Positions 1 to 64,000 of a stretch of 64,000 bases of DNA are shown here, in pieces (positions within the stretch are counted from its first letter, which is position 1; every line of letters begins with the position of its first letter). The notes under the pieces were generated by a model. It worked only from the letters and a program-made list of their open reading frames with translations. It ran no database searches and was not told the DNA's origin. Source of the DNA: an uncultured virus (IMG/VR IMGVR_UViG_3300036760_000988). Its lineage: Duplodnaviria; Heunggongvirae; Uroviricota; Caudoviricetes. Position numbers and translations under genes: made by a program. The DNA is taken from the IMG/VR virus record IMGVR_UViG_3300036760_000988, one strand, 5' to 3'.

Positions 1-138
1 CGGGTCTCCGTGAAGCCACCTACCGTGCCACCACCGCCGCCGATGTGGGGCACATCGGGATCCTGCTCGCGGCGCTGGACACGGTGGAATCCCTTTGCGG
101 TGAGATCCGCAACCTCCTCCCGGACGAGGACTATTAAC

Positions 139-333
139 ATGGCAAAGCTGCGACGCGTGGAGTACTTCCGCTTGTGGTTGGACCGCACCTGGGACACGGC
201 GTACATCGAGATTCCTGGGGACACCATGATGGCGAACCTGGACGCCGCCGTGCGGCGCGCGGTGAAGGAGGCGCAGAAAAAAGGGGAGAGCGTGCCGCTG
301 CTCGTGGGCTTCTATTCGTTGGCCAGCGAATGA
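139..333 (+). CDS. hypothetical protein
   Basis: ATG at 139 after GAGGA; stop overlaps the next ATG (ATGA). Confidence 0.6.
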   Translation: MAKLRRVEYFRLWLDRTWDTAYIEIPGDTMMANLDAAVRRAVKEAQKKGESVPLLVGFYSLASE

Positions 334-710
334 CCGCGCCGCCCACCGGCTCCGCCGCCTTCACCTGGCGCGCTCATCCCAAGCTGCACGAGGTGTTCTA
401 CTTCATCAGTGGACAGGGGTTCGACGTGGACAAGGCCAAGGCCATCCTACGCAAGCGGCCCCGCGACCTCGGGCAACTCACTGTAGAGGGGGCGGCCTAC
501 TATCTGGGCCGGCACATCAAGGCCCGGGTAACCACTCGCACGATCGACAACTTCGATCTCGCCGTGCCGCTGATCATCGCCACCTTGCCCAAAGGAGAGT
601 TGTTGGTGATCGACGGCTGGCATCGGATCGCCAAGGCCGATCAGCTGAAGGTCGAGACGCTGCCGTGCGTGATCCTCGACGCCACCGAAACCAAGACCAT
701 CCGAACGTAG
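330..710 (+). CDS. ParB/Srx N-terminal domain protein
   Basis: PLII...LVIDGWHRIAKA...LPCVIL matches the ParB-N DGxHR motif. Confidence 0.75.
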   Translation: MTAPPTGSAAFTWRAHPKLHEVFYFISGQGFDVDKAKAILRKRPRDLGQLTVEGAAYYLGRHIKARVTTRTIDNFDLAVPLIIATLPKGELLVIDGWHRIAKADQLKVETLPCVILDATETKTIRT

Positions 711-735
711 TCGAACGAACGTAGGAGGAGCAATC

Positions 736-918
736 ATGGACAAGTACAAGGTCGGCGACACCGTGTGGTGGAATCGACTGCGTGGAACGGTGATCGCAGT
801 CGATCCGGGGGAGTACGGTGAGCGCGTCACCTTCAAGACCGCAAAGGACACGGTGATCTCCACATCACCGGGACTCGACCCAGCCTGGGGCGTGCAGTCG
901 CCTATGCAGGAGGAATAA
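736..918 (+). CDS. small hypothetical protein (KOW/SH3-like)
   Basis: AGGAGG RBS; YKVGDTV...GTVIAV pattern. Confidence 0.6.
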   Translation: MDKYKVGDTVWWNRLRGTVIAVDPGEYGERVTFKTAKDTVISTSPGLDPAWGVQSPMQEE

Positions 919-919
919 C

Positions 920-1558
920 ATGGCCCGTGTACATACCATCACACGCTGTCTCAAGCCGCTCACGTGTGGGCGCTGCGGCGAAACGATCAAGAAGGGCGAG
1001 GGCTACCGCTACGCCCAACCCGGCTTTCGGAACCGACACAAGAGCATCCGGTGCATGTCCGCCAAGTGCAGCTTCCGGGCGAGCGAGCTGACCTCCTCGA
1101 AGATGTCCCAGGTCTACGCCGCGGTGGAGAACGCCGAGGACGAGATCGCGAGCTGGGATGGGGAGGACGCCGAGGATCTCGCCGAGGTGCTCCGCAACGC
1201 CGCCGAGGAGATCCGCACGGTGTCGGAGGAGTATGGGGAGGCCGCCGAGGCGATGCAGGGGGCCGGCGAGGAGATGCAGGAGAAGGCCGACGAGCTGGAG
1301 AGCTGGGCCGGCGACATCGAGAGCGCCGCCGATGATCTCCCGGAGCAGCCCGAAGACGAAGATCCGGACAACGTGGACGCCGCGGTGCTCGCCAAGCGGG
1401 TGGCGGATCGTGCGGCGGCCGAGGCGAAGGGGGAGAAGGTCCCCTCCGCCGAGGAGGCGGCGGAGGAGGCCGAAGCGGCACACGCCGAGGCGCTGGAGGA
1501 GTGGCGGCAAGCGGTGCGGGACGCGGCGTCCGAGCCCCTCGGGAACTGCCCGGTCTAG
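920..1558 (+). CDS. Zn-finger plus acidic coiled-coil protein
   Basis: AGGAGG RBS; CGRC...C..C N-terminus followed by an E/D-rich helical region. Confidence 0.7.
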   Translation: MARVHTITRCLKPLTCGRCGETIKKGEGYRYAQPGFRNRHKSIRCMSAKCSFRASELTSSKMSQVYAAVENAEDEIASWDGEDAEDLAEVLRNAAEEIRTVSEEYGEAAEAMQGAGEEMQEKADELESWAGDIESAADDLPEQPEDEDPDNVDAAVLAKRVADRAAAEAKGEKVPSAEEAAEEAEAAHAEALEEWRQAVRDAASEPLGNCPV

Positions 1559-1560
1559 TC

Positions 1561-2379
1561 ATGGCGACCATCACCGACCTCGTACCCGGGTTGTCCATCG
1601 ACGCGCTGCTCCAACGGCGTGATGACATGGTAGCGCGCATCAAGAGCGCGCACACGCTGCTCAACGAGGCGGATCAGCTCGCCGAGGCGCTGTTCGGCGA
1701 GGAGAATCGCGGTCACCGTCTCGATCTGATGACCAGCGGGTCGCGTCGGTCGTTCACCTGTCCCGGCGGGGACGAGGAGCTGATCCGCGAGATCGACGGG
1801 CGCGCCTGGAGCTACCTGCTCCAGCAGTCGGGTCTCCAGACGTTCTTGGACGCGGCGGCCCGCGAGAAGTGGCGCACCGCGATCGACAAGAACGACGTGC
1901 CGCCGCTCACGCGTGCGAACATCGAGGGGACCTTCACCCACCTCTACGAGACGCGCGGAGAGATGTTCGAGCGCGGCGTGCTCGCTGTGTTTCGGGCGCT
2001 GTCGTGGGAGTACAAGACCAACACGCCGGTGCGCTTCGGCAAGCGCCTGATCCTCGATCGCATCATCGAGGTGTGGGGAGATCGCAAGAGTCCCTATCTC
2101 AGCGTCGCCCACGGCGGCGCTGACAAGCTCGACGATCTGATCCGGGTGCTCTCCGTGTTGGAGGGCAAGCCCGAGCCCGATCACCGCCAGGGCACGTACC
2201 ACAAGCTCACCGCGCTCGACTGGCCGAAGGCGACGAAGGACGCGGACCTCGGCTACTTCACAGTGCGAGGCTTCAAGAACGGCAACGGGCACCTCACGTT
2301 CACCTGCCCCGCGCTCGTCGACCAACTGAACAAGATCTTAGCCAAGCATCATCCCAACGCCCTACCGGAGGCCCGCTGA
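1561..2379 (+). CDS. DUF4942-like protein
   Basis: AWSYLLQQSGL, EMFERGV..VFR.LSW.YKTN.P.RFGKR and FKNGNGHLTF motifs. Confidence 0.75.
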   Translation: MATITDLVPGLSIDALLQRRDDMVARIKSAHTLLNEADQLAEALFGEENRGHRLDLMTSGSRRSFTCPGGDEELIREIDGRAWSYLLQQSGLQTFLDAAAREKWRTAIDKNDVPPLTRANIEGTFTHLYETRGEMFERGVLAVFRALSWEYKTNTPVRFGKRLILDRIIEVWGDRKSPYLSVAHGGADKLDDLIRVLSVLEGKPEPDHRQGTYHKLTALDWPKATKDADLGYFTVRGFKNGNGHLTFTCPALVDQLNKILAKHHPNALPEAR

Positions 2380-2813
2380 TGGCGACGCGTAGCAAAGATG
2401 CCCTGCGGCTCTCGCTCCTGGAGTCGACCGTGGACCGGCTCCGCGACGAGCTGACCCGCGACCGCCAGGAGCGCCACGCGGTGGTCGAGCCCATCCAGCG
2501 GTTCCTGGCGCTGCAAAAGAAGGTGCGCGAGGACGGGCTCACCTCCGCGGAAGGGGCCGCCGAGCATGCGGTCCAGCTTTGGCTCGACGACGTGGTGAAT
2601 CAGTGCCCCGATTGCTGGGGGGAGACGACCCGCTGCCCGCGCCACGCCATCGAGACGACGGGCCTCGTCGGGCACATCACCACGGAGATCCACACGCTGT
2701 GCGAGAAGCTGGAGGAGATGAACGGAGAATTGGGGGAGATTGCAGAAAAAGCGGTGAAGTTGCGCGAGGACTTCGAGGCGCTCTCGTTCGAGCTGAAGAA
2801 ATATCGCAAGTAG
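2379..2813 (+). CDS. hypothetical coiled-coil protein with CxxC
   Basis: Translationally coupled ORF with genome-typical codon usage. Confidence 0.6.
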   Translation: MATRSKDALRLSLLESTVDRLRDELTRDRQERHAVVEPIQRFLALQKKVREDGLTSAEGAAEHAVQLWLDDVVNQCPDCWGETTRCPRHAIETTGLVGHITTEIHTLCEKLEEMNGELGEIAEKAVKLREDFEALSFELKKYRK

Positions 2814-2835
2814 CCCCTTGCGACGCGCAATTTAG

Positions 2836-2864
2836 TTGACACCTAGATCTCGCTGATGTACATC
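2836..2864 (+). promoter_or_regulatory. putative sigma70-type promoter for the parB operon
   Basis: TTGACA-17-TACATC in an intergenic gap, next to a TTGCG-N3-CGCAA site at 2818. Confidence 0.5.
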
Positions 2865-2941
2865 AACACACGGAGGACGACGACAGCTACCCGCGCCGCA
2901 GGCGCGTCGCTTTTCAACGCAACACAACCTGGAGGACGAAC

Positions 2942-3877
2942 ATGGAAGCAGAATTCGAGACCCTGGCCCTGAAGGAGCTGACCGACGGTACGGAGGTCGG
3001 CTTCGAGAACCCGCGCGAGAAGATCGACGCGAAGGAGATCGCCAACCTCGCGGCGGACATCGCGGCGAACGGCCTCTACTACCCGCTCCTGGTGTGGCAG
3101 ACCGAGAAGGACGGCAAGACCGTCAAGATCCTCATCGGCGGGCACCGGCGGAAGACCGCGATCGAGCTGCTGATCGAGGAGGGGCGGGCCCCGTGGCGGG
3201 TCGGGACACTGGAGAAGAAGGTGCCCGTGCGCTACATCGCGGGCAAGACCCTGCGTGACGCGAAGTACAACGCGCTGGCGGACAACCTCCACCGCCAGGA
3301 GCTGACCTCGTACGAGCTGGCGCAGGAGATGAGCCGGCTGAAGGTCATGGGGGACGCGGGCAAGACCATCGCCCAGACGCTCCACAAGTCGGAGACCTGG
3401 GTGTCGCGCAAGCTCGGCGCCTTCGAGAAGGCGGGCGCGGCGTTGAAGCGCGCGTGGAAGGCGCAGAAGCTCTCCGACGACAACGTGGAGGCGCTCGCCA
3501 AGCTGCCCGAGGAGGAGCAGGAGGAGGCGGCGGAGAAGCTCGCCGAGCTGCGCACGCAGGGCCGGAAGGGGCGGTCCCAGGCGCGGCAGACCGCCAAGGG
3601 GCGGAACGCGGTGCAGCGGCCCGCGCCCAAGCTCATGACCGAGATGATCCTCCTCGCGGACGAGGCCGAGGCCGATCTCCGCTACGTGCAGGGCGTGAAG
3701 GACGCGCTGCGCTTCGCCACCGGCGCGATGCCGCTCGGGAAGTTCGATCCCGAGTGGAAGACGTACGTGAAGGAGGTCCAGGCCGCGGCCGACGCGAAGG
3801 CGAAGGCCGACGCGGCGGCGGAGAAGGCGAAGGAGAAGGAGAAGTCGGAGAAGAAGTCGAAGAAGGACAAGGAGTAG
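2942..3877 (+). CDS. parB: ParB/RepB/Spo0J family protein
   Basis: ENPR, LAADIAANGLYYPLLV, IGGHRR, DNLHRQEL and an HTH (IAQTLHKSETWVSRKL); GGAGG RBS. Confidence 0.85.
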   Translation: MEAEFETLALKELTDGTEVGFENPREKIDAKEIANLAADIAANGLYYPLLVWQTEKDGKTVKILIGGHRRKTAIELLIEEGRAPWRVGTLEKKVPVRYIAGKTLRDAKYNALADNLHRQELTSYELAQEMSRLKVMGDAGKTIAQTLHKSETWVSRKLGAFEKAGAALKRAWKAQKLSDDNVEALAKLPEEEQEEAAEKLAELRTQGRKGRSQARQTAKGRNAVQRPAPKLMTEMILLADEAEADLRYVQGVKDALRFATGAMPLGKFDPEWKTYVKEVQAAADAKAKADAAAEKAKEKEKSEKKSKKDKE

Positions 3878-3881
3878 GACC

Positions 3882-4193
3882 ATGGAGAAGAAGCTCAAGA
3901 AGAAGTTCGACGCGCTCTATGTGGTCGTGGAGGAGCTGCGCGACCGCTGCGCACAGCTCGATGCGCCGAAGGAGAAGTATCTCACCAAGGTGCTCACCAA
4001 GCTCGATGCGGTGGAGGAGCTGCTCAACGGGAAGCTCGCCGATGACGCGAAGCGCGAGAAGCTCGGGAAGCTGGATCTGGACGCGACGCGCTACGGCGTG
4101 GACGATATCGCGGGGGCCTTCAGCATCCTGGGCTTCAAGGACACGCACTCGAAGCTCCTGCAGACGTGGATCGACCTCGACACCGCGGTGTAA
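3882..4193 (+). CDS. hypothetical protein
   Basis: RBS present; typical codon usage. Confidence 0.7.
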   Translation: MEKKLKKKFDALYVVVEELRDRCAQLDAPKEKYLTKVLTKLDAVEELLNGKLADDAKREKLGKLDLDATRYGVDDIAGAFSILGFKDTHSKLLQTWIDLDTAV

Positions 4194-4198
4194 GTCTG

Positions 4199-4270
4199 GG
4201 ACGGGGCGTGGCGCCCGTCGCGCTAACCCCCCTTGCGCGCTGGTGCCGCGCTCCGTTCCTTTTTCTTTTG
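4199..4270 (+). terminator. intrinsic terminator
   Basis: Long GC stem GGACGGGGCGTGGCGCC...GGTGCCGCGCTCCGTTCC followed by TTTTTCTTTT. Confidence 0.65.
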
Positions 4271-4287
4271 CACACATGGAGGACGAC

Positions 4288-4530
4288 ATGAAGGCCAGCA
4301 ACGGACGGATCGTGCATGTGACGGACAACGACCTCAAGTGGTCGTCGCGGTGTTATGCCGGGGTGATCGTCGAAGCCTCCCCCGAAAATGCGGACCCGGA
4401 GAATCCGGATCTGGCCGACATCTGGATCTTCCCGTGCCGGGGCTACCCGACGGGGCAGCTCTGCGAGAACCTGCCGCAGCGGGGCAGCGGTCAGTTCGCC
4501 CGCACCTGGCACGAACCCGAGCGCGTGTAG
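4288..4530 (+). CDS. small phage protein
   Basis: GGAGGA RBS; GRIVHV...AGVIV...WHEPERV pattern common in phage small proteins. Confidence 0.65.
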   Translation: MKASNGRIVHVTDNDLKWSSRCYAGVIVEASPENADPENPDLADIWIFPCRGYPTGQLCENLPQRGSGQFARTWHEPERV

Positions 4531-4532
4531 TC

Positions 4533-5405
4533 GTGGCGTGTGAACAGTTCGTCGAGAAGAAGTTCAAGCCGGCCTCGTTGGAGCTGATTGCGGCTTGCAA
4601 TCAGATCATCGAACGCTACCAGGCGCAGAACCTGCGGCTCACGTTACGTCAGTTGTACTACCAGCTCGTCACGCGCAACCTCATCCCGAACGTCGAGCGC
4701 TCGTACAAGAACTTGTCGGGGCTCGTCACCGACGCCCGCATGGCGGGGGTGCTCGACTGGGACGCGATCGAGGACCGCGTGCGCCAGCCACGCATCCCCC
4801 AGGAGTTCGACGATCTCGCGGATCTGGTCCGCGCCGCGGTGCAGTCCTACCGCCTCGACCGCTGGGCGGGGCAGGAGTACTACGCCGAGCTGTGGGTCGA
4901 GAAGGATGCCTTGGCTGGCGTGCTCCGGCCCCTGGCCAGCGAGTTCCACGTCACCCTGATGGTGAACCGCGGCTACTCGTCCGCCTCGGCGATGTACGAG
5001 AGCGCGGCCCGCTTCAACGTCCACCCCGAGCCGAAGCAGCTCTACTACCTCGGGGACTTCGATCCCTCGGGGGAGGACATGGTGCGCGACATCCGCGACC
5101 GCCTCGGGCTGTTCGGGGTCGAGGAGCTGACCGTGAACAAGATCGCCCTCACCTGGGCGCAGATCCAGGAATACAACCTCCCGCCGAACCCCGCCAAGGT
5201 GTCGGACCCCCGGGCGGCCGGCTACATTGCGCGGCACGGCGACTCCTCCTGGGAGGTGGACGCGCTGCCGCCCGAGGTGCTCGCCGCCACCGTGCGCGAA
5301 GCCTTCGCGGAGATCCTCGACTTAGATCTCATGAATGCGGTGAAGGAACGCGAGGCACGAGACAAGAAGCGCCTGCAGGCGGCGGCCAAAGAGCTGAGCA
5401 AGTAG
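4533..5405 (+). CDS. Topo VI-A/Spo11/JetD-like Toprim-domain protein
   Basis: TLRQLYYQLV (catalytic Tyr-like), WVEKDAL, RGY.S, YLGDFDPSG and EVDAL motifs. Confidence 0.8.
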   Translation: MACEQFVEKKFKPASLELIAACNQIIERYQAQNLRLTLRQLYYQLVTRNLIPNVERSYKNLSGLVTDARMAGVLDWDAIEDRVRQPRIPQEFDDLADLVRAAVQSYRLDRWAGQEYYAELWVEKDALAGVLRPLASEFHVTLMVNRGYSSASAMYESAARFNVHPEPKQLYYLGDFDPSGEDMVRDIRDRLGLFGVEELTVNKIALTWAQIQEYNLPPNPAKVSDPRAAGYIARHGDSSWEVDALPPEVLAATVREAFAEILDLDLMNAVKEREARDKKRLQAAAKELSK

Positions 5406-5406
5406 C

Positions 5407-6958
5407 ATGTCCCGGCGCCCGGCGCAGTACATCACGCACGATCTCCACCTCTCACCCGCCGAGGCGCTCTGGGTACGGACCAGCGAAGCACGCCTCGCGC
5501 AACGTTTTCGACTGATCATGGTCATCTTGCAGCACTGGCCCGAGGGCTGGGTGCAGCCCTTCGAGCTGCTGAAGCCCCTCGTCGTGGAGCTACGCTCCAA
5601 AGGAGTCACCAATGGCGGATAACAAGAACGATGACAAGAACGACAAGCAGGGCAACGTGTTCGCGCTGCGCGGGGATGGCCCGCTGCACGCCCACGCCTT
5701 CATCGACGAGTGCTTGGCCAACGGTGCCACCGGCGTCGTGGTGGGGGTCGTCGGTGAAGCGGACGACCCGTTGAGTGATCGCATCGCGATCCGCCTCTAC
5801 GGGCGGGGTCCGTGCAGCGCGCTGACCCTGATCGGGGAGTTGATCACCCGCCGAGGGGTCGACATGTTCATGGACGGTGTGAGCCCTGAAGACGAAGAAG
5901 ACGAGGACGAGACATGAGCCGCTGTACGATCTGCCGCAGGTGGGACTACGGTGGTATTTCGCAGCACGTCTGCCCGCCGCAGTGGCATACGCACGTCGAG
6001 GACGACGAGCACGAGGACAAGATCCTCTACGCCCTCTCTCCCGAGGACGCGGCAGTCGAGCGCGGCATGCGCCTCGACGAGGGCGGCACGCCGGTCATTC
6101 TGAACGGTGCAGGACTGGTGATCGCGGTCCGTGGGATCGCCAGCACCCTCACGCGCCGATTTCGCGTGACCGGCGAGCTGGTGCGAGAGTACCACGCAAC
6201 GCTCCTGCGGGACGGCGAGGCCGCATGAGCTTCGCCGAGCAGGCCGCCGAAAAGTTCCTGCGGAGCGCGCTCCGGGCGACGCGCAAGCTGGGCTTCCTGC
6301 TTACGCAGAGCGGCTGCGGCGCCATGAAGGAGTGTCGCACCCCGCCCAAGGTAGGGCGCGGGCGCTGCGCCCTCTGCGCGTTGCTCCTCGACCAGCGCGA
6401 GAGCGTCGCGACGAAGGAGCTGGAGGCCACCGCCGCGGATCTCCTCGGCGTTCACTACGACTGGATCATGTCCTTTCTCCAGGGCTGGGACGGTGACGAC
6501 GGCTGCACGAATGGCTACACTCGTGCGTACGTACTCGGCAAGAAGCTCTGGAACGAGTTCCGACCGCTCGATCAGGAGGCATCCGCATGACGAAGAAGGA
6601 ATACAAGAAGGCCACACCACACAAGAAGCCGCAGCCCTGCGCGCACTGTGGGAAGGTCCATGACCGCGCCGAGCGCCAGGAGCGGGCACACCTATCGGCG
6701 TTCGTGCAGAGCGCGCTCGACGAGTACAACGAGCTGGGTGCCGAGGTGTTCCACCTGCTGCGGCGGCGCACGAACCACCCCCTGAAGGCCCTCGTGGTGC
6801 TCTGCTCGGAGATCATGGCCATCCTCGCTCAGGCCGACAACGACGACCAGGCGGATGTCACCGCCCGGTTCGTGGATCAGGTCTCCACGCTGCTCGCGGA
6901 GCGGCTCCCCCGAGGCCTCGAACGTCGGGCCCTCGACAAGACGCCCGCGCAGGCGTAA
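5407..6958 (+). other. five small coupled hypothetical ORFs (5407-5622, 5612-5917, 5914-6228, 6225-6590, 6587-6958)
   Basis: Overlapping start/stop codons; several CxxC motifs. Confidence 0.6.
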
Positions 6959-6983
6959 GGTTCAAGCCTCAAGGGAGGTCCAC

Positions 6984-7325
6984 ATGTGGGGCACCATCTT
7001 CACGTTCTTGTTCACCACCGACGCCGGCCAGGCGCTCACCACCACCGTGGTCGGCGGCGTGCTCGGTTGGCTCGGCCTCAAGAAGAAGAACAGCGACCGC
7101 TGGAAGAAGATCGACGCCGTGAAGGCGGATGCCTTCGCCGCGATCGAGGGGGTCGCCGCCGCCACCGGGATCGTGGGGCCGGCAAAGTTCGCCGAGTACA
7201 AGAAGCTCGTCGACGACGCCATGGCCCACCTCAAGGAAGGGAAGCTCACGCCCAAAGAGTGGGGCCGGGTGCATGCCTGGGTCGACATGAAGGCAAAGGC
7301 CCTGAAGTCGTCCAAGCCCAAGTAG
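6984..7325 (+). CDS. putative holin (LL-H-like)
   Basis: GGGAGG RBS; N-terminal TM segment, then AFAAIE...G.AK...amphipathic helices. Confidence 0.5.
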   Translation: MWGTIFTFLFTTDAGQALTTTVVGGVLGWLGLKKKNSDRWKKIDAVKADAFAAIEGVAAATGIVGPAKFAEYKKLVDDAMAHLKEGKLTPKEWGRVHAWVDMKAKALKSSKPK

Positions 7326-7345
7326 TTGCGCCGCGCAACCACGTC

Positions 7346-7900
7346 ATGGCTCGCTGCGCCTACCTAAAAAAAGGAAGGGCCTGTGCCAAGAACGGCATCG
7401 GCAACCCGCCGCTCTGTGCGACGCATCGCGCGCAACTCCAGCCGGTAGTGGAGGAGGCCGAAGCCCCCGATCTCATGTCCGAGCTGGTGGACAACCTCTT
7501 TGATCATCCCCAGATGCGCGGCGTCTTCGGGCAGATCTCCGCTACGCTCGATCGCTTCGGCCATATCATCGAGCGCGTCTCCCACGGCAAGGCCCCGGGA
7601 CCCGCGGCGCCTCGTGCGCCGGGACCGAGCATCTGGGACCCGCCACCCCCGCGGCGTCGTACGGCAGCGCCGCCACCCCCGCCGCCCGTACCAGATGACG
7701 CAGCGGCCTTGAAGGACGCCTTCATCGTGCTGGGGATCAAGCCGGGGACGCCACTCACTATAGATCTCGTCAAAGGACGACGCCGAGAATTAACTAAATT
7801 GTTCCACCCCGATCGTGGGGTGATGGGCAACGACGACTCCATGAAGCGCATCAACGCGGCGTGTGATCTCCTGCTCGCCAAGACCAAGCCCAAGGTGTAA
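7346..7900 (+). CDS. C-terminal J-domain (DnaJ-like) protein
   Basis: AFIVLG...RRELTKLFHPDRG...MKRINAA; intact HPD motif after a Pro-rich linker. Confidence 0.8.
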   Translation: MARCAYLKKGRACAKNGIGNPPLCATHRAQLQPVVEEAEAPDLMSELVDNLFDHPQMRGVFGQISATLDRFGHIIERVSHGKAPGPAAPRAPGPSIWDPPPPRRRTAAPPPPPPVPDDAAALKDAFIVLGIKPGTPLTIDLVKGRRRELTKLFHPDRGVMGNDDSMKRINAACDLLLAKTKPKV

Positions 7901-7910
7901 GGTACTTGCC

Positions 7911-8270
7911 ATGAACACCCAGGTGTACACCCACTTCACGCGCGTGGGCGGCACGGCGCTGCTCTACTCGTGTCCCGCCAACGACTGGATCGAGATCATC
8001 TTGCGGCTCGAAAGCGCGGGCCCGGTCGCGGTGGGGACCACCGAAGACCTCGCCCCGCCCACGACCGGCAAGGGGCGACTCCTCCCGCTCAACGAGGATG
8101 TGCGCTTCACCTTGCCACCGGGGGGGCGCTTCTTCATCGCCGCCTCGGCGATCAACCGCGTGGCGGTGGAGATTCAGCCCTTCCCCTGGCTCGCGCAGAT
8201 CCTCCTCAAGCTGTTCGGGCCGCGAGTCGCGGCGGTCGCGGCGGCCATCACCCCCAAGAAGGGCAGGTAA
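7911..8270 (+). CDS. small beta-rich putative virion protein
   Basis: Alternating beta-strand pattern; next to other virion-type genes. Confidence 0.45.
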   Translation: MNTQVYTHFTRVGGTALLYSCPANDWIEIILRLESAGPVAVGTTEDLAPPTTGKGRLLPLNEDVRFTLPPGGRFFIAASAINRVAVEIQPFPWLAQILLKLFGPRVAAVAAAITPKKGR

Positions 8271-8273
8271 CTC

Positions 8274-9071
8274 ATGGCCTTCGGTTCGGTCTCGGAAGCG
8301 GTCAAGGCCGGTGCGGATTACTTCCGACTGGAGGAGACCGTCATCACCTCGAACCCCACCTTCGACATGTTCGACGGGTCCTGCGTCGCGATCCAGATCG
8401 GCCCGGACTCGGACATCGCCGGCATGGAGTTCACCTACCTTGATCCCAACCGCCCCACGACCCGCGGCACGCTCACCGTGGAGGCGGGAGCCCCCTTCCC
8501 CACGCGCCTCGACGCGCAGATGGATCAGAAATACCGCTCCCCACCGGGAGCGGTCGGGAACATCATCGGCAAGGCACTGATCAACCTCGACGCCACGATC
8601 CTGGCGAGCGCGCATCTGGACTTGTTCTTCTTCCTCCGCGATCCCGTGCCGAGCTTCGCACAACTAAGGAAAAACGACTACCAGCGCCTGCGCCACACCT
8701 TCTCCGTCGCGGGGGTCGAACAGCGCGTGCTCATTCGCCCCTACTACGGACGACAATCCTTCGATCTCCAGCTCCTGAATCAGGACCTGGCGAGCACCGT
8801 GGACTGGCGCGTGATCGGACATCGCTTCAGAGGCATCGCGGGAGACAACATCGTGATCCTCCTGGGATCGGGCACGCTCGCTGCGGGCCAGGCCCTGGAC
8901 TTCGCGATCTCCGGGCGGCGCTACGACGCCATCGAGATTTTCGCCACCAGTAACAACGCCGCCTCCGGCGAGATCCTGAGCTACGCCTACGAGGCGTCGG
9001 ATCGCTGCTGCGGCCCCGCGGGCAGCACCTTTGTGTTGCCCGATCAGCCGATCCCGCCAGGCCCTCGGTAG
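8274..9071 (+). CDS. beta-rich putative minor capsid/penton protein
   Basis: All-beta sequence pattern with two apparent domains; inference only. Confidence 0.4.
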   Translation: MAFGSVSEAVKAGADYFRLEETVITSNPTFDMFDGSCVAIQIGPDSDIAGMEFTYLDPNRPTTRGTLTVEAGAPFPTRLDAQMDQKYRSPPGAVGNIIGKALINLDATILASAHLDLFFFLRDPVPSFAQLRKNDYQRLRHTFSVAGVEQRVLIRPYYGRQSFDLQLLNQDLASTVDWRVIGHRFRGIAGDNIVILLGSGTLAAGQALDFAISGRRYDAIEIFATSNNAASGEILSYAYEASDRCCGPAGSTFVLPDQPIPPGPR

Positions 9072-9095
9072 ATCCCCCCAACCTTGGAGGTCGCA

Positions 9096-9365
9096 ATGTT
9101 CGATGCTCGTCCCGGTGTGAAGCCGTACTTGCCCCCACCACCCCCGAACAACGGCCTAGGCCTCGGTGCCAAGGGAGAATCGGCCCACGGCGACCGCATG
9201 AGCCCCTTGGGGTCCTATCACCTGGCGCACACCGAAACCGCCGTGCACGGGGGCGGACGGCCCTTGCCGCGCAGCCTGGCGCTCCTCGGCGTCTTGACCC
9301 CCTGGGCCGCGCTGGGCCTGGTCGGGCTGCTCCTGGTGTCCGCGCTCTTGCACTGCGCCCACTAG
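9096..9365 (+). CDS. membrane protein
   Basis: GGAGG RBS; C-terminal hydrophobic stretch. Confidence 0.5.
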   Translation: MFDARPGVKPYLPPPPPNNGLGLGAKGESAHGDRMSPLGSYHLAHTETAVHGGGRPLPRSLALLGVLTPWAALGLVGLLLVSALLHCAH

Positions 9366-9416
9366 CCGTGGCATTCTGAGCCCTGGCTCGACGCTCTCCG
9401 GCAGAGAGGCGCTCCC

Positions 9417-10190
9417 GTGGCAACCGATACGACAACGCGTCCCTGGTGGGTGGCTGATGTGCTTGCGCTGCCCCCCACGCCCGTGCCCTCGGGCGCGGCC
9501 ACCGTTGGCGGCAACGTCCAGGCGAAGCCTGCGGACCTCGCGGCCCGTGCCGGCGTGTCCTTGGACGTGTACGCGCTCGGACGGAATGTCAGCTCGGAAA
9601 CCGGCTCCGCGACGCCCGAGCAGCAGATGGTGGTCGCGCTTGCCGCGATCAACCACGCCCGCAAGAAGGGCAAGAGCGTCTCGGCGATGCTACTCTCCGC
9701 CAAGCCGGGTTGGGCGGGGTTCTTTGGGCCCATCCACGATCCCGGCACCGGCGTCGCGGGGCACTCGATGGGCCGCTGGGCCGCGACCTCGAAGGATCCC
9801 AACCTCCGCAACCTGAAGGTGGCCGAGATCGCCCTCACGGGCGCGGCGGAGGACTTCTCGCCGGTCGATGATCAGTACGGCCCACAGTACAACCTCGCCG
9901 GGGCCATCGCGAACAAGGTGCGGGTCCAGGCCGCGAGCCACAGCTACTGGATCGGGCACCTCCCGAACGTGAACCCCCATCAGGTGATGGGCTTCGTCAC
10001 GCTCCCGAACGTCGCGGCCAGCTCGGCACAGGGGCAGGCGCTGCAAGCGGCGGCGATCCAGATGTTGCAGTCGCCCGGCGTGTATCCCAAGCCGACGGCG
10101 ATCGGTGGACGCCCGCTCGGCTTCTTGTTCGCGCTCCTCGGGTTGGGGGGCGCCTGGTGGTGGTTGCGGCGCGCAAGGCGCGGCAGATGA
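9417..10190 (+). CDS. SleB/Hydrolase_2-like cell-wall hydrolase with C-terminal membrane anchor
   Basis: YALGRNVSSETGS...VALAAINH resembles the SleB catalytic Glu motif; ends in FLFALLGLGGAWWWLRRARRGR. Confidence 0.55.
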   Translation: MATDTTTRPWWVADVLALPPTPVPSGAATVGGNVQAKPADLAARAGVSLDVYALGRNVSSETGSATPEQQMVVALAAINHARKKGKSVSAMLLSAKPGWAGFFGPIHDPGTGVAGHSMGRWAATSKDPNLRNLKVAEIALTGAAEDFSPVDDQYGPQYNLAGAIANKVRVQAASHSYWIGHLPNVNPHQVMGFVTLPNVAASSAQGQALQAAAIQMLQSPGVYPKPTAIGGRPLGFLFALLGLGGAWWWLRRARRGR

Positions 10191-11191
10191 GCCGCGGCAT
10201 CGGGGGCTTCCCGCGGGCCCGCCCTAGCGGACCCCCTTGTCCCAAGTGTGGGACCCCGATACTCCCGGATGCCGCGGGACGCTGCCCGCAGTGCGAGATC
10301 GACGCCGAGTGGCAGACGCCCGAGGGGCGTGCGGAGCTGCAGCGCGGGGACGCGAAGATGCGCGAAACGTGGGCACAGCCCGCGCCGGGACCGTTCCGCG
10401 TGCGTGAGAACCCGCAGTCGTACGATCAGCAGGCGATGTTCCAGCTCTATCGCGCGGGCCTCGGTGACCCCCAAGGCGCCGCCGCGGTGTTCTACGACTA
10501 CGTGGCCGAGCGCTTGGCCCTACCACAGTGGATGACCCCTGACGCGCTCTACGACGCGCTCCTCACGCGGGAGGGGGGTTATCGAGATGAGGCCCCGCGC
10601 GCGGCCAAGACCCTCACGCTCGGGGCGATCAAGAAGCACCTCGCCCATGCGGTCTCGAACGTCTACGACTTGGAGGAGTTGACCGAGGCGGCCGGACTAC
10701 ACACCCCGAACCAGTGGCAGGACCGCATGGACTCCTTCGAGCGCGGCACCTACTCCTACACGTACCAGGAGGCGCTCCGCGAGGGTGAGTCCGAGGAGCG
10801 GGCCACGGAGCTGGCGGAGACCGCCGAGGAGAAGGAGCGCGACGAGGAATTCTATCGCTACCACGGCGCCGTCATGTACGTGCTCGACACCGCCGCCGAA
10901 GGCAACCACCTCGAATTGATCCCGACCTCGCCCGAAGAAGCTTACCCCTTTGAGTTCTTCGTGCGCCCTCGTGGGGACTTCGGCTGGGAGCACGTCGCGA
11001 TTGTAGTCATGAACACGATCGAAGGCGAGGGCTACTTCGGGTATCAGGGGGATCTCAACGCTTTCCTCGACAGCGGCCCGTACACGGCGCGGCAAGCGGT
11101 CCTCGTGCACCTGCACGTGGTCTTTGCGACGTGGTGGAACGTGTGGCAGAGCACCTCCGCCTCGCAGGTCTTCGATCGGCAGCTCCGATGA
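10187..11191 (+). CDS. hypothetical protein (zinc ribbon, RENP motif)
   Basis: ATGA-coupled ORF; CPKC...CPQC. Confidence 0.7.
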   Translation: MSRGIGGFPRARPSGPPCPKCGTPILPDAAGRCPQCEIDAEWQTPEGRAELQRGDAKMRETWAQPAPGPFRVRENPQSYDQQAMFQLYRAGLGDPQGAAAVFYDYVAERLALPQWMTPDALYDALLTREGGYRDEAPRAAKTLTLGAIKKHLAHAVSNVYDLEELTEAAGLHTPNQWQDRMDSFERGTYSYTYQEALREGESEERATELAETAEEKERDEEFYRYHGAVMYVLDTAAEGNHLELIPTSPEEAYPFEFFVRPRGDFGWEHVAIVVMNTIEGEGYFGYQGDLNAFLDSGPYTARQAVLVHLHVVFATWWNVWQSTSASQVFDRQLR

Positions 11192-11808
11192 AGCGCATCG
11201 TCATCCTCGGGGACAGCCACTCCGCGAGCCTCAACTCCCCCGGCGGCGTCATGCAGCGCGCCCTCGAAGCCCACGGCTTCACGGTGACCATGAATGCCAA
11301 GGGCGGGCGCTCGGCCGCGAGCTTCATGGCAGGGGAGGGGGGCGCCGCACAGCTCGCCACGCTCGCGGCCTCGTCGCCCGATCTCGTGTTGGTCTTCCTG
11401 GGGACGAACGACATCTTCCGGGACGCCGGCAAGACCAAGATCGCCATGACGCAGATCCGGGATGCCTTCTCGGGGACAGGTGGAACCAAAGTGTGGGCGA
11501 TCGGCCCGCCGTACTGGCCCGCGGGGTTCCACGCCGCCTCCGCCGTGCCCCCGCTCAACACCGGCGCGGCCTCGATCGTCGCGCTGGAGGGGAGCGTCTT
11601 CACGCGCGTCATCGACTCGCGCCCCTTGACCAAGGACATCGGCGCGGAGGGCCGCAGCGGCACGGGCGTGCACTTCAACAGCGCGGGGGCCAAGGTCTGG
11701 GGGACCCGGCTCGCGAACACGGTCTTGTCCGCCGCCAGCGGGCTCGGCGGGGGCTGGGTGTTCTTGATCGGCCTAGGGGCGATCATGATCTGGAAGCGAC
11801 GGCGCTGA
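11188..11808 (+). CDS. SGNH/GDSL hydrolase with C-terminal membrane anchor
   Basis: IVILGDS, GG, FLGTND and GVHF blocks; TM segment plus KRRR tail. Confidence 0.8.
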   Translation: MKRIVILGDSHSASLNSPGGVMQRALEAHGFTVTMNAKGGRSAASFMAGEGGAAQLATLAASSPDLVLVFLGTNDIFRDAGKTKIAMTQIRDAFSGTGGTKVWAIGPPYWPAGFHAASAVPPLNTGAASIVALEGSVFTRVIDSRPLTKDIGAEGRSGTGVHFNSAGAKVWGTRLANTVLSAASGLGGGWVFLIGLGAIMIWKRRR

Positions 11809-12012
11809 TCTAGTAATCTGAGCGTATGAAGCAGAGCCGGATTGTTGCGGAAGCGACCATCCCCGCGCCGGGTCGGCTACCCGGTAACCTTCCTATTCCA
11901 CCGTGTCACGGGTGCGCTTGCAACCAACCTGCGACCGATCGCGGCGTCTTCGGTTGGCTCTGTGATGAAGCCTGGGCGAGCGTCTGTCGCATCCTACGAC
12001 GCACGCGCTGAG

Positions 12013-12291
12013 CTACGGGAGTGGGGGGGCCTGCGTGTCGAGGAAGCGCAATGCGAGGTAACAGAGTCCGGCTGCCGCGAGGATCTCGTAGATCTCTGGT
12101 CCCGCCCCAGTGTTTCTGATCCAGCGGTAGCCGTCGATCGCGCTGCCCCACGCGAGCGCAGTCCAGACGCTCATGCAGACGTGGCAGGCCCAGGGCTTGC
12201 GCCCCGCAAGCGTCCACCGCGCCACCGGGGGCAAGGTCCGCACCAGCTGCACGGTGATCAGGGCGCACAGTCCCAGGACGATGCTCAGCAT
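12013..12291 (-). CDS. membrane protein (DUF1360-like)
   Basis: Hydrophobic helices with CHVCMSVW. Confidence 0.5.
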   Translation of the reverse strand: MLSIVLGLCALITVQLVRTLPPVARWTLAGRKPWACHVCMSVWTALAWGSAIDGYRWIRNTGAGPEIYEILAAAGLCYLALRFLDTQAPPLP

Positions 12292-12475
12292 GGACACGCG
12301 GTGAAAAACTCGAACGCAAACCGTTCCGGGGAGAGCTTGCGCACGATCACCCAGACGTTGGCCGCGCCCGCGAAGTAGGTCTCCACCCCCGGCAGCGCAT
12401 ACTGGGGCTGGCACACCGCGCCGAGCGCCTGCAGGCGGGCGACGGTGGCAGCGCGATCGTGCTGCTCGCGGTGGC

Positions 12476-13132
12476 CTACGGCTGAACCCACAGGCCCCCC
12501 AAATACCCCGCGCCGAGGTACCACGGGGTCGCAAACAACCGACGATTCTTCGCCCCGGCCTGACTCTGCACCGGCGCGAGCACCACGCCGTTCTTGGTCA
12601 GCGCCAGTTGGTCCGGCGACTCGGGCAGCAGCACCGAGACATGTCCAACGCCCCCGAGCTTCTTGGCGCACGCGCAGCCGGTGCCTCCCGCGTTGATCAT
12701 CGTCTGGGCCTTGCCGGCGTCGTCGATCCGCCGGAACCCATAGGTCGGCCCCCACTTCACGAGCCAGTCGTAGAGCATGTTGGCCGAGTACTCCGTGACC
12801 GTCTTCTCGTACATGACCGGCTGGGGCTTGCCGGCCGCCCAGCTGGCGAGCGCGCCCGGCGTCCAGAAGACGTGCATGCCGTAGCCCCCGAGCAGGCGGA
12901 TCAGGTCCGCGAAGTAGATGTTGCACCACGTCGAGGACGGCGTGCGCTGGTACCGCGCGCTGGTCTCCACCTTGAGATAATCCAACGCGCGGAACGCCTG
13001 CGCCACGCGCTCGGCGTGGTCGATGGCCGTGCGAAACGGCAGGTCGGCCGCGTTCAACGCGAAGGCCCGTGCCGTGGTCATGTCGATGGTGACGGGCGCC
13101 TTGCGGGTGAGATAGACCGGGGGCGGGATCAT
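12476..13132 (-). CDS. putative CHAP/NlpC-P60-like amidase (endolysin)
   Basis: TWCNIY (Cys), ANMLYDWL, GHVSVL (His) and QAG motifs. Confidence 0.6.
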   Translation of the reverse strand: MIPPPVYLTRKAPVTIDMTTARAFALNAADLPFRTAIDHAERVAQAFRALDYLKVETSARYQRTPSSTWCNIYFADLIRLLGGYGMHVFWTPGALASWAAGKPQPVMYEKTVTEYSANMLYDWLVKWGPTYGFRRIDDAGKAQTMINAGGTGCACAKKLGGVGHVSVLLPESPDQLALTKNGVVLAPVQSQAGAKNRRLFATPWYLGAGYLGGLWVQP

Positions 13133-13410
13133 CGCGTGCTCCCCGCCCGCACCGCGGCACGGTCACGATCCTCCTCCAGCTCCAGCGCCGCCTCCACCGC
13201 ATCGAGCAGCTTGCGGAGCGCGCCGAGGTGCTGCTTCTGCAACCACGGCGTGGACTGGATCTCCCCGTTCTTGTCGAACTCCTTCTTGAGCTGGAAGGTG
13301 AGCTGGCGACGCCCGTTTGGCTGCGCCCGTGCGGTGATCACGGCGATCACGCCCTCGGGCGTCTTCAGGGTGGTCACCGGCCAGAAGCCACGATCTTGCT
13401 TATCGCTCAT
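13129..13410 (-). CDS. hypothetical protein
   Basis: GAGGG RBS; coupled to the amidase gene. Confidence 0.6.
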   Translation of the reverse strand: MSDKQDRGFWPVTTLKTPEGVIAVITARAQPNGRRQLTFQLKKEFDKNGEIQSTPWLQKQHLGALRKLLDAVEAALELEEDRDRAAVRAGSTR

Positions 13411-13422
13411 ATTTTGCGTCCC

Positions 13423-13656
13423 TCAATCTGTTGGCGGCCCGACGGCCCGGATCCCGTTGCGCGTCACCTTGAAGTAGTCCCAGCCTCCACTGCCCGGGTT
13501 CTGTGCCAGGCGTGCCTTCACCCAGAACACCTCGTCCGTGGGCGGGCCGTACTCGGCGACGAATCTGGTCATCGCCCCGCGCACGGACTGCGCCTGCACC
13601 GTCCGCATGGTGCCGTCGGATTCGGAGCGCACGAGGTACGCCTGCATCGCCGCCAT
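13423..13656 (-). CDS. hypothetical protein (probably leaderless)
   Basis: TTGCGA-17-TAGTGT-6-ATG. Confidence 0.55.
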   Translation of the reverse strand: MAAMQAYLVRSESDGTMRTVQAQSVRGAMTRFVAEYGPPTDEVFWVKARLAQNPGSGGWDYFKVTRNGIRAVGPPTD

Positions 13657-13712
13657 GTACCGACACTAAAGGCCGGACTTGCGCGTCGCAAGGAAATTAT
13701 GTACAGTGCCCT

Positions 13713-13800
13713 TCGTCAGGCTCGCTCAAAGCGTCGTCCTCCAAACTACGTCCGGTCGAGCCTTGGAAGCCCCTGAGACCACCTCGGGGGCTTCCACTTT
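13713..13800 (+). ncRNA. candidate small RNA
   Basis: TTGCGC-17-TACAGT promoter (13679-13707), a structured body with UCCUCC and a terminator hairpin at 13764-13796 followed by CTTT; lies in a non-coding gap. Confidence 0.4.
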
Positions 13801-13920
13801 GAACCCTCCGCGCAGCCCCGGCCGATGGAGCCCTACACGCTGTAGTACCGCCGGCTTCGGTCGGCACCATCTACGGAATGGACCCATGCCCCCAGCACTC
13901 GGGGTTGCGCGGAGGGGTCA

Positions 13921-13961
13921 AAAACTTTTTGTTGACAGGAACGCTGGCGGGGCCTTACGAC
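13921..13961 (+). promoter_or_regulatory. putative promoter
   Basis: AAAACTTTTTGTTGACA-18-TACGAC; the same 17-mer occurs on the minus strand at 22986-23002. Confidence 0.55.
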
Positions 13962-13967
13962 TAGAGC

Positions 13968-14210
13968 ATGCCCGTGGCGGTCACAGAAGCGCACCTCTCG
14001 GTCTTTGGCCGTTACCTGAAGGCCCGTGGCCTCCTGCACGCCGAGGTCGCCCAGGCATTGGGCACGACCAAGACCTACGTGTACATGCTCGCGACCACCA
14101 CCACCCCCTCGCTCGCGCTCGCCGCGCGCATCGAGAAGTGGTCACGCTCGAAGAAGGGCAAGCCGGCGGTGCCCATGCAGAGCTGGATCACCGACTGGGG
14201 CGCGCTGTGA
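13968..14210 (+). CDS. Cro/XRE-type HTH regulator
   Basis: HAEVAQALGTTKTYVYML...PSLALAARIE. Confidence 0.8.
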   Translation: MPVAVTEAHLSVFGRYLKARGLLHAEVAQALGTTKTYVYMLATTTTPSLALAARIEKWSRSKKGKPAVPMQSWITDWGAL

Positions 14211-14324
14211 GCACCGCGGTCGCGGCCTTCCACGCGCACCTCGACGCGTGCCGGCAGTGTCGCGAGCACCCCTTCGCGCTGTGTCTCGTCGGAGCGAAGC
14301 TGCTGATCGACCTGGGAAAAGGAC

Positions 14325-14855
14325 TTGATCCTCGCCGCAATTGATCCCGGCCTGCGCGCCTGCGGCCTCGCGGTGTTCAAAGACGCGGTGCTGATCGAGG
14401 CGCAGCTCGTGCCGGGCAGCGTTGACGCGCTGGACCACCATGCCTGGCGCGCGATGGGGCTGAGCATGGCTCGCGCGCTCACCTACCACGCCGCGACCCC
14501 AGGTGAAGAACGCCGGCTGGTGATCGAATTCCCTCAGATCTACGAGGCACGCGCGCACTCCAAGGGCCCCGCCGAGGATCTATTGCAAGTGGCCAGCGTG
14601 GTCGCCGCCATCACGACCAACACCACCTGGACGTGTCGGCTCTTTCGACCGGCGCAGTGGAAGGGTCAGAAACCGAAGCCTCCGATGGAGGCGCTCACCC
14701 GCACACGAATCACGCCCTTCGAGCTGTCGAAGATCCAGCTGCCGGCGAAGTCCCTCGCGCACAACGTCTGGGATGCGGTCGCCATGGGCCTGTGGTATCT
14801 AGATCGCGAAGGCTTGCGCGCCGCAACTTTTCCGCAGTTCACTCCCCCCACATAG
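14325..14855 (+). CDS. RuvC-like Holliday junction resolvase
   Basis: AIDPG, VIEFPQ, W.G.K and HNVWDAVAMG acidic catalytic set. Confidence 0.75.
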   Translation: MILAAIDPGLRACGLAVFKDAVLIEAQLVPGSVDALDHHAWRAMGLSMARALTYHAATPGEERRLVIEFPQIYEARAHSKGPAEDLLQVASVVAAITTNTTWTCRLFRPAQWKGQKPKPPMEALTRTRITPFELSKIQLPAKSLAHNVWDAVAMGLWYLDREGLRAATFPQFTPPT

Positions 14856-14864
14856 GAGATTCCA

Positions 14865-15140
14865 ATGCCCGAGACCCCGAACCCCGCCGTGCCCTGGAAG
14901 AAGTCCCGCAAGACCACCATGACCCTCGCCAAGATCGAGATGGAGCTGTCGACCGTCGAGGAGGGCGAAGGGACTCCCCCCGTGGAGCGGGCCCCTTGCG
15001 GGCACGGTCGTGAGGCGCCGCCCATGTTGGAGATGCTGCGGCAGGGGATGGCCGTCATCATCGAGAAGCTGGAGGCGTTGAAGAACATGCGCGACGCTGA
15101 CGGCCCCCCGCCGGCCGCTTCCCCCTTCGAGGGCAGCTAA
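14865..15140 (+). CDS. hypothetical protein
   Basis: AGGAG RBS. Confidence 0.55.
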   Translation: MPETPNPAVPWKKSRKTTMTLAKIEMELSTVEEGEGTPPVERAPCGHGREAPPMLEMLRQGMAVIIEKLEALKNMRDADGPPPAASPFEGS

Positions 15141-15360
15141 GCGTCGTGATGACCCCCCAGCTGATCCGACAGCTCGCGCTGCAAGAGCAGAGCGCGCTCG
15201 CGCGCCGCGCACGACTGATCGCCGCGTCGTTCGCCAAGCCCTCGGAGCGCGTCGCCCAGACCTTCGTGCCGGTGTACCCCTGCCAGTGCGACGGTAAGCG
15301 CGATCCGCTCCTGTTGGTCTCGACCGCCTACCGCGCCCGCAAGGGCAAGCGGCACCACTC

Positions 15361-16260
15361 CTAAGCCGCGACCGACACCCCCTCCGGCAAATCCGCGATC
15401 CACTTCGTGTTACCCGCCGCGTCCTTCCAGGGCTTGGCCGGGAGCAGATTTCCCTTCGCGTCGACCACCTTCTTCGCGCCCTTGTACCAGCGTCGACAGA
15501 GCGTCGCGCTCGCACCCACAGGGATGTCGGGCAGCCACACCTGCATGCGAGCGATCATGATCCGCTGCAGCTCCTTCGCGGCGTTCGAGGCGATCTCCGG
15601 CCGGGCCCAATCGTTCGGGACCTCGGGGATGATCTCGTCGTGGAGGAAGATCACCGGGCGCGAGCCGTACAGCGGCGAAGTCCGGTCGAGGTAGCATGCC
15701 TTGGTAACGTGCCAGAGCGCGTCCTTCGCCCCATCCGCCGCAAGCCCCTGGAAAAACGAATTCGCGGCCTGGGTGTAACCCACGCCGCCGCGGTAGCGCC
15801 CCGAGTAGAGCTGCTTGATGATCCCCTCGGTACCGCGCCCCGTGACACCGCCGATGTAACGGAAGTACTTGACCATCTCCGGCCACTTGCGCTTCCACTC
15901 GGCGTGCAGCCGTTCCCCGAACTCGGTGGTGATCTTCAGCCCGTAGCCCTTGGCGTACTCGGCGAGCGTCGCGCCGACCATGCCGCCGGGGAACCCGAAG
16001 TTGGCAATTTTCGCGAACTGGCGCCACTCCTCGGCCGTCTTGTCCCCGGCGTTCAGACGCGTGACGAACTCGACGTAGGAGATGCCCATGAGGTCGGCGC
16101 CGAACGCTGAGTGGAGATCCTCGCCGCGGCGGATGGCGTCGGCCATCGCCGACTCCCCGAGGAGCACGAGACAGACCTGTGCGAGCGTGCGTAGCTCGAT
16201 GGTGTCGTAGTCGCTGAACGCGAAAAGAAAACCGTCGGTGAGTCGTCGGCGAATCAACAT
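15361..16260 (-). CDS. polA: DNA polymerase A, C-terminal part (motifs A, B, C)
   Basis: SDYDTIELR (A), RQFAKIANFGFPGG (B), NSFFQG and LHDEII (C); has its own GGAGG RBS and ATG. Confidence 0.9.
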   Translation of the reverse strand: MLIRRRLTDGFLFAFSDYDTIELRTLAQVCLVLLGESAMADAIRRGEDLHSAFGADLMGISYVEFVTRLNAGDKTAEEWRQFAKIANFGFPGGMVGATLAEYAKGYGLKITTEFGERLHAEWKRKWPEMVKYFRYIGGVTGRGTEGIIKQLYSGRYRGGVGYTQAANSFFQGLAADGAKDALWHVTKACYLDRTSPLYGSRPVIFLHDEIIPEVPNDWARPEIASNAAKELQRIMIARMQVWLPDIPVGASATLCRRWYKGAKKVVDAKGNLLPAKPWKDAAGNTKWIADLPEGVSVAA

Positions 16261-16820
16261 TGCGCCTCCAAATATTTGATCAACAAGCGTAGCCGAGCCG
16301 GACTATCCTTCAAAAAACCCAGTGCTGTATTACACGGTCGACACAACAGTCCTCGTACCCTACCCGTAGTATGATCATGATCTACGTGCGTGTGTCGATT
16401 GAAGCCTAGTTGCGCACCGCAACCGGAGCACCGACCGTCCTGGGCGTTGAACATTCGTGCCCAATCTTCGGCGTCCAATCCATACTGCCGCATGTCGTGA
16501 TTCAGTTGCGAATATCGTCCTGCAACGGTCTCCTTGCGCTTTTTGTGCCGCGCCTTCTGCGCCAACTTATTTTCGGGTCGTCGCGCGTACGCACGCTGTT
16601 TCACACGCCTACGCTCAACATTGATTGGTTTGCTGGCGTACTTCTCCTTAGCGATTTTGGCACGCGCTCTCCCACGAGGAGTCTTAGCCCACGCATTCAC
16701 CAGTTTTCGCACGCAAACCTTGCAGGTGTATGCCTTACCTAGTGGACGATTCTTGTCGTTGTGAAAAGCCAATAACGACTTTCTGGTCTTGCACTTGTGA
16801 CATCTTCTTAATCCATACAT
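16254..16820 (-). CDS. endonuclease VII-type homing endonuclease
   Basis: QDGRCSGC...HVDHDHTTGRVRGLLCRPCNTALG; lower GC. Confidence 0.9.
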   Translation of the reverse strand: MYGLRRCHKCKTRKSLLAFHNDKNRPLGKAYTCKVCVRKLVNAWAKTPRGRARAKIAKEKYASKPINVERRRVKQRAYARRPENKLAQKARHKKRKETVAGRYSQLNHDMRQYGLDAEDWARMFNAQDGRCSGCGAQLGFNRHTHVDHDHTTGRVRGLLCRPCNTALGFLKDSPARLRLLIKYLEAQC

Positions 16821-18103
16821 TCTTCACCGGGCTGCAGCACATAATCGTCAGGGACTTCCACGATCTCGTAGGTCGGCCCCCGTGGAATGAAGCACTCGCG
16901 AATGCCGCCCTTGCGGGGCGGGTTCTGGATGTTGGGATGATCCGAGCCGGTGCGCCCGGTCTCCTTCAGCGGATCGTAGTTCGGATTGATCGGCCACCGC
17001 GTGCCCGCGAGCACGATCGGCACGTAGGTGGAGAGCGTCTTCTCCACCCGCTTCGACTCGTCGGTGATGCCCAGCACCGAGCCGAACTCGTCGCACGTGC
17101 AATCCTCGTGCGTGCACCGCTCGTCGGGCGCCTCGCCCTCGTCCGCGCCGCCCACATGCTCGGCCGTGTCGTGCCCGCAGTACGCGCACGTCGGATCGTT
17201 GGCGTCGGCCAAGGTCTGTCGGTCCGTCGAAATCGCACCGGCCCCGGTGACTGGCACGGCCAGGCCCCGGGCCGTCATACACGCGGCGACCCGGGCCCGG
17301 AGCACGGCCATGTCCTTCGTGCCGTCGGAGCGCATCACCTTGTGCTGGAGGAGCACCTTGCGTGTGCGTTCGAGATCCTTGACGCAGAAGTCGCGCAGCT
17401 TCTCCGCGCGCTCTTTGTCCGTGCGCAGGCCCCAGCACGACATGAGGTGCAGCGCCCAGTGCGCCTGCACCTGGGGGATCTCGTTGGGCATCGTGCGATA
17501 GGGGTAGGGCTCGTCGGGGGCGTCAGGGTCGTCCTCGATCAGCTCATCTTGCGCGAGGAAGACCTTCAAGGTCTCCACGGCGTCGGCGAGCGCGTACGCC
17601 GCCGCCTCCGCCGGGTAGTCGACGATGGGCACGCCGTCCAATTCACTAAACCGTAAGCGATAGGTGCCCGCCTTGGGGAGCACGCGGCCGAAATGGCGCC
17701 ACACCAGCGTCGCGAGATCGTTCTTGGTCGGGCAGCGCAGTTCCTTCCGCTCGTCGTAGTAGAACTTGGCCTCGCCGTTGGCGATGTCGATCAACTTCTG
17801 TCGGATCTTCGTGCAGCGGATGCGCCCCGCCTCGTACGCGGCGAAGATGAAGGGCAAGAGGCCCGGGTCCTCGGCGGCGAACACGCCGAAGTCATAGACG
17901 CCGTTCTGCGTGAGGATCGTGCACTGTGGGTCGAGGAGGCAGTCGCGCACGAAGGCGAGCCCATCGCGCGCGTTGAGGAGATCACAAGCAATGGCCCCGG
18001 CGATCTCCTCCACCCGCGCCCAGGAGACACAGACCAGCTTGGGCGTGAGGAGCCCCGGTCGGATGAGGTACGTTTCGCAGTCGATCGCAATGCGCCGGCC
18101 CAT
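16808..18103 (-). CDS. polA: DNA polymerase A, N-terminal part (3'-5' exonuclease, thumb)
   Basis: AIDCET (ExoI), QNGVYD (ExoII), YALADA (ExoIII), TGRTGS..PNIQNPPR and IRECFIPR. Confidence 0.88.
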   Translation of the reverse strand: MGRRIAIDCETYLIRPGLLTPKLVCVSWARVEEIAGAIACDLLNARDGLAFVRDCLLDPQCTILTQNGVYDFGVFAAEDPGLLPFIFAAYEAGRIRCTKIRQKLIDIANGEAKFYYDERKELRCPTKNDLATLVWRHFGRVLPKAGTYRLRFSELDGVPIVDYPAEAAAYALADAVETLKVFLAQDELIEDDPDAPDEPYPYRTMPNEIPQVQAHWALHLMSCWGLRTDKERAEKLRDFCVKDLERTRKVLLQHKVMRSDGTKDMAVLRARVAACMTARGLAVPVTGAGAISTDRQTLADANDPTCAYCGHDTAEHVGGADEGEAPDERCTHEDCTCDEFGSVLGITDESKRVEKTLSTYVPIVLAGTRWPINPNYDPLKETGRTGSDHPNIQNPPRKGGIRECFIPRGPTYEIVEVPDDYVLQPGEECMD

Positions 18104-18236
18104 GCACCCCTCCAAAATTGCGAACCGCAACCCTCTGGCACCCGTCCGCTGAAAGAACCCGGCATCATTGCCGGAGGACTACCGCCGCTTGTCCGTAGCG
18201 ACTGCGGCCGGGTACCAGAGGGGTACGAACCTACAA

Positions 18237-18731
18237 CTACGCCGTGGCGTCCTTCTGCGGGATCGGGTTCTCCGGCACGACCGGGAGCTGCGCCGCCCAC
18301 TTCTTCAGATCCTCGGGCGTCGCCGGCTTCCAGACCACCTTGGTGAAGTCCGACTTGCCCTCACGCTTGAGGATCTGCGAGTGGTTGCGCAGGAGCGTGC
18401 CGCCGACCGGGTTCTCCTCGGACACGACCAGCTCGATGCCGGCCTCGTCCACCTCGGACATCTCGATCTCGGTCGCGATGGCGCAGAAGTGCTTCACGTT
18501 GCCGAGGAAGGTCTCCCACTCCTCCATCACCATCCACGAGCAGAAGTCCCCCTTCTTGTAGGTGCTCGTCGGATCCGCCTCCAGGATGGTCGTCTCGACC
18601 ACGAAGAATCCCTTCTTCTTGCGGTTCTTGCCGACCTTCACCTTGTCGATGCGGACGAGAAAATCGCCGTCGTCGAAGAACGCGCCGCCCTCGGAGTACT
18701 TCGCTTCCTTCACGCCTGTGAACATGCCCAT
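18237..18731 (-). CDS. putative ssDNA-binding protein
   Basis: Beta-rich OB-like pattern between helicase and polymerase; AGGA RBS. Confidence 0.5.
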   Translation of the reverse strand: MGMFTGVKEAKYSEGGAFFDDGDFLVRIDKVKVGKNRKKKGFFVVETTILEADPTSTYKKGDFCSWMVMEEWETFLGNVKHFCAIATEIEMSEVDEAGIELVVSEENPVGGTLLRNHSQILKREGKSDFTKVVWKPATPEDLKKWAAQLPVVPENPIPQKDATA

Positions 18732-18755
18732 TGGTTTCCTGCTTTCGTTGTGGGC

Positions 18756-20669
18756 TTACGCCCTTTTGCTTGGGGCCGTAGCCCCGTTTATTTCCGGCAC
18801 CGTTGCCGGTCTTGCAACACCGAACCCAATTCTGTTCGCGTACAGGAGCTTCTGTCGCTGCCCCTGACTCTGCTCGATGAACACCGCGTCACGGTACGCC
18901 TGCCAGTACCCGCGCCGCAGTGCCTCCGTGTGCTGGTGCACGGTCACGTGCACCTCGTCCGCCCGCTGCCCGGGGCGATGCGTCCGCCCGATCAGCTGCT
19001 CGATGTCGGGCGCGTTCGCCGGGCACGTCGTCACCAGATTGGCGTCGTACGCCTGCAGGTTACGGCCGGTGCCGTGTGCGAGCTGCGAGCAGATGATCAC
19101 CGGCGCGTTCCGTGGATGAGCGACCGTCAACGCCTCGGCCGCCGCTCGACCCTCGCCATAGTAGGGCAGCCGCAGGCGCTCCGACAACTGCTTTCCGACC
19201 TCGGCGTGCACGGTCCAGACAATAGCCCCCCCGTCTGACACTGCGGCGCGCTGTTGCTGCTTTGCCACCCACAACCCCACGTCTTTGATGAAGAAATCGT
19301 CGAGCCACACCGCTTCGACCGGCGGATGCGGCCGGTAGCGGTCCCGCACGCTCGCCCAGGGTGCCCAGGAGGCCGGCTGCCAGTCCCCGCGCGCCGCCGC
19401 GTTCCACAGGAGCAGGGGGGAATCAAAGCCCTCCTGCGCGCTCCTGGCCAGCATCTCGCGCACATCCTTGTGCCACGCCGCCCGCGCCGCCAGCCATGCC
19501 CGATCATCGTCGTCGGGCGTTCCCCCAGGCCAAACCCAGCGATAGTAGAACCCGCAGGCGAGCTGTCGGGAGATCCGCGCAAACGCCATGCCATCTTCGA
19601 TCTCCTCGCCCTCCCAGGCCCAGTACTTCTCCAGGTAGTCGAGCGCTGCCGCGACCGAGGGGGCGAGCGTCAATTCGCGCGCCTCCACCAGGAGCGAGGT
19701 GTCGAGCGCCGAAGCGGTGGTCGCCACCACCCCCGCGGTCTCCACGCGGCGCCGCCGGAACCCGGACAAGACCGGCTCCCCCTCCGCGCAGAGGAGCAGC
19801 AACTTGCCGGGCTGCATGGGCCGCGGGTTGTCCGGATCGAGCGCCGCCGCCCAATCGCGCAGATCCCCGTGCGTGCGGGGGAAGGGAGAGTTCTTCTTGA
19901 GCGCCGCCTCGGCCAGCGGCGCGGCGTCCTTGATCGAGCGCTTCGTGGTCGAGCCCGAGAGCGGGGCGGTTCGACACTCGGGGTGCGCTTCCAGGTAGCG
20001 GTAGTAGCGCTGGGTGCGCGACGACTGGCGGTTGCGCAGCCGATGGGCCTCATCCGGGATGATCAGATCCGGCGTGATGCGGTTGAGCACGTCCCCCTTC
20101 TTGGCGTTCGAGAGATCCGAGTACGCCACAATGTAGAGCCCCGGTAGTGGCGGGTCGGCGATCACCGCGCGATAGGGGGGCAGGTGGAAGTGCCGGCCGT
20201 ACGCGGGGAGATCCTCCTCGATGAGCTGGGGGCGGAGCGACGCCCCCACCAGGAGCACGGTCCGCACGGCATTCATCGCGTCGTGGAGGAGCAGCGTTAC
20301 GAGCGTCTTCCCAGCGCCGACCGCCACCTCCCCGAGGAGCCCGTTCTGCTCGGAGGCTTCCCACAGCATCGCCGATTGAATGGTCCACAGCGTCGGGGGC
20401 CCACACCGACAGACGGGACAGTCCCCGCCGTCGCGCACGACCGCGCACTGTGCCACCCCCTTCGAGTAGAGCGGGGTGAGATCACGGGGCCCCCCGGGCG
20501 CGTAGCCCTGCGTCTCGAAATCCGACGAGCGCCGGGGGAGCGCCAAGATGCGCCCCAACTCGGCGGTCATCGACACACCCCGCTCGCGCAGGCTGTCGCA
20601 CATCCGCTCGGGATCGAAGTCCTTGCCCAGGCCGATCTTCGCGACGAGTTTTTCTGAGAGGGAGGTCAA
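18756..20669 (-). CDS. superfamily 2 (SNF2-like) helicase
   Basis: VGAGKT, DEAH, LSGS, GTGRNLQ and EQLIGRTHRPGQ motifs. Confidence 0.85.
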   Translation of the reverse strand: MTSLSEKLVAKIGLGKDFDPERMCDSLRERGVSMTAELGRILALPRRSSDFETQGYAPGGPRDLTPLYSKGVAQCAVVRDGGDCPVCRCGPPTLWTIQSAMLWEASEQNGLLGEVAVGAGKTLVTLLLHDAMNAVRTVLLVGASLRPQLIEEDLPAYGRHFHLPPYRAVIADPPLPGLYIVAYSDLSNAKKGDVLNRITPDLIIPDEAHRLRNRQSSRTQRYYRYLEAHPECRTAPLSGSTTKRSIKDAAPLAEAALKKNSPFPRTHGDLRDWAAALDPDNPRPMQPGKLLLLCAEGEPVLSGFRRRRVETAGVVATTASALDTSLLVEARELTLAPSVAAALDYLEKYWAWEGEEIEDGMAFARISRQLACGFYYRWVWPGGTPDDDDRAWLAARAAWHKDVREMLARSAQEGFDSPLLLWNAAARGDWQPASWAPWASVRDRYRPHPPVEAVWLDDFFIKDVGLWVAKQQQRAAVSDGGAIVWTVHAEVGKQLSERLRLPYYGEGRAAAEALTVAHPRNAPVIICSQLAHGTGRNLQAYDANLVTTCPANAPDIEQLIGRTHRPGQRADEVHVTVHQHTEALRRGYWQAYRDAVFIEQSQGQRQKLLYANRIGFGVARPATVPEINGATAPSKRA

Positions 20670-21283
20670 GGAGTCAAGGCTCGCTCAGTAGACCAACCAC
20701 GCTGCACTCGGGAGATGAGCGCCGAGTATGTCACTCCGATCTTCCTTGCCCATTCCGCTACGCTCAAGGTAACACCCCCCGAGGTGAGATACCGCGTGGA
20801 ACACTTATTGTTGTTCTGCGTGCGTCGTGTAGCCCAAATAACATTGCTCGGCTCGTACCCAGAATCGTTTCGCACGCGTTCCAGTGAATGCTTCGGCGTT
20901 GGTCGTCGACCAACATCTTGCAGAAACAAGAAGTAGGACTCCCGCCAGCGTTTACAAATAACGATGCCTCGTCCGCCATAGCGACGGTACCCAGGCCGCT
21001 TCTTGTTTTCGCAACGCGTGATCATGTTAATCCAGGCACGATATTCTGCGGTGCGACGGTATGAGCTTTCTCCATGTGTCCGGCATCGCGCCACAGTAAT
21101 CTCGACGGAAAGACATCCACAAGATTTGCTCAAACCTTGAATCAGACTAGTGCCCCAAACAACTGAAGCACGTCCACAATCGCAATCACAAAGCCAACGC
21201 GTGCCGCGATTTTTCCCGTTCGCCGCCCGACCGGCGACCTTCAGCCGACCGTAACGATCCCCAATTTTTACTTTGACCTTCAT
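20666..21283 (-). CDS. HNH homing endonuclease
   Basis: CDCG, KSCGC, YGGRGI and SLER..N..GYEPSNVIWAT; low GC. Confidence 0.88.
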   Translation of the reverse strand: MKVKVKIGDRYGRLKVAGRAANGKNRGTRWLCDCDCGRASVVWGTSLIQGLSKSCGCLSVEITVARCRTHGESSYRRTAEYRAWINMITRCENKKRPGYRRYGGRGIVICKRWRESYFLFLQDVGRRPTPKHSLERVRNDSGYEPSNVIWATRRTQNNNKCSTRYLTSGGVTLSVAEWARKIGVTYSALISRVQRGWSTERALTP

Positions 21284-22953
21284 CCCTTGAACGCTTTCAC
21301 GATGCGCGTCGCGTAGGGGGTGAGGACATCTAACACGTCGTGCGCCGCGGGGGAGAACGACGACATCACCAGCACCGCGGGCAGATGCGGGATCTGCTCA
21401 CGGATCAGGACCGACAGCGGGCCGCGCCACTTCCCGAAATCGATGAAGCGATAGTCGGGCAGCCCGTGGGTCTCCGCGATCTTCTCGACGATGGGACGGA
21501 GCCACTCCTCCAAGAGCACGTGCTCGGGCTCGTCCCGCTTCGTGGGCATGCAGTCCACGTAGATCACGAAGGGCTTCCGCTTCGTCGCCTTCGGGGCCGG
21601 CGTCGGGGTGTTCTCCGGGATCGGCGTCCCCGTTGCGCCCGCATCGCCCTCGGTGGCCGCCGCGGCGGTGATCTCATCACGGGCCTTCTCCGCCGCGCTA
21701 CGCTTTTTTGTCGCGGGGGGCTTCTCCGTGGCGGCCGGCGCCGGCTTCTCGCCTTCGCCGAGCTGCGCCGCCGTCACCTTCTCCTCACGCGGGGCGGCGT
21801 CCGGGGGCACCACGCCCATGGCCGCCACCACCTGCGTGATGACCTTCCCGCCCATGGTCTCGATCGCGGGAGCCGGCGGGGTTCCGGCCGCCGCGGCGGC
21901 GACCTCCGCCTTCTTCCGCGCCAACTTCTCCGACATCGTAAGTCCTGCTGATCCTGCCGTCACGTCCGCCATGGTGGGGTCCTTTCGCTCTGCCGCCAAA
22001 GAGATCTTGCCGTTGATGATGTGGAGCTGTCGCGTCGTGCTCGGCGCCGTGCTCCCAGTGAAGCCACAGAGGCTCCGGTAGTGACAGCCCCCGTAGAGCC
22101 CGCACGACGCCGGGTTGGGATCGAGATCGGCACCTGCCGCCGCCGCGCGATCCCGCGCCATGCTCTCCACGTAGCCCAGGGCTCGCGCCCACTGCGTCTC
22201 GATCTGGTTGCGCGTCGCAATCGCGCGCACCGGGTGCGCCTTGTAGGGACGCTTCGTTCGTAGATAGAGGTGCGACACCTCCAGCTCCTCGTCGTCCTGC
22301 CACGGCGGGGGATCGAGCCGCGTCTTGTCCCCCGCGGCGATGAGCCGTGCCCGGTCTGGGCCGTACTTCGCGACCAGCTCCGGGAGGAGCACCTTTCCCA
22401 GTTGGAAGGACAAGGCGATCTCGTCCACGGTCTCGGGCGCGAGGTTGGTCACGGTCCAGCACGCATCGTCCGCGGTGTGGAACGCCCACCAGCCGTAGGC
22501 CATCAACTGCAGATTTTCTAGCAGCTCCTGCGGGGTCTTACAGTAGCGGAAGTCCGAGGTCGTCTTGTGGTCGAGCACGCGGCGCCGCGGCGTCGCGCGG
22601 GGATCGAACAAGTCGACGTAGCCCACCCAGAACGGCCCGCCGGGATACGTGGGCAGCTCGAACCGCTGCTCGATCAAGAGATCGGGGTGTCGCGTTGGGA
22701 GGTTCGCGATGCCAGCCAGGAAGATCGCCTTGATCTCCGGCTCGGCCTCCGCGATCTCGCCGGTGCGTAGGAAGCCCTCCGTGGTCTTGTGGACCTTGGA
22801 GCCCTTCTCCGCCGCCGGCTTCCAGGGCTCGGGCAGCTTCAACACGTGGCGGTTGAACCAGAACCGCGGGCAGCGCACGTACGCCTCCACCTGGGAGGCG
22901 CTCGTGTGGGTGAGGAGCTGCCTCACCTGCTGCATGGCATCCACAGTGGTCAC
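21280..22953 (-). CDS. Cas4/RecB-like PD-(D/E)xK exonuclease with C-terminal extension
   Basis: SASQV...CPR, GYVDL, LDHKT, QL..Y and CGLYGGCHYRSLC Fe-S type cysteines. Confidence 0.8.
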   Translation of the reverse strand: MTTVDAMQQVRQLLTHTSASQVEAYVRCPRFWFNRHVLKLPEPWKPAAEKGSKVHKTTEGFLRTGEIAEAEPEIKAIFLAGIANLPTRHPDLLIEQRFELPTYPGGPFWVGYVDLFDPRATPRRRVLDHKTTSDFRYCKTPQELLENLQLMAYGWWAFHTADDACWTVTNLAPETVDEIALSFQLGKVLLPELVAKYGPDRARLIAAGDKTRLDPPPWQDDEELEVSHLYLRTKRPYKAHPVRAIATRNQIETQWARALGYVESMARDRAAAAGADLDPNPASCGLYGGCHYRSLCGFTGSTAPSTTRQLHIINGKISLAAERKDPTMADVTAGSAGLTMSEKLARKKAEVAAAAAGTPPAPAIETMGGKVITQVVAAMGVVPPDAAPREEKVTAAQLGEGEKPAPAATEKPPATKKRSAAEKARDEITAAAATEGDAGATGTPIPENTPTPAPKATKRKPFVIYVDCMPTKRDEPEHVLLEEWLRPIVEKIAETHGLPDYRFIDFGKWRGPLSVLIREQIPHLPAVLVMSSFSPAAHDVLDVLTPYATRIVKAFKG

Positions 22954-23033
22954 GCCGTTCTCTCTTAATGGTCCGTGGGGGGTCGTGTCAACAAAAAGTT
23001 TTTACAATCAAACGAGTGCATGTTTGCTCCGCC

Positions 23034-25760
23034 TCAATTCGATTTGGTGATCTGATCTTCCGTCGCTTCAACCTTGATCTTTTTAGCGATCTTCGCCGAG
23101 AGATCGTCGACATCCCCGACCTTGTACTTCTTCGCCCAGTCCAGCAGCAGATCATGGTCGAGGAGCCAGTACTGATGCCCCGGCTTGTAGTCCTCGTTGG
23201 GCGCCTGCTTGACGGACACGGTGCGCTCGCCGCGCGAAAGCCCGTGCAGCGCCTTGCCCAGGCGCTGCGTCGAGGGTACCGGGTGCGACAGGATGAACTG
23301 CGTCCAGTAGTCGGACAGCGCGTGGACGTTGACCAAAATTTCACCGTTGCCGACGATCATGCTCTTGTTCTGCAGCACGTTCGGGAAGGGTTTCTCCAAG
23401 AAGCGCACCAACCACTCGGTCACGAGCGCGGAGGTGCGCCCCTGTGTAAGGAGCGCCCGGTGCATCTCCGTCCGGTGCCCCGCCACCAAAAAGCGACTGC
23501 CCGGTTGGAAGTCCGCGCGCAAATTGTCGCGCAGCCAGAGCGCGTGCCGAGCGATCAGATCGTCCTCGACCCAGCCCTCAGTCCCTTTCAACCCTCCACG
23601 CTGGCGAAGAAAATCGCGCGCCGCCTCCGGGACATCGAGATGCAAGAAGCGAGAGGACACCGCCTCCAGATCGAACATGTCGAGATCCTCATCACCCATG
23701 AGGAGCATGCGATCGTTGTTGGCGATGAGCATGAGCCGAATCGCGCCACGCAACGTCGCGTTGGGTAGGTGCTTGCGGGTCAGCGCTCGCGCCGAGGAGC
23801 CGATGAGGAGGCGCAGATCCGCGCTGGTGCACTTCTCCGGCACGCGCTCATCCGCGACGATGAGCGGACAGCGCAAGAGGTCCGCGTTGAAGTTGGCGAG
23901 CACCTGACCCAGCTCGGTCGGCGCCCCATCCTGTGACCACAGCCGCGACAGTCCGAAGGCGAGGAGGCTCTTGCCGGTGTTCGGCGGGCCGGAGACGTAG
24001 AGCGCACAGGTCTGCTTGGCGAGGTAGGTGATCGTCGCGATCCAATCCAAGAACTTCTCCGGATCACGCCCCCCGAAGATCTCCAACCACGCCTGGATCG
24101 CCGGGTCGAAGCGGGGTTCGAGATCGCGCACGGGCGTCACCGCCTCGTAGAAGGTCTGCGCCGGGGCGTCGTAGTAGGACTCGGTGATGGCGAGATCGTA
24201 GACCAGCTTCCGGGACACCGTGCCGTAGTCGTCGAGCAGCTGGGGGAGCTGTTTCTTCTTCTCGTTGCCCTCGGTGTCCTCGTAGTAGAAATCCACCGCC
24301 GGTTCGTTCGCGAAATCATCCCGTAGCCGCAGCAGCAACGCCTCCTTGATGAGCGGGGTCTGATACACCCCCTCGACCGCGACGTAGTACACGTTCATGT
24401 GCTGGATGATGATCTGCTGGCGCAGCTTCGCGATCTCCGCAGGTGAGGGCGGAATCGGGGGTAGCGCCTCCCGTACGATCTCGGGCGCGAGAATCAAGGC
24501 CGTGTTGGGATCCGTGGTCGTGTCGTGCCCGTTCGCTTTTGGTACTGGCGTTGGTGGCAACCGCGGCTGCCCCTTGCGCGTCGCAAGTTCGTGTAGCTTC
24601 GTCGCGAGCCGTCGATCCGCTTCCAACTTGATCGCGGTGTCGCGTTCGGCGTTCTCGATCGCGCGCCGAATCTGATCGAGGATCTCGTCCTCGGTGAGCG
24701 CCGGGTTGCCTGGATCGTTCTCCAGCTGCGCCATCGCAGTGATCGACGCGGCAAAGAACGCGTCATAGATCTCCTGCGGCGTCACCCCAGGCTGCAGCTT
24801 GTAGGCCAGGTAGGTGAAGGCGCCGACCAGCTTGTTCGCGGTCTCGTTCCGCGCACCGGCCGCCGCAAAGGGCTTACCCGCGAGCGCCAGGCCCGCCAAC
24901 GCCCGATTCTCGTCGTTGGTCAAGCGCTTGGCGCGATGCTTGACCTTCTCCTGCCACGTCGAAAGACCGCGCTCGCCGCCGGCTGGGGGTACTTCCGCTT
25001 GCGCGGCTCCCGCTGCCGTTGAGGCGGCGGCGGAAGACCCTTGCCCGGCGGCGAGGCGGGGCGGTTGCTTTTTTCGCGGCGCCTGCTGCCCCTGTAGCAG
25101 CGCTGTCACTTGTCCTAACGGATACCGGGGGCCATCGTCAACAAAATTGTGCACGACCTCGATCTGGCCCGCGGCCTTGCGCTTGTAGTTGTGCGTCCCC
25201 GGCAGCCGCAGGATCTGATCGAGCTTCGCAGTGTGATCGACCACATAGCCCGCGGCGGTCCAGATCCCGCGCAGCGCCCACTGCAGCTGCTGGAGGAGCT
25301 GCTTGAACGCCGCTTGCCCCGCGGCGTCGACGGCGACGTACGGGGTGTCGAGCAGGTAGTAGGCGTGGAGCCCGTACCCCGAATGCACCAGCGCCGAGGG
25401 CGCCAGCGCGAACTGTCCGAGCAGCTGCTCGACGACTTCGAGCGAGGGGGGCAAGTTCTCCGCCGCGTGTGTCGGTCCCTGTAGATCGAGATCGACCCAC
25501 AGCCCTGGCCAAGCGATCACGTCTGCGGCACCGCCCTTAGCGTCTCGCCCCAGATCCCGCTGACGTAACCCAAGCCCGAAATACACGTCATCGATCGCGG
25601 CCTGATCCCACTCGACGGTGCGCGTCGCAATCTCGTGTCGTGCCGCGAGTGGGAAGTGCTGCCCCTTGCGCGCCGGCAACCGGAACAAGGTGAAGTAGCC
25701 TGTCGGTGCAGAGGAAGTCGGCCAGAGAAGTTCGAGGAACCTCTCGATGATCTCGACCAT
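23034..25760 (-). CDS. primase (RepB/AEP-like) - PriCT - SF3-type helicase
   Basis: LWVDLD, HSGYGLHAYY, LRLPGT, GARN, Walker A GPPNTGKS and IVADE. Confidence 0.85.
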   Translation of the reverse strand: MVEIIERFLELLWPTSSAPTGYFTLFRLPARKGQHFPLAARHEIATRTVEWDQAAIDDVYFGLGLRQRDLGRDAKGGAADVIAWPGLWVDLDLQGPTHAAENLPPSLEVVEQLLGQFALAPSALVHSGYGLHAYYLLDTPYVAVDAAGQAAFKQLLQQLQWALRGIWTAAGYVVDHTAKLDQILRLPGTHNYKRKAAGQIEVVHNFVDDGPRYPLGQVTALLQGQQAPRKKQPPRLAAGQGSSAAASTAAGAAQAEVPPAGGERGLSTWQEKVKHRAKRLTNDENRALAGLALAGKPFAAAGARNETANKLVGAFTYLAYKLQPGVTPQEIYDAFFAASITAMAQLENDPGNPALTEDEILDQIRRAIENAERDTAIKLEADRRLATKLHELATRKGQPRLPPTPVPKANGHDTTTDPNTALILAPEIVREALPPIPPSPAEIAKLRQQIIIQHMNVYYVAVEGVYQTPLIKEALLLRLRDDFANEPAVDFYYEDTEGNEKKKQLPQLLDDYGTVSRKLVYDLAITESYYDAPAQTFYEAVTPVRDLEPRFDPAIQAWLEIFGGRDPEKFLDWIATITYLAKQTCALYVSGPPNTGKSLLAFGLSRLWSQDGAPTELGQVLANFNADLLRCPLIVADERVPEKCTSADLRLLIGSSARALTRKHLPNATLRGAIRLMLIANNDRMLLMGDEDLDMFDLEAVSSRFLHLDVPEAARDFLRQRGGLKGTEGWVEDDLIARHALWLRDNLRADFQPGSRFLVAGHRTEMHRALLTQGRTSALVTEWLVRFLEKPFPNVLQNKSMIVGNGEILVNVHALSDYWTQFILSHPVPSTQRLGKALHGLSRGERTVSVKQAPNEDYKPGHQYWLLDHDLLLDWAKKYKVGDVDDLSAKIAKKIKVEATEDQITKSN

Positions 25761-25928
25761 GAATTGCCGCCCCCAGGTGAGTGCGTCGTGTCCTCAAACA
25801 CGTCGCCGCCGGAACATCCCCTCCCACTACTAAGGAGGTTTGGTCGTCATACTCCCCGTTCGGGGAGAGTGTCAAGTTTTTCATCTGGAAAGGTCCCGAC
25901 TGTGTTTTTCTATCAAAAACGACTGTCT

Positions 25929-26326
25929 AGTGTACTTTGGGGCATTTTCAGATCGCGGGGCATGGGGCATTTGGGCGTTTTTGGTCGTCAAACGCATACT
26001 CGCACAAATGCTATTCTAGTAGTTGAAGTAAAATCAACTGGTTCTAAGAGACCCCCCCTACCTCCTATTGCAGCCAAATGGATAGGTGCCTATACGCTGA
26101 TGCCCCATGCCCCATGCCCCACGATTGTATTGATCAGTACATTCATGGGGCACTGGGGCATGGGGCAAAATGAGAAATGAGCGTATATTTTCACTGCAAT
26201 GGAGTGGAGGGGGTCAACCTTGGAACATGTTGATTTTACTTCAACGCCTGGAATAGCATTTTGCAGAAGACCAAAAACACCCGAAATGCCCCAATGCCCC
26301 ACTCAGAAAGTGCCCCAAAGTACACT
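25929..26326. repeat. ~400-bp imperfect palindrome with GGGGCA repeats (putative replication origin)
   Basis: Nested inverted pairs centred on TGATCA at 26131-26136; AT-rich, non-coding and next to the primase-helicase gene. Confidence 0.8.
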
Positions 26327-26428
26327 GAACACCGAAAAACGACCTTTTCGAGCTTCCGACCCGCGTTGCGCTCCTCTGGGAGAAGCTAGAATCACAACCC
26401 GGACAGGTTCGGGCACCCCCTCGAAATT

Positions 26429-26469
26429 AACAAAAATTTGTTGACACCCACGCTTGGGTTCTCTACAAG
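26429..26469 (+). promoter_or_regulatory. putative promoter
   Basis: AACAAAAATTTGTTGACA-17-TACAAG; near-identical upstream element on the minus strand at about 50451-50468. Confidence 0.55.
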
Positions 26470-26741
26470 AGGGAGGTGCCGGCCTGTCACGACCCGAGGT
26501 GCTCGCAGACCTTGCAGCACCACGCCCACGCGGTCCCTCGCGACCTGGGCCGGGTCATCCACTACAACCAGCGCGTGGCACGCACGCGCCGCCAGCGCCA
26601 GGCCGCGGGCCCTTGGCGCCGCTGTATTGGGTGCGCGGGCAAAGGCAGCTGCCCGACGCGTGAAGGGGCCACCCGCTGCGATCTCTGCAGCGGCAGCGGC
26701 GTCGTCCATGTCCTGCAGCAACTACTTCAGAGGAGCCGAGG

Positions 26742-27491
26742 ATGAGCCAGCACGAGCATGACACCGGGGCCGACCCGACTCTGCAGACCCTTGAGGGCCT
26801 GGTGCCGCCATCGGCAGCGGGCGCACCGTGCGAGACACGCTGTAGCGATCCCGGGTGTCCCGCCCCCGACACGCCTGGCGTCGTCGACGCGGCGGACTAC
26901 GCCGAGCTGATGGACATCTACGAGGCGCGGGAACAGGAGATCCTCCAGCTGCAGCGGGACAAGGCCGATCTCACGCTCAAGTTGGAACGCACGGGGATCG
27001 AGCTGACGAAGGAGACCTACCGCACGGATCGTCCGCCGACGCGACGGCGCCTGCCCGACGAGCGCCGGGGGATCACGCACTGCTTCAAGATCTTCGCGAC
27101 CAGGGACGAGCAGCCGCACACGTACAAGGCATATCTCTCGCTGGGGTTCTACGAGGACGGCAGCCTGGGGGAGATCTTCTTCAAGATCGATCGCGCGGGC
27201 TCCGAGGTCTCGGGGCTCTGCGATGGCTGGGCCGTTTGCGTCTCGGTGATGCTGCAGTACGGCATCCCCTTCGAGGTGATCGCGGCGAAGCATCGCGGGG
27301 CGAAGTTCGAGCCCTCGGGGTTCACCTCGAACAAGGACACGGCGCTGCGGACCTGTTCGAGCCCCCTCGACTACGCGGTCAGATTTGTGGAAGCATTTCT
27401 GCGCCGGAAGATAGAAGCATCAATTCTACAGGGAGTCTACCTTCCCAGTGTTGACGCAGATCCCGAGGCAATGGCGAAGCTCGTGAAGTAG
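26742..27491 (+). CDS. stand-alone TSCPD domain protein (class II ribonucleotide reductase C-terminal domain-like)
   Basis: RRRLPDERRGITH, YEDGSLGEIF, S..LQYGIP, FEPSG and SSPLDY motifs. Confidence 0.8.
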   Translation: MSQHEHDTGADPTLQTLEGLVPPSAAGAPCETRCSDPGCPAPDTPGVVDAADYAELMDIYEAREQEILQLQRDKADLTLKLERTGIELTKETYRTDRPPTRRRLPDERRGITHCFKIFATRDEQPHTYKAYLSLGFYEDGSLGEIFFKIDRAGSEVSGLCDGWAVCVSVMLQYGIPFEVIAAKHRGAKFEPSGFTSNKDTALRTCSSPLDYAVRFVEAFLRRKIEASILQGVYLPSVDADPEAMAKLVK

Positions 27492-28072
27492 TGGGTAACT
27501 TGCGAGATCTCAGTGGTCAACTGTTTGGTAGATGGCGAGTACTCACACAATCTGAAAAGCGTGTAGCTGGTAAGGTGCATTGGCTTTGTCGTTGTCGTTG
27601 CGGAGCGCAACGGGAGATCCAAGCCGGGAATCTTTTGTCGGGGGCGAGCGCTTCTTGCGGGTGCTTGAACAACGAGCGGGTCGCCGTGCTCAACTGGAAG
27701 CACGGGGCTACGTCGACGACGGAACACAAGATTTGGAGGGGGATGATCACCCGTTGCGCTAACCCCAAGCAGGACAGCTACAAGAACTATGGGGGAAGGG
27801 GGATCAAGGTTTGCGAGCGCTGGTTGAAATCTTTTATTGCCTTTCTGCAGGATGTTGGGCCCCGACCGGCGGGACTAACTCTCGACCGTATTGACAACGA
27901 TGGCGACTACACCCCTGGCAATGTTCGCTGGGCGACTCGATTGCAACAAGCACAAAATAAAAGACCGTGCCTCACGGGGCGTAGCGCGGTTACCAGAAAG
28001 GCTTGGATCACACGTAAACGACGCTACGGCAAGTCCGGATTGCGACGCACAACTACGAGGAGAATCTCATGA
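27491..28072 (+). CDS. HNH homing endonuclease with basic C-terminal tail
   Basis: CRCG, SCGC, YGGRGI and TLDRIDNDGDYTPGNVRWAT. Confidence 0.88.
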   Translation: MGNLRDLSGQLFGRWRVLTQSEKRVAGKVHWLCRCRCGAQREIQAGNLLSGASASCGCLNNERVAVLNWKHGATSTTEHKIWRGMITRCANPKQDSYKNYGGRGIKVCERWLKSFIAFLQDVGPRPAGLTLDRIDNDGDYTPGNVRWATRLQQAQNKRPCLTGRSAVTRKAWITRKRRYGKSGLRRTTTRRIS

Positions 28073-28307
28073 TCAAGAATCCCGCCGGAGAGAAGACCAC
28101 CGCCAAGCGCTTCGCCCAGGACAAGATGATCCGGCTCATCCGCACGGCGACGTGCGTGTGTGAGGGCGCCTCGCCCGCGGAGCAGGAGGAGATCAACTAC
28201 CAGATGGAGCATCTGGGTGCGCGCCTGGCCAAGCTCTGCGGGACCGCGCTGTGAGCAACGCGGACGCGGGGGATTTGAAGTCGCCGCGCGCATCGGGGGA
28301 CCGCGCT

Positions 28308-28715
28308 GTGAGCGACCCGACGAAGCCGCAGCCCCCTCCGAAGGCCCCCGCGCTACGACCCGTGCCGGTGCTCTGGGAACTCGTGATGCGGGACCTCCGC
28401 TACGCGTACTCGGGGAACGATCCCGCGCCCTTGCCGGAAGACGTGCGGCACGTGCTGGCCGACATGCGCAATCGCGACACGTTCGGCCGCGCGAAGTACG
28501 GCACCCCGCTCCAGCCATGGAACGGGCGGGAGGCGTTGATGGACGCCTACGAGGAGGTGCTCGACGGCGCTGTCTATTTGCGCCAGCACCTCATCGAGCA
28601 AGACCTCGTGGGTGGGTCGCTGCGGGATCTCTACTTCTCGATGCTGCACTGGCTGGTCGAGCTGCGGCAGCAGATCACCAAAGCGTCCCTCGCAGATCGT
28701 CGTGAGGTGCCCTAG
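28308..28715 (+). CDS. all-alpha NTP pyrophosphatase (MazG-like) phage protein
   Basis: G.AKYGTPL...NGR.AL.DAYEE.LD.AVY; the start may be 28251 instead. Confidence 0.55.
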   Translation: MSDPTKPQPPPKAPALRPVPVLWELVMRDLRYAYSGNDPAPLPEDVRHVLADMRNRDTFGRAKYGTPLQPWNGREALMDAYEEVLDGAVYLRQHLIEQDLVGGSLRDLYFSMLHWLVELRQQITKASLADRREVP

Positions 28716-29281
28716 TGGCGAACGGACGCATCGGCGACTGGCAGCAGACGTACACTGGCAAGCAGGTGTGGCCGCTCGATCTGCGCCCGGAGGAGATCTG
28801 CCTCGAAGACATCGCGCACTCGCTCGCGTTGCAGTGCCGCTACAACGGGCATATCAAGAGCTTTTTTTCGGTGGCGCAGCACAGCGTGCTCGTCGCGCAG
28901 GGGCTGCGCGATCAGGGGCATGACGTGGGGATCCAGTGCATCGGGCTCCTCCACGACGCGGCAGAGGCGTACCTGGGTGACATGATCCGCCCCCTCAAGC
29001 GCTCGGGCTTCATGCACGAGTTCCTGCAGGCCAAGCACCGCGCCGAGTTGGTGATCGGCGAGGTCTTCGGGCTGGTCCTGACCCCGATGCTCGCCGCTGT
29101 AAAGGACATGGACAACATCGTCCTCCTTACAGAGAAGCGCGATCTCCTGGCCCCGCCGCCGGTGCCATGGACCGAGCGTGGGTACGTGCCGCTCGCCGCC
29201 ACGATCTACCCGCTCATGCCGGCCTCCGCCGAGGCGGACTTCTGGGTGGAGGCGAAACGCCTCGGGATCAAGGGCGCGTAG
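28715..29281 (+). CDS. HD-domain 5'-deoxynucleotidase (YfdR-like)
   Basis: EDIAHSL...RYNGH...SVAQHS...LLHDAAEAYLGD..RPLK. Confidence 0.88.
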   Translation: MANGRIGDWQQTYTGKQVWPLDLRPEEICLEDIAHSLALQCRYNGHIKSFFSVAQHSVLVAQGLRDQGHDVGIQCIGLLHDAAEAYLGDMIRPLKRSGFMHEFLQAKHRAELVIGEVFGLVLTPMLAAVKDMDNIVLLTEKRDLLAPPPVPWTERGYVPLAATIYPLMPASAEADFWVEAKRLGIKGA

Positions 29282-30075
29282 TGTCGGGCTGGGTGTCCAC
29301 CGAGGCGATGATGGTCGCGGGCATCCTCGAACCCATCTACGATCGCCAGGGGCGGCTCATGCTCTATCGCATTCTAGACCGTGCGGCGTATCGTCGCTGG
29401 TTGCGCACCGCAACCGAGGAGCCCTAGATGCCCGACCACCAGATCACGCGGCGTCCCCTCACCCCGACCGCCGCCGAACTATTTGAAGCCCTCGAACGTG
29501 CGGTCAAGACCGCGCTCGTGAAGCTGAGCCTGCACCCGCACTACGCCGACGACGCCGCGCAGCTGCGGGCCGTCCTGGCGCGGGTGGAAGAAAACCGGGA
29601 CGTGGTGTTGGCGGCCTTGCCCCCGCCCGCGGTCGTGCCCAAGAAGCAGAAGACGCGAGCGAGTTGAATCGGGATGCCCCCCAACCCCACTGGCGGAGAA
29701 CGCCGCCGAGATCGCCGTGCGTGCACGGGTCCCCTCCTTCGGAGGGGTGGCAAGGTCGGGCCGGTGCGGGTTGGGGGCTACGTCCTTTGGAGGAGCAAAG
29801 ATGGACAAGCCGAGGGCCTTTCACGCGATGTGGACGTTGTGTCGTCGGACCGGCGAGGTGATCATCGATCACGCGCTGGCGAGCGGTCCGGTCAGTACGC
29901 GCGAGTTGGCGCAGCGCATTTGCGATGCGGAGCTGACGCGACGTACCACGGAGGAGGCGCGGTACGGGCACGTGCAGGTACATCACTTCACGGTGCTTGA
30001 ACGCCCGCTGGAGGCGTCGGCGTTCTGGGACGACTGCTACGATGACGCCTGGTTTGCGGCGCGGCGATCCGGACA

Positions 30076-30795
30076 ATGAGCGCGACGGGGCGCGGCGCGC
30101 AGCGCGTCGCCAACGACTTTTACCCGACGCCGGCATGGGCGCTGCGTCGGTTGCTAGACACGCACGTGTTCGACTTCCCCGATGCGTTGGGCGAGTGGTT
30201 GGAGCCTTGCGCGGGCAACGGGGCGCTCATCCAGGCGACCGAGGAACATTTCAACACGGTGCAGCACACGGCGCCGGGGTATCCGCACTGGACCGCGAAC
30301 GAGCTGCGCCCCGAGGCGCACCCCTACCTGCAGCAGACCCTCGCGGTCGCGCGCAGCTACATCGGCGACTTCCGCGCCTGCCCCCCGCCGGTTACTTGCG
30401 ATCACCCCCAGTATGGGCCGTATCAGGTCATTCTGACCAACCCGAGCTTCGCCCTCACAATGGAGATCATCGAGTGGGCGCTGCCCCGCACCCGCCACCT
30501 CGTGCTGCTCCAGCGCCTGAACTACTTGGAGACGCCCGCCCGCCAACCCTTCTTCACCGAGTACATGCCGGACGTGTACGTGCTCCCGAACCGCCCGAGC
30601 TTCAGCCTGAACAAGGAGGGGAAGCTCGGCACGGACGCGACCGCTTACGCCTGGTTCCACTGGCCGACCGACGAGATCCGCGACGGGCGCACCGGCAAGA
30701 TCCAGGTCTTGGGGCTTACGCCCGACGCCGAGCTACAGGAAGCCCGCGCCGTGCAGCGGGCCTGGTACCGCCAGTTGGGCCTGCTCAAAGAGTAG
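30076..30795 (+). CDS. amino-type DNA methyltransferase
   Basis: NDFYPTP, LEPCAGNG (SAM binding), TNPSF (motif IV variant) and YAWF.W. Confidence 0.7.
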   Translation: MSATGRGAQRVANDFYPTPAWALRRLLDTHVFDFPDALGEWLEPCAGNGALIQATEEHFNTVQHTAPGYPHWTANELRPEAHPYLQQTLAVARSYIGDFRACPPPVTCDHPQYGPYQVILTNPSFALTMEIIEWALPRTRHLVLLQRLNYLETPARQPFFTEYMPDVYVLPNRPSFSLNKEGKLGTDATAYAWFHWPTDEIRDGRTGKIQVLGLTPDAELQEARAVQRAWYRQLGLLKE

Positions 30796-30825
30796 TTGAC
30801 CTTTTCCCCACTCCTCTCCTAGACT
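30796..30825 (+). promoter_or_regulatory. putative promoter of the spike operon
   Basis: TTGACC-18-TAGACT. Confidence 0.5.
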
Positions 30826-30886
30826 TGCCCTCAGATCCCTCGCGTGTAGCTCTCCGGGCACGTGAGCAAAAGGCGAGGACTGCTCC

Positions 30887-31687
30887 ATGGCAAAGCAGAA
30901 GAAGGCGCGCGGCGCGGCGAAGAAATTTGCGAGCCGCAAGCGGAAGAACCCCGACAGCGGGAGCGCGTCGCTCGCCCGTTCTTCCAGCGAGCTATCCCGC
31001 ATCTTCATGGAGCAGGTGGCCCCTGGCGCGGTCGGCTTCCTCAGCGCCCGGATCGTGGGCAAGCTGGCCCGGGTGACCGTGGGGGCGAAGGTGGCCGGGG
31101 GCCGGTACCAGCGACACTTCGGGGCGCTGGGGGCCCTCCTGGCGCTCCTCGGGGCCTGGCAGCTCACCAAGCGCACCGCCCTGGGCAAGAAGTACCGTGA
31201 CCCGCTCCTCATCGGCGCGGGCGTCGCGGCTTTCACCACGCTCGTGCAGACCTACCTGCCGGGGCTCGCATCCTGGTTCGATGTCGCCCCCATGCTGACC
31301 GCCGCCCGCGCCCCCGCGGCGCTCGGGGCGGTGAACGGTCGCAACGGTGTGAATGGCCGACGCCGGAATAACAAGCCGCGGATCGTGGGCGTCGGCGAGC
31401 TGCAATACGAGGAACAGCAGCAGCGTTACGCGCAGCATGGCGTGTACGACGAAGACGAGCTGCCGGAGGAGGAGACGAGCCGGTCGAGCGATCCGATGGC
31501 GAGCGCCGGTTCACGGCGGGCCGCCGACAGTCGGTCGGCCGCGCAGTCGGTCGATGATGATCTCGACCAGCTCCCCGGACAGGACTACGGTGATGGCAAC
31601 CGGGAGGTCTTGCCGGCCGAGGTGGCGGAGACCCTCCAAGGCAACGAGCAGCTCTCGGACCTCTACGAAGGGGTCTTCTCCAACTAA
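30887..31687 (+). CDS. putative virion membrane protein
   Basis: Basic N-terminus ending in RKRKNP, hydrophobic helices and an acidic tail; similar layout to 63059-64000. Confidence 0.6.
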   Translation: MAKQKKARGAAKKFASRKRKNPDSGSASLARSSSELSRIFMEQVAPGAVGFLSARIVGKLARVTVGAKVAGGRYQRHFGALGALLALLGAWQLTKRTALGKKYRDPLLIGAGVAAFTTLVQTYLPGLASWFDVAPMLTAARAPAALGAVNGRNGVNGRRRNNKPRIVGVGELQYEEQQQRYAQHGVYDEDELPEEETSRSSDPMASAGSRRAADSRSAAQSVDDDLDQLPGQDYGDGNREVLPAEVAETLQGNEQLSDLYEGVFSN

Positions 31688-31711
31688 CCCCGAGCAACCA
31701 GGAGCACCTAG

Positions 31712-33802
31712 ATGTCAGCGCGTGATACGGCCACCGGGGTAGACGTGCGCCGCTTCGGCGCGCAGGGCGACGGGGTGAACGACGACTCGGCGGCGATCCA
31801 GGCCGCCCTCGATCAGCTGGCCCTCGCGGGGGGTGGGCGCGGGTCGGCGCTCTTGTTCCCGCCCGGCGTGTACTTGATCGCGAACGGCAAGACGGTGACC
31901 ATCCCCGTCAACATGCCCGACGGGCTCGTGATCCTCGGCACCGGCGATGACGTGGTGCTGCAGCTCGGCTCAGATCCCGCGGTGGCGAACCACACCTTCT
32001 TCGTGGTCCCTGACGGGGTGTCGGCCACGTTCCGTAACCTCCGCTTTGGCGGGCCGGTCGCGGGGCTGGGCTGGTTCCTTACCGCCGTCTACAAGGCGGG
32101 CACGACGGGACGCCTGTGTCTCTCCTCGGTCACCGCGGCGAACCCGGCGAACGCCCTGGTGCAGGTGGAGGTCGGTTGCCAGTTCCTGCTCGAAGCCACG
32201 GCGGAGGTCGGCGTCGATGTGGCGTTGCAGGCGACCACCCCGGCGATCCTCACCCATCAGGGCGAGGGGCTCTGGACCGGCAACAGCCAGCCGCGCCAGA
32301 TCAAGGGCGTGACGGATCCCTCGGCCGGCGCGGGCGTCGCGGCGCCCGAGGGCTCGACCTACCAGCAGTTCGTGGTCGGCGCGGGGCAGCTCTGGGTGAA
32401 GACCGGCGCGGCGGCGACCGCGTGGACGCCGGGCGGCGGCGTCGGGGGCCTCGCGGCGAACGTGCGCCTGCCCACACCCGTCGCGGTGCCCGGCACGCGC
32501 GTGATCCTCTACGCGCGGCTCACCGGCAACGACACAACGGGTGATGGCTCCCTCGCGAACCCCTACCGGACCTTCTTCCGGGCGCTGGCGGACGTGCCGG
32601 TGTTCCTGTCCGGCGTGCGCTACGTGATCGACATCTCCGGGCTCGGCAACACGGTGGTGCCCGCCGACGGCTACGCCCTGCCGCCGTTCATCAGCTCTGA
32701 CAACTTCGTGTACAACTTCGCGGCGGAGTACCCGCTCTACTTCGTCGAGTTCCCGCTCAACATCAACGCCACGCCGACGACGCTGGCGACGATCACCGCC
32801 GGGCAGATCGTCTCGCAGATCCCTGATCCGGAGACGGGGATGCCGACGCTCAAGACGACGGGGGGTTTCGTCCCCAACGCCTACAAGGGCAAGCAGATCG
32901 TCGGCGCGGGGTTCTTCGAGGTGGGCGTCATCGCCAGCAACACCGCCACCGACTTCGAGATCTGCACCAGCGGGACGTTCACCGCCCCGATCACCATCGT
33001 CGAGCCCTCCGCGTCGTTCTCCGGGGGCACGCCCGGCTCCTATCAAGGGATGTTCAAGGTCAACATCGATTGTCCGCTGTCGATCAACGGGATTCATTTT
33101 TCGACGCCGGGCGGTCTTGGCGATGTGGGGTTTGAATTCGACGGACATGCTCGGCTCGAAGGCTTCCTCAATCGCATAACGGGTGCGGATTGGAGCGGCG
33201 GCCCCGAAGCCTTTTTTCAGACCTTCGGGATGGTGTTCGACGGCGAGGAGTGGGTTGCGTCGGGCAGCGCCGGACAGACGTGGTACTCCTACTTCGAGGG
33301 GGTCACCGACTACCGCGTCTACGGCGACGGCGCGGGGGCCGGGATGTACCACAGCCAATGCATCTTCCATCAGTGCCAGTCCATCGGCCCGCAGGGCAAC
33401 GACGGACACACGGGCGGCGGCAGCTGGGGGCTCTCCTTCAGCAAGGTGCGCCAGTCCCTCAGCATCGGGGTGCTCGTCCAGATCGCCAGTGGCAAGCACC
33501 GCATCTGGTCGAGCATCATCGAGAACTGCGCGGGCGACGGCATCTCCATCATCGGCCAGGCCTACGTCACCTTCATCGGCGGTAGCGGCGTCGGCAACGG
33601 CGGCGTCGGGATCCGCGCCATCGACGGGGCGCAGGTGCTGATCGACGCGAGCACCAGTGTCACGGGCGCAGGCGGGGACATGAAGATCGGCGGGTTGCCG
33701 GTGCGGACTTACGTCAACTTCCGCACCATCGCCCCGATCAAGAATGAAGCGGATTTCTTCGTGCCGGCGACGAGCGATGGCTCGCGCCTACATCAGCCGT
33801 AG
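31712..33802 (+). CDS. pectate-lyase-fold/beta-helix spike (receptor-binding) protein
   Basis: DVRRFGAQGDGVNDDSAAIQAA...FPPGVY; GNDTTGDGSLANPYRT; C-terminal beta-helix repeats. Confidence 0.75.
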   Translation: MSARDTATGVDVRRFGAQGDGVNDDSAAIQAALDQLALAGGGRGSALLFPPGVYLIANGKTVTIPVNMPDGLVILGTGDDVVLQLGSDPAVANHTFFVVPDGVSATFRNLRFGGPVAGLGWFLTAVYKAGTTGRLCLSSVTAANPANALVQVEVGCQFLLEATAEVGVDVALQATTPAILTHQGEGLWTGNSQPRQIKGVTDPSAGAGVAAPEGSTYQQFVVGAGQLWVKTGAAATAWTPGGGVGGLAANVRLPTPVAVPGTRVILYARLTGNDTTGDGSLANPYRTFFRALADVPVFLSGVRYVIDISGLGNTVVPADGYALPPFISSDNFVYNFAAEYPLYFVEFPLNINATPTTLATITAGQIVSQIPDPETGMPTLKTTGGFVPNAYKGKQIVGAGFFEVGVIASNTATDFEICTSGTFTAPITIVEPSASFSGGTPGSYQGMFKVNIDCPLSINGIHFSTPGGLGDVGFEFDGHARLEGFLNRITGADWSGGPEAFFQTFGMVFDGEEWVASGSAGQTWYSYFEGVTDYRVYGDGAGAGMYHSQCIFHQCQSIGPQGNDGHTGGGSWGLSFSKVRQSLSIGVLVQIASGKHRIWSSIIENCAGDGISIIGQAYVTFIGGSGVGNGGVGIRAIDGAQVLIDASTSVTGAGGDMKIGGLPVRTYVNFRTIAPIKNEADFFVPATSDGSRLHQP

Positions 33803-34091
33803 GAGAACGTCATGGCGTGCGTCGAGAACTTGGCAGCAGGCGTGGTGCGAGAGATCACCCAGGCGCTCGTCGCCGATGGGGTGGCGCCCGCTGACGCGGA
33901 CCCCCGCGCTCGCGCGGCGTGCGACGCGGGCTGCGACTATCTCAACGCGCAGTTTGTGCTCGCGCGCACGGCGCGGCGCGCGGCGCAGCCCCCGGTGCAA
34001 GAGCCGGTCTTGTCCATGGAGGCGTACCGGCAGGCGTTCGACGATCTCCGTGCCTGGGCGTTGGTGCACGCCTGATTGCGCGGCGCAAGGA

Positions 34092-34769
34092 CTAGTCGTC
34101 GTCGAGGTCGTCGTCGAACTCCCCGTGCCCCGGCAGCTGCCGGCCGGTCCCGAAGCGGTCCGCGGCCTCGCCACGCCCGAGCCGGAAGGCGCCACCGGGC
34201 TTGTCGGGCAGCTCGCGTAGCACGCCCGCCATGGGGTGGGGCTTCTCCAGGTCGGGGACGCCGAAGTGCGCGCATGCCTGCTTGTACGCGTCCACGGTGG
34301 TGTTCCCCTCCTTGATGAGCGCGATGAAGTACGTCTTGAAGGTCTCGCAGCCCGCGGGAAGCGTGGGGTTCACGCTCGGCGCCGTGAAGTAGCTCTCCTT
34401 CGGGGGGAAGTTGAACTGCAGGGGGGTCGGGTCGATGCCGCGGTTGAGCTTGGCGAGCACCTCGGCGGCGTCCGGCGACATCCCCGCGGCCCGGCGCAGG
34501 TTGTAGTCCTGCAGCACCGGCCCGAACGCCTCGGCCTGCATCGCGTTCACCAGCTTGTCGATCGGGGCGCCGGAGGGCTGTCCCTGCGTGAAGGGGTTGT
34601 CGCTGAGATCGTCCTCCATCTGGACGTTCACATAGTCGTCGTCCTCCCCGTCGCCCACCTTCAGGTTCGGGAAGGCGCGCATGATCTCGCGCCGCGCCTC
34701 CTGCCGGGCGATCTGCCGCACCTCGGGCTCGGTCAGGTAGATTGGATTGGTTCCGCGCTCATCCGGCAT
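34092..34769 (-). CDS. hypothetical protein
   Basis: GGAG RBS; typical codon usage. Confidence 0.65.
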   Translation of the reverse strand: MPDERGTNPIYLTEPEVRQIARQEARREIMRAFPNLKVGDGEDDDYVNVQMEDDLSDNPFTQGQPSGAPIDKLVNAMQAEAFGPVLQDYNLRRAAGMSPDAAEVLAKLNRGIDPTPLQFNFPPKESYFTAPSVNPTLPAGCETFKTYFIALIKEGNTTVDAYKQACAHFGVPDLEKPHPMAGVLRELPDKPGGAFRLGRGEAADRFGTGRQLPGHGEFDDDLDDD

Positions 34770-35039
34770 GCTCCACCCCTCCCGGTTCCGGTTCGTTCGG
34801 ATCGAAGGTGATGCTGATCTTCAGGTGCCCTCGTCGATTCATCAAGGACTCCAATGTGGCGACGAAATCAACCTGACACGCGCGCCGCTCGACCCCTGCG
34901 GGGGTCGCCGCCGCCAGGTGCTCCGCGTCGGAGGCACAGTCGTCGATGACCAGGCGCCCCGCGGAGGTCTGACGCAGGATGCCATAGAGACTGCGCGAGT
35001 AGAAAATCGTGCCGTTCTCGGCGTGCAGGGTGGGCATCG

Positions 35040-35360
35040 CTACACGATCGCGGCGCGGGCGGCCCGCAGGATCTCGTCCACGAGCACAGGCTTGGCCGAC
35101 TGCAACTCGTTGGTCGCTGCGGCCAGCGCGTTCGAGAGATCCTCGTAGTCCTTGGTGCGCTGCATGACCAGGACGTGCGCGGGCCCCATCGCCTCCCAGG
35201 GGGACATGGCGCGGATCGCGCCGGCCTTCTTGTTGGCGTAGTCCTCCAGGCAGCGGTTCTTCGCCTCCTCCATGGCCTTCAGCGACTTCGTGAGCGCGTC
35301 CACGCGCTTCTCCAGCGCGAGGAAGGTCTTCAGCTTGGTGTCGTCGATCGGCAGGTTCAT
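35040..35360 (-). CDS. hypothetical coiled-coil protein
   Basis: AGGAGG RBS. Confidence 0.65.
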   Translation of the reverse strand: MNLPIDDTKLKTFLALEKRVDALTKSLKAMEEAKNRCLEDYANKKAGAIRAMSPWEAMGPAHVLVMQRTKDYEDLSNALAAATNELQSAKPVLVDEILRAARAAIV

Positions 35361-35467
35361 GGGCGTGTCCTCCTAGTGGAAGGCCAATGTACATGAGACA
35401 ACTCGTGGTTACCAGGAAAAAATCTTGTGCCTCGCAATTTGCGGGCATCGCGTGCTACCTTACCCCT

Positions 35468-35824
35468 GTGGTGCTGAGCGGACGAACCTTCGAGATCGAG
35501 GTGTTGCATTGGCTCCCCAAGGTCGCCGCCGATCACCCCTGTGCTGCGGAGCACGCGCACCCGTTCCGGGTGGAGATCTGCTGTGCGGATTACCCCGCGG
35601 AGAAGTTCGGCGCGGTGTGGTTGCCCCTGTACGCGACCCTGGATCGTCGACTACTCAACGAGATCGTGAAGCTGGAGGACCCGACGCCTGAGAGCCTGGC
35701 GCGGTTCCTGTTCGACGGGCTGCTGGCACAAGGCATGCCGGTGCAAACGGTGCGGGTCTACGACACGTTCGTCTACGAGACGCTCGCGGGTCCGGTCTCG
35801 AATGCTTGGTGTGAGGTGAGCTAG
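35468..35824 (+). CDS. queD: divergent QueD/PTPS-family protein
   Basis: LHWLPKV..DHPC...HAHPFRVEI...LD...LNEI..LEDPTPESLARF; start codon uncertain. Confidence 0.65.
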   Translation: MVLSGRTFEIEVLHWLPKVAADHPCAAEHAHPFRVEICCADYPAEKFGAVWLPLYATLDRRLLNEIVKLEDPTPESLARFLFDGLLAQGMPVQTVRVYDTFVYETLAGPVSNAWCEVS

Positions 35825-38040
35825 TGGGCCGCGTCGAGACCGTCAGCCGCATCGATGTGCGCGCGTTCGGCGCGGTGGGGGATGGGGTCAACAACTGCGG
35901 GCGCGCGATCCAGGCGGCCTGCGATCACGTGGCCGCGAGCGCCGCGGATCGTGGGGCCTCGGTCTTCTTCCCCCCCGGGGTCTACGTCATCGAGAACGGG
36001 TTCGAGGTCGTGGTGCCGACCGGGCTCACACTCGAAGGCACCGGCGACGATGCGGTGCTGCAGATCGGCACGGCGGCCCCAATCCTCCCGCACACCGCGT
36101 TCCGCGTGCAGGACGGGAAGTCGATCACCTTCGTGAACCTGCGCTTCCGCGGGCCGGTCGTCGCCTTCGCAACCATCTTGGCGGTCGAGAAGGAGGGGCC
36201 CACCGGCACCTTGTCCTTCTCCCACGTCACCGCCGAGAACCCGACCAACGCGGCGGCCTTGGTCGCGGTGGGCTGTCGCTTCGCGCTCCTCGACTGCGCG
36301 GAGATCGGTGTGGATCTCGCGCCGCAGGCGACGATTCCCGCCACCCTGGCTCATGCCGGGGACGGGCTCTGGACGGGGAACGAACAGCCCCGCCAGATCA
36401 AGGGCACGGTGAACCCGTCGGTGGGTGCGGGGGTCGCGGCGCCCGAGGGCGCCATCTACCAGCAGTACGTCGCGGGCGCAGGCGAGCTGTGGGTCAAGAC
36501 CGGCGCGGCGGACACCGCGTGGACCGCGGCCAGCGGCGGGGGCGGCGGCGTCGCCTCGGTGACCGCGGGCGCGGGGCTCGTCAACAGTGGGACCGCGCTC
36601 AATCCCATCCTCGATGTCGTCGCCAATGCGGACGGGTCGATCACCGTCAACCCAAACGATGTCCAGGTGGGTGTGCTCGCCACCGACGTACAGCACGGCG
36701 TCCGCGGCGGGGGCACGCAGCACGCGGTCGCGATCCCCCTCGGGCTTGCCGGTTTCCTCTCTGGCGTGGACAAGGCCAAGCTCGATACGATCGCCCCGGG
36801 CGCGGCGGTCGCGTCGGTCACCGCCGGTGCAGGGCTCGTCAACAGCGGCACGGCGACGAACCCGATCCTCGATGTCGTCGCCAACGCGGACGGGTCGATC
36901 ACCGTCGCGGCGGATGATGTCAAGGTCGGCGTGCTCGCCACCGACGTACAGCATGGCGTCCGCGGCGGCGGCACGCAGCACGCGGTGGCGACCGTCGCCG
37001 TCAACGGCTTCATGTCCGCGGCGGACAAGACCAAGCTCGATGGCATCGCCCCGGGCGCGAACACGCTGCAGTCCGCGATCTTCACTGCCAACGGGAACTG
37101 GGTCGCACCGGCCGGGGTTACCAAGGTCTGGTTGGCGGGACGCCCCGGCAGTGGTGGTGGTGGCGGCGGCGGTGGCGGCGGGGGCTTCACCGGCGCGACG
37201 GGCGGTGGCGGCGCAGGTGGGCGCGGCGGCGGCGCGGGGGGCGCGGCGGCGGTCGTCGAGACGGCCGAAGTTGATGTTGTCCCCGCCACGAACTATGCGA
37301 TCACCATCGGCGCTGCCGGTGCGGGCGGCGCAGGGGGCGCGGGCGGCGCGGCGGGGGTCAACGGCAACAGCGGCGCCGCGGGCACCAACGGTGCCAAGAC
37401 CTTGTTCGATACACTCGTGGCCTTCGGCCGCCTCGATCCCGCCATCGGCGCCTCTGGTGGCACGCCGGGCGGTGGGGGACTCCCCGGCACGGCCATCGCT
37501 GGAGGTGCCAGCGGCGGCGGTGGCACGGCAGGCTCCAGCTATGGGCTCGACGCCCTCACTGGTGCCACCAGCGGCGTGGGGGGCAGCGGCGGCGGTCCCA
37601 CCGGCACCGCAGGCAACCCGGGCAGCGCGAGCACGGCCTTGGCCTCGCCGCTCTGGGGCGCTCGGGTGCCCGCGGCCGGAGGTACGGCCGGCGGCGCGGG
37701 CGGTGCAGGTAGCGGCGGAGTCTCGGGGGGTGGCGGCGGTGGCAGCGCCGGAGGCTCCTCTGGTGGCACGGGAACGGAATATCCCGTAGACGGGCAGCCC
37801 ACGCCTTCTGGCGGCGCCCCCGGCAGCGGGGGCGTCGGCGGCGCCGCGAACTCCGCTGGGGCGGGCGCAAATGGCGGCCTGGGAGCGGTCGGCAGCGCGG
37901 GCTTGAACGGACGCGGTGGTGGGCCCGGCGGTGGCGGGGGTGGCGGCGGCAGCGGCCTCACCCTCGGGGGATCGGGGAGCATCGGCGCAGCGGGCGGCGC
38001 GGGGTCGGCGGGCCTCTTGATCGTGTACTGGTACGGGTAG
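35824..38040 (+). CDS. second spike/fibre protein with tandem repeats and Gly-rich C-terminus
   Basis: N-terminal ~240 aa are paralogous to 31712; two ~85-aa repeats (HGVRGGGTQH, DK.KLD.IAPGA); Gly-rich tail. Confidence 0.75.
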   Translation: MGRVETVSRIDVRAFGAVGDGVNNCGRAIQAACDHVAASAADRGASVFFPPGVYVIENGFEVVVPTGLTLEGTGDDAVLQIGTAAPILPHTAFRVQDGKSITFVNLRFRGPVVAFATILAVEKEGPTGTLSFSHVTAENPTNAAALVAVGCRFALLDCAEIGVDLAPQATIPATLAHAGDGLWTGNEQPRQIKGTVNPSVGAGVAAPEGAIYQQYVAGAGELWVKTGAADTAWTAASGGGGGVASVTAGAGLVNSGTALNPILDVVANADGSITVNPNDVQVGVLATDVQHGVRGGGTQHAVAIPLGLAGFLSGVDKAKLDTIAPGAAVASVTAGAGLVNSGTATNPILDVVANADGSITVAADDVKVGVLATDVQHGVRGGGTQHAVATVAVNGFMSAADKTKLDGIAPGANTLQSAIFTANGNWVAPAGVTKVWLAGRPGSGGGGGGGGGGGFTGATGGGGAGGRGGGAGGAAAVVETAEVDVVPATNYAITIGAAGAGGAGGAGGAAGVNGNSGAAGTNGAKTLFDTLVAFGRLDPAIGASGGTPGGGGLPGTAIAGGASGGGGTAGSSYGLDALTGATSGVGGSGGGPTGTAGNPGSASTALASPLWGARVPAAGGTAGGAGGAGSGGVSGGGGGGSAGGSSGGTGTEYPVDGQPTPSGGAPGSGGVGGAANSAGAGANGGLGAVGSAGLNGRGGGPGGGGGGGGSGLTLGGSGSIGAAGGAGSAGLLIVYWYG

Positions 38041-38077
38041 GTTGCGCAGCGCAACCGGCTTGCGGTAAGCTCCCTCC

Positions 38078-38992
38078 ATGTCCAACTTCTTTGCCGCGCT
38101 TCCTGTTCCCGCGGGCAACGGTGCAGGCGCCCCGGTCGATGTCTCTGCCGCGGGGAGCCTGAAGGCGCTCGTCATCGCGGGCGCGTTCGATGCCGCGCTC
38201 AACGTCGAGGTCTCCGAAGACGGGGTGACCTACGAGACCGCGGCGACGTACACCGGCCCGACGACCGCACTGCTCGATATGGCCGCCCAGTTCATGCGCG
38301 TGGTGATCTCGGGGTACGTGTCGGGCACGCCCGTGGTGGCGGTCGGCGCGATCGGGACGGGGGGTGCCTTCGCGGCGCTCGCAGTTCCGGCGGGGAACGG
38401 CGTCGGTGCCCCCACCAACGTCTCCGCCATGGGCATCCCCAAGACCCTCGTGGTGGGGGGCCCGTTCGAGGCGACGGTCACCATCGAGATCAGCGAGGAT
38501 GGGGTCACGTTTGGTGCGATCCCCGGCGTTCCGAGTTTCTCGGTGCCCGATCTCGTGACCACGCCGGTCATCGCCGCGTTCATGCGCGTGCGCGTGTCCG
38601 GCTACGTGTCCGGCACGCCGGTGGTCGCGGTGGGCGCGGTCGCGGATCTGGCGGCGGCCTTCGCGGCGTTCGTGGCGGCGACCAACGCGGCCTTCGCAGC
38701 GCTGGCGCTGCTCCCCCAGAACCGCTTCTCTGGCGCCTTCTCTGCCGCGAACCCGCCGGTGATCTTCGGCAGCACCAACGTGCTGGGGGTCGCACGGGTG
38801 ATCGCCGGGCAGTATCGCGTCAATGTCGCGGCGGTGCCCGGGGTCGTCCTGCCCAGCAGTGGTGGCGGCGCGGCCTTCGCCAACATCACCTGGGCCTTCG
38901 TCGATGGCGCGCACTTCGATTTGTTCGTCAAGGACGCCGCGGGTGTCTTGATCGAGCCTGGCAGTCCGGTCACGTTCCTGGGCGTGTCATAG
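38078..38992 (+). CDS. beta-rich virion protein with two internal repeats
   Basis: FAALPVPAGNG.GAP...EVSEDGVT...FMRV..SGYVSGTPVVAVGA occurs twice. Confidence 0.65.
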   Translation: MSNFFAALPVPAGNGAGAPVDVSAAGSLKALVIAGAFDAALNVEVSEDGVTYETAATYTGPTTALLDMAAQFMRVVISGYVSGTPVVAVGAIGTGGAFAALAVPAGNGVGAPTNVSAMGIPKTLVVGGPFEATVTIEISEDGVTFGAIPGVPSFSVPDLVTTPVIAAFMRVRVSGYVSGTPVVAVGAVADLAAAFAAFVAATNAAFAALALLPQNRFSGAFSAANPPVIFGSTNVLGVARVIAGQYRVNVAAVPGVVLPSSGGGAAFANITWAFVDGAHFDLFVKDAAGVLIEPGSPVTFLGVS

Positions 38993-38996
38993 TCGT

Positions 38997-39114
38997 CCCG
39001 CCGGCCCGATCTCGTCAGGGCTTCGGGACGCCCAACTTCTTCAACGCCACTTGTGCCCGCCGGCCCGATCTCGTCAGGGCTTCGGGACGCCCAACTTCTT
39101 CAGCGCCACCTGGG
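38997..39114. repeat. 59-bp tandem duplication
   Basis: Copies at 38997-39055 and 39056-39114 with 3 mismatches. Confidence 0.9.
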
Positions 39115-40009
39115 CGAGGAGCACCTGTGCGAGCTTGCGCAGCGCGTGGGTCGGCGTCTGCCCCTTGAACGACATGTACGAGTCCGAAGCGAGCACGCTC
39201 ACCGAGTAGGGCTCGGCGTCCAAGTCACTGGAGAAGTCGAACGAGAGCCGCCGGCACAGGCGCGTGGTGTCGCGCAGGAGCTGCCACGTCGGCGGCCAGC
39301 CCGCGTCCTTGTTCGTGTCCGTGGGCGGCACGTACTTCACGATCTCGACCTTGGGGGGCTTCGGCATGATCAGTCCAGGAAGTAGGTGAGGCCGCACGCG
39401 CACTCGACCCCCAGCCGCTCCCCGGCGGCGTAAATGCAGCGGACGAAATGGTCGGCGTGCGCCGGCTGCTCGGTGACGATCAGCTCGAACAAGTACTTGC
39501 CCCGTCGTGGCGTGTCGAGGGAGATCGAGTCGTCGTCGAGGGGGCGCCAGTCGTCCCAGTTGATGTCCACCACTGCTACCCTTCCTGCGCGAGTTCGCGC
39601 TCGATGGCGTCCTGCTCCCGCTCATCCAGTTGATTCCAGATCTGATCGGCGCGGCGTATGCGGTCGCGGTACTCCCACGTGCCGGGGGTGCACGTCGTCA
39701 TTTCGTTTGCGACGCGCAAGTACTCCTGCGCGAGCGCCGAGAGCGGCGGCCGAGGCTTGGGCACGAACAACTCGGCGACGACGCGCGATCCGATCTTCCT
39801 CTGAAGCCAGCGCCAGATCGACATCACGCACCCTGCCTTTCGTGCCAGCGGATCACGTTGCGACACCACACCGCGATCAGCGTCGCGGCGATAGCACGGC
39901 GCACCTGCGCCAGTCGGAACGCCTGGAACTGCGCGGGCGTCATCACGATCTCCGCCAACCCTGGCACGATCTCGACGCAGCGCTCGAACCACTTCTGGTC
40001 GATGTTCAT
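39074..40009 (-). other. four small hypothetical ORFs downstream of the recombinase
   Basis: Closely packed ORFs (39074-39367, 39370-39573, about 39576-39825, 39824-40009). Confidence 0.5.
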
Positions 40010-40902
40010 GTCCCTTCTCCTCGGCGGCGCTTCGCCACCGCCTCCATGACGGCGCCGCCACGCTGCCCGCGATCGTAGCGCCGCGTCGTCTTCGGGTCGG
40101 CGTGGTGCGCCGCCGCCTGGATCTCGTGCTCGGGCAAGCCCGTATCGTACGCCGTCGTGATGAACGCCGCACGGAAGCAGTGGGGGTGCACGTGCTCGCC
40201 GCCGGCCGCGGTCGCCCAGCGTGCGACGATCTGGTTCACGCGGGTGACGTTCCACGGTTGCCCGTGCTGGCCCGCGAACACGTACAGGCTCGGCGGCGCA
40301 TGCGCGAGCCACGCCGCCACCGCGGCGCCGGTTTCGGGCGGCACGGCCAGCTCGACGCGCTTCTCCCCCTTCACCAGCGTGCGCAGGATCAGCTGCGAGC
40401 CCTCCTGCCGCAGATCGGCGCGGAGCAGGCGCGCGACCGACTCGCGGCGCAGGCCCGTGTCGTAGAGCAGGCGCAGGACCGCCACGTCGCGAAGCCCTTG
40501 GGCGGCCGCCGCCGCCGCGAGCATCGCCTGGGCGGTCTTGTCCGTCACGGCGACGGTTGTGCCGATGCTGCCGGCCGGCGGCCAGGGCAGGAACGTCGGG
40601 TGGAAGGGGTTGGCGCGGGCCACGCGGGCGAGGAGGAGCTTCCGGTAGATGGAGGAGAGCGCGGCCAGGCAACGCCGCGCCGACGCGGGCGCGAGCAGTG
40701 CCCCCAGATGGTCACGGAAGGCCACGGCGTCGTCCAGGACGGGCGTTTCTGGTTCTAGGCCACGCTGGCGGCACCAGTCGAGCCAGGTCGCCAGGTCGTG
40801 GCTGTACGCGGTGCGCGTGTGTGGCGAGCGCCGCGTGGAGATCAGCGTGCGGGCGTGCTGCTCGAACACGGACTCGTACGGCTTGAGGGTGATCGCGTCC
40901 AT
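40006..40902 (-). CDS. XerC/D-like tyrosine recombinase
   Basis: SAM-like N-terminus (HTRTAY..DL), RD..LLYDTGLR, KG, HPHCFR, HH and TT.RYD catalytic set. Confidence 0.9.
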   Translation of the reverse strand: MDAITLKPYESVFEQHARTLISTRRSPHTRTAYSHDLATWLDWCRQRGLEPETPVLDDAVAFRDHLGALLAPASARRCLAALSSIYRKLLLARVARANPFHPTFLPWPPAGSIGTTVAVTDKTAQAMLAAAAAAQGLRDVAVLRLLYDTGLRRESVARLLRADLRQEGSQLILRTLVKGEKRVELAVPPETGAAVAAWLAHAPPSLYVFAGQHGQPWNVTRVNQIVARWATAAGGEHVHPHCFRAAFITTAYDTGLPEHEIQAAAHHADPKTTRRYDRGQRGGAVMEAVAKRRRGEGT

Positions 40903-40923
40903 CTCCTCACAGTACCACGGCGC

Positions 40924-40952
40924 GTAGCACGTAACTAGGGATTATATGACAT
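40924..40952. other. dif/att-like recombination site
   Basis: GTAGCACGTAA-CTAGGGA-TTATATGACAT: Xer-type TAA-N7-TTAT layout directly upstream of the recombinase. Confidence 0.45.
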
Positions 40953-41052
40953 AGAGATTCCTCAATGATTTCAACTAGTTAGCTATTGTGTAGTGATTTC
41001 GCATAGTTGCATCATATCCACCAATGCGCCTTCGAGCGCGCGATCCTCAAGC

Positions 41053-42279
41053 TCATCGTCGTCGTCGCCGGGAAGCCTGTCGGGAAGGTCTCTTGAGCGT
41101 GGAACGCGGTCGTTCCTCGCGCTCAAGGCCCAGCCTTGGCCCCGACGCCGCCCGTGCGAGGGGGCGGAGTAGGCTTTCTTCGAGCCACGCGATAACGGGG
41201 ACGACAACGCCGTCGCCCATCAAGTGGTACGCTTCGTTGTAGTTGGCAGGAAGCACGTAGGTGTCAGGGACTCCCATCAACCGTGCAGCTTCTCTCGGCG
41301 AGAGCAGCCGCGTTCGCACGGATTCCCCGTCAACAATGATGATCGTCTGGCGGCTCGAACCGCCTCCTGGGGTACGCAGGCAACCACCGATCTGATCAAA
41401 GCGCACTTCCGCTCGTTGCACCTTCCTCCCACCCTCATCGAGCCGCGTCCGACGGTAGATCGTTCCGACGACCCTACGACCGAAGCGACGGAGTTCTTCA
41501 ACTCTTTTTCGATGCATCGGTGACATCATCGCCAGAACCTTCTTGGTCTCGTGGGCGGTGTGCCACGCAACTCCTACCGGCTCGTTCTCAATGACATCGG
41601 AGAGCGCGAGTGGACGCTTTGGAGGTCGCGGCATCCTCCACCAGATCCATCGCTCAGCGACATCACTAGGCAGGCGATCATGGGCTTGGCGAAGCGCTCG
41701 CGGGTGCCACTCGTCGTCGCATGCCTCGGCAATTAGCCTCTCGGGCACGGCGAGACCTTCATGGACAGCGACAACGAACAGCCGTGGGCGGGACTGCGGT
41801 ACGAACATCGCCGCGTCCATCACGAGCGCTCCGATGCGATAGCCCGCAGAGGTCAGCCTTGTCGCAAGAGCGACGAAGTCTTGCCCTTCGTTTGCTGTCA
41901 GCGCGCCAACGACGTTCTCCAACACGACAATTGGCGGTGGTCGCTTGTCGTCCCGAAGCCCCTCGGCCAGCTTCCAAAACGGCCAGAATGCTCCACTCCG
42001 CTTGGCTTGTAGCCCGCCCCTCGCTCCGGCAAGGGACAGGTCTTGGCACGGGAACGAACCCCACACGAGCGTCGGACGGCCAGGGAGATCCGCGACTGCG
42101 AGCGAAGCTACATCGCCTTCGACGAGATGCTCCGACGATCCGAAGTTCTCGCGGTACGAACGGGCCTTCTTGGGGCAGATGTCGTTAGCGAAGATGCAGT
42201 CCCAGGCTCCCCCAAGCCCGAGACGCGCCATTCCGCCACCCGCAAAGAATTCGTAGAAGCCGAAACGTCGGGTCGCCAT
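41053..42279 (-). CDS. C5 cytosine DNA methyltransferase (orphan)
   Basis: FFAGGG, SFPCQDLS, LENV, QSRPR, REAARLMG and GDGV motifs; lower GC. Confidence 0.92.
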   Translation of the reverse strand: MATRRFGFYEFFAGGGMARLGLGGAWDCIFANDICPKKARSYRENFGSSEHLVEGDVASLAVADLPGRPTLVWGSFPCQDLSLAGARGGLQAKRSGAFWPFWKLAEGLRDDKRPPPIVVLENVVGALTANEGQDFVALATRLTSAGYRIGALVMDAAMFVPQSRPRLFVVAVHEGLAVPERLIAEACDDEWHPRALRQAHDRLPSDVAERWIWWRMPRPPKRPLALSDVIENEPVGVAWHTAHETKKVLAMMSPMHRKRVEELRRFGRRVVGTIYRRTRLDEGGRKVQRAEVRFDQIGGCLRTPGGGSSRQTIIIVDGESVRTRLLSPREAARLMGVPDTYVLPANYNEAYHLMGDGVVVPVIAWLEESLLRPLARAASGPRLGLEREERPRSTLKRPSRQASRRRRR

Positions 42280-43709
42280 TTAGCTCTCCATAACGCGAGG
42301 AAGAGCCAGCACCCGAAGGCTTGGCCCTTGCGCTTGTGAGGCGCCCTTGCTGCATTGCCAGGTCTAAAAAGACCTGGACGAGCGCCGGCAGGTAGCAGCC
42401 GGGGCGGCGCTGCGGCGAGAAGCGGGCCTCGATGTGGTTCGCGGGCCACCCGCAGTGGGGGCACCATGCTAGATCTGGGCCGACGTGCTCCTGACAGCCA
42501 GGACAAGTGCCGGGGAAGTTGCTCATTATCGTACCGTTCCAAAAAGGACGCAGCCCGAAAGGTGCGGGGCCGCGGCGACCTCATTGTCGATCGCGAAGAT
42601 GCCGCCCGCCTCCCCCGCCGCGGCCAGCTCGCGCGCGACCTCGGGCAAGCCGCAGCGTTCGCAGCCGCCGGCCTTCCACACGTGGGGGCACTGGATCTGC
42701 GCCAGGCGTCCGATCGACCAGTCGGCGAGGTGGTGCAGGCAGTCGCCGCACGTGATCTCGGTGGGGTTGGTGGTCCAGTCCCGTTGGAGCAGCTCCTTGT
42801 GCATGGTCAGCTCGCGGGCGGGTACTTGCGCGCCGCAAGCCGGCGTGAGGGGGGCTTCGGGGTGGGTCCAGTGGATGAGGCTCATTCGAAGCCCTCGTTG
42901 TTGCGGTAGTCGTGCAGCCGGCCGATCCAGCCGCACGTGCAGGCCAGGCCCCAGTGATCGCCCGGGATCCAAATGACGTTGCAGCCGCACATTGGGCACC
43001 ACTCCGGCCGGATACCAGGACCGGGTTTATCCGGCTCGGCCACGGTCTGCACGCCGCCGTCGAAGCCGCACGCGTTGCACACGAACTCGAAATCGCCCGA
43101 GCCGTGTCCCTGGGTGGAGAAGTGCGCCAGTCCGCGCGGGTGCGCGAAATGTTCCCCACACATTGGGCAGCAGACGGGCAGCTTCTTGAAGGATCCGGTG
43201 CTCATTTTCCACCCCTCCGATCTGGCTGCCATGCGTTCAAGACCCCCGTGGCGATCACTAGCAAGGGGTCCTCCGGCGCCCGCGCGACGATGGCCTTCAG
43301 CGCCGCCTCGTAGGCGTGCATCTCGTCGCGCAGGGTCGCGGTCTCCGCGAACAGGCGCTGGCGCAGGTGCGCGAAGCCCTTCACGTGCTCGGGGGACTTC
43401 CCCCAGTCCTTCCCGAAGCAGGAGTCGCACACGTCCAAGGCCAAGCGCGTGCACACGTCGTAGAGATCCATCGCGGGCATCAGCACACCGCCTTGTTGGC
43501 CTTGAGGGTTGCCGCACACGCCGCCGAGCAAACGAGCCAGGTCTTCCCCTGCCCCGTGATCAGCACGTTCACCGACTCCACCACCGTGACCCACTCCGCG
43601 GGCAAGGGGTGTAACAAGGCACTCCCACGAGGGAGCGTCACCTTGGCGGGACACACGGGGTTGCCACAGGTGATGAGCACCGACTGCCCGTCTTTAGAAA
43701 ATAGGAGAC

Positions 43710-44009
43710 TCATGCATCGCATCCGAACCGCTCCTTGATGAGCTTCACGATGATGTTGCCGTGGCAGGGCTTGGGGGCACAGAAGCACGCCAGCACCTTC
43801 CCGCGGAGCCCGTCCAGCTCCCGTGCGAAGGCCAGATCCTCGACGAGGCGCTGCCGGAGCCACACCTCGTACTTGATCAAGACCTCCGTGCGCGTGCCGT
43901 CGGCGCCGAGGTGGAAGGGGTTGCCGAAAATCGACGGGCGGCCGATGAACACGTCGTGGAGCCCGCGCCCACGGCGGATCACGCGGGTGCCAAAGACGCG
44001 TGGGCTCAT
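43710..44009 (-). CDS. DUF4326-like protein
   Basis: DVFIGRPSIFGNPF...LRGKVLACFCAPKPCHG. Confidence 0.85.
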   Translation of the reverse strand: MSPRVFGTRVIRRGRGLHDVFIGRPSIFGNPFHLGADGTRTEVLIKYEVWLRQRLVEDLAFARELDGLRGKVLACFCAPKPCHGNIIVKLIKERFGCDA

Positions 44010-45185
44010 TTCGGCTCCCCCGCGCTCAGGCGTAACAACCCGATCAGCTTGATCAGCCCCAGGATCCCCTGCTGGAGCTGCGGCGGCCCGCCGCGCTTGT
44101 CACAGCGGCAGCCGCCTTGCGTCCGCATGCCCGGCGCGTCCCCGAAGATGCAGGGCGAGCCCTTGCAGTCGGGCAGCTCGATGCCGTAGCACTTGGCCAG
44201 CTCGCGGACGCCGAGCTTGCTCATCGGAAGGGGCCGTCCTTCGGTGGTGCTTCGATCTCGGCTTCGAGGCTCCAGATCTGCTGGGTCCCTTCCTTGTTCC
44301 AGACGACCTTCTTGCTCAGCGACATCACCTTCAGCCCGTAGTGCTTCGTCACCCACTCGGTGACCGCCTCGTTGATGTTGTCCTCGGTGATGTCCTGCAT
44401 GAGGAGCCTCATTTCTTCCCTCGTTCGGCAGTGCTTACCTCCTGCCACATGCGAACGGCGCGGTCGACATCATCGAGGTTGGCACGGTCGTTCATGAAGC
44501 GCCGTGCGACCAGCGCAAGATGTCGCGCGGTCGCCCGCAGGGGGCTCGCTGGCTGGTGCGGATCCATGCGCTGCCCTTTTGCCCATGAACGACTCATTTC
44601 TTCCCTCCTGCGGTGTAGCGGGCCTTGCACCGGGCCTTGGCCATGCGGGTCGCGCACGCCTTCGTGTCGACACAGACGTAGCCCCCGGCCTTGGCTGGTG
44701 TGAGCGGCGCCGTCGAGGTGGTGAGCACCCATGTCGCGTCTGCGCGCTGCAGCTTGATCTTGGGCGCGGGCGCGGCGAGGCACAGCTTGCATTGGATGCG
44801 CGCGGCCATCAGCCCTCTCGCACACAAGGGACAAATTCAATGTGGCGTTCGCCGCTACGATCCGGTGGGCTTTCGTGCAAGATCTTGAAGCGTGAGGGGA
44901 TACAAAATCCGTAGTAACTACTGGGATGGATGTGCCAGGCTCCATCGAAGGTGCAAGCGGTGTTGCCGGGGCCCGTGTCCCAAACCACGCCCGTGGTGAG
45001 ATCCACCACGATCACGTTGTGCCCCACCATGACCTGTGCCCCCGGTCCTGTCTTTCCTCCCCCGAGCCCGGGACCGTATCCGTCGCCGTCGGCCGCGAGC
45101 AGATACAATGCCTCGATTTTCGAGTCGAGGTGTAGACGCTGCATCCACTGTTTGGTGAGGGTTTCAAATTCTGTTTGAGTCAGCA

Positions 45186-45569
45186 TCAGATGTGGGCCTC
45201 ACCGTCGAGCAGCGCACGGAAGTCTGGTACGACTTCACCATCGAGGCACGACCAGAGATGCAACACGTACGGATGGACGTTCACGTACTCCGAGGCCCGT
45301 GGGAGCACCTGCAGCGCCACGGCTTCGAGCCCGACGAACAGATCCTTGACCTCGCGCAGCTCCGTCCAGCGAGGTAGCCGCGCCGGGTGACTGACCGAGA
45401 CGTGCAACCAGCGCCGACCATCGCGCTCGCGTCCCTTCGAGCACAGCACCTTCAAGTCGCCCATGCTGATATAGAGCCCTGGTTCGAGTTGTCGCCAGGT
45501 CACGGGCAAGATGGTCGGGCCACACCACTCGTGATCCTTTGCTGAGCGCTGGTTGTCGGGGAGCGTCAT
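45186..45569 (-). CDS. conserved phage protein (HVSVS...EYVNVH family)
   Basis: WLHVSVSH...PRW.EL..VKDLF...EYVNVHPYVLHLW. Confidence 0.7.
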   Translation of the reverse strand: MTLPDNQRSAKDHEWCGPTILPVTWRQLEPGLYISMGDLKVLCSKGRERDGRRWLHVSVSHPARLPRWTELREVKDLFVGLEAVALQVLPRASEYVNVHPYVLHLWSCLDGEVVPDFRALLDGEAHI

Positions 45570-46070
45570 GGTTACCCCAGGCACACGAGCACACAGCGGG
45601 TGCGCTCCGGCGACGGATCCCAGTTCTCCGTGCCGAACCGCCACGTGGCCTTGATCTCGGCCAGGTCTTCGGCGTCGGTGACCTCGAAGAAGTCGACCTT
45701 CGCCTGCGCGGTCCACGCGGCGATCGTCTCGGCGGAGACAAAGATGAACCCCAGCACGATGCGATCCGCCCAGGGACCCGTGCGCTGCCGGAGGTAGTCC
45801 CGGATCCGCGCGAACTCGGGCTTGTACTTGTCGTAGAGGGTCACGGGTCGATCCTTCCATCGGCGCATTTGGCGACGTAGCAGATGGCGTCGTAGGGGGG
45901 ATCGCCGGGCCAGGTGGCCGGCGCCTCATGCTCGGTGTGTATGACCTCGGTGACCACCACGGCGTCGTTGAACCAGTGACAGCGCACCAGCTCACCCACG
46001 CACGGCACCCGCGACAGGAGGAGGTAGCCGCCACGGGTGACATCAGGCTGCAGCCGGACGATGATGCGGA

Positions 46071-46526
46071 TCACGACTCCTCCAGCAGGTCCGGCCAGAG
46101 ATCCTCGTTCTCGTCGACCGCCGCGTCGACCACCCGTGCGTACTTCTGCGCCGTCGTGTGCCCGTCCCACGGGTCGCCGCGCCACGGCGGGCACCAGTTG
46201 AAGTACTGCTTGATCTCGTCCGCGTGCACGTGCCAGGTGACCTGGCCGGTGGGCAGCTCGATGAACACGACGTGCTGCCAGGCCGCGTCGATCTCCACCG
46301 GATCCTTGCCCACCCCGACCAGGCACTCGTGCTCCAACGCGAGGCGCGCGATCAGCGCCACCAGCTGCGTGCGCTCTGTGTAGAGGTCCGCCACTTGCGC
46401 GGCGTGATCCGCCGCCAGCTGATCGAGGAGTTCCGCGAGGCGTTGGAGATCGTGCGGCGCGGACGCTTTGCGGACGATCGCCCAGATCTGTTCGCGGGTG
46501 GTGCTGGGGAGCGGCTTCAGGGGCAT
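46071..46526 (-). CDS. WDGH-motif phage protein
   Basis: ELYxER-like DLYTER, IELPTGQVTWH and WDGHT. Confidence 0.7.
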   Translation of the reverse strand: MPLKPLPSTTREQIWAIVRKASAPHDLQRLAELLDQLAADHAAQVADLYTERTQLVALIARLALEHECLVGVGKDPVEIDAAWQHVVFIELPTGQVTWHVHADEIKQYFNWCPPWRGDPWDGHTTAQKYARVVDAAVDENEDLWPDLLEES

Positions 46527-49500
46527 GGGGGTCTCCTTCTGGGGTCGCGCAACAAGTTGAGCGCCGTGCAGATGTGTTCGTTCAGTAGCAAGAGCTGGTC
46601 CTTGGTCATCTTGGGGACGAGGTGGAGGAGCATGGCATGCCAGCTCGGCAACAGGTTGAGGATCTGCACCCGTAGCGTCGCTTCGTCCAGCGCGGCCACC
46701 ACCCGCGGGTCCTGATCCAAGTATTCGTAGATTGAGGGCATCATCTTTTCCCGTGCAGACAAGGACCGCACTCGCACGTCGTCCGATGCCGGTGAAACCA
46801 AAAGGTCTGTCCAACGCCCAGACCCAGCTGCTCGGCGCGGAGCTGTGGTAATAGCGTGACCCCGAGCGACGCCTCGGACTCTGACGGGAAAGGTCCCAGG
46901 ACATCGCAGTCGCCATTCCAGATGTACCAGCGCGGCTCAGGAGCCGGCGTGATGGGCCAGGGCATCACCGCTCTCCTACCCCACACCCGTGCGGACAGCG
47001 CGCGGTCCGGCGCGTCGGCTTCTTCTGGGCCATCACCCAGAGGTAGTGCCCGCAGGACAGCTGCAGCTTCCAGGGCACTGCGGTCGGTTTCTTGTAGATG
47101 TGCGTGACCTTCTTGAAGACGCCCATGTTCACCTATTCCGCGCCTGTCGGCGATGTTCTTCCAGTGTGAAGCCGCAGTGCAGGCAAAGATCCGAAGCCTC
47201 GGTCTGCTGCTCGTCGTACGGGTACTGGAACTGCACGCAGGGGTAGATCCCCGGCGTGTAGATCTCCCGCACCTCCGCGAAGGGCAGCCGCTGGTTGCGT
47301 CGCGGAGGGATCTTCACGCCCATCAGCGCAGCTCCAGGCAGCGATCGAGCGCCGCCAGTACGTTGTCAATGCCCAGGTTCTCGATGAGCTGCAGCAGCAG
47401 CTCCGGCGGAACCTTCCGCTCCTTCACGATCGTCCGTACATTGTTCACGAAGTTCCACGCCAGACAGAGATCCTGTGTGCGCTCGAAGGGCAACTTACGG
47501 AGCGCGGCCACGATCGCGGTCGGCACCCGCGTCGAGCGGTCGCCGTGCTCTTTGCGATCTGTCCAGTAGAGCGTCGTCCACTCCTCGCCCGTTGGCTCGA
47601 TATAGCAGCGGCCGACCAAGGGATCGTCCGGCACGATGGGTAGCTCCACCGTCATCTCAGCCCCGCTTTCGCGCCGGCCAGCGGCGGGTGCGACGAAAGG
47701 TCTCCCGCTCGGCCGCCGTCGCGTGTGCACACTTCACGGTGTGTCTATGCATTGATCGCTCGGCGGAGATATTCCAGCCCGAGAGCGCGGTCGGCTTCAA
47801 GACCTGGCCCTGGCACGTGGGGCAGATCATGACCTCGTTTTCGAGCCCCGCCGAGCGGGTGCGTGGGGGCAGGGCGCGATCCTGGGCGTCGGGCCAACCG
47901 GGGGGTGACGCGGGTACTGTGTCGAGCTTCGTCATGTTTGCTCCTACAATCGTTACGTGGTTGCGCGTCGCAATCAGACCGCGGTGAACCGTTCACAGCC
48001 GGAAATGGCGCACGGGCCGGTGTCGCTCTCGTGCTCGATGAGGGGCATGCCGCAGTGGCAGGCCAGCGAGAGTCCGGGGTGCGGGCCGGCGGGCGGCGCA
48101 CCCACGCAGGCCCCGAAGATCGCCGCATGACCCGCCTCGTCGAGCGTGGCGCGGGCCTGCTCGATCTTCTGCAGGATGGTCGAGGACACCGGGCCGATCG
48201 GCGCGAGGCCCTCGTTGAGCAGCGCGTTCAGATCCAGTCGCGCTTGTGCCGCATTGTCGAGCGACACGAGGGCGATCGTGCGCAGGGAGTGTGCGAGGTC
48301 GAGCAGGATGAGGCTGGCGGCGTGCAGCGTCTCCTTCAAGGAGTCCGCCTTGTAGGCGTCGTTCAGGCGCTGGGTGAGCGCTTCGTTGACCTCCTGGGCC
48401 AGATCCTGTTCGTGCTTGTTCATGATCTTCGTCTCCGCTTGCGTCGTTTCCGGGGGTACTCCCGCAACTTGGCCCGCCACTTGTTCGCCTCGAAGAACGC
48501 GGCGTCGGCGCGGGCGTTCAACTCGGCCGACCACACCATGGCGCACAGCCCCGAGAGCCGGAGGTACGTGGACATGTAGCCCCCGATCTTGCCGCGCACC
48601 TGTACCATGGTGAGAGGCGGCTTCACGGCTTGCGTAGTACCTTCGCTGCCGCGCCGCACGGGACGTGCCCGCATTTCTTGCAAGCGTCGCGCGCCTGCCC
48701 GTTGTAGATCCGGCACTGGCAACAGCCCCAGCCCGGCATCACGTTCGGGTGATCCACGACGGTGCAGCCTTTGGTCTCAGCGCTCATTTGGGGGCGCGCT
48801 CCGTCGCCAACTGAATGCGTAACTCGACGAGCTGTGCCTGGCAGTCGGCCAGCCGTGCCTCCAGATCCCCCACGTGGTCGACGCCGACCTTGACCAACTC
48901 CACCGCAGCGGCCCACCCGGCTTGTGCCTCGGCGCGTTCGTTACCCAGGATGACGATCGCCTCCTTGAGTTCCACGATGCGGTCGCGGTGTTCCTGCAAC
49001 TCTTGGTCCTGGGCCTTGACGCGCGTGGCGGCGCCGTGGATCTTCTTCTGATTGCGGGTGCTCATTGTGGTCCTTTCACAGCTTCAGATCCTTCGGTAGC
49101 GCGTTGAAGAAGTCCATGCACTGCGGCGTCCAGACCGAATGCGCGAGCAGGTAGTGCTCCGCTTTCTCCGGCCACACGAAGCCCCAGCCCGTCATGTCCG
49201 CGGAGCCAAGGAGCGTGTCGCAGATCCGGCAATTGGCGTAACCCATATAGCCGATCCCCCGCGTGCCTTGCGCCAGCGCCGCCGCGATCCAGATTCGCTT
49301 TTCCTCCTCCCCGCCGAGGTATTCGTCCGGGCTGCCGCCGGGGGACTCCGACCAGTAGAGCAGGGGCTTGCCTTGCCCATGGGGACCGTTGGTGCAGAGC
49401 ACGCAGTGCTGGAGGGAGAGGGCACCCAGCACCCCACCCAGCACCCCCGCCGCGAGCTGTCCCCGTCGTCCCCAGTTGAGCGTGGTGCCGAGACGGGTGC

Positions 49501-49829
49501 CCGCCTCTGCAAACTCCTGTACATGTGCTGTGAGCCGCGTCCCGAGGGGACGAGCACAGACACGACAGCTACCGGGCGGGGCCGCGGACACGCCCATGAT
49601 CAGTACTGCATTTCCTCGGCGGCCCACGGTCCCGGCGCGTCGCCGCCCTGGGCCAGCCAGGCGTCCAGCTCCTGGAACTTCTTCGCGAGCGTCAGGCACT
49701 CGGACGCCTTGAGCGGCTTCTTCTTGTCGGCGGCTTCGGTGATGCCCTCGGCGATCTTACGCATCTCCTCCAGGGCCTTGGTCGGGTTCTCGGAGAACAG
49801 CATCGGAGCCTCCTTCTTGCGCGTCGCAA

Positions 49830-50411
49830 TTAGCGTTGGAAGTTGCGAAACATCATCGAGGGGACAGGTATAGGATTTTTCTGAAACCCCTCCTGCTGAT
49901 ACTTGGATTTGGCGCGCTCCCCGTAGGTCGCGGACACCTTACCGCTCTCGAAGTAGATCAGCTGCCCGATGGGCATGCCCGCGAACACTCGTAGGGGGTG
50001 CACCACGACCATCTCCAACGTCCAGTGCCCGCAGAAGCCCACATCCCCGCGGCCGGCGGTGACATGGATGAACAGTCCAAGCCGGCCCAGCGACGATTTC
50101 CCGTCGAGGAAGGGTACGTGCCGGTGCGTCTCGGTGTACTCCTGCGTCACTCCCAGGTAGAGCGTTCCGGGGTAGAGGGTGCGCCCGTACTCCGCCGGGA
50201 TGTCCTCGTAGAAGACCTTGTTCTCGACGGTGACATCGAGCGCCTGTTCGATTTGGCGCTGCTCGACGCGATCTACGTCGTAGCGGGCCAAGGTCGACCC
50301 CAGGTGTACGTCGTACGAATTGGCGTTCAGGCACCTCATGTCGAACGGCGTGATCACGAGGTGCCCGTCGTGCCGCGCTTCCTGGATCTGGTTGTCGGAG
50401 AGAATCATCAC
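49830..50411 (-). CDS. dcd: dCTP deaminase
   Basis: ILSD, NSYDVHLG, GKSSLGRLGL, HVTAGRGDVGF.GHWTLE and GMPIGQL; upstream promoter TTGACT-17-TACCAT. Confidence 0.92.
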   Translation of the reverse strand: MMILSDNQIQEARHDGHLVITPFDMRCLNANSYDVHLGSTLARYDVDRVEQRQIEQALDVTVENKVFYEDIPAEYGRTLYPGTLYLGVTQEYTETHRHVPFLDGKSSLGRLGLFIHVTAGRGDVGFCGHWTLEMVVVHPLRVFAGMPIGQLIYFESGKVSATYGERAKSKYQQEGFQKNPIPVPSMMFRNFQR

Positions 50412-50479
50412 GCCCCCTCAGTCCGCCATGGTATGTACATGGTCGGAGGGAGTCAACAAAATTTTGTTAGAAACTGAAG

Positions 50480-50926
50480 CTAGGGGGTGATGAGGCGGGA
50501 ATCCGGCGTGAGAATGCGCGGGGCCTCCTGGCCGACGGCCACGAGATCGATGTGGAGGAGCGCGTCGGGGGCGAAGATCATCACCACGACCAAGGGGGTC
50601 TTCTCCCCGTTCTCCTTCTTCACGTTCCCGACGGTGATCAGCTCGTAGCAGCCTGGTACCTCCGCGAAGGGCTTGCAGAGCCCAGCGACGAAGCGCCCGT
50701 CCTTGAAGTGGAACTGCGCCTGGCACGCCTGCACCCGCCGGTCGGGGTTGCGCGGATCGGGCACCTCAGTGCCTTGGGTGATTAAGTAGTCCAGCAACGA
50801 TCGCATCTCGTTCATCGCGTGCTCCTCCTTTTCACAAGCGCAACAGGGACCATTTGGATACTTCTTCGACCAGAAGGGCTCGTACAGCGGGCGATGGCAT
50901 CCGCTGCAGAACCCGGTTGGGGACAT
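50480..50926 (-). CDS. hypothetical protein (start may be 50815)
   Basis: AGGAGG precedes the ATG at 50815. Confidence 0.55.
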   Translation of the reverse strand: MSPTGFCSGCHRPLYEPFWSKKYPNGPCCACEKEEHAMNEMRSLLDYLITQGTEVPDPRNPDRRVQACQAQFHFKDGRFVAGLCKPFAEVPGCYELITVGNVKKENGEKTPLVVVMIFAPDALLHIDLVAVGQEAPRILTPDSRLITP

Positions 50927-51082
50927 CTAGGTCTCCTTCTTGCGCTTGGCCTTGAGGAGCTGGTGACAGGCGGCGATCACCAGCGCGGTCACGTTCGAGC
51001 CCTCCAACACGGCGCGCTCCTCCAGCGCCCGCCAGAGATCGGCAGGGATCAGCATGTGCGCGTTGTGAAACTCCCGTGCCAT
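50927..51082 (-). CDS. ribbon-helix-helix DNA-binding protein (51 aa, not in the ORF track)
   Basis: MAREFHNAHMLIPADLWRALEERAVLEGSNVTALVIAACHQLLKAKRKKET; fills the gap between neighbours exactly. Confidence 0.7.
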   Translation of the reverse strand: MAREFHNAHMLIPADLWRALEERAVLEGSNVTALVIAACHQLLKAKRKKET

Positions 51083-52258
51083 CTACGAGGACTCCAAGAG
51101 GACCCGCAGCTGCGCTCCGACTGAGACGTAGCCGAAGCGCGCCACGAAGGACGCGCGATGCGCGGTGGTGCGCTGCCAGCGCTCGGTGTAGGCCCGGCGG
51201 AGGAGCGCCTTCGCGGTGTGCAGGTTCGGCTCCGCCCAGGACTGCTCACCGCTGATTCCCGTCGGGGCGCCCGGCGCGAGCTGCGCCAACTTAATACCAC
51301 CCACGTCCAGCTCCCCGATCTTGATCTCCGGGGTGATGGCCGGCGTGAGGAAGTAGGGCACGTACGTGGTCACGTACTCGTCGAGGAAGTCGCGCAGCCC
51401 CGAGAAGCCGGTGGCGATCACCGGGTTGCCCACGAGCGCGGCCTCGAACGCGCCGAGCCCCCAGCCCTCGCCCCGCGTCAGGGTGACGAAGCAGTGCGAG
51501 CGCCGGTGGAAGTCTCGCAGCGCCGTTTCCTCTAATCTTCCTTGCCGCCCGTCCCCCCACACGCCGTAGAACTCGATCTTGGGCGGGTTGGGGATTCCGA
51601 GGTGCCCAACCAAGCTCCGCACGTCGTCCTCGTTCACCGTTGGGGTCAGGATGCGCAGCACCACGTCGTCGTGGGCGCGGAACTCGGTCAAGTATGCCTT
51701 GAGGAGCCCGATCGGGTTCTTGCGATCGACCCAGGAGAGCACCGAGTAGAACGAATAGGGCGACTTCTTCGGCGCGGCCTCCTGTCCGGGGCTCCACCAG
51801 AACCGCGGGTCGAAGGTGTGTGGCACGACGTAGACCTTGGCGGCCGGCAACCCCGCCTTCACGAACACCTGGGCGTTGAAGTGTGAGGGCACGATCACCA
51901 GATCGAAGTGGCGGTCGAGGCACGCGGCGTCGGCGGGATGGATCGCGTCGGTCTCCCAGGTGGTGATCACGATCTTCTTGACGCCGGGGCCGGGGTCGAG
52001 ATCACCGGAGACGAACTCGTGCGCGTACTTCGGGATGGTGTGCACCACGACGTGGGTGGGGGACCACTCGGGCTCGGCTTCAGCGAACTCGATGAGCGCG
52101 CCGTAGCGGGGGTCGAGGTGATCCGTGTCCGCCTCGTGCAACGGGCGGATGTCGAGTCGCACGCCGGCCAGGTGCAGTGCCAGGAGGTAGTCGTGGCACG
52201 CCTGGCCGTAGCCGGTGCGCTGGGCGAAGGGCCCGTAGTAGCGGACGCGGGGGATCAT
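51083..52258 (-). CDS. GT-B (family 4-like) glycosyltransferase
   Basis: TGYG, TTWET, IVPS.FN, RKN..LLKAY and RGEGWGL..EA...G.PVIATG.SG. Confidence 0.9.
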   Translation of the reverse strand: MIPRVRYYGPFAQRTGYGQACHDYLLALHLAGVRLDIRPLHEADTDHLDPRYGALIEFAEAEPEWSPTHVVVHTIPKYAHEFVSGDLDPGPGVKKIVITTWETDAIHPADAACLDRHFDLVIVPSHFNAQVFVKAGLPAAKVYVVPHTFDPRFWWSPGQEAAPKKSPYSFYSVLSWVDRKNPIGLLKAYLTEFRAHDDVVLRILTPTVNEDDVRSLVGHLGIPNPPKIEFYGVWGDGRQGRLEETALRDFHRRSHCFVTLTRGEGWGLGAFEAALVGNPVIATGFSGLRDFLDEYVTTYVPYFLTPAITPEIKIGELDVGGIKLAQLAPGAPTGISGEQSWAEPNLHTAKALLRRAYTERWQRTTAHRASFVARFGYVSVGAQLRVLLESS

Positions 52259-53037
52259 TCCGGCTTGGTCTCCACCCCGTCGATCACGAACACCGCTTCC
52301 TTGTCCGTGCCGTCGGTCGGCATCATCGGGGCGCCGATGATCACACCACCCGTCTTGATCTCCGGCCGCAGCGGCACGTCCACGCGCACCAAGTTCGGCT
52401 TGCGCACGACCGCGGCCTTGCCGAGCGTCGTCCAGTCGAGGCAGTGCTCTAGCGCCCAGTCGGCGAAGGTGTGCTGGATGTTGTCCGGCCCCTGGAAGTC
52501 ATCAGCGACCAAGAAGCCGCCGGGGGCGAGCGCGTCGAGCGCGAAGGACAGCTCGAAGCGCAGGTTCTCCGGGCCGTGCTCGGAGTCGTGGACGAACAGA
52601 TCCCAGCCTCGCGGATGCAGCTTCTTCGTCTCGGCCAGGATCAGCGGCAGCTCGCGCCGCGAGGGGCCGCTCTTGAAGTGCCAGTACTCCTCGTACGCGC
52701 CCGGCCACTGGCGCTCCCAGATCTCCCTCATCCGGCACAGCGCGTGGGTCTCGTCGCGGTAGCAGGGATCGCAGGAGTAGAGCTGCCCGGCGCCGCGCGT
52801 CAGGAGCCCCTGCAGGAGGTACATGGTGGAGATGCCGGTCCGCACCCCGGTCTCGACCGCCACGAAGTCCTCGTGGTCGTTCGCGAGCACGAGCCCGAGC
52901 AGGAACTCCTGGAAGTGCAGCCCCACCTCGGCGTGCCGCGGCTGGTAGAAGCGCGTGGCGTCCGCGCGCATAGCGGCCACGAGGTGCGGGGGGAACAGGG
53001 TGGCGAGGTAGTCCCAGTCTTTGGCGTCGAGGCGCAT
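52255..53037 (-). CDS. class I SAM methyltransferase (Methyltransf_24-like)
   Basis: VETGVRTGIST, DLFVHDSEH and LAPGGFLVADD. Confidence 0.85.
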   Translation of the reverse strand: MRLDAKDWDYLATLFPPHLVAAMRADATRFYQPRHAEVGLHFQEFLLGLVLANDHEDFVAVETGVRTGISTMYLLQGLLTRGAGQLYSCDPCYRDETHALCRMREIWERQWPGAYEEYWHFKSGPSRRELPLILAETKKLHPRGWDLFVHDSEHGPENLRFELSFALDALAPGGFLVADDFQGPDNIQHTFADWALEHCLDWTTLGKAAVVRKPNLVRVDVPLRPEIKTGGVIIGAPMMPTDGTDKEAVFVIDGVETKPE

Positions 53038-53055
53038 TGTGGTGCTCCTTACAGT

Positions 53056-53628
53056 TTAGCGGGTGCTCGGGTACAGGAGGCGACGGAATAAGAATTCGAG
53101 CGCGTCGGGGGTGGGCGGGACCGTCACCAGATGGTCGCTACGGCCGATGAGCTGCCCCAGGAAGGCCGTTTGCTTGGGGGACAGCCCAATCACGGCCTGG
53201 TAGTCCTTGAGGGCCTGGCGCTCCTCGTGCTGGGGCATGATCACCTGCCCGTTGCGCTTCTCGAAGCCGACCAAGGCCACGTTGGGCACGCCGATGGTGT
53301 AGAGCCGGCAGAGATCGAAGGCCGCGGGTAGCTCGGCGTCGCCGTCTCCCAGGGGGAGCTTCCTGGCGGGTTGCCAGCTGCCGATCGCGGCGGCGACGAA
53401 GTTCACGTAGGTGCCGTTGGTCGAGCCGGTGAACAGGTGTGAATACCGCCCGTAGCGGGACTCGGGGCGGAGATCGGCGTTCTGCGAGTTGGCGAGACAC
53501 AGAAGCGGGAGCGCGGTTTGTGTTAGTGCTGTTAGATAGTCGAAGGCGAGGTCCGCGAACGTGCGGACGGTGCCCGCCGGGGCCATGGGTAGAAAGAAGC
53601 GTACGTCGGCCGAACCCCGCATGTACAT
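53056..53628 (-). CDS. hypothetical protein resembling the N-terminal half of the neighbouring glycosyltransferase
   Basis: VRFF...LAFDYLTAL parallels VRYY...ACHDYLLAL of 51083-52258. Confidence 0.45.
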   Translation of the reverse strand: MYMRGSADVRFFLPMAPAGTVRTFADLAFDYLTALTQTALPLLCLANSQNADLRPESRYGRYSHLFTGSTNGTYVNFVAAAIGSWQPARKLPLGDGDAELPAAFDLCRLYTIGVPNVALVGFEKRNGQVIMPQHEERQALKDYQAVIGLSPKQTAFLGQLIGRSDHLVTVPPTPDALEFLFRRLLYPSTR

Positions 53629-53737
53629 AGGGTTCTAACGGACGGGGTGGGGGAAGGTCAATACCTATCTAACCGGGCGCTTGCGCGCCACAACTGGAGC
53701 GGGCGGCTGCGCGATCAGATCAACGGGAAACGACGTG

Positions 53738-54076
53738 CTAGTGGAACTCGACGTAGATCTCCAGGTCGCCGGTCGGATTGAAGCTGCTGTTGTTGGTGAC
53801 CGTGATCAGGAAGTCGGCGAGGCTGCTGCCGCTCTTGATCGCGACTACGGAGGGTGTGGTGACATCCGAGATGACGGCATTCGCGTTGATCTGCACCTGC
53901 ACCGCGTCCTGCAACGAGACGGTCGCGTAGATCCCCCACTCCGGGGTGCTGAGATCGATGTCACCCGTGCCGCCGTCGAGGCCGATGGTGCCGACCGCGG
54001 CAGGATCCAAGGACACTTCGGTGATGCGGTACAGGCGATCAGAGATCTTCTTGACGACGGGCGTGCCGGTGAACAT
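53738..54076 (-). CDS. small beta-rich putative virion protein
   Basis: AAGGAG RBS; beta-strand pattern. Confidence 0.55.
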   Translation of the reverse strand: MFTGTPVVKKISDRLYRITEVSLDPAAVGTIGLDGGTGDIDLSTPEWGIYATVSLQDAVQVQINANAVISDVTTPSVVAIKSGSSLADFLITVTNNSSFNPTGDLEIYVEFH

Positions 54077-54085
54077 GTGGTCTCC

Positions 54086-54247
54086 TTAGCGGTGGACGAC
54101 CCGGACCTTGCCGGGGCGGATCAAGTACAGCCAGCCCGCGAACAGCGCCAGCGCGCCGACCACGAGCGAGGGGGTGGCGAAGTCGCCCAGCGAGGGGTGC
54201 ACGTAGTTGCCACGCCGCGCCACGTCATCAGACTTGAGGTAGGCCAT
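54086..54247 (-). CDS. small membrane protein (53 aa, not in the ORF track)
   Basis: MAYLKSDDVARRGNYVHPSLGDFATPSLVVGALALFAGWLYLIRPGKVRVVHR; AAGGAG RBS. Confidence 0.65.
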   Translation of the reverse strand: MAYLKSDDVARRGNYVHPSLGDFATPSLVVGALALFAGWLYLIRPGKVRVVHR

Positions 54248-54400
54248 CGTCTTCGGCTCCTTCGGGGGTGGCGCGGTATTCGCACGCCAAGCACGTGACT
54301 ACGATCTCGCCGTCGGGCTTGGTTTGAAAGACCCGCAAGGTGTTGCACGCGGGGCAAGGCCCCGCGGTCTCACCCTTGTCATTGTAGACGAACCCGCTGC

Positions 54401-54610
54401 TCATCGTTTCACCAACAGCGACGCCAGGAGTCCCGCCGCGCCCGCGAACCGCGCCGTGCGCGACGACAGCCCCACGAGCGACGCGGCGCCCATCGCCATG
54501 AGGCCCCAGCGCAAGTCGAGCTTGGCTTTGGTAGGTACTGCCCCCGCCGCCTCGTCACCCACGGCCATGAGCGTGGTCACCGAGTGCGGCCGGGACGGGG
54601 CGTAGGACAT
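54401..54610 (-). CDS. small membrane protein
   Basis: MSY start and hydrophobic C-terminal half. Confidence 0.6.
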   Translation of the reverse strand: MSYAPSRPHSVTTLMAVGDEAAGAVPTKAKLDLRWGLMAMGAASLVGLSSRTARFAGAAGLLASLLVKR

Positions 54611-54626
54611 CGCGACCGCGGGCATG

Positions 54627-55334
54627 CTAGGAGTCTACCTCGGAGGGCTTGCGCGTCGCAAGCTGGCCCCAGAGCATGAACAGCTCTAGTGGCGGGACAT
54701 CTTGATGGGCCCTACGGCGATCAAACGAACTTCCTGTCAGGGTGTCAACGCGGATTGCGTTTAGACGATCGATCGAGGTCGAGAGCCGGAAGGGTAGTAT
54801 CAGTGGCCCGAACCAAAATTCCCGAATGAGCATCTGACTTTTCTCGGGGGAGGGTGCGATGTGATTGAGACTGTTGAAAGCGCGTACCGCATCGCGATCG
54901 GTGTTGAAGACAAGCTCTCCCGAGAAGCTGCTGTTGTAGTTGCTCGTATGGCTGCGCGTCACGTTGTACCGCGTTGGACGTGGGGACATCTGCCAGTAGA
55001 GCCAGCGCACAGGATCGATCGGCGTAGAGTAGCGCCCGCCATGCGCGCCCTTGCCGACCCGCCGCACCAGGAAGGTGCCGGGACGCCGGCTCGTGCCATA
55101 GGCGGCGAGCACGCCATGATCCACGAGCCAGTCGGACATGACCTGATGCTCGGCGTCACCGGCGAATAGCGCTTCGAGGACGACCTCGATCGCGAGGAGA
55201 TCGAACAACTCCGCGCGATTCTCGTCGAGGGTGCTGTAGCTCAGCTCGAAGCCCCAAGGTCCGACCTGACCGCGCATGAGCGAGTCCTGCGGGAAGACGA
55301 ACTCCGCGTCGCCGATTTTGCGTCGGATCTCCAT
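54627..55334 (-). CDS. hypothetical protein
   Basis: Open frame adjacent to neighbours; lower GC in the 3' half. Confidence 0.55.
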   Translation of the reverse strand: MEIRRKIGDAEFVFPQDSLMRGQVGPWGFELSYSTLDENRAELFDLLAIEVVLEALFAGDAEHQVMSDWLVDHGVLAAYGTSRRPGTFLVRRVGKGAHGGRYSTPIDPVRWLYWQMSPRPTRYNVTRSHTSNYNSSFSGELVFNTDRDAVRAFNSLNHIAPSPEKSQMLIREFWFGPLILPFRLSTSIDRLNAIRVDTLTGSSFDRRRAHQDVPPLELFMLWGQLATRKPSEVDS

Positions 55335-56642
55335 TCAGCGTGGACAGCAGAAGCCGCAATGCCCCTCGGCGTTGCGGCGCCGCGGGTTCTCTCGCGGAGG
55401 GAGCCCGCGCAGCCGCTGCAGCGCCGGCTTCAGATCCTCCACCGTTTCGGGATCGATCCCGAGCGTCTCGACCAACTCGATGACCTTCTTCACCTCGTCC
55501 GTCTTCAGCGCGTAATCGAAGCCGACCTTGCCGAGGTCCCAGCCGGGCAGGCGATTGGCCTTGCCCTTGATCTGCACGATCTCGTTGATGAGGCGCCCCG
55601 GCCCCACGAGCGCCTCGATGGTGAATAGCGGCTTCCCGCTCGGCCGGCGCAGGGACAAGATCTTGGTGCGCCCGGCGCGCACCTCTTGGGCGTAGCGGTA
55701 ACGCGGATCACCGACGCACATGCCCATGGCCTTCGACTCGGCGGGCAGCTCCTCGGGGGTCAAATCCAGGACGAAAAACTTGTCGGGGAACGTGTGGAGC
55801 ACGCGCGCCTCGGGGGGGAGGGCGACGACCTCCTCCGCCTCGTCCGCCAGCGCGTCGATGCCCAGGGTCTGGGCGACCGCGGCCGAGAGCTTCTCCCAGT
55901 CGGGGTTCGCGTCGGACCAATAGGTCACGTAGCCGTCGATCTCCAGCGCGTACTTCTGCTGCTCCAGATCTTCCGGCTTGAGGGAGAGGTAGGTCGCGTG
56001 GTTGATCTCCGCGAGCGCCACCGCGATCTCATCGGGGTGCATGTGCTCGGTCAGCGCGTCGATCTCGTCGGCCTCGATATAGAAGCTCTGGTTGCTGGAG
56101 GTCTTCAGGAAGGCTTCACCGTACTCGTTGGTGCCGTAGGTGAAGTCCCAGTTGTTGTTGTCCTGCATCGCCTCCAGGAGCGCGGCCTCGATCTCGGCGT
56201 CATCGGATTGCGGCCGGAACTCGTTGAAGATCTCGGCGACGTGATCTTGATCGCGGTACGAGCGCCGCGCCATGTCCACGAAGTCGTCGGCGTACTCTCC
56301 GAACTCGTTGTCCCAGTCGTCGTCGAATTGATTGCTCAGATACTGCTCGTCCGGCTCCTCCAACCACTTGTGCCGACTGACGAACGCCTCTACGAGTTGG
56401 TCGATCCGCGCCTTGCTCGCCGGGTCGTGCTCGTGGATGTACTCCTGCAGGTGTTCATCCAAGTGTGCGAACTCCGCGTCATCGAAAGCATCACGAGGGA
56501 GCTGCTTGATCTCGGCCTCGCTCATGCCCCGCACGTCGGTCACGATCGCCGACTCGCCACCGAATAGGTCGGGGTGCAGGCCCACGCGGGGATTGCGCCG
56601 CGCAAGATCACTGGGCCGATCACTATGGAAGTGCTTCTTCAT
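55335..56642 (-). CDS. acidic protein with C-terminal PcfJ-like domain
   Basis: EL..ES..MGMCVG...Y...ILSLR...P..TIE...QIKGKAN. Confidence 0.65.
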   Translation of the reverse strand: MKKHFHSDRPSDLARRNPRVGLHPDLFGGESAIVTDVRGMSEAEIKQLPRDAFDDAEFAHLDEHLQEYIHEHDPASKARIDQLVEAFVSRHKWLEEPDEQYLSNQFDDDWDNEFGEYADDFVDMARRSYRDQDHVAEIFNEFRPQSDDAEIEAALLEAMQDNNNWDFTYGTNEYGEAFLKTSSNQSFYIEADEIDALTEHMHPDEIAVALAEINHATYLSLKPEDLEQQKYALEIDGYVTYWSDANPDWEKLSAAVAQTLGIDALADEAEEVVALPPEARVLHTFPDKFFVLDLTPEELPAESKAMGMCVGDPRYRYAQEVRAGRTKILSLRRPSGKPLFTIEALVGPGRLINEIVQIKGKANRLPGWDLGKVGFDYALKTDEVKKVIELVETLGIDPETVEDLKPALQRLRGLPPRENPRRRNAEGHCGFCCPR

Positions 56643-57013
56643 TACCGCTTCTTGCGCTTGAAGAACCACCACGCGAGGCCCGCGAGCAGGAGCAGCTTGG
56701 GCGCGGTCGGGGTGAGCACCCCCGCGAGCCCGTTCAGGTAGAGCGTGCCGCCCCCCTCGGTCATGCCCCCCAGCGCGGACGGCCAGCAGTACTGGCCGTT
56801 GGCGTCGCGGTAGACCCCGACGGTGTTCCCGGGCGGCGGTTGAGCACTACAAAAAATGCGCTCGCCGCCCCCGTAGTACCCCGGGTCGTAGAGGGGGCCG
56901 GCGTAGAAGCCGCCGCGCCCGCCACCGCCGTGGTGACCGCCGTGACCCCCGTGGTGGCCGCCGTGGTGTCCGCCGCCCGCGAGCGCGCGGTACTGTGGCT
57001 TGTGATAGCTCAT
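56642..57013 (-). CDS. Gly/His-rich virion membrane protein
   Basis: GGAGG RBS; MSY start; C-terminal LLLLAGLAWWFFKRKKR. Confidence 0.7.
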   Translation of the reverse strand: MSYHKPQYRALAGGGHHGGHHGGHGGHHGGGGRGGFYAGPLYDPGYYGGGERIFCSAQPPPGNTVGVYRDANGQYCWPSALGGMTEGGGTLYLNGLAGVLTPTAPKLLLLAGLAWWFFKRKKR

Positions 57014-57501
57014 CGCCGACCTCCTCGTCCGGGCGCGGGTGTGCGCCCCATCAAGCGTTGCATGGGCCCGCCCGGGGGATGTTGTTTGGGCCGCAGCTCG
57101 GGCCCTTCGTCCAGCTCGCCGGGCCGCGTGTGGACGGGCCGCCGCGCGCCGAGCGCTGTGGGAGACCGCGCTTCGATCTCGCCGGCCAGGATTTCGCTGG
57201 CGCCACGGGGGGTGAAGGTCCCCGTGTACGCGTCGGCCATGTCGAAGTCGTAGCCCGCGAGCTGCGCCACCAAGGACAAGAGCCCGATGGTATCTGGCCC
57301 ACCGCGGTCACCTTGATCGAAGACCCGGAGCCATTCCGAGGTCGGGACCGACATCACCGTGATGTCGGAAGGACGCCCCTCCATCTCGAAGCGGATATCG
57401 TGTCCCCGCATGATCCCCCAGTTGATCTTGCCGCGCTCGCCAAAGAGCAGCCGGGTCAGCTGGTCGACGGCGACGATGAGGTTCTGGCGCTGACTGATCA
57501 T
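57010..57501 (-). CDS. hypothetical protein
   Basis: AAGGAG RBS before MISQRQ. Confidence 0.6.
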   Translation of the reverse strand: MISQRQNLIVAVDQLTRLLFGERGKINWGIMRGHDIRFEMEGRPSDITVMSVPTSEWLRVFDQGDRGGPDTIGLLSLVAQLAGYDFDMADAYTGTFTPRGASEILAGEIEARSPTALGARRPVHTRPGELDEGPELRPKQHPPGGPMQRLMGRTPAPGRGGRR

Positions 57502-57512
57502 ACCTGCTCCTT

Positions 57513-58010
57513 CTATACGTCCCGGGCGATCCCGTGATCGATCGCGACCCGCCAGGGGCACAGCCCCAGGCCAAACTCCAGCCGGCCCGCGTTGGCGGCC
57601 GGCAGCTCCCAGGTGCAGCCGAACCGCTCCACCGACAGCCCGCGCACCGGGTCCCAGGACATGGCCTTCTGCGAGGACTTGATCGACAGCCCATGTGGCG
57701 CGGGCTTGGTCTCGCCCGTGCCCTCGCACGAGGGACACAGCGGGCGCTCCGCCTCGGTGCAGGTGCACGGCACGAGGTGCTTGGGCGTGCACACCGGGCA
57801 GATCAGGTGGAGCATGTACTCGCGCTTGGACCCTTCGCCAACGAGGTAGAGATCGCCCTCCAGTACGAAGTCGCCGTACTTGCCCGTGTAGCGGATCAAC
57901 GGGTGGGCGTACGCGCGCCGGGTGAGATCGTGGGTCAGCGAGAGCCCGTGGGTCTCGTCACCGGCGATCTGGAAGCACTCCTCATTTTGCTTGATCGGTA
58001 GGTTGGGCAT
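57513..58010 (-). CDS. Cys-rich hypothetical protein
   Basis: CPVC, CTC and CPSC motifs. Confidence 0.55.
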   Translation of the reverse strand: MPNLPIKQNEECFQIAGDETHGLSLTHDLTRRAYAHPLIRYTGKYGDFVLEGDLYLVGEGSKREYMLHLICPVCTPKHLVPCTCTEAERPLCPSCEGTGETKPAPHGLSIKSSQKAMSWDPVRGLSVERFGCTWELPAANAGRLEFGLGLCPWRVAIDHGIARDV

Positions 58011-58088
58011 GGGCTTCAGTCTATCAATTTCGTCGGTACCCGGGTGAGCGATCGTGTTGTGCGGGCGTCCCCGCCCACACGTCACGGG

Positions 58089-58526
58089 TCACCGCCTGCG
58101 CTTGCGCGTCGCAACTCGCTGCTTGCGCTTGAGGAACCACCACAGCGCCCCTGCGCCACCCGCGAGCAGGAGCCACTTGGTCATGCTGCCACCGACGCCC
58201 GCCGTGAGCGCGCCACCACCCCCCTCGATCTGCGGCGCGACCTTCTCGAAGGTGGCCTGCGCGGCGGCGGCATGTTGCGCAACGGCCGCCTGCTGCGCGG
58301 GCGTCGCGGGGGGATGCACCGTGTTCGGGTTGAGCGCGGCGTTGATCCCTTGTGGGGTCAAGACCAGTGCCAGGATCTGCTGCGTCCGTGCCGCCCCGTA
58401 TTTCTTGATCAACTCGGGGATGATCGCATCGCGCTGTGCCGGGTTGAGCAGCGCCCGCGTGATCGTCGCGATCTGCTGCGCGGTGAGCCCGAGCGCCATT
58501 GACAGTGGCGAGCCAAAGAGCGGCAT
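58089..58526 (-). CDS. virion membrane protein
   Basis: C-terminal WLLLAGGAGALWWFLKRK...RKRRR. Confidence 0.7.
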   Translation of the reverse strand: MPLFGSPLSMALGLTAQQIATITRALLNPAQRDAIIPELIKKYGAARTQQILALVLTPQGINAALNPNTVHPPATPAQQAAVAQHAAAAQATFEKVAPQIEGGGGALTAGVGGSMTKWLLLAGGAGALWWFLKRKQRVATRKRRR

Positions 58527-59314
58527 TACCGTCGCCTCCGCGGATTCCGTTTTTTGCGGAAGAACAAGAAGTACCCGGCGCCCAGGCCGCCCAGGATCAA
58601 GAGCCAGGGCGTCTTCTTCGTTGGTACTGTCGCCTTCGCGGGACCCACGGTCGCGGTCGCGGTCTCGGTCTCCACGACCGGGCCGCCGCCTCCACCTGCG
58701 TCCGGCAGAGGGGCAACGCCCGCGTCTTCGCTCTCCGCGCCCCAGGGCTGCTCGTCGGCGGGTAGTTCACTCGATGCGCCTCCCCCGCCCGCGCCGGGGC
58801 TCCAGGCGCCGCCGCCACCCCCGCCGCTCGAACCGCCACCGCCGCTGCCCGTGCCCGTGCCCGTGCCCGTCCCCGGAGGGGGCGGAGGCGGTGAGGTCAT
58901 GCTCGTGACGATGGCACGCTTCTTCAGTCCCGGCACGGTCACGATCGTGGTACGTCGACCCCCCGCGGGGGCGTTGCCGCGCGCGGGGGTCGTACCGCGT
59001 GCAGGTGGAGGCGCGGCGGTGAGCTGCGTGTACTTGCGCTCGCCCAGGCGCAGGAGCGCGTCGAGCTTCGAGACTAGGTAGTCGCCGCGCATCTTCGTGG
59101 TCGGCGCCGACGGTTGCCCGGTCTGCTGGGCGACGATGTTCCACTGGTTGCGCGTCGCCACCGGCAAGGTGATCTGTCGGTCCTTGAGGGGCTGTGCGGG
59201 GGCGGTGACCATGGTTCGCCACGCCGCGAGAGCGTTGAGCAGCCCCCGCAGGAGCGCGGCCGGGGTCGCGGGACCACCGCCAAACAGCCCACCACCGATC
59301 GCGATGTAGCTCAT
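58526..59314 (-). CDS. low-complexity virion membrane protein
   Basis: MSY start, Pro/Gly linker, C-terminal TM segment plus RKKRNPRRRR. Confidence 0.7.
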   Translation of the reverse strand: MSYIAIGGGLFGGGPATPAALLRGLLNALAAWRTMVTAPAQPLKDRQITLPVATRNQWNIVAQQTGQPSAPTTKMRGDYLVSKLDALLRLGERKYTQLTAAPPPARGTTPARGNAPAGGRRTTIVTVPGLKKRAIVTSMTSPPPPPPGTGTGTGTGSGGGGSSGGGGGGAWSPGAGGGGASSELPADEQPWGAESEDAGVAPLPDAGGGGGPVVETETATATVGPAKATVPTKKTPWLLILGGLGAGYFLFFRKKRNPRRRR

Positions 59315-59673
59315 CGTGCTCTCCTTCTGGTTTTGCCGAACAAGTACCCCAAGACGAAGGGTCCGCCCAAGATCCCCGCGACCATGGCAGGTAGCACCCA
59401 GGCGTGCTTGCGGCTGTACACGTACAGCCGCAAGGGCTTGACCACGCGCTGGAGTCCCACGCCCGCCGCCGCGGGTTGCCCCGGCACGGTTGGTTCGGCC
59501 TTCGTGAGCCCCCGCAGCTCCAAGACCAGCCGGGTGACCTCGGGCAGCGCCGGGTCGAGCAAGATCGAGCCCGCGGCCTGTACGGCGGTAGACCCACGCT
59601 GCACGAGCGCCGTCACCCCCCCTGCAAGGGGGGTGACGCGTGGTCGCCGGGCGTAGGTGGTCAAGTAGCTCAT
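59311..59673 (-). CDS. virion membrane protein
   Basis: MSYLTTY start; C-terminal TM segment plus basic tail. Confidence 0.65.
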   Translation of the reverse strand: MSYLTTYARRPRVTPLAGGVTALVQRGSTAVQAAGSILLDPALPEVTRLVLELRGLTKAEPTVPGQPAAAGVGLQRVVKPLRLYVYSRKHAWVLPAMVAGILGGPFVLGYLFGKTRRRAR

Positions 59674-59793
59674 GGCTGCGGGGTCATCATGATGTAGGAA
59701 GTAGCGCCCTCCAGCAGCGTCGCAGCCGGCGCCGCCAGCTCTCCGGTAGTTCTGGCTAAGTTGGGCCACGACGCTGCGGGAAGGCGTTACCTG

Positions 59794-60375
59794 TTATCTC
59801 CTCCGTGCCCGCACCAGGGTGGTAGGTTTGCCCTTGCTCTTGAGGAAGTCGAGCCAGGTCGTCTTGTGCCAGGCGTACAGGGCCGCCGCGCCGACGACGC
59901 CCGCCTTCAGCCAGAAGCCTGTGTCCGTGCACGCGCCGGCCTTGATGCAGGCGTAGTGCTCGCGCTCCTTGGCCACGTCCGCCCAGGATGAGATGGTCTG
60001 GAACAAGAGCAGCCCGCCGACGAGCAGCCCCAGGAGCAGCGGGTTCGTGAAGAAGGCCCCGACGCCGGCCTGGGCCTGTGGGCTCCCTGCGTCGGGCAGG
60101 GTGAGCGCCAGCCGGGCGAGCGCGGGAGCATCGGTGGGGAGGGTGGCGCCTGCCGGCATGACCTGACGGAGCAGCATGTCCAGCTGCGTGGCCAAGACCG
60201 CCTCCACCTCGGGATCACGGTACTGATCGCGCGCGAGCTGCGCCGACGCCGCGCCATACTTCGCAGGGCCGGTGCCAGCCACCGCCGCGTCGACGCGCGT
60301 GCGATAGTCGAGCCACTGCCGCAGCGACCGCTGCATCCGCGCCAGTTCCTTGCGTGCCGCCTTCACGTCCGCCAT
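59794..60375 (-). CDS. virion membrane protein (two TM segments)
   Basis: GGAGG RBS; LLLGLLVGGLLLF and FWLKAGVVGAAALYAW. Confidence 0.7.
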   Translation of the reverse strand: MADVKAARKELARMQRSLRQWLDYRTRVDAAVAGTGPAKYGAASAQLARDQYRDPEVEAVLATQLDMLLRQVMPAGATLPTDAPALARLALTLPDAGSPQAQAGVGAFFTNPLLLGLLVGGLLLFQTISSWADVAKEREHYACIKAGACTDTGFWLKAGVVGAAALYAWHKTTWLDFLKSKGKPTTLVRARRR

Positions 60376-60399
60376 GGACCACCCTCCGCCTACGTCGAA

Positions 60400-61044
60400 C
60401 TACATGTTGACGATGCGGTAGCCGGGGAGCGCGATGACGAGCTTGCCGTCGGTGGTGGGCGTCCCCGCGGACGAGAAGTCGATGTCCTCGTACGTCGGGA
60501 AGATCTGCATCACCGTGTTCGGCGTGAACAGGGACGGCACCGGCAGCGGGATCAGGTTGTCGGGTCGCGAGAGCAGCCCCGCGGGCACCGCGAGGTTCTG
60601 CTCGGCGCGCTGCGAGCCGCCGTCGAAGAACTCGTAGGAGAGGTCGATGATGTCGTCGTCGAGCACCTGATCGGGCAGCGGCCAGTGCGCGACCGGCCGC
60701 CACATGCCGAGCCGCGTCGCGGCCGGGGCCGGCGCCGAGGGCTTCCACATGGCGAGCGGGTAGTGGGTCATGACGAACGGTCCGTCCTGCGACACGAGGT
60801 AGTTCATCGCGTCGGCCCGCGCCCCGAGCTGGGCGATCGAGAACGCCTGCACCTGCGACAGGGTGTAGAAGATGCGTCGCCCTGGGATGGCGTCGATCTC
60901 CTCGGTCACCGTCCGCGGGCGCGTCTGGAACGCCTGCTTCAGCGCGGACAGCTCGCGCTTGGTGTTCAGGATCTCGTTCTTGAACGGGGTGATGAGTTGA
61001 CGGATGAATTGCGCGAGTTCGTTCGAGACGGGCTGCATGATCAC
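60400..61044 (-). CDS. putative second (large) single-jelly-roll capsid protein with N-terminal coiled coil
   Basis: Helical N-terminus then an all-beta domain (DGGSQR..QN..VP...PLPVPSLFTPN...LVIALPGYR); AAGGAG RBS; position in the structural operon. Confidence 0.55.
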   Translation of the reverse strand: MIMQPVSNELAQFIRQLITPFKNEILNTKRELSALKQAFQTRPRTVTEEIDAIPGRRIFYTLSQVQAFSIAQLGARADAMNYLVSQDGPFVMTHYPLAMWKPSAPAPAATRLGMWRPVAHWPLPDQVLDDDIIDLSYEFFDGGSQRAEQNLAVPAGLLSRPDNLIPLPVPSLFTPNTVMQIFPTYEDIDFSSAGTPTTDGKLVIALPGYRIVNM

Positions 61045-61143
61045 CGCTCCTTAACCCAGAGGTTGGGGTGCCCGAGGGCACGTTGGAAAATTGCGCGTTG
61101 CAAGGACTGCCAGGCAGGAATTGCGTGGTGCGAAAGTTGGGAG

Positions 61144-61797
61144 CTACTTACGTGGCCGAACTCCTTCGCGTGTCAGCGAGGGGGTTTTTACAGCGTCTTC
61201 TTCAGACCACCCCCGAGACAGTCGATTTGAGATCGTACTTTCGGGAAGCTTGTACTTCTCGGCCCACTCGGCAAGACAGCGAGCTTCGCCGTTGATGGTG
61301 AGCAAGCGAGAGGATCTGCGATTTCGTGCCTGCTCCTTGTCGGTGGCCCAGCGAATGTTCCCAGGCATGTAGTCGCCGGTGTTGTCGATGCGATCGATCG
61401 ACTGTCCCCGGGGACGTGGGCCCAAGTGCTCGTTCACGTAGGCGGCGAACACCTCGAAATCGTGCAACCACGGCGCGTGGATGTGGATGTCGGGGTACCA
61501 CGTACGCTGCCCCGTCTCGATGGGGCGACAGCGATCCTTGATCGAGACCCAGGTGCGATAGAGTGGGGTCCGCGATTGACCGTGCGTGGTGGCAACACGG
61601 CGCATGTTGTCCACCGCCAAGCAGCCGCACGATTTCGCATGACCAATCATGAGATTGGTCTCGCGCACCCACTTTTCCTTCCCACAGTCGCACTTGACGT
61701 GTACCCACCAAAATTTCTGTTTTTCGTTTTCGCCCTGCCGCTGCTCTCGTCCGAGAGCTGTCAGCCGACCGAATCGATCTCCGATTACGACACTCAT
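61144..61797 (-). CDS. HNH homing endonuclease
   Basis: CDCG, KSCGC and SIDRIDNTGDYMPGNIRWAT..EQARN. Confidence 0.88.
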   Translation of the reverse strand: MSVVIGDRFGRLTALGREQRQGENEKQKFWWVHVKCDCGKEKWVRETNLMIGHAKSCGCLAVDNMRRVATTHGQSRTPLYRTWVSIKDRCRPIETGQRTWYPDIHIHAPWLHDFEVFAAYVNEHLGPRPRGQSIDRIDNTGDYMPGNIRWATDKEQARNRRSSRLLTINGEARCLAEWAEKYKLPESTISNRLSRGWSEEDAVKTPSLTREGVRPRK

Positions 61798-61828
61798 GGG
61801 AGCCTCCTGCGTAGGAGGCTCCCATGAG
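61793..61828 (-). promoter_or_regulatory. RBS/start-codon sequestering hairpin
   Basis: Perfect 16-bp stem CTCATGGGAGCCTCCT-N4-AGGAGGCTCCCATGAG containing the AGGAGG and ATG of the HNH gene. Confidence 0.85.
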
Positions 61829-61925
61829 CCTATTCGATTGTCAACTACTACGACGGGATAACTTCCAACAGGGGCGGTCCATCACAAACATGATTACCTT
61901 TCCCTGTCGGTCATTATCAGGTTTG

Positions 61926-62501
61926 TTACTGGACGTCTCTCGTCTGGAGACCGTCGATCACAAACATGATAACTTTCTCGTCGTCAGTGGCCCCCGTGTT
62001 GAGGAGGGTGAGCGCGTTCACGGAGCCGACCGTGAAGAACTGCGCCTCGACGGCGAAGTTCTGGCGGACGGGCACCATGATCGGGCGGGCCAGCTTCAGG
62101 ATCGACTCCTGGGTGGGCTCACCCAGGTTGAAGATCGACGTGGTGGCGTCGAAGCCCCACACGCCGCCGCCCGACGGGTAGTACCAGCACGGCGCCTGGA
62201 ACGCCGGCTTGTCGCCCAGGGACAGCGTGAAGTACAGCTGCGACGTGACCCGCAGGTAGTTGTTCCGGCGGTTGGTGCCGTTGAAGTACAGCCAGCACCG
62301 CAGCGCCAGGATGATGTACGTCTGGTCGCTCGCGAGCTGACCCGCCACCTGCAGGTTGGTCAGCGCGAGATTCCCGACGTTGGCGTTGCCGAACAGTCGC
62401 TGGGACGACTGGATGGTGGGCGTCGGATCGCCCGTGGTGCGGATCAGCGTATCCCAGAACGGCTGGTGCCGTCTTTCCTTCACTCCGTGCAGACGCGGCA
62501 T
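61926..62501 (-). CDS. putative major capsid protein (single jelly roll)
   Basis: 191 aa, all-beta pattern (QPFWDT, TNLQVAGQL, YIILALR, PIMVPVRQNFAVE, MFVIDG); GGAG RBS with AT-rich leader; flanked by membrane proteins. Confidence 0.65.
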   Translation of the reverse strand: MPRLHGVKERRHQPFWDTLIRTTGDPTPTIQSSQRLFGNANVGNLALTNLQVAGQLASDQTYIILALRCWLYFNGTNRRNNYLRVTSQLYFTLSLGDKPAFQAPCWYYPSGGGVWGFDATTSIFNLGEPTQESILKLARPIMVPVRQNFAVEAQFFTVGSVNALTLLNTGATDDEKVIMFVIDGLQTRDVQ

Positions 62502-62620
62502 GTTGTTTTCTCCACTGTTTTTAGTTTCGTCCCGAGCCATCTCGGGGCAGGAGGGGTGGCTTCCCCACCGGAGATCACAGCATTGAGGGTTTGCAGAAAC
62601 AGAGTTTGCGAACCGCAAAT

Positions 62621-62845
62621 TTACGAATACAGCCTTTGGTACTTCCTGCGACGACGCCGGATCTCGGCGCCGATCTTCACCTTCGCGTGCGCGATGCGGG
62701 CGTGCCGCACGATCTTCTTCCGTCGCTTGACCAGCTGCCAGGCCACGAGCCCTCCACCCAACCACACCCACCACGGCGTGCCCGTGAGGACCCCCGAGAG
62801 GGGGTGTGGTTGGGCGGCGGGCACCGTGGGCTGGACGTAGGACAT
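62621..62845 (-). CDS. small virion membrane protein
   Basis: MSY start, PWWVWLGGG TM segment and a very basic tail. Confidence 0.7.
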   Translation of the reverse strand: MSYVQPTVPAAQPHPLSGVLTGTPWWVWLGGGLVAWQLVKRRKKIVRHARIAHAKVKIGAEIRRRRRKYQRLYS

Positions 62846-63057
62846 CAGCGGCTCTTGCCGTACGTCTGGTGCATCTGCTGCCGCTCTGTTGGCGTCAAGC
62901 GCAGTGCGTAGTTCTTGTCGTACCAGCGCCAGGCGAAGTAGCCCCCCGCCAGCCACGCCCACCACGGCAGATCAGGAACCAACCCCCCCAGCGCACTGAG
63001 GGGTTGCGGTGGCGTGGCGAGCGAGGTGCCCGGCACTCTGGTGTTGACGTAGGACAT
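62845..63057 (-). CDS. small virion membrane protein (paralogue of 62621-62845)
   Basis: MSY start; PWWAWLAGG TM segment. Confidence 0.7.
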   Translation of the reverse strand: MSYVNTRVPGTSLATPPQPLSALGGLVPDLPWWAWLAGGYFAWRWYDKNYALRLTPTERQQMHQTYGKSR

Positions 63058-63058
63058 A

Positions 63059-64000
63059 CTACCCGAGCGAACCCATCCCACCGGCGAAGATGCCGGTGTA
63101 GACCTGCGCGCGGGCGTCACGCTGTGGTGACCAGTTCGGGATCTGCTTCACGAAGTTCTTCGAGGGCACCGGCGCGAGCATGGACCGCTGCGCGACCGGG
63201 GCGAGCTGCGTGTTCGCGCCGCCCAGCTCCTGCTGCAGCGCGCCCAGCTCCTCCTCCATGCCGGACTGCGACATGTCGCCCAGCTCCTCCTCGGCGCCGG
63301 TCTCGATGTAGTCGCCCATGCCGGTCTCCATGTACTCGCCGGTCTCCATGTACTCGCCCATCTCCTGCTGGAGGGCGCCGAGGGCGTTGTCGTACACGCC
63401 ACTGTCGCCGATGGCCAGGTACTGCTGGATCGACGCGGGCGCGTACGTCTTGACCACGGACATCAGCATGTTGATGCCGAGGCCCGCGAGGATGCCCTGC
63501 CGCCACTTGGCGAGCGGGCCTCGCTTGGTCGCGAAGTGCCCCGCGCCGACCATGAGCAGGGACAGCACCGGATCACGGTGCTGCCCGAGCTTGTCGAGGC
63601 CCGGGATCATCGGGCCCACCTTGTTGGTGATCAGGCGGCCGACGACCATGCCCCCCAGCACCGGCGCGGCGTGCTTGGCGACATCGCTGAGGAAGCCGAT
63701 CGCGCCCGCGGGGTTCCGCGTGTACAGGCTCTTGATCTTGCCGCGGCTGATCGTGCCGCCCTTGCGGCGCCGCGCGCGTCCACCGCGGATGCCGTAGGCC
63801 CGGCGTGCCGCCGTGCGGCCCGACACCCGACGACGCCGCGGCGCGGCCCGACGGCGCCCGCGCGTCGACCGGCGACGCCGCGGGGCGGCGCGACGGGCCG
63901 ACTTCCGCGAGCCCGACTTGCCGTACCGGCGCTTGCGCGTGCGCCACGCCTTCTTGCCGGCGGCCGAGCGGCTGCGCTTGCGCCCACGCCGCGGGGCGGC
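63059..64000 (-). CDS. Arg-rich (protamine-like) core/membrane protein, 5' end beyond the window
   Basis: Frame is open to the window edge: AAPRRGRKRSRSAAGKKAWRTRKRRYGKSG..., then TRNP, hydrophobic helices and an acidic (L/M)G repeat tail. Confidence 0.75.
   Translation of the reverse strand, partial: AAPRRGRKRSRSAAGKKAWRTRKRRYGKSGSRKSARRAAPRRRRSTRGRRRAAPRRRRVSGRTAARRAYGIRGGRARRRKGGTISRGKIKSLYTRNPAGAIGFLSDVAKHAAPVLGGMVVGRLITNKVGPMIPGLDKLGQHRDPVLSLLMVGAGHFATKRGPLAKWRQGILAGLGINMLMSVVKTYAPASIQQYLAIGDSGVYDNALGALQQEMGEYMETGEYMETGMGDYIETGAEEELGDMSQSGMEEELGALQQELGGANTQLAPVAQRSMLAPVPSKNFVKQIPNWSPQRDARAQVYTGIFAGGMGSLG

Follow-up and report, generated by a model that had tools for sequence, protein, structure and literature searches.

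A dispersed 13-bp palindrome that co-varies with an orphan ParB-type protein in a sediment phage and its distant relatives

Introduction

The genome of a novel sediment phage raises the question of why one short palindrome, TTGCG-N3-CGCAA, recurs along its whole length, and which molecule recognises it. The window analysed here is a stretch of 64 kb taken from an 81-kb contig, about 17 kb of which therefore lie outside the counts. A first-pass annotation had proposed that the palindromes are sites for a dimeric protein, comparable to parS or NBS rather than to classical operators, and had named a ParB, an RHH and an XRE protein as candidate binders.

Results

Occurrence, spacing and sequence of the palindrome

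The window contains 23 perfect copies of the motif (Table 1), and every coordinate in the first-pass annotation was correct. The chance expectation was 0.16 sites in 100 dinucleotide shuffles (largest 1), and 0.09 and 0.125 under order-3 and order-5 Markov models, respectively (200 simulations each, largest 2), in agreement with the value of about 0.1 estimated originally. The same arms separated by N0-N2 or N4-N7 spacers gave no copies in the window, the proposed comparison with N2 and N4 included, so that N3 stands alone among N0-N7; an N8 spacer was found once. The six one-mismatch copies already listed were all present and four more (8001, 13414, 23741 and 35425) were added, giving 10 compared to 3.1 expected. 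The gaps between neighbouring perfect sites ranged from 1135 to 5135 nt, with a coefficient of variation of 0.47, where random placement gives 0.96 (P about 0.0002), which bears out the fairly even spacing and the largest gap of about 5 kb noticed at first reading. The motif is real, and it is under selection at the DNA level.

The nine perfect copies recognised earlier as one sequence or its reverse complement correspond to TTGCGCGTCGCAA (7 of 23 sites) and its reverse complement (2 of 23). The spacer, initially regarded as free, proved to be constrained: in the window and in the related genome G002 no site has T as the first spacer base or A as the last, and the 36 strand-readings of the 18 sites of G005 (both strands) include a single exception. 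ACG or CGT occupies the spacer in 9 of the 23 window sites.

Table 1. Sites, gene and promoter described in the text (positions in the window).
Feature	Position	Strand	Sequence	Context
Perfect site	2818..2830		TTGCGACGCGCAA	4 nt past stop of gene 2379-2813; 5 nt upstream of TTGACA -35 box of putative parB promoter
Putative parB promoter	2836..2864	+		TTGACA 2836-2841, 17-nt spacer, TACATC 2859-2864
parB gene	2942..3877	+		orphan, ParB/Noc/KorB type, 311 aa; proposed binder
One-mismatch site	4588..4600		TTGCGGCTTGCAA	
Perfect site	7326..7338			0 nt past stop at 7325; 7 nt upstream of ATG 7346
One-mismatch match	8001..8013		TTGCGGCTCGAAA	may be chance
Perfect site	10164..10176			final 27 nt of gene 9459-10190; ATG 10187 is 10 nt downstream
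Perfect site	12197..12209			5' part of minus-strand ORF 12013-12291; may be intergenic because of in-frame ATG 22 nt downstream
One-mismatch match	13414..13426		TTGCGTCCCTCAA	may be chance
Perfect site	13679..13691			divergent region, 22 nt upstream of ATG 13656 (77-aa minus-strand gene); one-mismatch site at matching place in G002
Perfect site	14814..14826			3' end of ORF 14325-14855 (putatively RuvC-like, no family match); G002 homologue has site at same place (61553)
Perfect site	16410..16422			within Endonuclease_7 homing-endonuclease gene 16254-16820
Perfect site	18118..18130			14 nt upstream of DNA polymerase gene ATG 18103, GGAGG between
Perfect site	22208..22220			deep within PD-(D/E)XK nuclease gene 21280-22944
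One-mismatch match	23741..23753		TCGCGCCACGCAA	may be chance
Perfect site	24574..24586			deep within primase gene 23034-25760
One-mismatch site	25618..25630		GTGCGCGTCGCAA	5' part of called primase ORF 23034-25760, 130 nt from start codon at 25760
Perfect site	27598..27610			within HNH endonuclease gene 27491-28072
One-mismatch site	28040..28052		TTGCGACGCACAA	change at tolerant position, G10>A
Perfect site	29401..29413			14 nt upstream of ATG 29428, GAGGAG between
Perfect site	30927..30939			40 nt into ORF 30887-31687; G002 homologue has site likewise in 5' part (44544)
Perfect site	34076..34088			fills 16-nt gap between convergent stop codons; starts 0 nt past 34075, ends 3 nt short of 34092
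One-mismatch site	35425..35437		TTGTGCCTCGCAA	divergent region 35360-35468
Perfect site	38042..38054			1 nt past stop at 38040; 23 nt upstream of ATG 38078
Perfect site	39707..39719			within small minus-strand ORF 39576-39764
Perfect site	42826..42838			47 nt into ORF 42526-42885, or 21 nt upstream of in-frame ATG
Perfect site	47961..47973			0 nt past stop of minus-strand gene 47974-48423; next ATG 25 nt on
Perfect site	49817..49829			0 nt past stop of dCTP deaminase gene 49830-50411; 13 nt upstream of next ATG, GAAGGAGG between
One-mismatch site	53681..53693		TTGCGCGCCACAA	
Perfect site	54649..54661			final 22 nt of ORF 54627-55334; 23 nt upstream of ATG 54625
Perfect site	56593..56605			7 nt upstream of start of PcfJ-like gene 55335-56585; in G002 homologue, site on the start (66521)
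Perfect site	58102..58114			final 13 nt of gene 58089-58526
One-mismatch site	59148..59160		TTGCGCGTCGCCA	
One-mismatch site	61091..61103		TTGCGCGTTGCAA	47 nt upstream of gene 60400-61044; perfect site (16364) upstream of G002 homologue
Perfect site	62606..62618			2 nt past stop of minus-strand gene 62621-62845

Relatives with the same arms

A scan of related contigs, as suggested in the first-pass annotation, found the same arms in three genomes. G002 carries 31 sites in 83.5 kb (0.18 expected; reversed control pattern 1), G005 18 sites in 82.4 kb (reversed control 0), and the phage-sized contig of G007 14 sites in 80.6 kb. These genomes have in common with the window 31, 20 and 13 of its 106 proteins, respectively, at 25-86% identity, and only about 3-4 kb of G002 and G005 align to it at the DNA level. 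When sites with up to one mismatch were taken for all four genomes, the gap coefficient of variation was 0.57-0.73 compared to 0.97 for random placement (P 0.0002-0.036). The motif is thus conserved over distant relatives, with a spacing more even than chance.

The motif was absent from 30 unrelated loci (532.5 kb in total), in which the shorter TTGC-N5-GCAA occurred nine times and never three or more times per locus. One candidate host is the bin holding the G007 phage contig, binning being no proof of host; its non-phage remainder of about 8.7 Mb had 15 sites versus 14 for the reversed control pattern, so the motif is not frequent there.

The full consensus

The sites with one arm mismatch revealed a further preference, the combination of A6 and T8, which was present in 15 of 28 such sites in G002 and in 14 of 22 in G005, compared to 7 of 31 and 0 of 18 perfect sites, the chance value being about 3.5%. 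The full consensus is best read as TTGCGA-S-TCGCAA, with a conserved core TTGC-N5-GCAA; it is not universal, since the window favours ACG/CGT and has no A6/T8 sites. The preference of mismatched sites for A6/T8 fits an additive binding-energy threshold. As A6/T8 produces 6-bp arms around a single base, hairpin folding becomes impossible, and the pattern reads as the signature of a putative double-stranded, dimeric recognition.

Position relative to genes

According to home-made codon-bias gene calls, seven of the 23 sites start 0-4 nt past a stop codon (random mean 0.20, largest 3 in 2000 trials), 12 are centred no more than 35 nt from the edge of a stop codon (random mean 2.66) and 10 have an intergenic centre, though only 11.9% of the window is intergenic. 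The bias towards gene 3' ends described at first reading is therefore confirmed for the window and is much weaker in G002, with 2 of its 31 sites placed 0-4 nt past a stop. Two homing-endonuclease genes, Endonuclease_7 (16410) and HNH (27598), have internal sites, as had been noted.

This coupling could be taken to indicate an RNA hairpin with a 5-bp stem and a 3-nt loop, acting past stop codons in termination, in RNA processing or stability, or as the target of a translational regulator. Such a role would also account for the orientation of the favoured spacer, as ACG exceeds CGT by about 8:1 along the direction of transcription, according to our own reading of positions relative to gene calls; the skew hints at a strand-specific aspect unexplained by a symmetric dimer. 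However, only 2 of 23 sites satisfied a loose stem-plus-T-run pattern, and compensatory double changes accounted for none of the 26 two-mismatch variants of the window and for 5 of 46 in G002, two of the latter being the same terminal-repeat copy. One-mismatch variants at C4/G10 showed no G:U bias (in G002, five C-A, three U-G and one ambiguous, oriented by gene calls), A6/T8 in the mismatched sites would leave an impossible 1-nt loop, 19 of the 31 G002 sites are intragenic, and Rfam gave no match in the window. The RNA hairpin is thus considered highly improbable.

The ParB-type protein and its gene

The product of the gene at 2942-3877 contains the sequence GGHRRKTA, a GxxRxxA-type motif, an HTH recognition helix KSETWVSRKL and a Lys-rich tail; no ParA gene partnering it was found. 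It was aligned to Noc 7ol9 (E 1.6e-6) and Spo0J over the N-terminal domain and HTH, and Foldseek placed its predicted model closest to chains of Noc, ParB and KorB, the KorB-operator and Noc-NBS DNA-binding domains among them. The Pfam KorB domain gave sub-threshold matches for this protein and its G002 and G005 homologues, and the GxxRR nucleotide motif was retained in 150 of the 155 family members examined. The product of 2942-3877 is a true ParB-family protein.

A site is located at parB in all five motif-bearing genomes among the window and its relatives: besides the window, a one-mismatch site 1 nt before the -35 box in G005 (61697), where the promoter arrangement is the same, a site 17 nt before the ATG in G002 (76010), a one-mismatch site within the first codons in G007 (3542) and a two-mismatch site about 60 nt upstream in G008 (23195). 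In the window a 10-bp palindrome, GATGTACATC (2855-2864), overlaps the putative -10 box. The duplexes TTGCGACGCGCAA and TTGCGAGTCGCAA are candidate ParB targets.

Co-variation of the motif with ParB

ParB was the sole window protein detected at E ≤ 1e-5 in all genomes that carry the motif or one of its variants. The phage G006 has one of the 106 window proteins, namely ParB, with 30% identity and an identical helix KSETWVSR, and its top palindrome, found de novo, was AAGTTTGC-N5-GCAAACTT (nine copies), with the same TTGC-N5-GCAA core. The ParB of G008 (27% identity) has an altered helix, KSASWVSRML, and this genome contains no TTGCG-N3-CGCAA and nine TTGC-N5-GCAA (1.08 expected) of the form TTGCCA-S-TGGCAA. 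The motif is lacking in the relatives whose ParB-like gene is more divergent or hardly detectable: G009, G010, G003 and G004 had 0-2 TTGC-N5-GCAA matches each; the G009 helix is RSKSTVSRML, G010 gave only a weak ParB-like match, the ParB-like gene of G003 has a different HTH and the alignment of G004 was confined to the N-terminal domain. No cognate motif was found for the ParB-like genes of G009 and G010. The motif thus co-occurs and co-varies with ParB, which is singled out mainly via G006 and G008; the 4-bp core common with G006 could be a coincidence at roughly a few percent. Seven other proteins, a Cys-rich one of 121 aa (6225-6590) among them, are also common to the four TTGCG-bearing genomes (window, G002, G005 and G007).

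A different dimeric DNA-binding protein, either a phage regulator, such as a stoperator-type repressor of the XRE kind or the small Cys-rich product of 6225-6590, or an exploited host global regulator, seems unlikely to be the binder, even if a palindrome with invariant arms would suit HTH and RHH dimers of many kinds. A perfect site does lie in the divergent XRE/cro-like region, but XRE has no homologue in the motif-bearing G005 (best E 0.79) or G007; the supposed RHH gene matched no Pfam family at E ≤ 0.05 and has no G002 homologue. Of the binders first proposed, ParB was retained, and these two were not supported. The phyletic pattern of the 121-aa Cys-rich protein equals that of the exact TTGCG variant, with homologues in exactly the four genomes bearing it, but it is missing from G006 and G008, both with core-sharing variants. 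Phages reportedly carry sites for host regulators, e.g. CtrA, but the motif was no commoner than its reversed control in the G007-bin remainder, and the form it takes goes with the helix of the phage ParB and not with the bin label.

Equally improbable as the hairpin is the target of a nucleic-acid enzyme, be it a methyltransferase or base-modification enzyme, a nicking or homing endonuclease, or an N4-like RNA polymerase recognising a hairpin promoter. Methyltransferase, HNH and nucleotide-modification genes are abundant in the window, type II enzymes typically recognise palindromes interrupted by N3, and N4 virion RNA polymerase promoters are described as hairpins in which a stem of 5-7 bp closes a 3-nt loop. 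However, no methyltransferase occurs in every motif-bearing genome (G007 lacks the 30076 homologue, G002 and G005 that of 52255), and none of the ORFs scanned, 119 in the window and 105 of 119 in complete G002, matched an RNA polymerase family. Enrichment together with even spacing is unexpected for a restriction or modification target, and the A6/T8 preference speaks against hairpin extrusion.

Discussion

Since the palindrome is evenly scattered and changes together with ParB, a genome-wide set of ParB loading sites is the most likely explanation. Judged from sequence, the 13-bp palindromes are probably double-stranded sites for a dimer of the orphan ParB/Noc/KorB-family protein of the phage; the link is correlational, and from it we infer physical binding. 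The earlier proposal of parS- or NBS-like sites for a dimeric protein is supported by the conservation in three relatives, the tracking of ParB over genomes with few other genes in common, the joint change of its helix and the lack of any excess over the reversed control in the non-phage part of the G007 bin. The tight stop-codon coupling in the window is not demanded by the ParB model.

KorB is a CTP-dependent sliding clamp (PMC11790492), and the ~60-kb plasmid RK2 has 12 mapped OB sites for it, whose distances from the controlled promoters range between a few bp and more than a kb (PMC13768133). The phage array, known from sequence, resembles KorB/RK2 in its many dispersed sites, putatively for a ParB-type protein. 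By analogy with ParB-parS and KorB-OB, a ParB dimer would nucleate at each palindrome, close into a CTP-bound clamp and slide onto the flanking DNA; both CTP use and sliding by the phage protein are presumed from these systems. At least four of the sites lie directly against a promoter -35 box, and the sites may therefore also act as KorB-like operators, and the one at its own gene would give parB autoregulation. With a site each 1.4-2.7 kb over a genome of about 80 kb, ParB would load over essentially all of the phage DNA, and such a coating may serve KorB-like long-range silencing, maintenance of a plasmid-prophage, or compaction or protection of the phage DNA.

Abundance and constraint of the palindrome

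The palindrome TTGCG-N3-CGCAA, the arms of which are perfectly symmetric, has 23 copies in the window (64 kb), and their starts coincide with those given in the first-pass annotation. Dinucleotide-preserving shuffles (n=100) gave an expectation of 0.16 perfect sites and never more than one, and order-3 and order-5 Markov backgrounds gave 0.09 and 0.125, with a largest count of 2 (200 sequences each); the enrichment claimed earlier from base composition thus persists under a higher-order background. The same arms were absent from the window with spacers of 0-2 or 4-7 bases, N2 and N4 included, and occurred once with a spacer of 8 bases, while the half-sites alone were unremarkable (TTGCG n=108, CGCAA n=73, + strand). 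Copies with one mismatch numbered 10 against about 3.1 expected, the six noticed previously being among them, and those with two mismatches 26. The counts and the spacing scan together indicate a strong constraint on all ten arm positions and on the spacing.

The phage and its relatives

The gene set of the window is that of a tailed phage. The replication genes comprise a family A DNA polymerase, a helicase, a DUF5906 primase (908 aa) and a PD-(D/E)XK nuclease; a Xer-like tyrosine recombinase, two pectate-lyase-like tailspike candidates, four HNH-type endonucleases and genes for dCTP deaminase, HD phosphatase, glycosyltransferase, methyltransferases and PTPS are also present. Modified DNA bases are suggested by a group of five products: an HD-type dNMP phosphatase, a PTPS/QueD-like protein, dCTP deaminase, a glycosyltransferase and a protein of the Methyltransf_24 family. 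An Endonuclease_7 gene splits the polymerase gene, and three low-GC HNH genes (phrog_374 type) are inserted in or placed behind genes of replication and nucleotide metabolism, one of them after a TSCPD-domain gene. Searches of the window for Rfam families and tRNAs were negative. The DNA derives from a sediment metagenome run, in which the primase lies on a contig of 81,303 bases that extends about 17 kb past the right end of the window; within the last ORF of the window the contig joints step back by 90 and 111 bases, pointing either to a repeat in tandem of about 90-110 bp or to an ambiguous assembly.

Coordinates of features in the window and in related genomes
Genome	Coordinates	Feature	Remarks
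Window	2942-3877 (+)	parB	311 aa
Window	6225-6590	Cys-rich protein	121 aa, no known family
Window	13968	XRE protein	candidate binder
Window	50927	RHH protein	candidate binder
Window	15361-18103	family A DNA polymerase	split; G002 homologue is one 686-aa ORF
Window	16254-16820	Endonuclease_7 gene	splits the polymerase gene
Window	20666-21283, 26742-28072, 61144-61797	low-GC HNH genes	phrog_374 type
Window	28715-29281, 35468-35824, 49830-53037	possible base-modification genes
Window	61926-62501	conserved protein	191 aa
Window	63875-63985	contig joints	in last ORF
Window	18118, 29401, 47961, 49817	sites	in short gap from a stop to the next Shine-Dalgarno
Window	16410, 22208, 24574, 27598	sites	deep intragenic (four)
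Window	2818	site, perfect	5 nt upstream of TTGACA-N17-TACATC, before parB
G005	61697	site, one mismatch	1 nt upstream of TTGACA-N16-TACATG, before parB
G002	76010	site, perfect	17 nt before parB ATG
G007	3542	site, one mismatch	over first parB codons
G008	23195	site, two mismatches	about 60 nt upstream of parB
Window	2855-2864	palindrome GATGTACATC	about 0.02 copies expected per window
G005	56309, 61729 (record coordinates)	palindrome GATGTACATC
Window	2892-2906	hairpin and T-rich run	CGCGCC-GCA-GGCGCG-TCGCTTTTC
Window	13768-13797	hairpin and T-rich run	GAAGCCCC...GGGGCTTC-CACTTT
G002	71657-73252 (record coordinates)	531-aa protein	Cas12f1-like TNB domain (TnpB-like)
G002	42940-43215 (record coordinates)	Tad2-like protein	anti-Thoeris domain
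G002	78184-79173 (record coordinates)	pentapeptide-repeat protein

Megablast of 20 kb returned no close relatives from the reference phage collection, in which tblastn gave no match to ParB at E <= 1e-3 and, for the primase, weak matches only, to primases of 27 Mycobacterium phages. Scans of viral contigs with single proteins were unproductive (primase 0 loci, helicase one distant locus, ParB 0; a topoisomerase-like protein gave 28 viral loci, otherwise unrelated and lacking the motif), and the relatives came from alignment-based scans. Among further scans, that of metagenomes with the primase alignment gave a single distant locus (L030), in which the motif was absent, and that of genomes with the ParB alignment found no relative. 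An exact 42-base stretch of the window had no match among the viral contigs. Comparison with three sequencing runs recovered only the contigs of origin and short pieces that matched identically or at the level of genes, uninformative as to site conservation or transcript ends.

The TTGCG arms are kept in three related phage genomes, G002, G005 and contig C1 of G007. At the DNA level the window can be aligned to G002 or G005 over only about 3-4 kb, at about 70% identity, so the shared 13-mers are not remnants of a recent common sequence. The possibility of a host motif was weighed in the G007 bin, where C1 carries 14 sites and the other ~8.7 Mb carry 15, about the level of the reversed control (14 in the whole bin); the density is about 100-fold higher in C1 than in the remainder. 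The motif is thus not frequent in this candidate host, the bin labels being an unreliable host assignment. Thirty unrelated loci (532.5 kb) contained no TTGCG-N3-CGCAA, and none of them had at least three TTGC-N5-GCAA. Two unrelated viral contigs of 20.9 kb possess dispersed palindromes of their own, TGCAA-N4-TTGCA in L016 and GTAAAA-N3-TTTTAC in L023 (n=6 each).

The 191-aa protein of the window shows an unusually strong conservation, 82-86% identity between phages, the other shared proteins having mostly 25-55% and one 68%. A search with it led to phage-sized contigs in five metagenome bins with five different taxon labels, where its relatives are 61-78% identical, and DNA about 85% identical to its gene occurs on other contigs of the sequencing runs. 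Three notable proteins of G002 are entered in the table of coordinates.

The ParB-like protein

On sequence comparison and a structural model, the product of the gene at 2942-3877 is assigned as a true ParB/Noc/KorB-type protein. Its Pfam ParB_N match (E 6.5e-4) lies under the curated cut-off, the PHROG ParB-like match reaches 2.4e-19, and the protein aligns with Noc (7ol9, E 1.6e-6) and Spo0J over both the N-terminal and the HTH domains. The ParB (CTPase) N-terminal fold was recognized together with its arginine motif, the stretch GGHRRKTA being aligned to the GxxRxxA-type motif of Noc and Spo0J, with G67, R69 and R70 invariant in eight homologues; a central HTH homologous to that of ParB/Noc/KorB was also present, residues 110-194 aligning to the Noc DNA-binding domain 6y93. 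The model obtained from eight homologues (pLDDT 71.9) retrieved Noc, ParB and KorB structures in Foldseek, down to E 3.6e-10, the KorB chain 8qa9_B being among the best, with TMt 0.66 for the KorB-operator domain 1r71 and 0.72 for the Noc-NBS domain 6y93. The Pfam KorB domain was sub-threshold in each of the window, G002 and G005 proteins (E 0.005, 0.0049 and 2.6e-4). The C-terminal third of the model (pLDDT about 50-68) shows a long helix and a Lys-rich tail, and no Pfam C-terminal domain matched. The subfamily is a small one, with 49 clusters reaching E <= 1e-30 in a set of 1.84 billion representatives, and one member (P0007), 56% identical to the window protein, lies on a 78.7-kb contig. 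Some ParB-fold proteins are described as using ATP or GTP and not CTP (PMC12704722); use of CTP by the phage protein is proposed from its family, the nucleotide-motif residues being conserved.

The presence of a ParB could point to a canonical ParABS partition system. No ParA-type family was found among the 119 ORFs of the window or 105/119 ORFs of the complete G002, and PF13614 and PF01656 were absent from G002, G005 and G006, both being present in 14/14 control genomes. The ParA-binding motif [LFI]G[KR]G[LFI], as defined in PMC12704722, occurred in the first 40 residues of 0/155 family members. With neither an adjacent ParA in the window and the relatives scanned nor a ParA-binding motif in ParB, this assignment was rejected.

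Co-variation of the protein and the site

The first-pass annotation had named three candidate binders, ParB, the XRE protein and the RHH protein. The XRE protein has no homologue in G005 or G007, which both bear the motif, and the supposed RHH protein lacks Pfam support and has no homologue in G002. ParB is the candidate that, by correlation, follows the motif and its variants across genomes, a palindrome of about 13-16 bp co-occurring and co-varying with it. The four TTGCG genomes have seven other proteins in common besides ParB. A methyltransferase as binder was discarded, since none is common to all motif-bearing genomes.

ParB-like proteins and palindromes of the genomes compared (perfect sites of G008, G009 and G010 counted in phage-like contigs)
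Genome	Length and ends	Perfect TTGCG-N3-CGCAA	One-mismatch sites	Window proteins in common	ParB identity to window	Helix	Other palindromes and remarks
Window		23				KSETWVSRKL
G002	83,535 bp, 123-bp terminal repeats, rated complete	31 (Markov 0.18; reversed control 1)	28 (4.0 expected)	31/106	47%	KSETWVSRKL	synteny reversed
G005	82,417 bp, terminal repeats	18 (reversed control 0)	22 (2.25 expected)	20/106	43%	KSETWISRKL	lacks window's polymerase, helicase, primase and XRE genes
G007, C1	80.6 kb	14	17	13/106	38%	KSAAWVSRQL
G008		0			27%	KSASWVSRML	TTGC-N5-GCAA 9 (1.08 expected), form TTGCCA-S-TGGCAA
G006	58-kb fragment, 52% GC			1/106 (ParB, E <= 1e-5)	30%	KSETWVSR	AAGTTTGC-N5-GCAAACTT n=9 (8 perfect over 21 bp)
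G009		1			31% over 176 aa	RSKSTVSRML	TTGC-N5-GCAA 1
G010		0			weak ParB-like match only		TTGC-N5-GCAA 2
G003					29%	another HTH	TTGC-N5-GCAA 0
G004					29%	match stops before HTH	TTGC-N5-GCAA 0

Compared with the window site, that of G008 shows a switch from G:C to C:G at positions 5 and 9. The top palindrome of G006 was derived independently of the motif and has the same core and spacing; that this match could be due to chance has a probability of roughly a few percent. No cognate motif was found for the ParB-like genes of G009 and G010, the palindrome statistic of G009 being swamped because of its 72.5% GC. As one part of a joint reading that we regard as possible, with the odds somewhat against it, the residues ET or AA of the helix would pair with TTGCG arms and AS with TTGCC arms, protein and site co-evolving.

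The Cys-rich 121-aa protein has homologues in exactly the four TTGCG genomes and not in G006, G008, G009 or G010; its gene is located close downstream of parB in G002 and G005.

Probable recognition as double-stranded DNA

Dispersed palindromes could act as RNA hairpins, as terminators or REP-like repeats do, or as DNA sites. A T-rich tail accompanies 2/23 window sites, and compensatory variants make up 0/26 of the two-mismatch sites in the window and 5/46 in G002, two of the latter being the same terminal-repeat copy. Single changes most often take the form C4>T or, mirrored, G10>A, with no preference for the G:U-preserving strand (in G002, oriented by our own gene calls, 5 changes were of the C-A type, 3 of the U-G type and 1 ambiguous). 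The strongest point for the double-stranded reading is an excess of A6 together with T8 in sites with an arm mismatch, 15/28 in G002 and 14/22 in G005, chance being about 3.5%, to be compared with 7/31 and 0/18 in their perfect-arm sites. Such a preference of mismatched sites is as predicted by an additive binding-energy threshold. It also yields the full palindrome TTGCGA-S-TCGCAA, with 6-bp arms and one central base, which would leave a 1-nt loop and hence does not fold as a hairpin. The terminator or REP-like alternative was rejected on the T tails, the lack of compensatory changes in the window and this loop, and recognition of double-stranded DNA by a symmetric dimer is favoured.

Two observations are left unexplained by the symmetric-dimer reading. 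The window favours ACG/CGT spacers (9/23, the number reported earlier) and is devoid of A6/T8 sites, and most of these spacers run in the direction of transcription, at a ratio of about 8 to 1 in our own reading of flanks and gene calls.

Location of the sites

Placement was assessed against random placement using our own codon-bias gene calls (106 genes, 88% of the window). Site centres are intergenic in 10/23 cases (random mean 2.76), 12/23 sites lie within 35 nt of a stop-codon edge (2.66), and an annotated start follows 1-45 nt downstream of 8/23 (1.65). A stop codon precedes the site by 0-4 nt in 7/23 cases (random mean 0.20); this number, the presence of two sites inside homing-endonuclease genes and a largest gap of about 5 kb agree with the first-pass annotation. 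Many sites occupy the short gap between one stop and the next Shine-Dalgarno. The boundary bias is weaker in G002, with 8/31 sites near a stop edge (3.1 expected), and under the genome-wide loading proposed below it would mainly mirror where a fixed 13-mer costs least. Among the intragenic sites two reading frames are in use, one encoding LRxAx and the other xAxRK/N, and the third, with Cys, is rare, an indication that selection acts on the DNA rather than on a peptide.

The spacing is more even than random: the gap CV is 0.47 in the window against 0.96 (P about 0.0002), the smallest gap being 1135 nt. When one-mismatch sites are included, the four TTGCG genomes have gap CVs of 0.57-0.73 against 0.97 (P 0.0002-0.036) and mean gaps of 1.4-2.7 kb.

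The putative parB promoter

Scans for promoters and terminators did not link the sites in general to either sigma-70-like promoters or terminators. Of 51 loose promoter-like matches in the four TTGCG genomes, 4 are preceded by a site that lies no more than 8 nt upstream of their -35 box, about 0.2 being expected by chance on a rough estimate. These four putative promoters have the form TTGACA-N15-17-TAnnnN, and at three of them the 10-bp perfect palindrome GATGTACATC, or a one-mismatch copy of it, overlaps the -10 box; one is the putative parB promoter of the window and two are in G005. The layout is reminiscent of KorB, where OB is the upstream element and the -10 box is covered by the operator of a partner, KorA or TrbA; a second regulator resembling KorA might use GATGTACATC as its operator, a partner protein of which kind was not recognized in Pfam scans.

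Two GC-rich hairpins, each followed by a T-rich run, are located in the XRE/cro-like divergent region and ahead of parB, where the second stands between promoter and ribosome-binding site; a role as terminators, attenuators or small transcripts is possible.

Comparison with known systems

The closest known system is KorB-OB of the IncP plasmid RK2. In both cases a ParB-fold protein with an HTH is combined with an odd-length palindromic site, many sites are dispersed over a mobile genome of 60-80 kb, and some phage sites stand directly upstream of a -35 box, including that of the protein's own gene. The phages differ in the half-site sequence, in not being conjugative plasmids, in having sites 2-5 times as numerous (14-31 perfect, or 31-59 once one-mismatch copies are counted), evenly spread and often intragenic, and in the lack of any ParA/IncC partner or KorA homologue found (KorA in Pfam scans only). 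On RK2, with its roughly 60 kb, twelve OB sites are described, at distances from promoters that range between a few bp and more than 1 kb (PMC13768133), and the OB core in a KorB oligonucleotide is given as TTTAGCGGCTAAA (PMC11790492).

With ParB-parS and Noc-NBS the phage system shares the domain architecture, Noc, Spo0J and ParB being the best sequence and fold matches, as well as palindromic sites and recognition by an HTH dimer, which is predicted for the phage protein. Noc sites are likewise dispersed along the chromosome, at a density far below that of the phage motif. The parS and NBS palindromes, of 16 and 14 bp, have sequences other than the phage motif, and parS sites cluster near the origin and operate with ParA. 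Unlike ParB-parS, the phage system was found without ParA, and the ParA-binding motif is missing from its ParB. The 16-bp length of parS is stated in PMC8494293.

Cluster O mycobacteriophages carry 34 copies of the 17-bp TGTTCGG-N3-CCGAACA, and Microbacterium Cluster EG phages dispersed 18-bp inverted repeats, both with a function described as not known (PMC4351075, PMC7302621), where a dimeric binder unrelated to promoters was predicted. Of the Corndog sites roughly one third fall within genes, and many occupy short gaps ahead of start codons (PMC4351075). These repeats resemble the present sites in their invariant inverted arms, variable centre of 2-3 bp and 8-34 copies per phage genome; they differ in the sequence and length of the arms and in that no binder has been proposed for them from co-variation. 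Corndog gp90 was dismissed as a link to the Cluster O repeats, having ParB_N only, no HTH/KorB match and no detectable similarity to the window ParB.

Cluster A stoperators, which were compared with the Cluster O repeats (PMC4351075), are also 13 bp long, present in dozens of copies in temperate phages and often located in short intergenic gaps; as described there, they are asymmetric, oriented with transcription and bound by the immunity repressor. A stoperator function was rejected for the present sites in view of their symmetric arms and the absence of XRE from the motif-bearing G005 and G007. Many orphan ParB-like proteins of phages and prophages have been surveyed, and their DNA targets are not named in the relevant part of that survey (PMC12704722). 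In the openly accessible literature searched no description was found of the motif, or of a phage ParB with genome-wide sites.

Proposed mode of action and significance

By analogy with the KorB and ParB mechanisms presented in PMC11790492, PMC13768133, PMC8494293 and PMC8367383, each 13-bp site would most probably be a nucleation point for ParB dimers, which would then close into nucleotide-bound clamps and move by sliding onto the neighbouring DNA. From the even spread and the mean gaps, it can be derived that the protein could occupy the whole genome. It is tempting to speculate, in a tentative reading which includes the co-evolution of helix and arms and to which we give rather less than an even chance, that a family of ~80-kb phages might coat its entire genome with an orphan ParB/KorB-type clamp of its own, for which 30-60 evenly spaced 13-bp sites, one-mismatch copies counted, would be the loading points. 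Such a coat would be a virus-encoded, chromatin-like layer without a ParA partner, acting genome-wide and not as a local centromere or operator, and it might serve, for instance, global silencing in the prophage or in early infection, or shielding and compaction against host nucleases and SMC-type defences. Candidate purposes are KorB-like long-range repression with autoregulation, episomal prophage maintenance, considered because a Xer-like recombinase is present and ParA absent, and compaction or protection of phage DNA.

ParB-type CTP switches are an active field, in which the known cases comprise a few origin-proximal parS sites, 12 plasmid operators (KorB) and single regulatory sites (VirB, BisD). 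The data herein presented link, by correlation, one orphan ParB subfamily to a concrete and testable DNA target. This target is spread at even intervals along entire phage genomes, persists where most genes have diverged to 25-55% identity, and shifts with the recognition helix. The reagents are at hand, namely the protein sequences, the cognate sites (13-bp duplexes TTGCGACGCGCAA, TTGCGAGTCGCAA and TTGCCAGTGGCAA) and the natural specificity variants. If true, the link would provide a natural specificity-switch series for the ParB fold, and by analogy it suggests a candidate explanation for the dispersed inverted repeats of the actinobacteriophage clusters O and EG.

Follow-up and report, generated by a model that had tools for sequence, protein, structure and literature searches.

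The late genes at positions 53738-64000 raise the question of what kind of virion is built by a virus that encodes two neighbouring jelly-roll-like proteins. The window, the whole 64,000-nt stretch of DNA analysed here, is part of a contig with a full size of 81,303 bp, and the survey compared its 117 ORFs with Pfam and PHROGs, with ~17 kb of the contig beyond coverage. Five complete relatives (80-104 kb) were also searched and a gene survey was made of G001, a complete relative of 82,417 bp whose terminal repeat measures 127 bp, in which 26 + 87 ORFs were compared with PHROGs and 26 + 48 with Pfam. The virus group of ~81-kb genomes is uncultured and widespread and no publication on it was found in the literature. 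Three of the four related contigs in genome bins carry a Gemmatimonadota label and a high-GC bacterium is a plausible host. The region is probably an operon for the virion proteins of a bacterial dsDNA virus, tailless and icosahedral, with a membrane and a genome of ~81 kb.

Capsid Protein Candidates

The two capsid genes of the original prediction are present as described, on the same strand, and are separated by a third gene:

61926..62501, - strand: P0002, 191 aa, candidate capsid protein with a predicted single jelly roll, conserved more strongly than any other gene of the group
61144..61797, - strand: HNH homing endonuclease (phrog_374, E 8.4e-50), inserted between P0002 and P0001
60400..61044, - strand: P0001, 214 aa, N-terminal helical arm and predicted jelly roll, candidate second capsid protein

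Both capsid candidates are conserved, with 674 metagenomic homologs for P0002 and 666 for P0001, and related loci maintain one gene order, from the core protein through P0002 and P0001 to the membrane proteins. The HNH homing endonuclease is an insertion that does not belong to the virion. It is missing at this position in G001, L002, L003, L005, L007 and L017, where the capsid genes are adjacent. P0002 retains 66-86% identity in relatives that have almost no other window gene (tblastn E 1e-5). Large insertions at predicted loops occur in distant family members, as in surface-exposed shell proteins. The GC3 of the P0002/P0001 ORF pair is 0.91 and 0.96.

Structure prediction, which had been proposed as a check, modelled both proteins with confidence as jelly rolls. 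The P0002 model (pLDDT 85, pTM 0.78) is an all-beta, eight-stranded jelly roll, while the description "all-beta" is only partly right for P0001 (pLDDT 86.7, pTM 0.75) because a 34-residue N-terminal helix precedes its eight-strand beta sandwich. For both, the closest solved structures are capsid proteins of the single-jelly-roll type from tailless viruses with a membrane, the folds being nearest to the upright capsid proteins of SPV1, P23-77, SH1 and HHIV-2. Structural matches to P0001 scored 7.8 for SPV1, 7.4 for the SGIV capsid, 7.3 for SH1 and 7.2 for P23-77 VP17, with PBCV-1 equal to SPV1 at 7.7 in a wide structure scan. BFVD entry I1ZBH9 (211 residues) matches the P0002 model (TM 0.52, E 2.7e-4). 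Foldseek searches of the PDB with the predicted models gave no E-value as good as 1e-3, profiles A1 and A2 (P0001 and P0002) gave no capsid match at E up to 10 against all PDB sequences, neither protein matches a Pfam or PHROG family and mutual similarity between the two was not detectable.

P0001 is predicted to be a second capsid protein, acting as a co-capsomer or vertex protein. A somewhat unlikely division of labour is that P0002 alone forms hexameric capsomers (like VP4 of SPV1) with P0001 as a pentameric vertex or under-capsomer cement protein (like VP10), in which case P0001 would be no second major capsid protein in Halopanivirales-style heterohexamers. In keeping with this, the best structural match of both models is one and the same SPV1 chain, SPV1 itself has separate single-jelly-roll proteins for hexamers and pentamers (PMC8459092), and P0001 is the less conserved of the two (50-68% vs 66-86% identity at the same loci) with a variable helical arm at its N-terminus. 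The GC3 of P0001, however, ranks third among the 63 window ORFs of at least 100 aa, weakly fitting an abundant protein.

Putative Core, Membrane and Spike Proteins

The capsid candidates lie within a late operon encoding:

63059..64000, - strand: Arg-rich, protamine-like core protein, C-terminal 313 aa within the window, 5' end open at the window edge
62845..63057, - strand: small membrane protein, 70 aa, MSY leader (MSYV start), Trp/Gly-rich hydrophobic segment
62621..62845, - strand: small membrane protein, 74 aa, MSY leader (MSYV start), PWWVWLGGGLVAW, then a 35-residue K/R-rich tail
59794..60375, - strand: conserved membrane protein, 193 aa, two hydrophobic segments, C-terminus RARRR
59311..59673, - strand: tail-anchored protein, 120 aa, MSY leader, C-terminus KTRRRAR, homologs in 8 of 11 related loci
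58526..59314, - strand: tail-anchored protein, 262 aa, Gly/Pro-rich, MSY leader, C-terminus RKKRNPRRRR
58089..58499, - strand: tail-anchored protein, 136 aa, C-terminus KRKQRVATRKRRR
57513..58010, - strand: conserved Cys-rich late protein, 165 aa, conserved CPxC...CxWE motifs, homologs in 7 of 11 related loci
57010..57501, - strand: late protein, 163 aa, no Pfam/PHROG match
56642..57013, - strand: tail-anchored protein, 123 aa, His/Gly-rich, MSY leader, C-terminus KRKKR
55335..56585, - strand: acidic protein, 416 aa, weak PcfJ-like domain, end ...NPRRRN...
54627..55334, - strand: late protein, 235 aa, no Pfam/PHROG match
54401..54625, - strand: membrane protein, 74 aa, internal MSY start
54086..54247, - strand: tail-anchored protein, 53 aa
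53738..54076, - strand: beta-rich (by eye) protein, 112 aa, homolog in 1 of 11 related loci

An Arg-rich core protein had been proposed and is borne out by the product of 63059..64000, in which 39 of the first 82 in-window residues are R/K, with hydrophobic segments and then an acidic GEYMETG repeat following this basic part. In 9 of the 11 related loci a homolog of this protein directly precedes that of P0002; the G001 homolog has 413 aa and NPRRRR repeats. About ten small proteins with a transmembrane segment and basic tail were expected and nine were counted by eye within 53738-64000; a strict automatic tail-anchor rule selected only 4 of 18 late ORFs, compared with 4 of the 94 ORFs outside the late region (Fisher test, p 0.02). 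Homologs of 59794..60375 occur immediately downstream of the P0001 homolog in 5 of 11 related loci. The acidic protein of 55335..56585 matches PF14284 at the margin (E 1.7e-5; 25.1 bits, the cut-off being 25) and is outside the conserved core, its G001 homolog being located away from the late operon. In relatives, a gene for a transglutaminase-like cysteine protease is found upstream of the segment matching the window.

In a non-capsid reading of both proteins, P0001 would be a nucleoplasmin-like pentameric chaperone of the Arg-rich protein and the element a plasmid-like or vesicle-borne replicon. The protamine-like protein gene is 2 kb away and ParB and an integrase are encoded, but P0001 lacks an acidic tract (21 D/E vs 17 R/K), capsid proteins align over 135 residues versus 89-94, terminal repeats and late operons of a viral kind are present in related genomes, and P0002 is left unexplained, making this reading highly improbable.

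The spike proteins that had also been proposed are not recognisable within 53738-64000, where the product of 53738..54076 is, as a guess, a candidate vertex protein; beta-helix proteins are encoded elsewhere in the window, together with a further set of tail-anchored proteins:

35824..38040, + strand: beta-helix spike-like protein (PF12708, E 3.2e-9)
38078..38992, + strand: 304-aa protein
31745..33802, + strand: second pectate-lyase-like spike protein (PF12708, E 1.7e-7; tail-spike families of PHROGs at E 2.9e-7 or weaker)
9459..11808, + strand: second group of tail-anchored proteins, among them a GDSL lipase (PF13472, E 2.7e-10) with C-terminus KRRR

The products of 35824..38992 are probably vertex or host-recognition proteins. 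In L016 and L018 homologs of these genes sit between the P0002 and P0001 homologs, and spike-like genes adjoining P0001 would fit a vertex role for that protein with P0002 alone in the hexamers. The G001 counterpart of the 9459..11808 block contains an M23 peptidase, a match to phrog_10356 "virion structural protein" and a lipase. Large G001 proteins without assignment (574, 456, 399, 375, 366 and 356 aa) could hide divergent HK97, portal or terminase proteins.

Tailed-Phage Hallmarks and Packaging Genes

All of the replication genes that had been listed were found by Pfam and PHROGs, namely PolA, primase-helicase, SF2 helicase, PD-(D/E)XK nuclease, ParB and integrase, with the RuvC-like assignment being weak (E 1.3e-4). 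The claim that terminase, portal and HK97 genes do not appear in the 64 kb holds for the 117 window ORFs (Pfam, PHROGs) and can be extended, at the level of sequence profiles, to G001 (PHROGs and Pfam) and the five complete relatives, so that these Caudoviricetes hallmarks (HK97-fold capsid, portal, large terminase) were found in none of them. No head, packaging or tail-tube family of PHROGs was matched in the window or G001. In six-frame HMM searches of the five complete relatives, TerL_ATPase (PF03354), Terminase_6N (PF03237), Phage_portal (PF04860) and Phage_capsid (PF05065) were each found in 0/5 and FtsK_SpoIIIE (PF01580) in 0/5 above cut-off, with positive controls giving matches in every search.

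Walker A motifs were confined to replication and recombination ATPases, in the window to the primase-helicase only, with no Walker A protein in the late operon. An FtsK/HerA-type packaging ATPase, which the original prediction had suggested seeking, was found neither in the window nor in the five complete relatives. The predicted jelly rolls and the absence of terminase, portal, HK97 and FtsK genes therefore support a tailless jelly-roll virus. A point against it is that, to our knowledge, there is no precedent for an 81-kb genome without any packaging ATPase.

These data have to be set against a very divergent tailed phage whose HK97 capsid, portal and terminase escape all profiles, in which P0002 and P0001 would be capsid decoration, cement or fibre domains and the small membrane proteins would serve lysis or superinfection exclusion. 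The two beta-helix proteins do match PHROG tail-spike families, the G001 M23 peptidase matches tape-measure families and the phrog_10356 match of G001 points the same way, as does the Uroviricota label given to related Atlas clusters by automatic taxonomy. Fold predictions cover P0001 and P0002, and hallmark searches for the remaining proteins were made with sequence profiles. "Tail" category matches in the window were only weak spike/fibre ones from the two beta-helix proteins and the lipase. However, five hallmark Pfam families are absent from five complete genomes with positive controls, no PHROG head, packaging or tail-tube family was seen, and no Walker A motif occurs outside the replication genes. 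Nor would a decoration protein be expected as the single most conserved gene in a mosaic genome, and tailed phages have no usual place for nine poly-Arg tail-anchored proteins together with a protamine-like one. A tailed phage is thus an improbable source of this operon.

Comparison With Known Tailless Viruses

Halopanivirales genomes are ~16-31 kb, several times smaller than those of the present group, and at 81,303 bp the contig is, as had been predicted, much larger than known viruses of such build. Members of the Halopanivirales/Helvetiavirae named for comparison were SH1, HHIV-2, HCIV-1 and SNJ1, and P23-77 and IN93. Side-by-side genes for two single-jelly-roll capsid proteins are a feature in common. 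In the sections of the literature cited here, these viruses have an internal membrane whose major protein is conserved, and vertex spikes differing from one relative to another (PMC5332951, PMC8812541). Their core gene set includes an FtsK/HerA-type packaging ATPase (PMC5332951), of which the searches above found none here. The capsid proteins of the present group lack sequence or profile similarity to known members, and the sections cited describe no protamine-like core protein for Halopanivirales (PMC5332951, PMC8812541). Membership of the Halopanivirales, the affiliation originally put forward, is unsupported because of the lack of a packaging ATPase and of sequence similarity and the far larger genome; in addition, SPV1 ranks first among the structural matches, ahead of P23-77 and SH1.

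The virion design looks closer to SPV1 or the Salisaeta phage SSIP-1 than to Halopanivirales. In SPV1 (Portogloboviridae) a shell of single-jelly-roll proteins encloses a lipid membrane, with a condensed nucleoprotein core inside (PMC8459092), and the virus is described as having no genome-packaging ATPase (PMC8812541). Shell proteins like VP4/VP10 are predicted here, and small membrane proteins are likewise numerous in SPV1, which also has genes for a glycosyltransferase and a methyltransferase. With regard to the core, an Arg-rich protein heads the operon here and may bind and condense the DNA, and no ATPase was found. No sequence similarity to SPV1 was found with a profile search. SPV1 infects hyperthermophilic archaea, whereas contigs related to the present group are found in bacterial bins, and its genome is circular, 20,222 bp and without its own replication genes, whereas the present group is ~4x larger with a full replisome (PolA, primase-helicase, helicases).

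SSIP-1 is described as a tailless bacterial phage with a membrane and two types of capsid protein (PMC6356626, PMC4958249). Its annotation (JN880423) places the adjacent structural proteins gp45 (210 aa) and gp46 (211 aa) before gp47 and gp48 and then tail-anchored ORF50, ORF52, gp53 and ORF54, such that two adjacent ~200-aa capsid genes followed by tail-anchored membrane proteins are a layout in common. With hhalign, A2 (the P0002 family) against gp46 and one homolog gave E 0.025 and a probability of 1.9% over 153 collinear columns, while the A1 profile gave nothing against SSIP-1; tblastn gave no SSIP-1 match, HMMs E 2 or worse and phmmer a best E of 0.073. SSIP-1 differs in its genome of 43,788 bp and in tail-anchored proteins without poly-arginine ends.

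PRD1-type phages (Tectiviridae and other prokaryotic Bamfordvirae) share a tailless shell over a membrane with virion-associated lytic enzymes, and among Atlas clusters with a name PRD1 P2/P3 families come nearest, at lead-level scores of 0.76-0.78. They have one fused double-jelly-roll capsid protein and a packaging ATPase, unlike the two separate single jelly rolls here, and genomes of prokaryotic double-jelly-roll phages are <20 kbp in the section cited (PMC8812541).

A Model for the Virion

For the tailless membrane-containing virus favoured here, P0002, alone or with P0001, would build pseudo-hexagonal capsomers of the outer shell, with the beta-helix proteins as putative vertex spikes. 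The tail-anchored proteins would sit in an internal lipid membrane, the Arg/Lys tails pointing toward the DNA, and their shared MSY...L-x-G-G leaders may be cut off by the transglutaminase-like cysteine protease. The Arg-rich protein would condense the genome into a core and, by analogy with what has been proposed for SPV1, the particle may close around condensed DNA instead of being filled by a motor.

More tentatively, and with somewhat less than an even chance, the ~80-kb genomes may represent a widespread but undescribed high-rank lineage of bacterial viruses, a bacterial counterpart of SPV1 with large jelly-roll/membrane capsids and a protamine-condensed genome that is packaged without a motor. 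If true, this would break with the rule of terminase-driven packaging into HK97 heads for large genomes of prokaryotic dsDNA viruses, and would describe viruses in which the capsid gene is nearly frozen while the remaining genome, including whole replisomes, is freely swapped.

Gene Content of the Late Operon

The window has a G+C content of ~66% and genes were therefore called by third-position G+C, with 117 ORFs scanned against Pfam and PHROGs. Every gene between 64000 and ~42500 lies on the minus strand. Within the late operon at 53738-64000 the two neighbouring genes singled out in the original prediction proved to be real ORFs, encoding the predicted capsid proteins P0002 and P0001.

Features of the late operon (window coordinates)
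62845-63057, minus strand: MSY late protein
62621-62845, minus strand: MSY late protein
61926-62501, minus strand: P0002, 191 aa
61144-61797, minus strand: HNH homing-endonuclease gene between P0002 and P0001 (phrog_374, E 8e-50)
60400-61044, minus strand: P0001, 214 aa with GTG as start codon, two codons ahead of the start in the database copy
59311-59673, minus strand: MSY late protein
58526-59314, minus strand: MSY late protein
56642-57013, minus strand: MSY late protein
54401-54625, minus strand: MSY late protein

Upstream of P0002 lie two mini-proteins with an MSY leader and an arginine-rich protein that runs past the window end, with 39 of the first 82 residues that fall in the window being basic. 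Downstream there is a run of small proteins that all end in a hydrophobic segment rich in Gly and Trp and then a K/R tail. About ten such proteins had been proposed; the class stands, with the count by eye amended to nine in 53738-64000, and a strict automatic tail-anchor rule picked out 4/18 late ORFs vs 4/94 elsewhere in the window. Outside the operon, a GDSL lipase (11188-11808, plus strand) and a 243-aa protein (9459-10190, plus strand) carry a tail anchor like that of the late-operon proteins and then a KRRR/RRARRGR end, and both are likely to be enzymes that this anchor fixes in the viral membrane. An M23 peptidase is encoded in the block matching window 9459-11808 in G001, a complete relative of 82,417 bp.

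An MSY start was found in five late ORFs, with an internal MSY start in a sixth, and in 0/94 other window ORFs. From its sequence this segment could be a putative cleaved leader. Most of the six proteins have an L-x-G-G-like motif ~10-25 residues further on, and a transglutaminase-like protein is encoded upstream in relatives (L001, a related contig locus, 2436-2990; PF01841, E 3.5e-6). An NPRRRR unit (Asn-Pro plus poly-Arg) is present at the C-termini of two otherwise unrelated proteins (58526-59314 and 55335-56585) and is repeated many times in the G001 core protein (G001 41466-42707).

A tRNA scan found none, a promoter scan of 53000-64000 gave 0 vs 1.1 expected, and the nine terminator-like sites in the same interval (5.6 expected) were not informative. 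The start of P0002 is preceded by a 119-bp gap (62502-62620) with a terminator-like hairpin at 62619-62605 on the coding strand, which may separate high expression of the capsid gene from that of the upstream genes.

Predicted Folds of P0002 and P0001

AlphaFold2 models were built from alignments of 47 and 45 sequences. The P0001 model (pLDDT 86.7, pTM 0.75) places a helix at residues 8-41 ahead of eight strands, and that of P0002 (pLDDT 85.0, pTM 0.78) is a beta sandwich that also contains two short helices. Neither model had a PDB match at E 1e-3 or better in Foldseek searches, and both lists were full of jelly-roll capsid proteins, HHIV-2 ranking first and SH1 fourth for P0001. When the best 1000 Foldseek chains were re-aligned, the values for P0002 were 9.3 for SPV1 (Sulfolobus polyhedral virus 1), 7.5 for P23-77, 7.0 for HHIV-2 and 6.7 for SH1, and those for P0001 were 7.8 for SPV1, 7.4 for SGIV, 7.3 for SH1, 7.2 and 7.1 for P23-77 and 6.7 for both HHIV-2 and HCIV-1, a clear margin over other structural matches being seen only for P0002 vs SPV1. 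Chains with the HK97 fold, portals and terminases were absent from the match lists of these two models.

Given the confident models and the structural matches, the folds of P0002 and P0001 are therefore predicted to be jelly rolls. This bears out the proposed fold; the top structural match is SPV1 rather than P23-77 or SH1, which are also among the nearest structures. On the models, the nearest solved folds are upright single-jelly-roll capsid proteins of membrane-containing viruses. At the sequence level, the P0002 family profile (A2) matched nothing in the PDB and the P0001 family profile (A1) nothing beyond YcnI at E 0.02 and noise from coiled coils. The possibility that the two proteins are paralogs was not supported, with an hhalign probability of 0.3% and no mutual sequence relation. 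No second copy of P0002 was found in the window, and relatives carry weak extra copies.

Searches for Hallmark Genes and a Packaging ATPase

The original prediction had noted that terminase, portal and HK97 genes were missing, and wider searches agree. Terminase, portal, HK97 capsid, tail tube, sheath and tape-measure families were found neither among the 117 window ORFs (Pfam, PHROGs) nor in G001, where the PHROGs scan took in 26 + 87 ORFs and the Pfam scan 26 + 48, together covering the ORFs of 60 aa or more save one of 104 aa. When five complete relatives were searched with HMMs in all six frames, TerL_ATPase, Terminase_6N, Phage_portal and Phage_capsid each scored 0/5, and FtsK_SpoIIIE was over the cut-off in 0/5 with one P-loop match at E 0.01, the control genomes being positive in every search.

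The only canonical Walker A motif in the window is that of the primase-helicase, with those in G001 belonging to Sak4-like, Dda-like and primase-helicase proteins and one lying within a peptidoglycan-binding protein. A packaging role for the Sak4-like AAA_24 ATPase of G001 was judged less likely because its gene belongs to the recombination module, flanked by an exonuclease and a Dda helicase. The 17 kb of the contig outside the window were judged from relatives only, and in the matching part of G001 there are genes for a 574-aa coiled-coil protein, a transglutaminase-like protein and further tail-anchored proteins, along with early genes.

Conserved Block and Mosaic Genomes

All window proteins were compared by tblastn with G001 and ten related loci (n = 11). 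Homologs of P0002 were present in 11/11 loci, P0001 in 10/11, the arginine-rich protein in 9/11, a 120-aa tail-anchored protein in 8/11, and both a 193-aa two-segment membrane protein and a Cys-rich 165-aa protein in 5/11, the last rising to 7/11 at a looser threshold. Beyond this conserved block almost nothing is common to the window and the 11 loci. P0002 is 86% identical between the window and G001, the replication modules of the two genomes are different, and the polymerase, helicases, primase and most other window genes find no match in G001 at tblastn E 1e-5. A nearly invariant capsid gene is set in genomes that are otherwise extremely mosaic. In the related loci L016 and L018, the two capsid genes are separated by homologs of the window spike-like protein (35824-38040) and of the 38078-38992 product, a position that ties both to the virion.

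Distant relatives of P0002 are enlarged, either by big insertions where loops are predicted or by extra sequence at the N-terminus, as is often the case for exposed shell proteins. Some have a ~240-aa helical insertion behind strand four, a beta-solenoid-like insertion occupies the low-confidence loop in one, the N-terminus is extended by 95-165 aa in others, and nearly all end in ...RDV(Q) (members with additions: P0336, P0391, P0326, P0289, P0300, P0315 and P0344).

Three paralogous phrog_374 HNH homing endonucleases are encoded in the window (20666-21283, 27491-28072 and 61144-61797), the last between the capsid genes. In another relative genome, G002, the P0002 homolog is interrupted: residues 1-46 come first, 19-191 are encoded after a further ~740 bp, and a related HNH gene lies alongside. 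The frozen capsid gene seems to be a target of homing elements. The family A DNA polymerase is divided over two minus-strand ORFs, with the exonuclease and N-terminal part at 16808-18130, the C-terminal part at 15361-16260 and an EndoVII/HNH gene between them at 16254-16820; G001 has a single 909-aa polymerase.

Abundance and Relatives

Of 741 candidates, 674 are P0002 homologs at E 1e-3 or better, with 73-93% identity among the best 120 of the 674, and the family forms 288 clusters at 50% identity (exhaustive search of representatives). For P0001 there are 666 homologs, with 52-68% identity among the matches listed. Fifteen of the best 120 P0002 homologs are on contigs of 65-112 kb, the window's own contig (database protein P0123) being 81,303 bp. 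Five IMG/VR relatives of 79.9-104.3 kb all have direct terminal repeats, four being rated 100% complete, and the 127-bp terminal repeat of G001 was confirmed.

No match was found by megablast or tblastn among 50,697 GenBank phages. A search of species-representative genomes with the single P0002 protein gave four loci. Three are in Gemmatimonadota bins and the fourth is in a Kiloniellales bin; two of the four sit on contigs of 80.6 and 69.2 kb, which resemble complete virus genomes more than prophages. A literature search, with subscription journals mostly outside its coverage, found no description of such a virus group, and automatic pipelines seem to file its contigs under tailed phages.

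Proposed Particle Model and Significance

The best-supported picture is that of a tailless particle. Its shell would be built from the jelly-roll proteins, and its inner membrane would carry the tail-anchored proteins with their basic ends turned towards the DNA. A protamine-like protein would condense the genome and assembly would proceed without a packaging motor. The proposed design, drawn from genes and predicted folds, is that of SPV1 (PMC8459092; PMC8812541), a virus that lacks a packaging ATPase and is placed at the base of the two-capsid-protein branch (PMC8812541). The Halopanivirales label of the original prediction fails because no packaging ATPase, a defining feature of that group (PMC5332951), and no sequence similarity were found. 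The capsomers could either contain both proteins together, in the style of Halopanivirales, or comprise P0002 hexamers with P0001 as pentamers or cement, in the style of SPV1. The operon layout is the same in SSIP-1, a cultured bacterial phage of Salisaeta; the P0002-family profile is collinear with SSIP-1 gp46 at a weak E 0.025 and a probability of 1.9%, and other sequence tests against this phage were not significant.

To our knowledge, prokaryotic viruses with a jelly-roll shell over a membrane have only small genomes. That of SSIP-1 is 43.8 kb, that of SPV1 is 20 kbp (PMC8459092) and those of DJR phages are <20 kbp (PMC8812541). An environmental group that is common, 80-104 kb in genome size and equipped with its own replisome would approximately double the genome-size range of such viruses. 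Standing structurally between SPV1 and the two-capsid-protein viruses, the group bears on the origin of these capsids, which is debated (PMC8812541). With no packaging ATPase found and a protamine-like protein encoded, motor-free encapsidation of a large genome becomes directly testable and, if the picture is true, large phage genomes need not be tailed.
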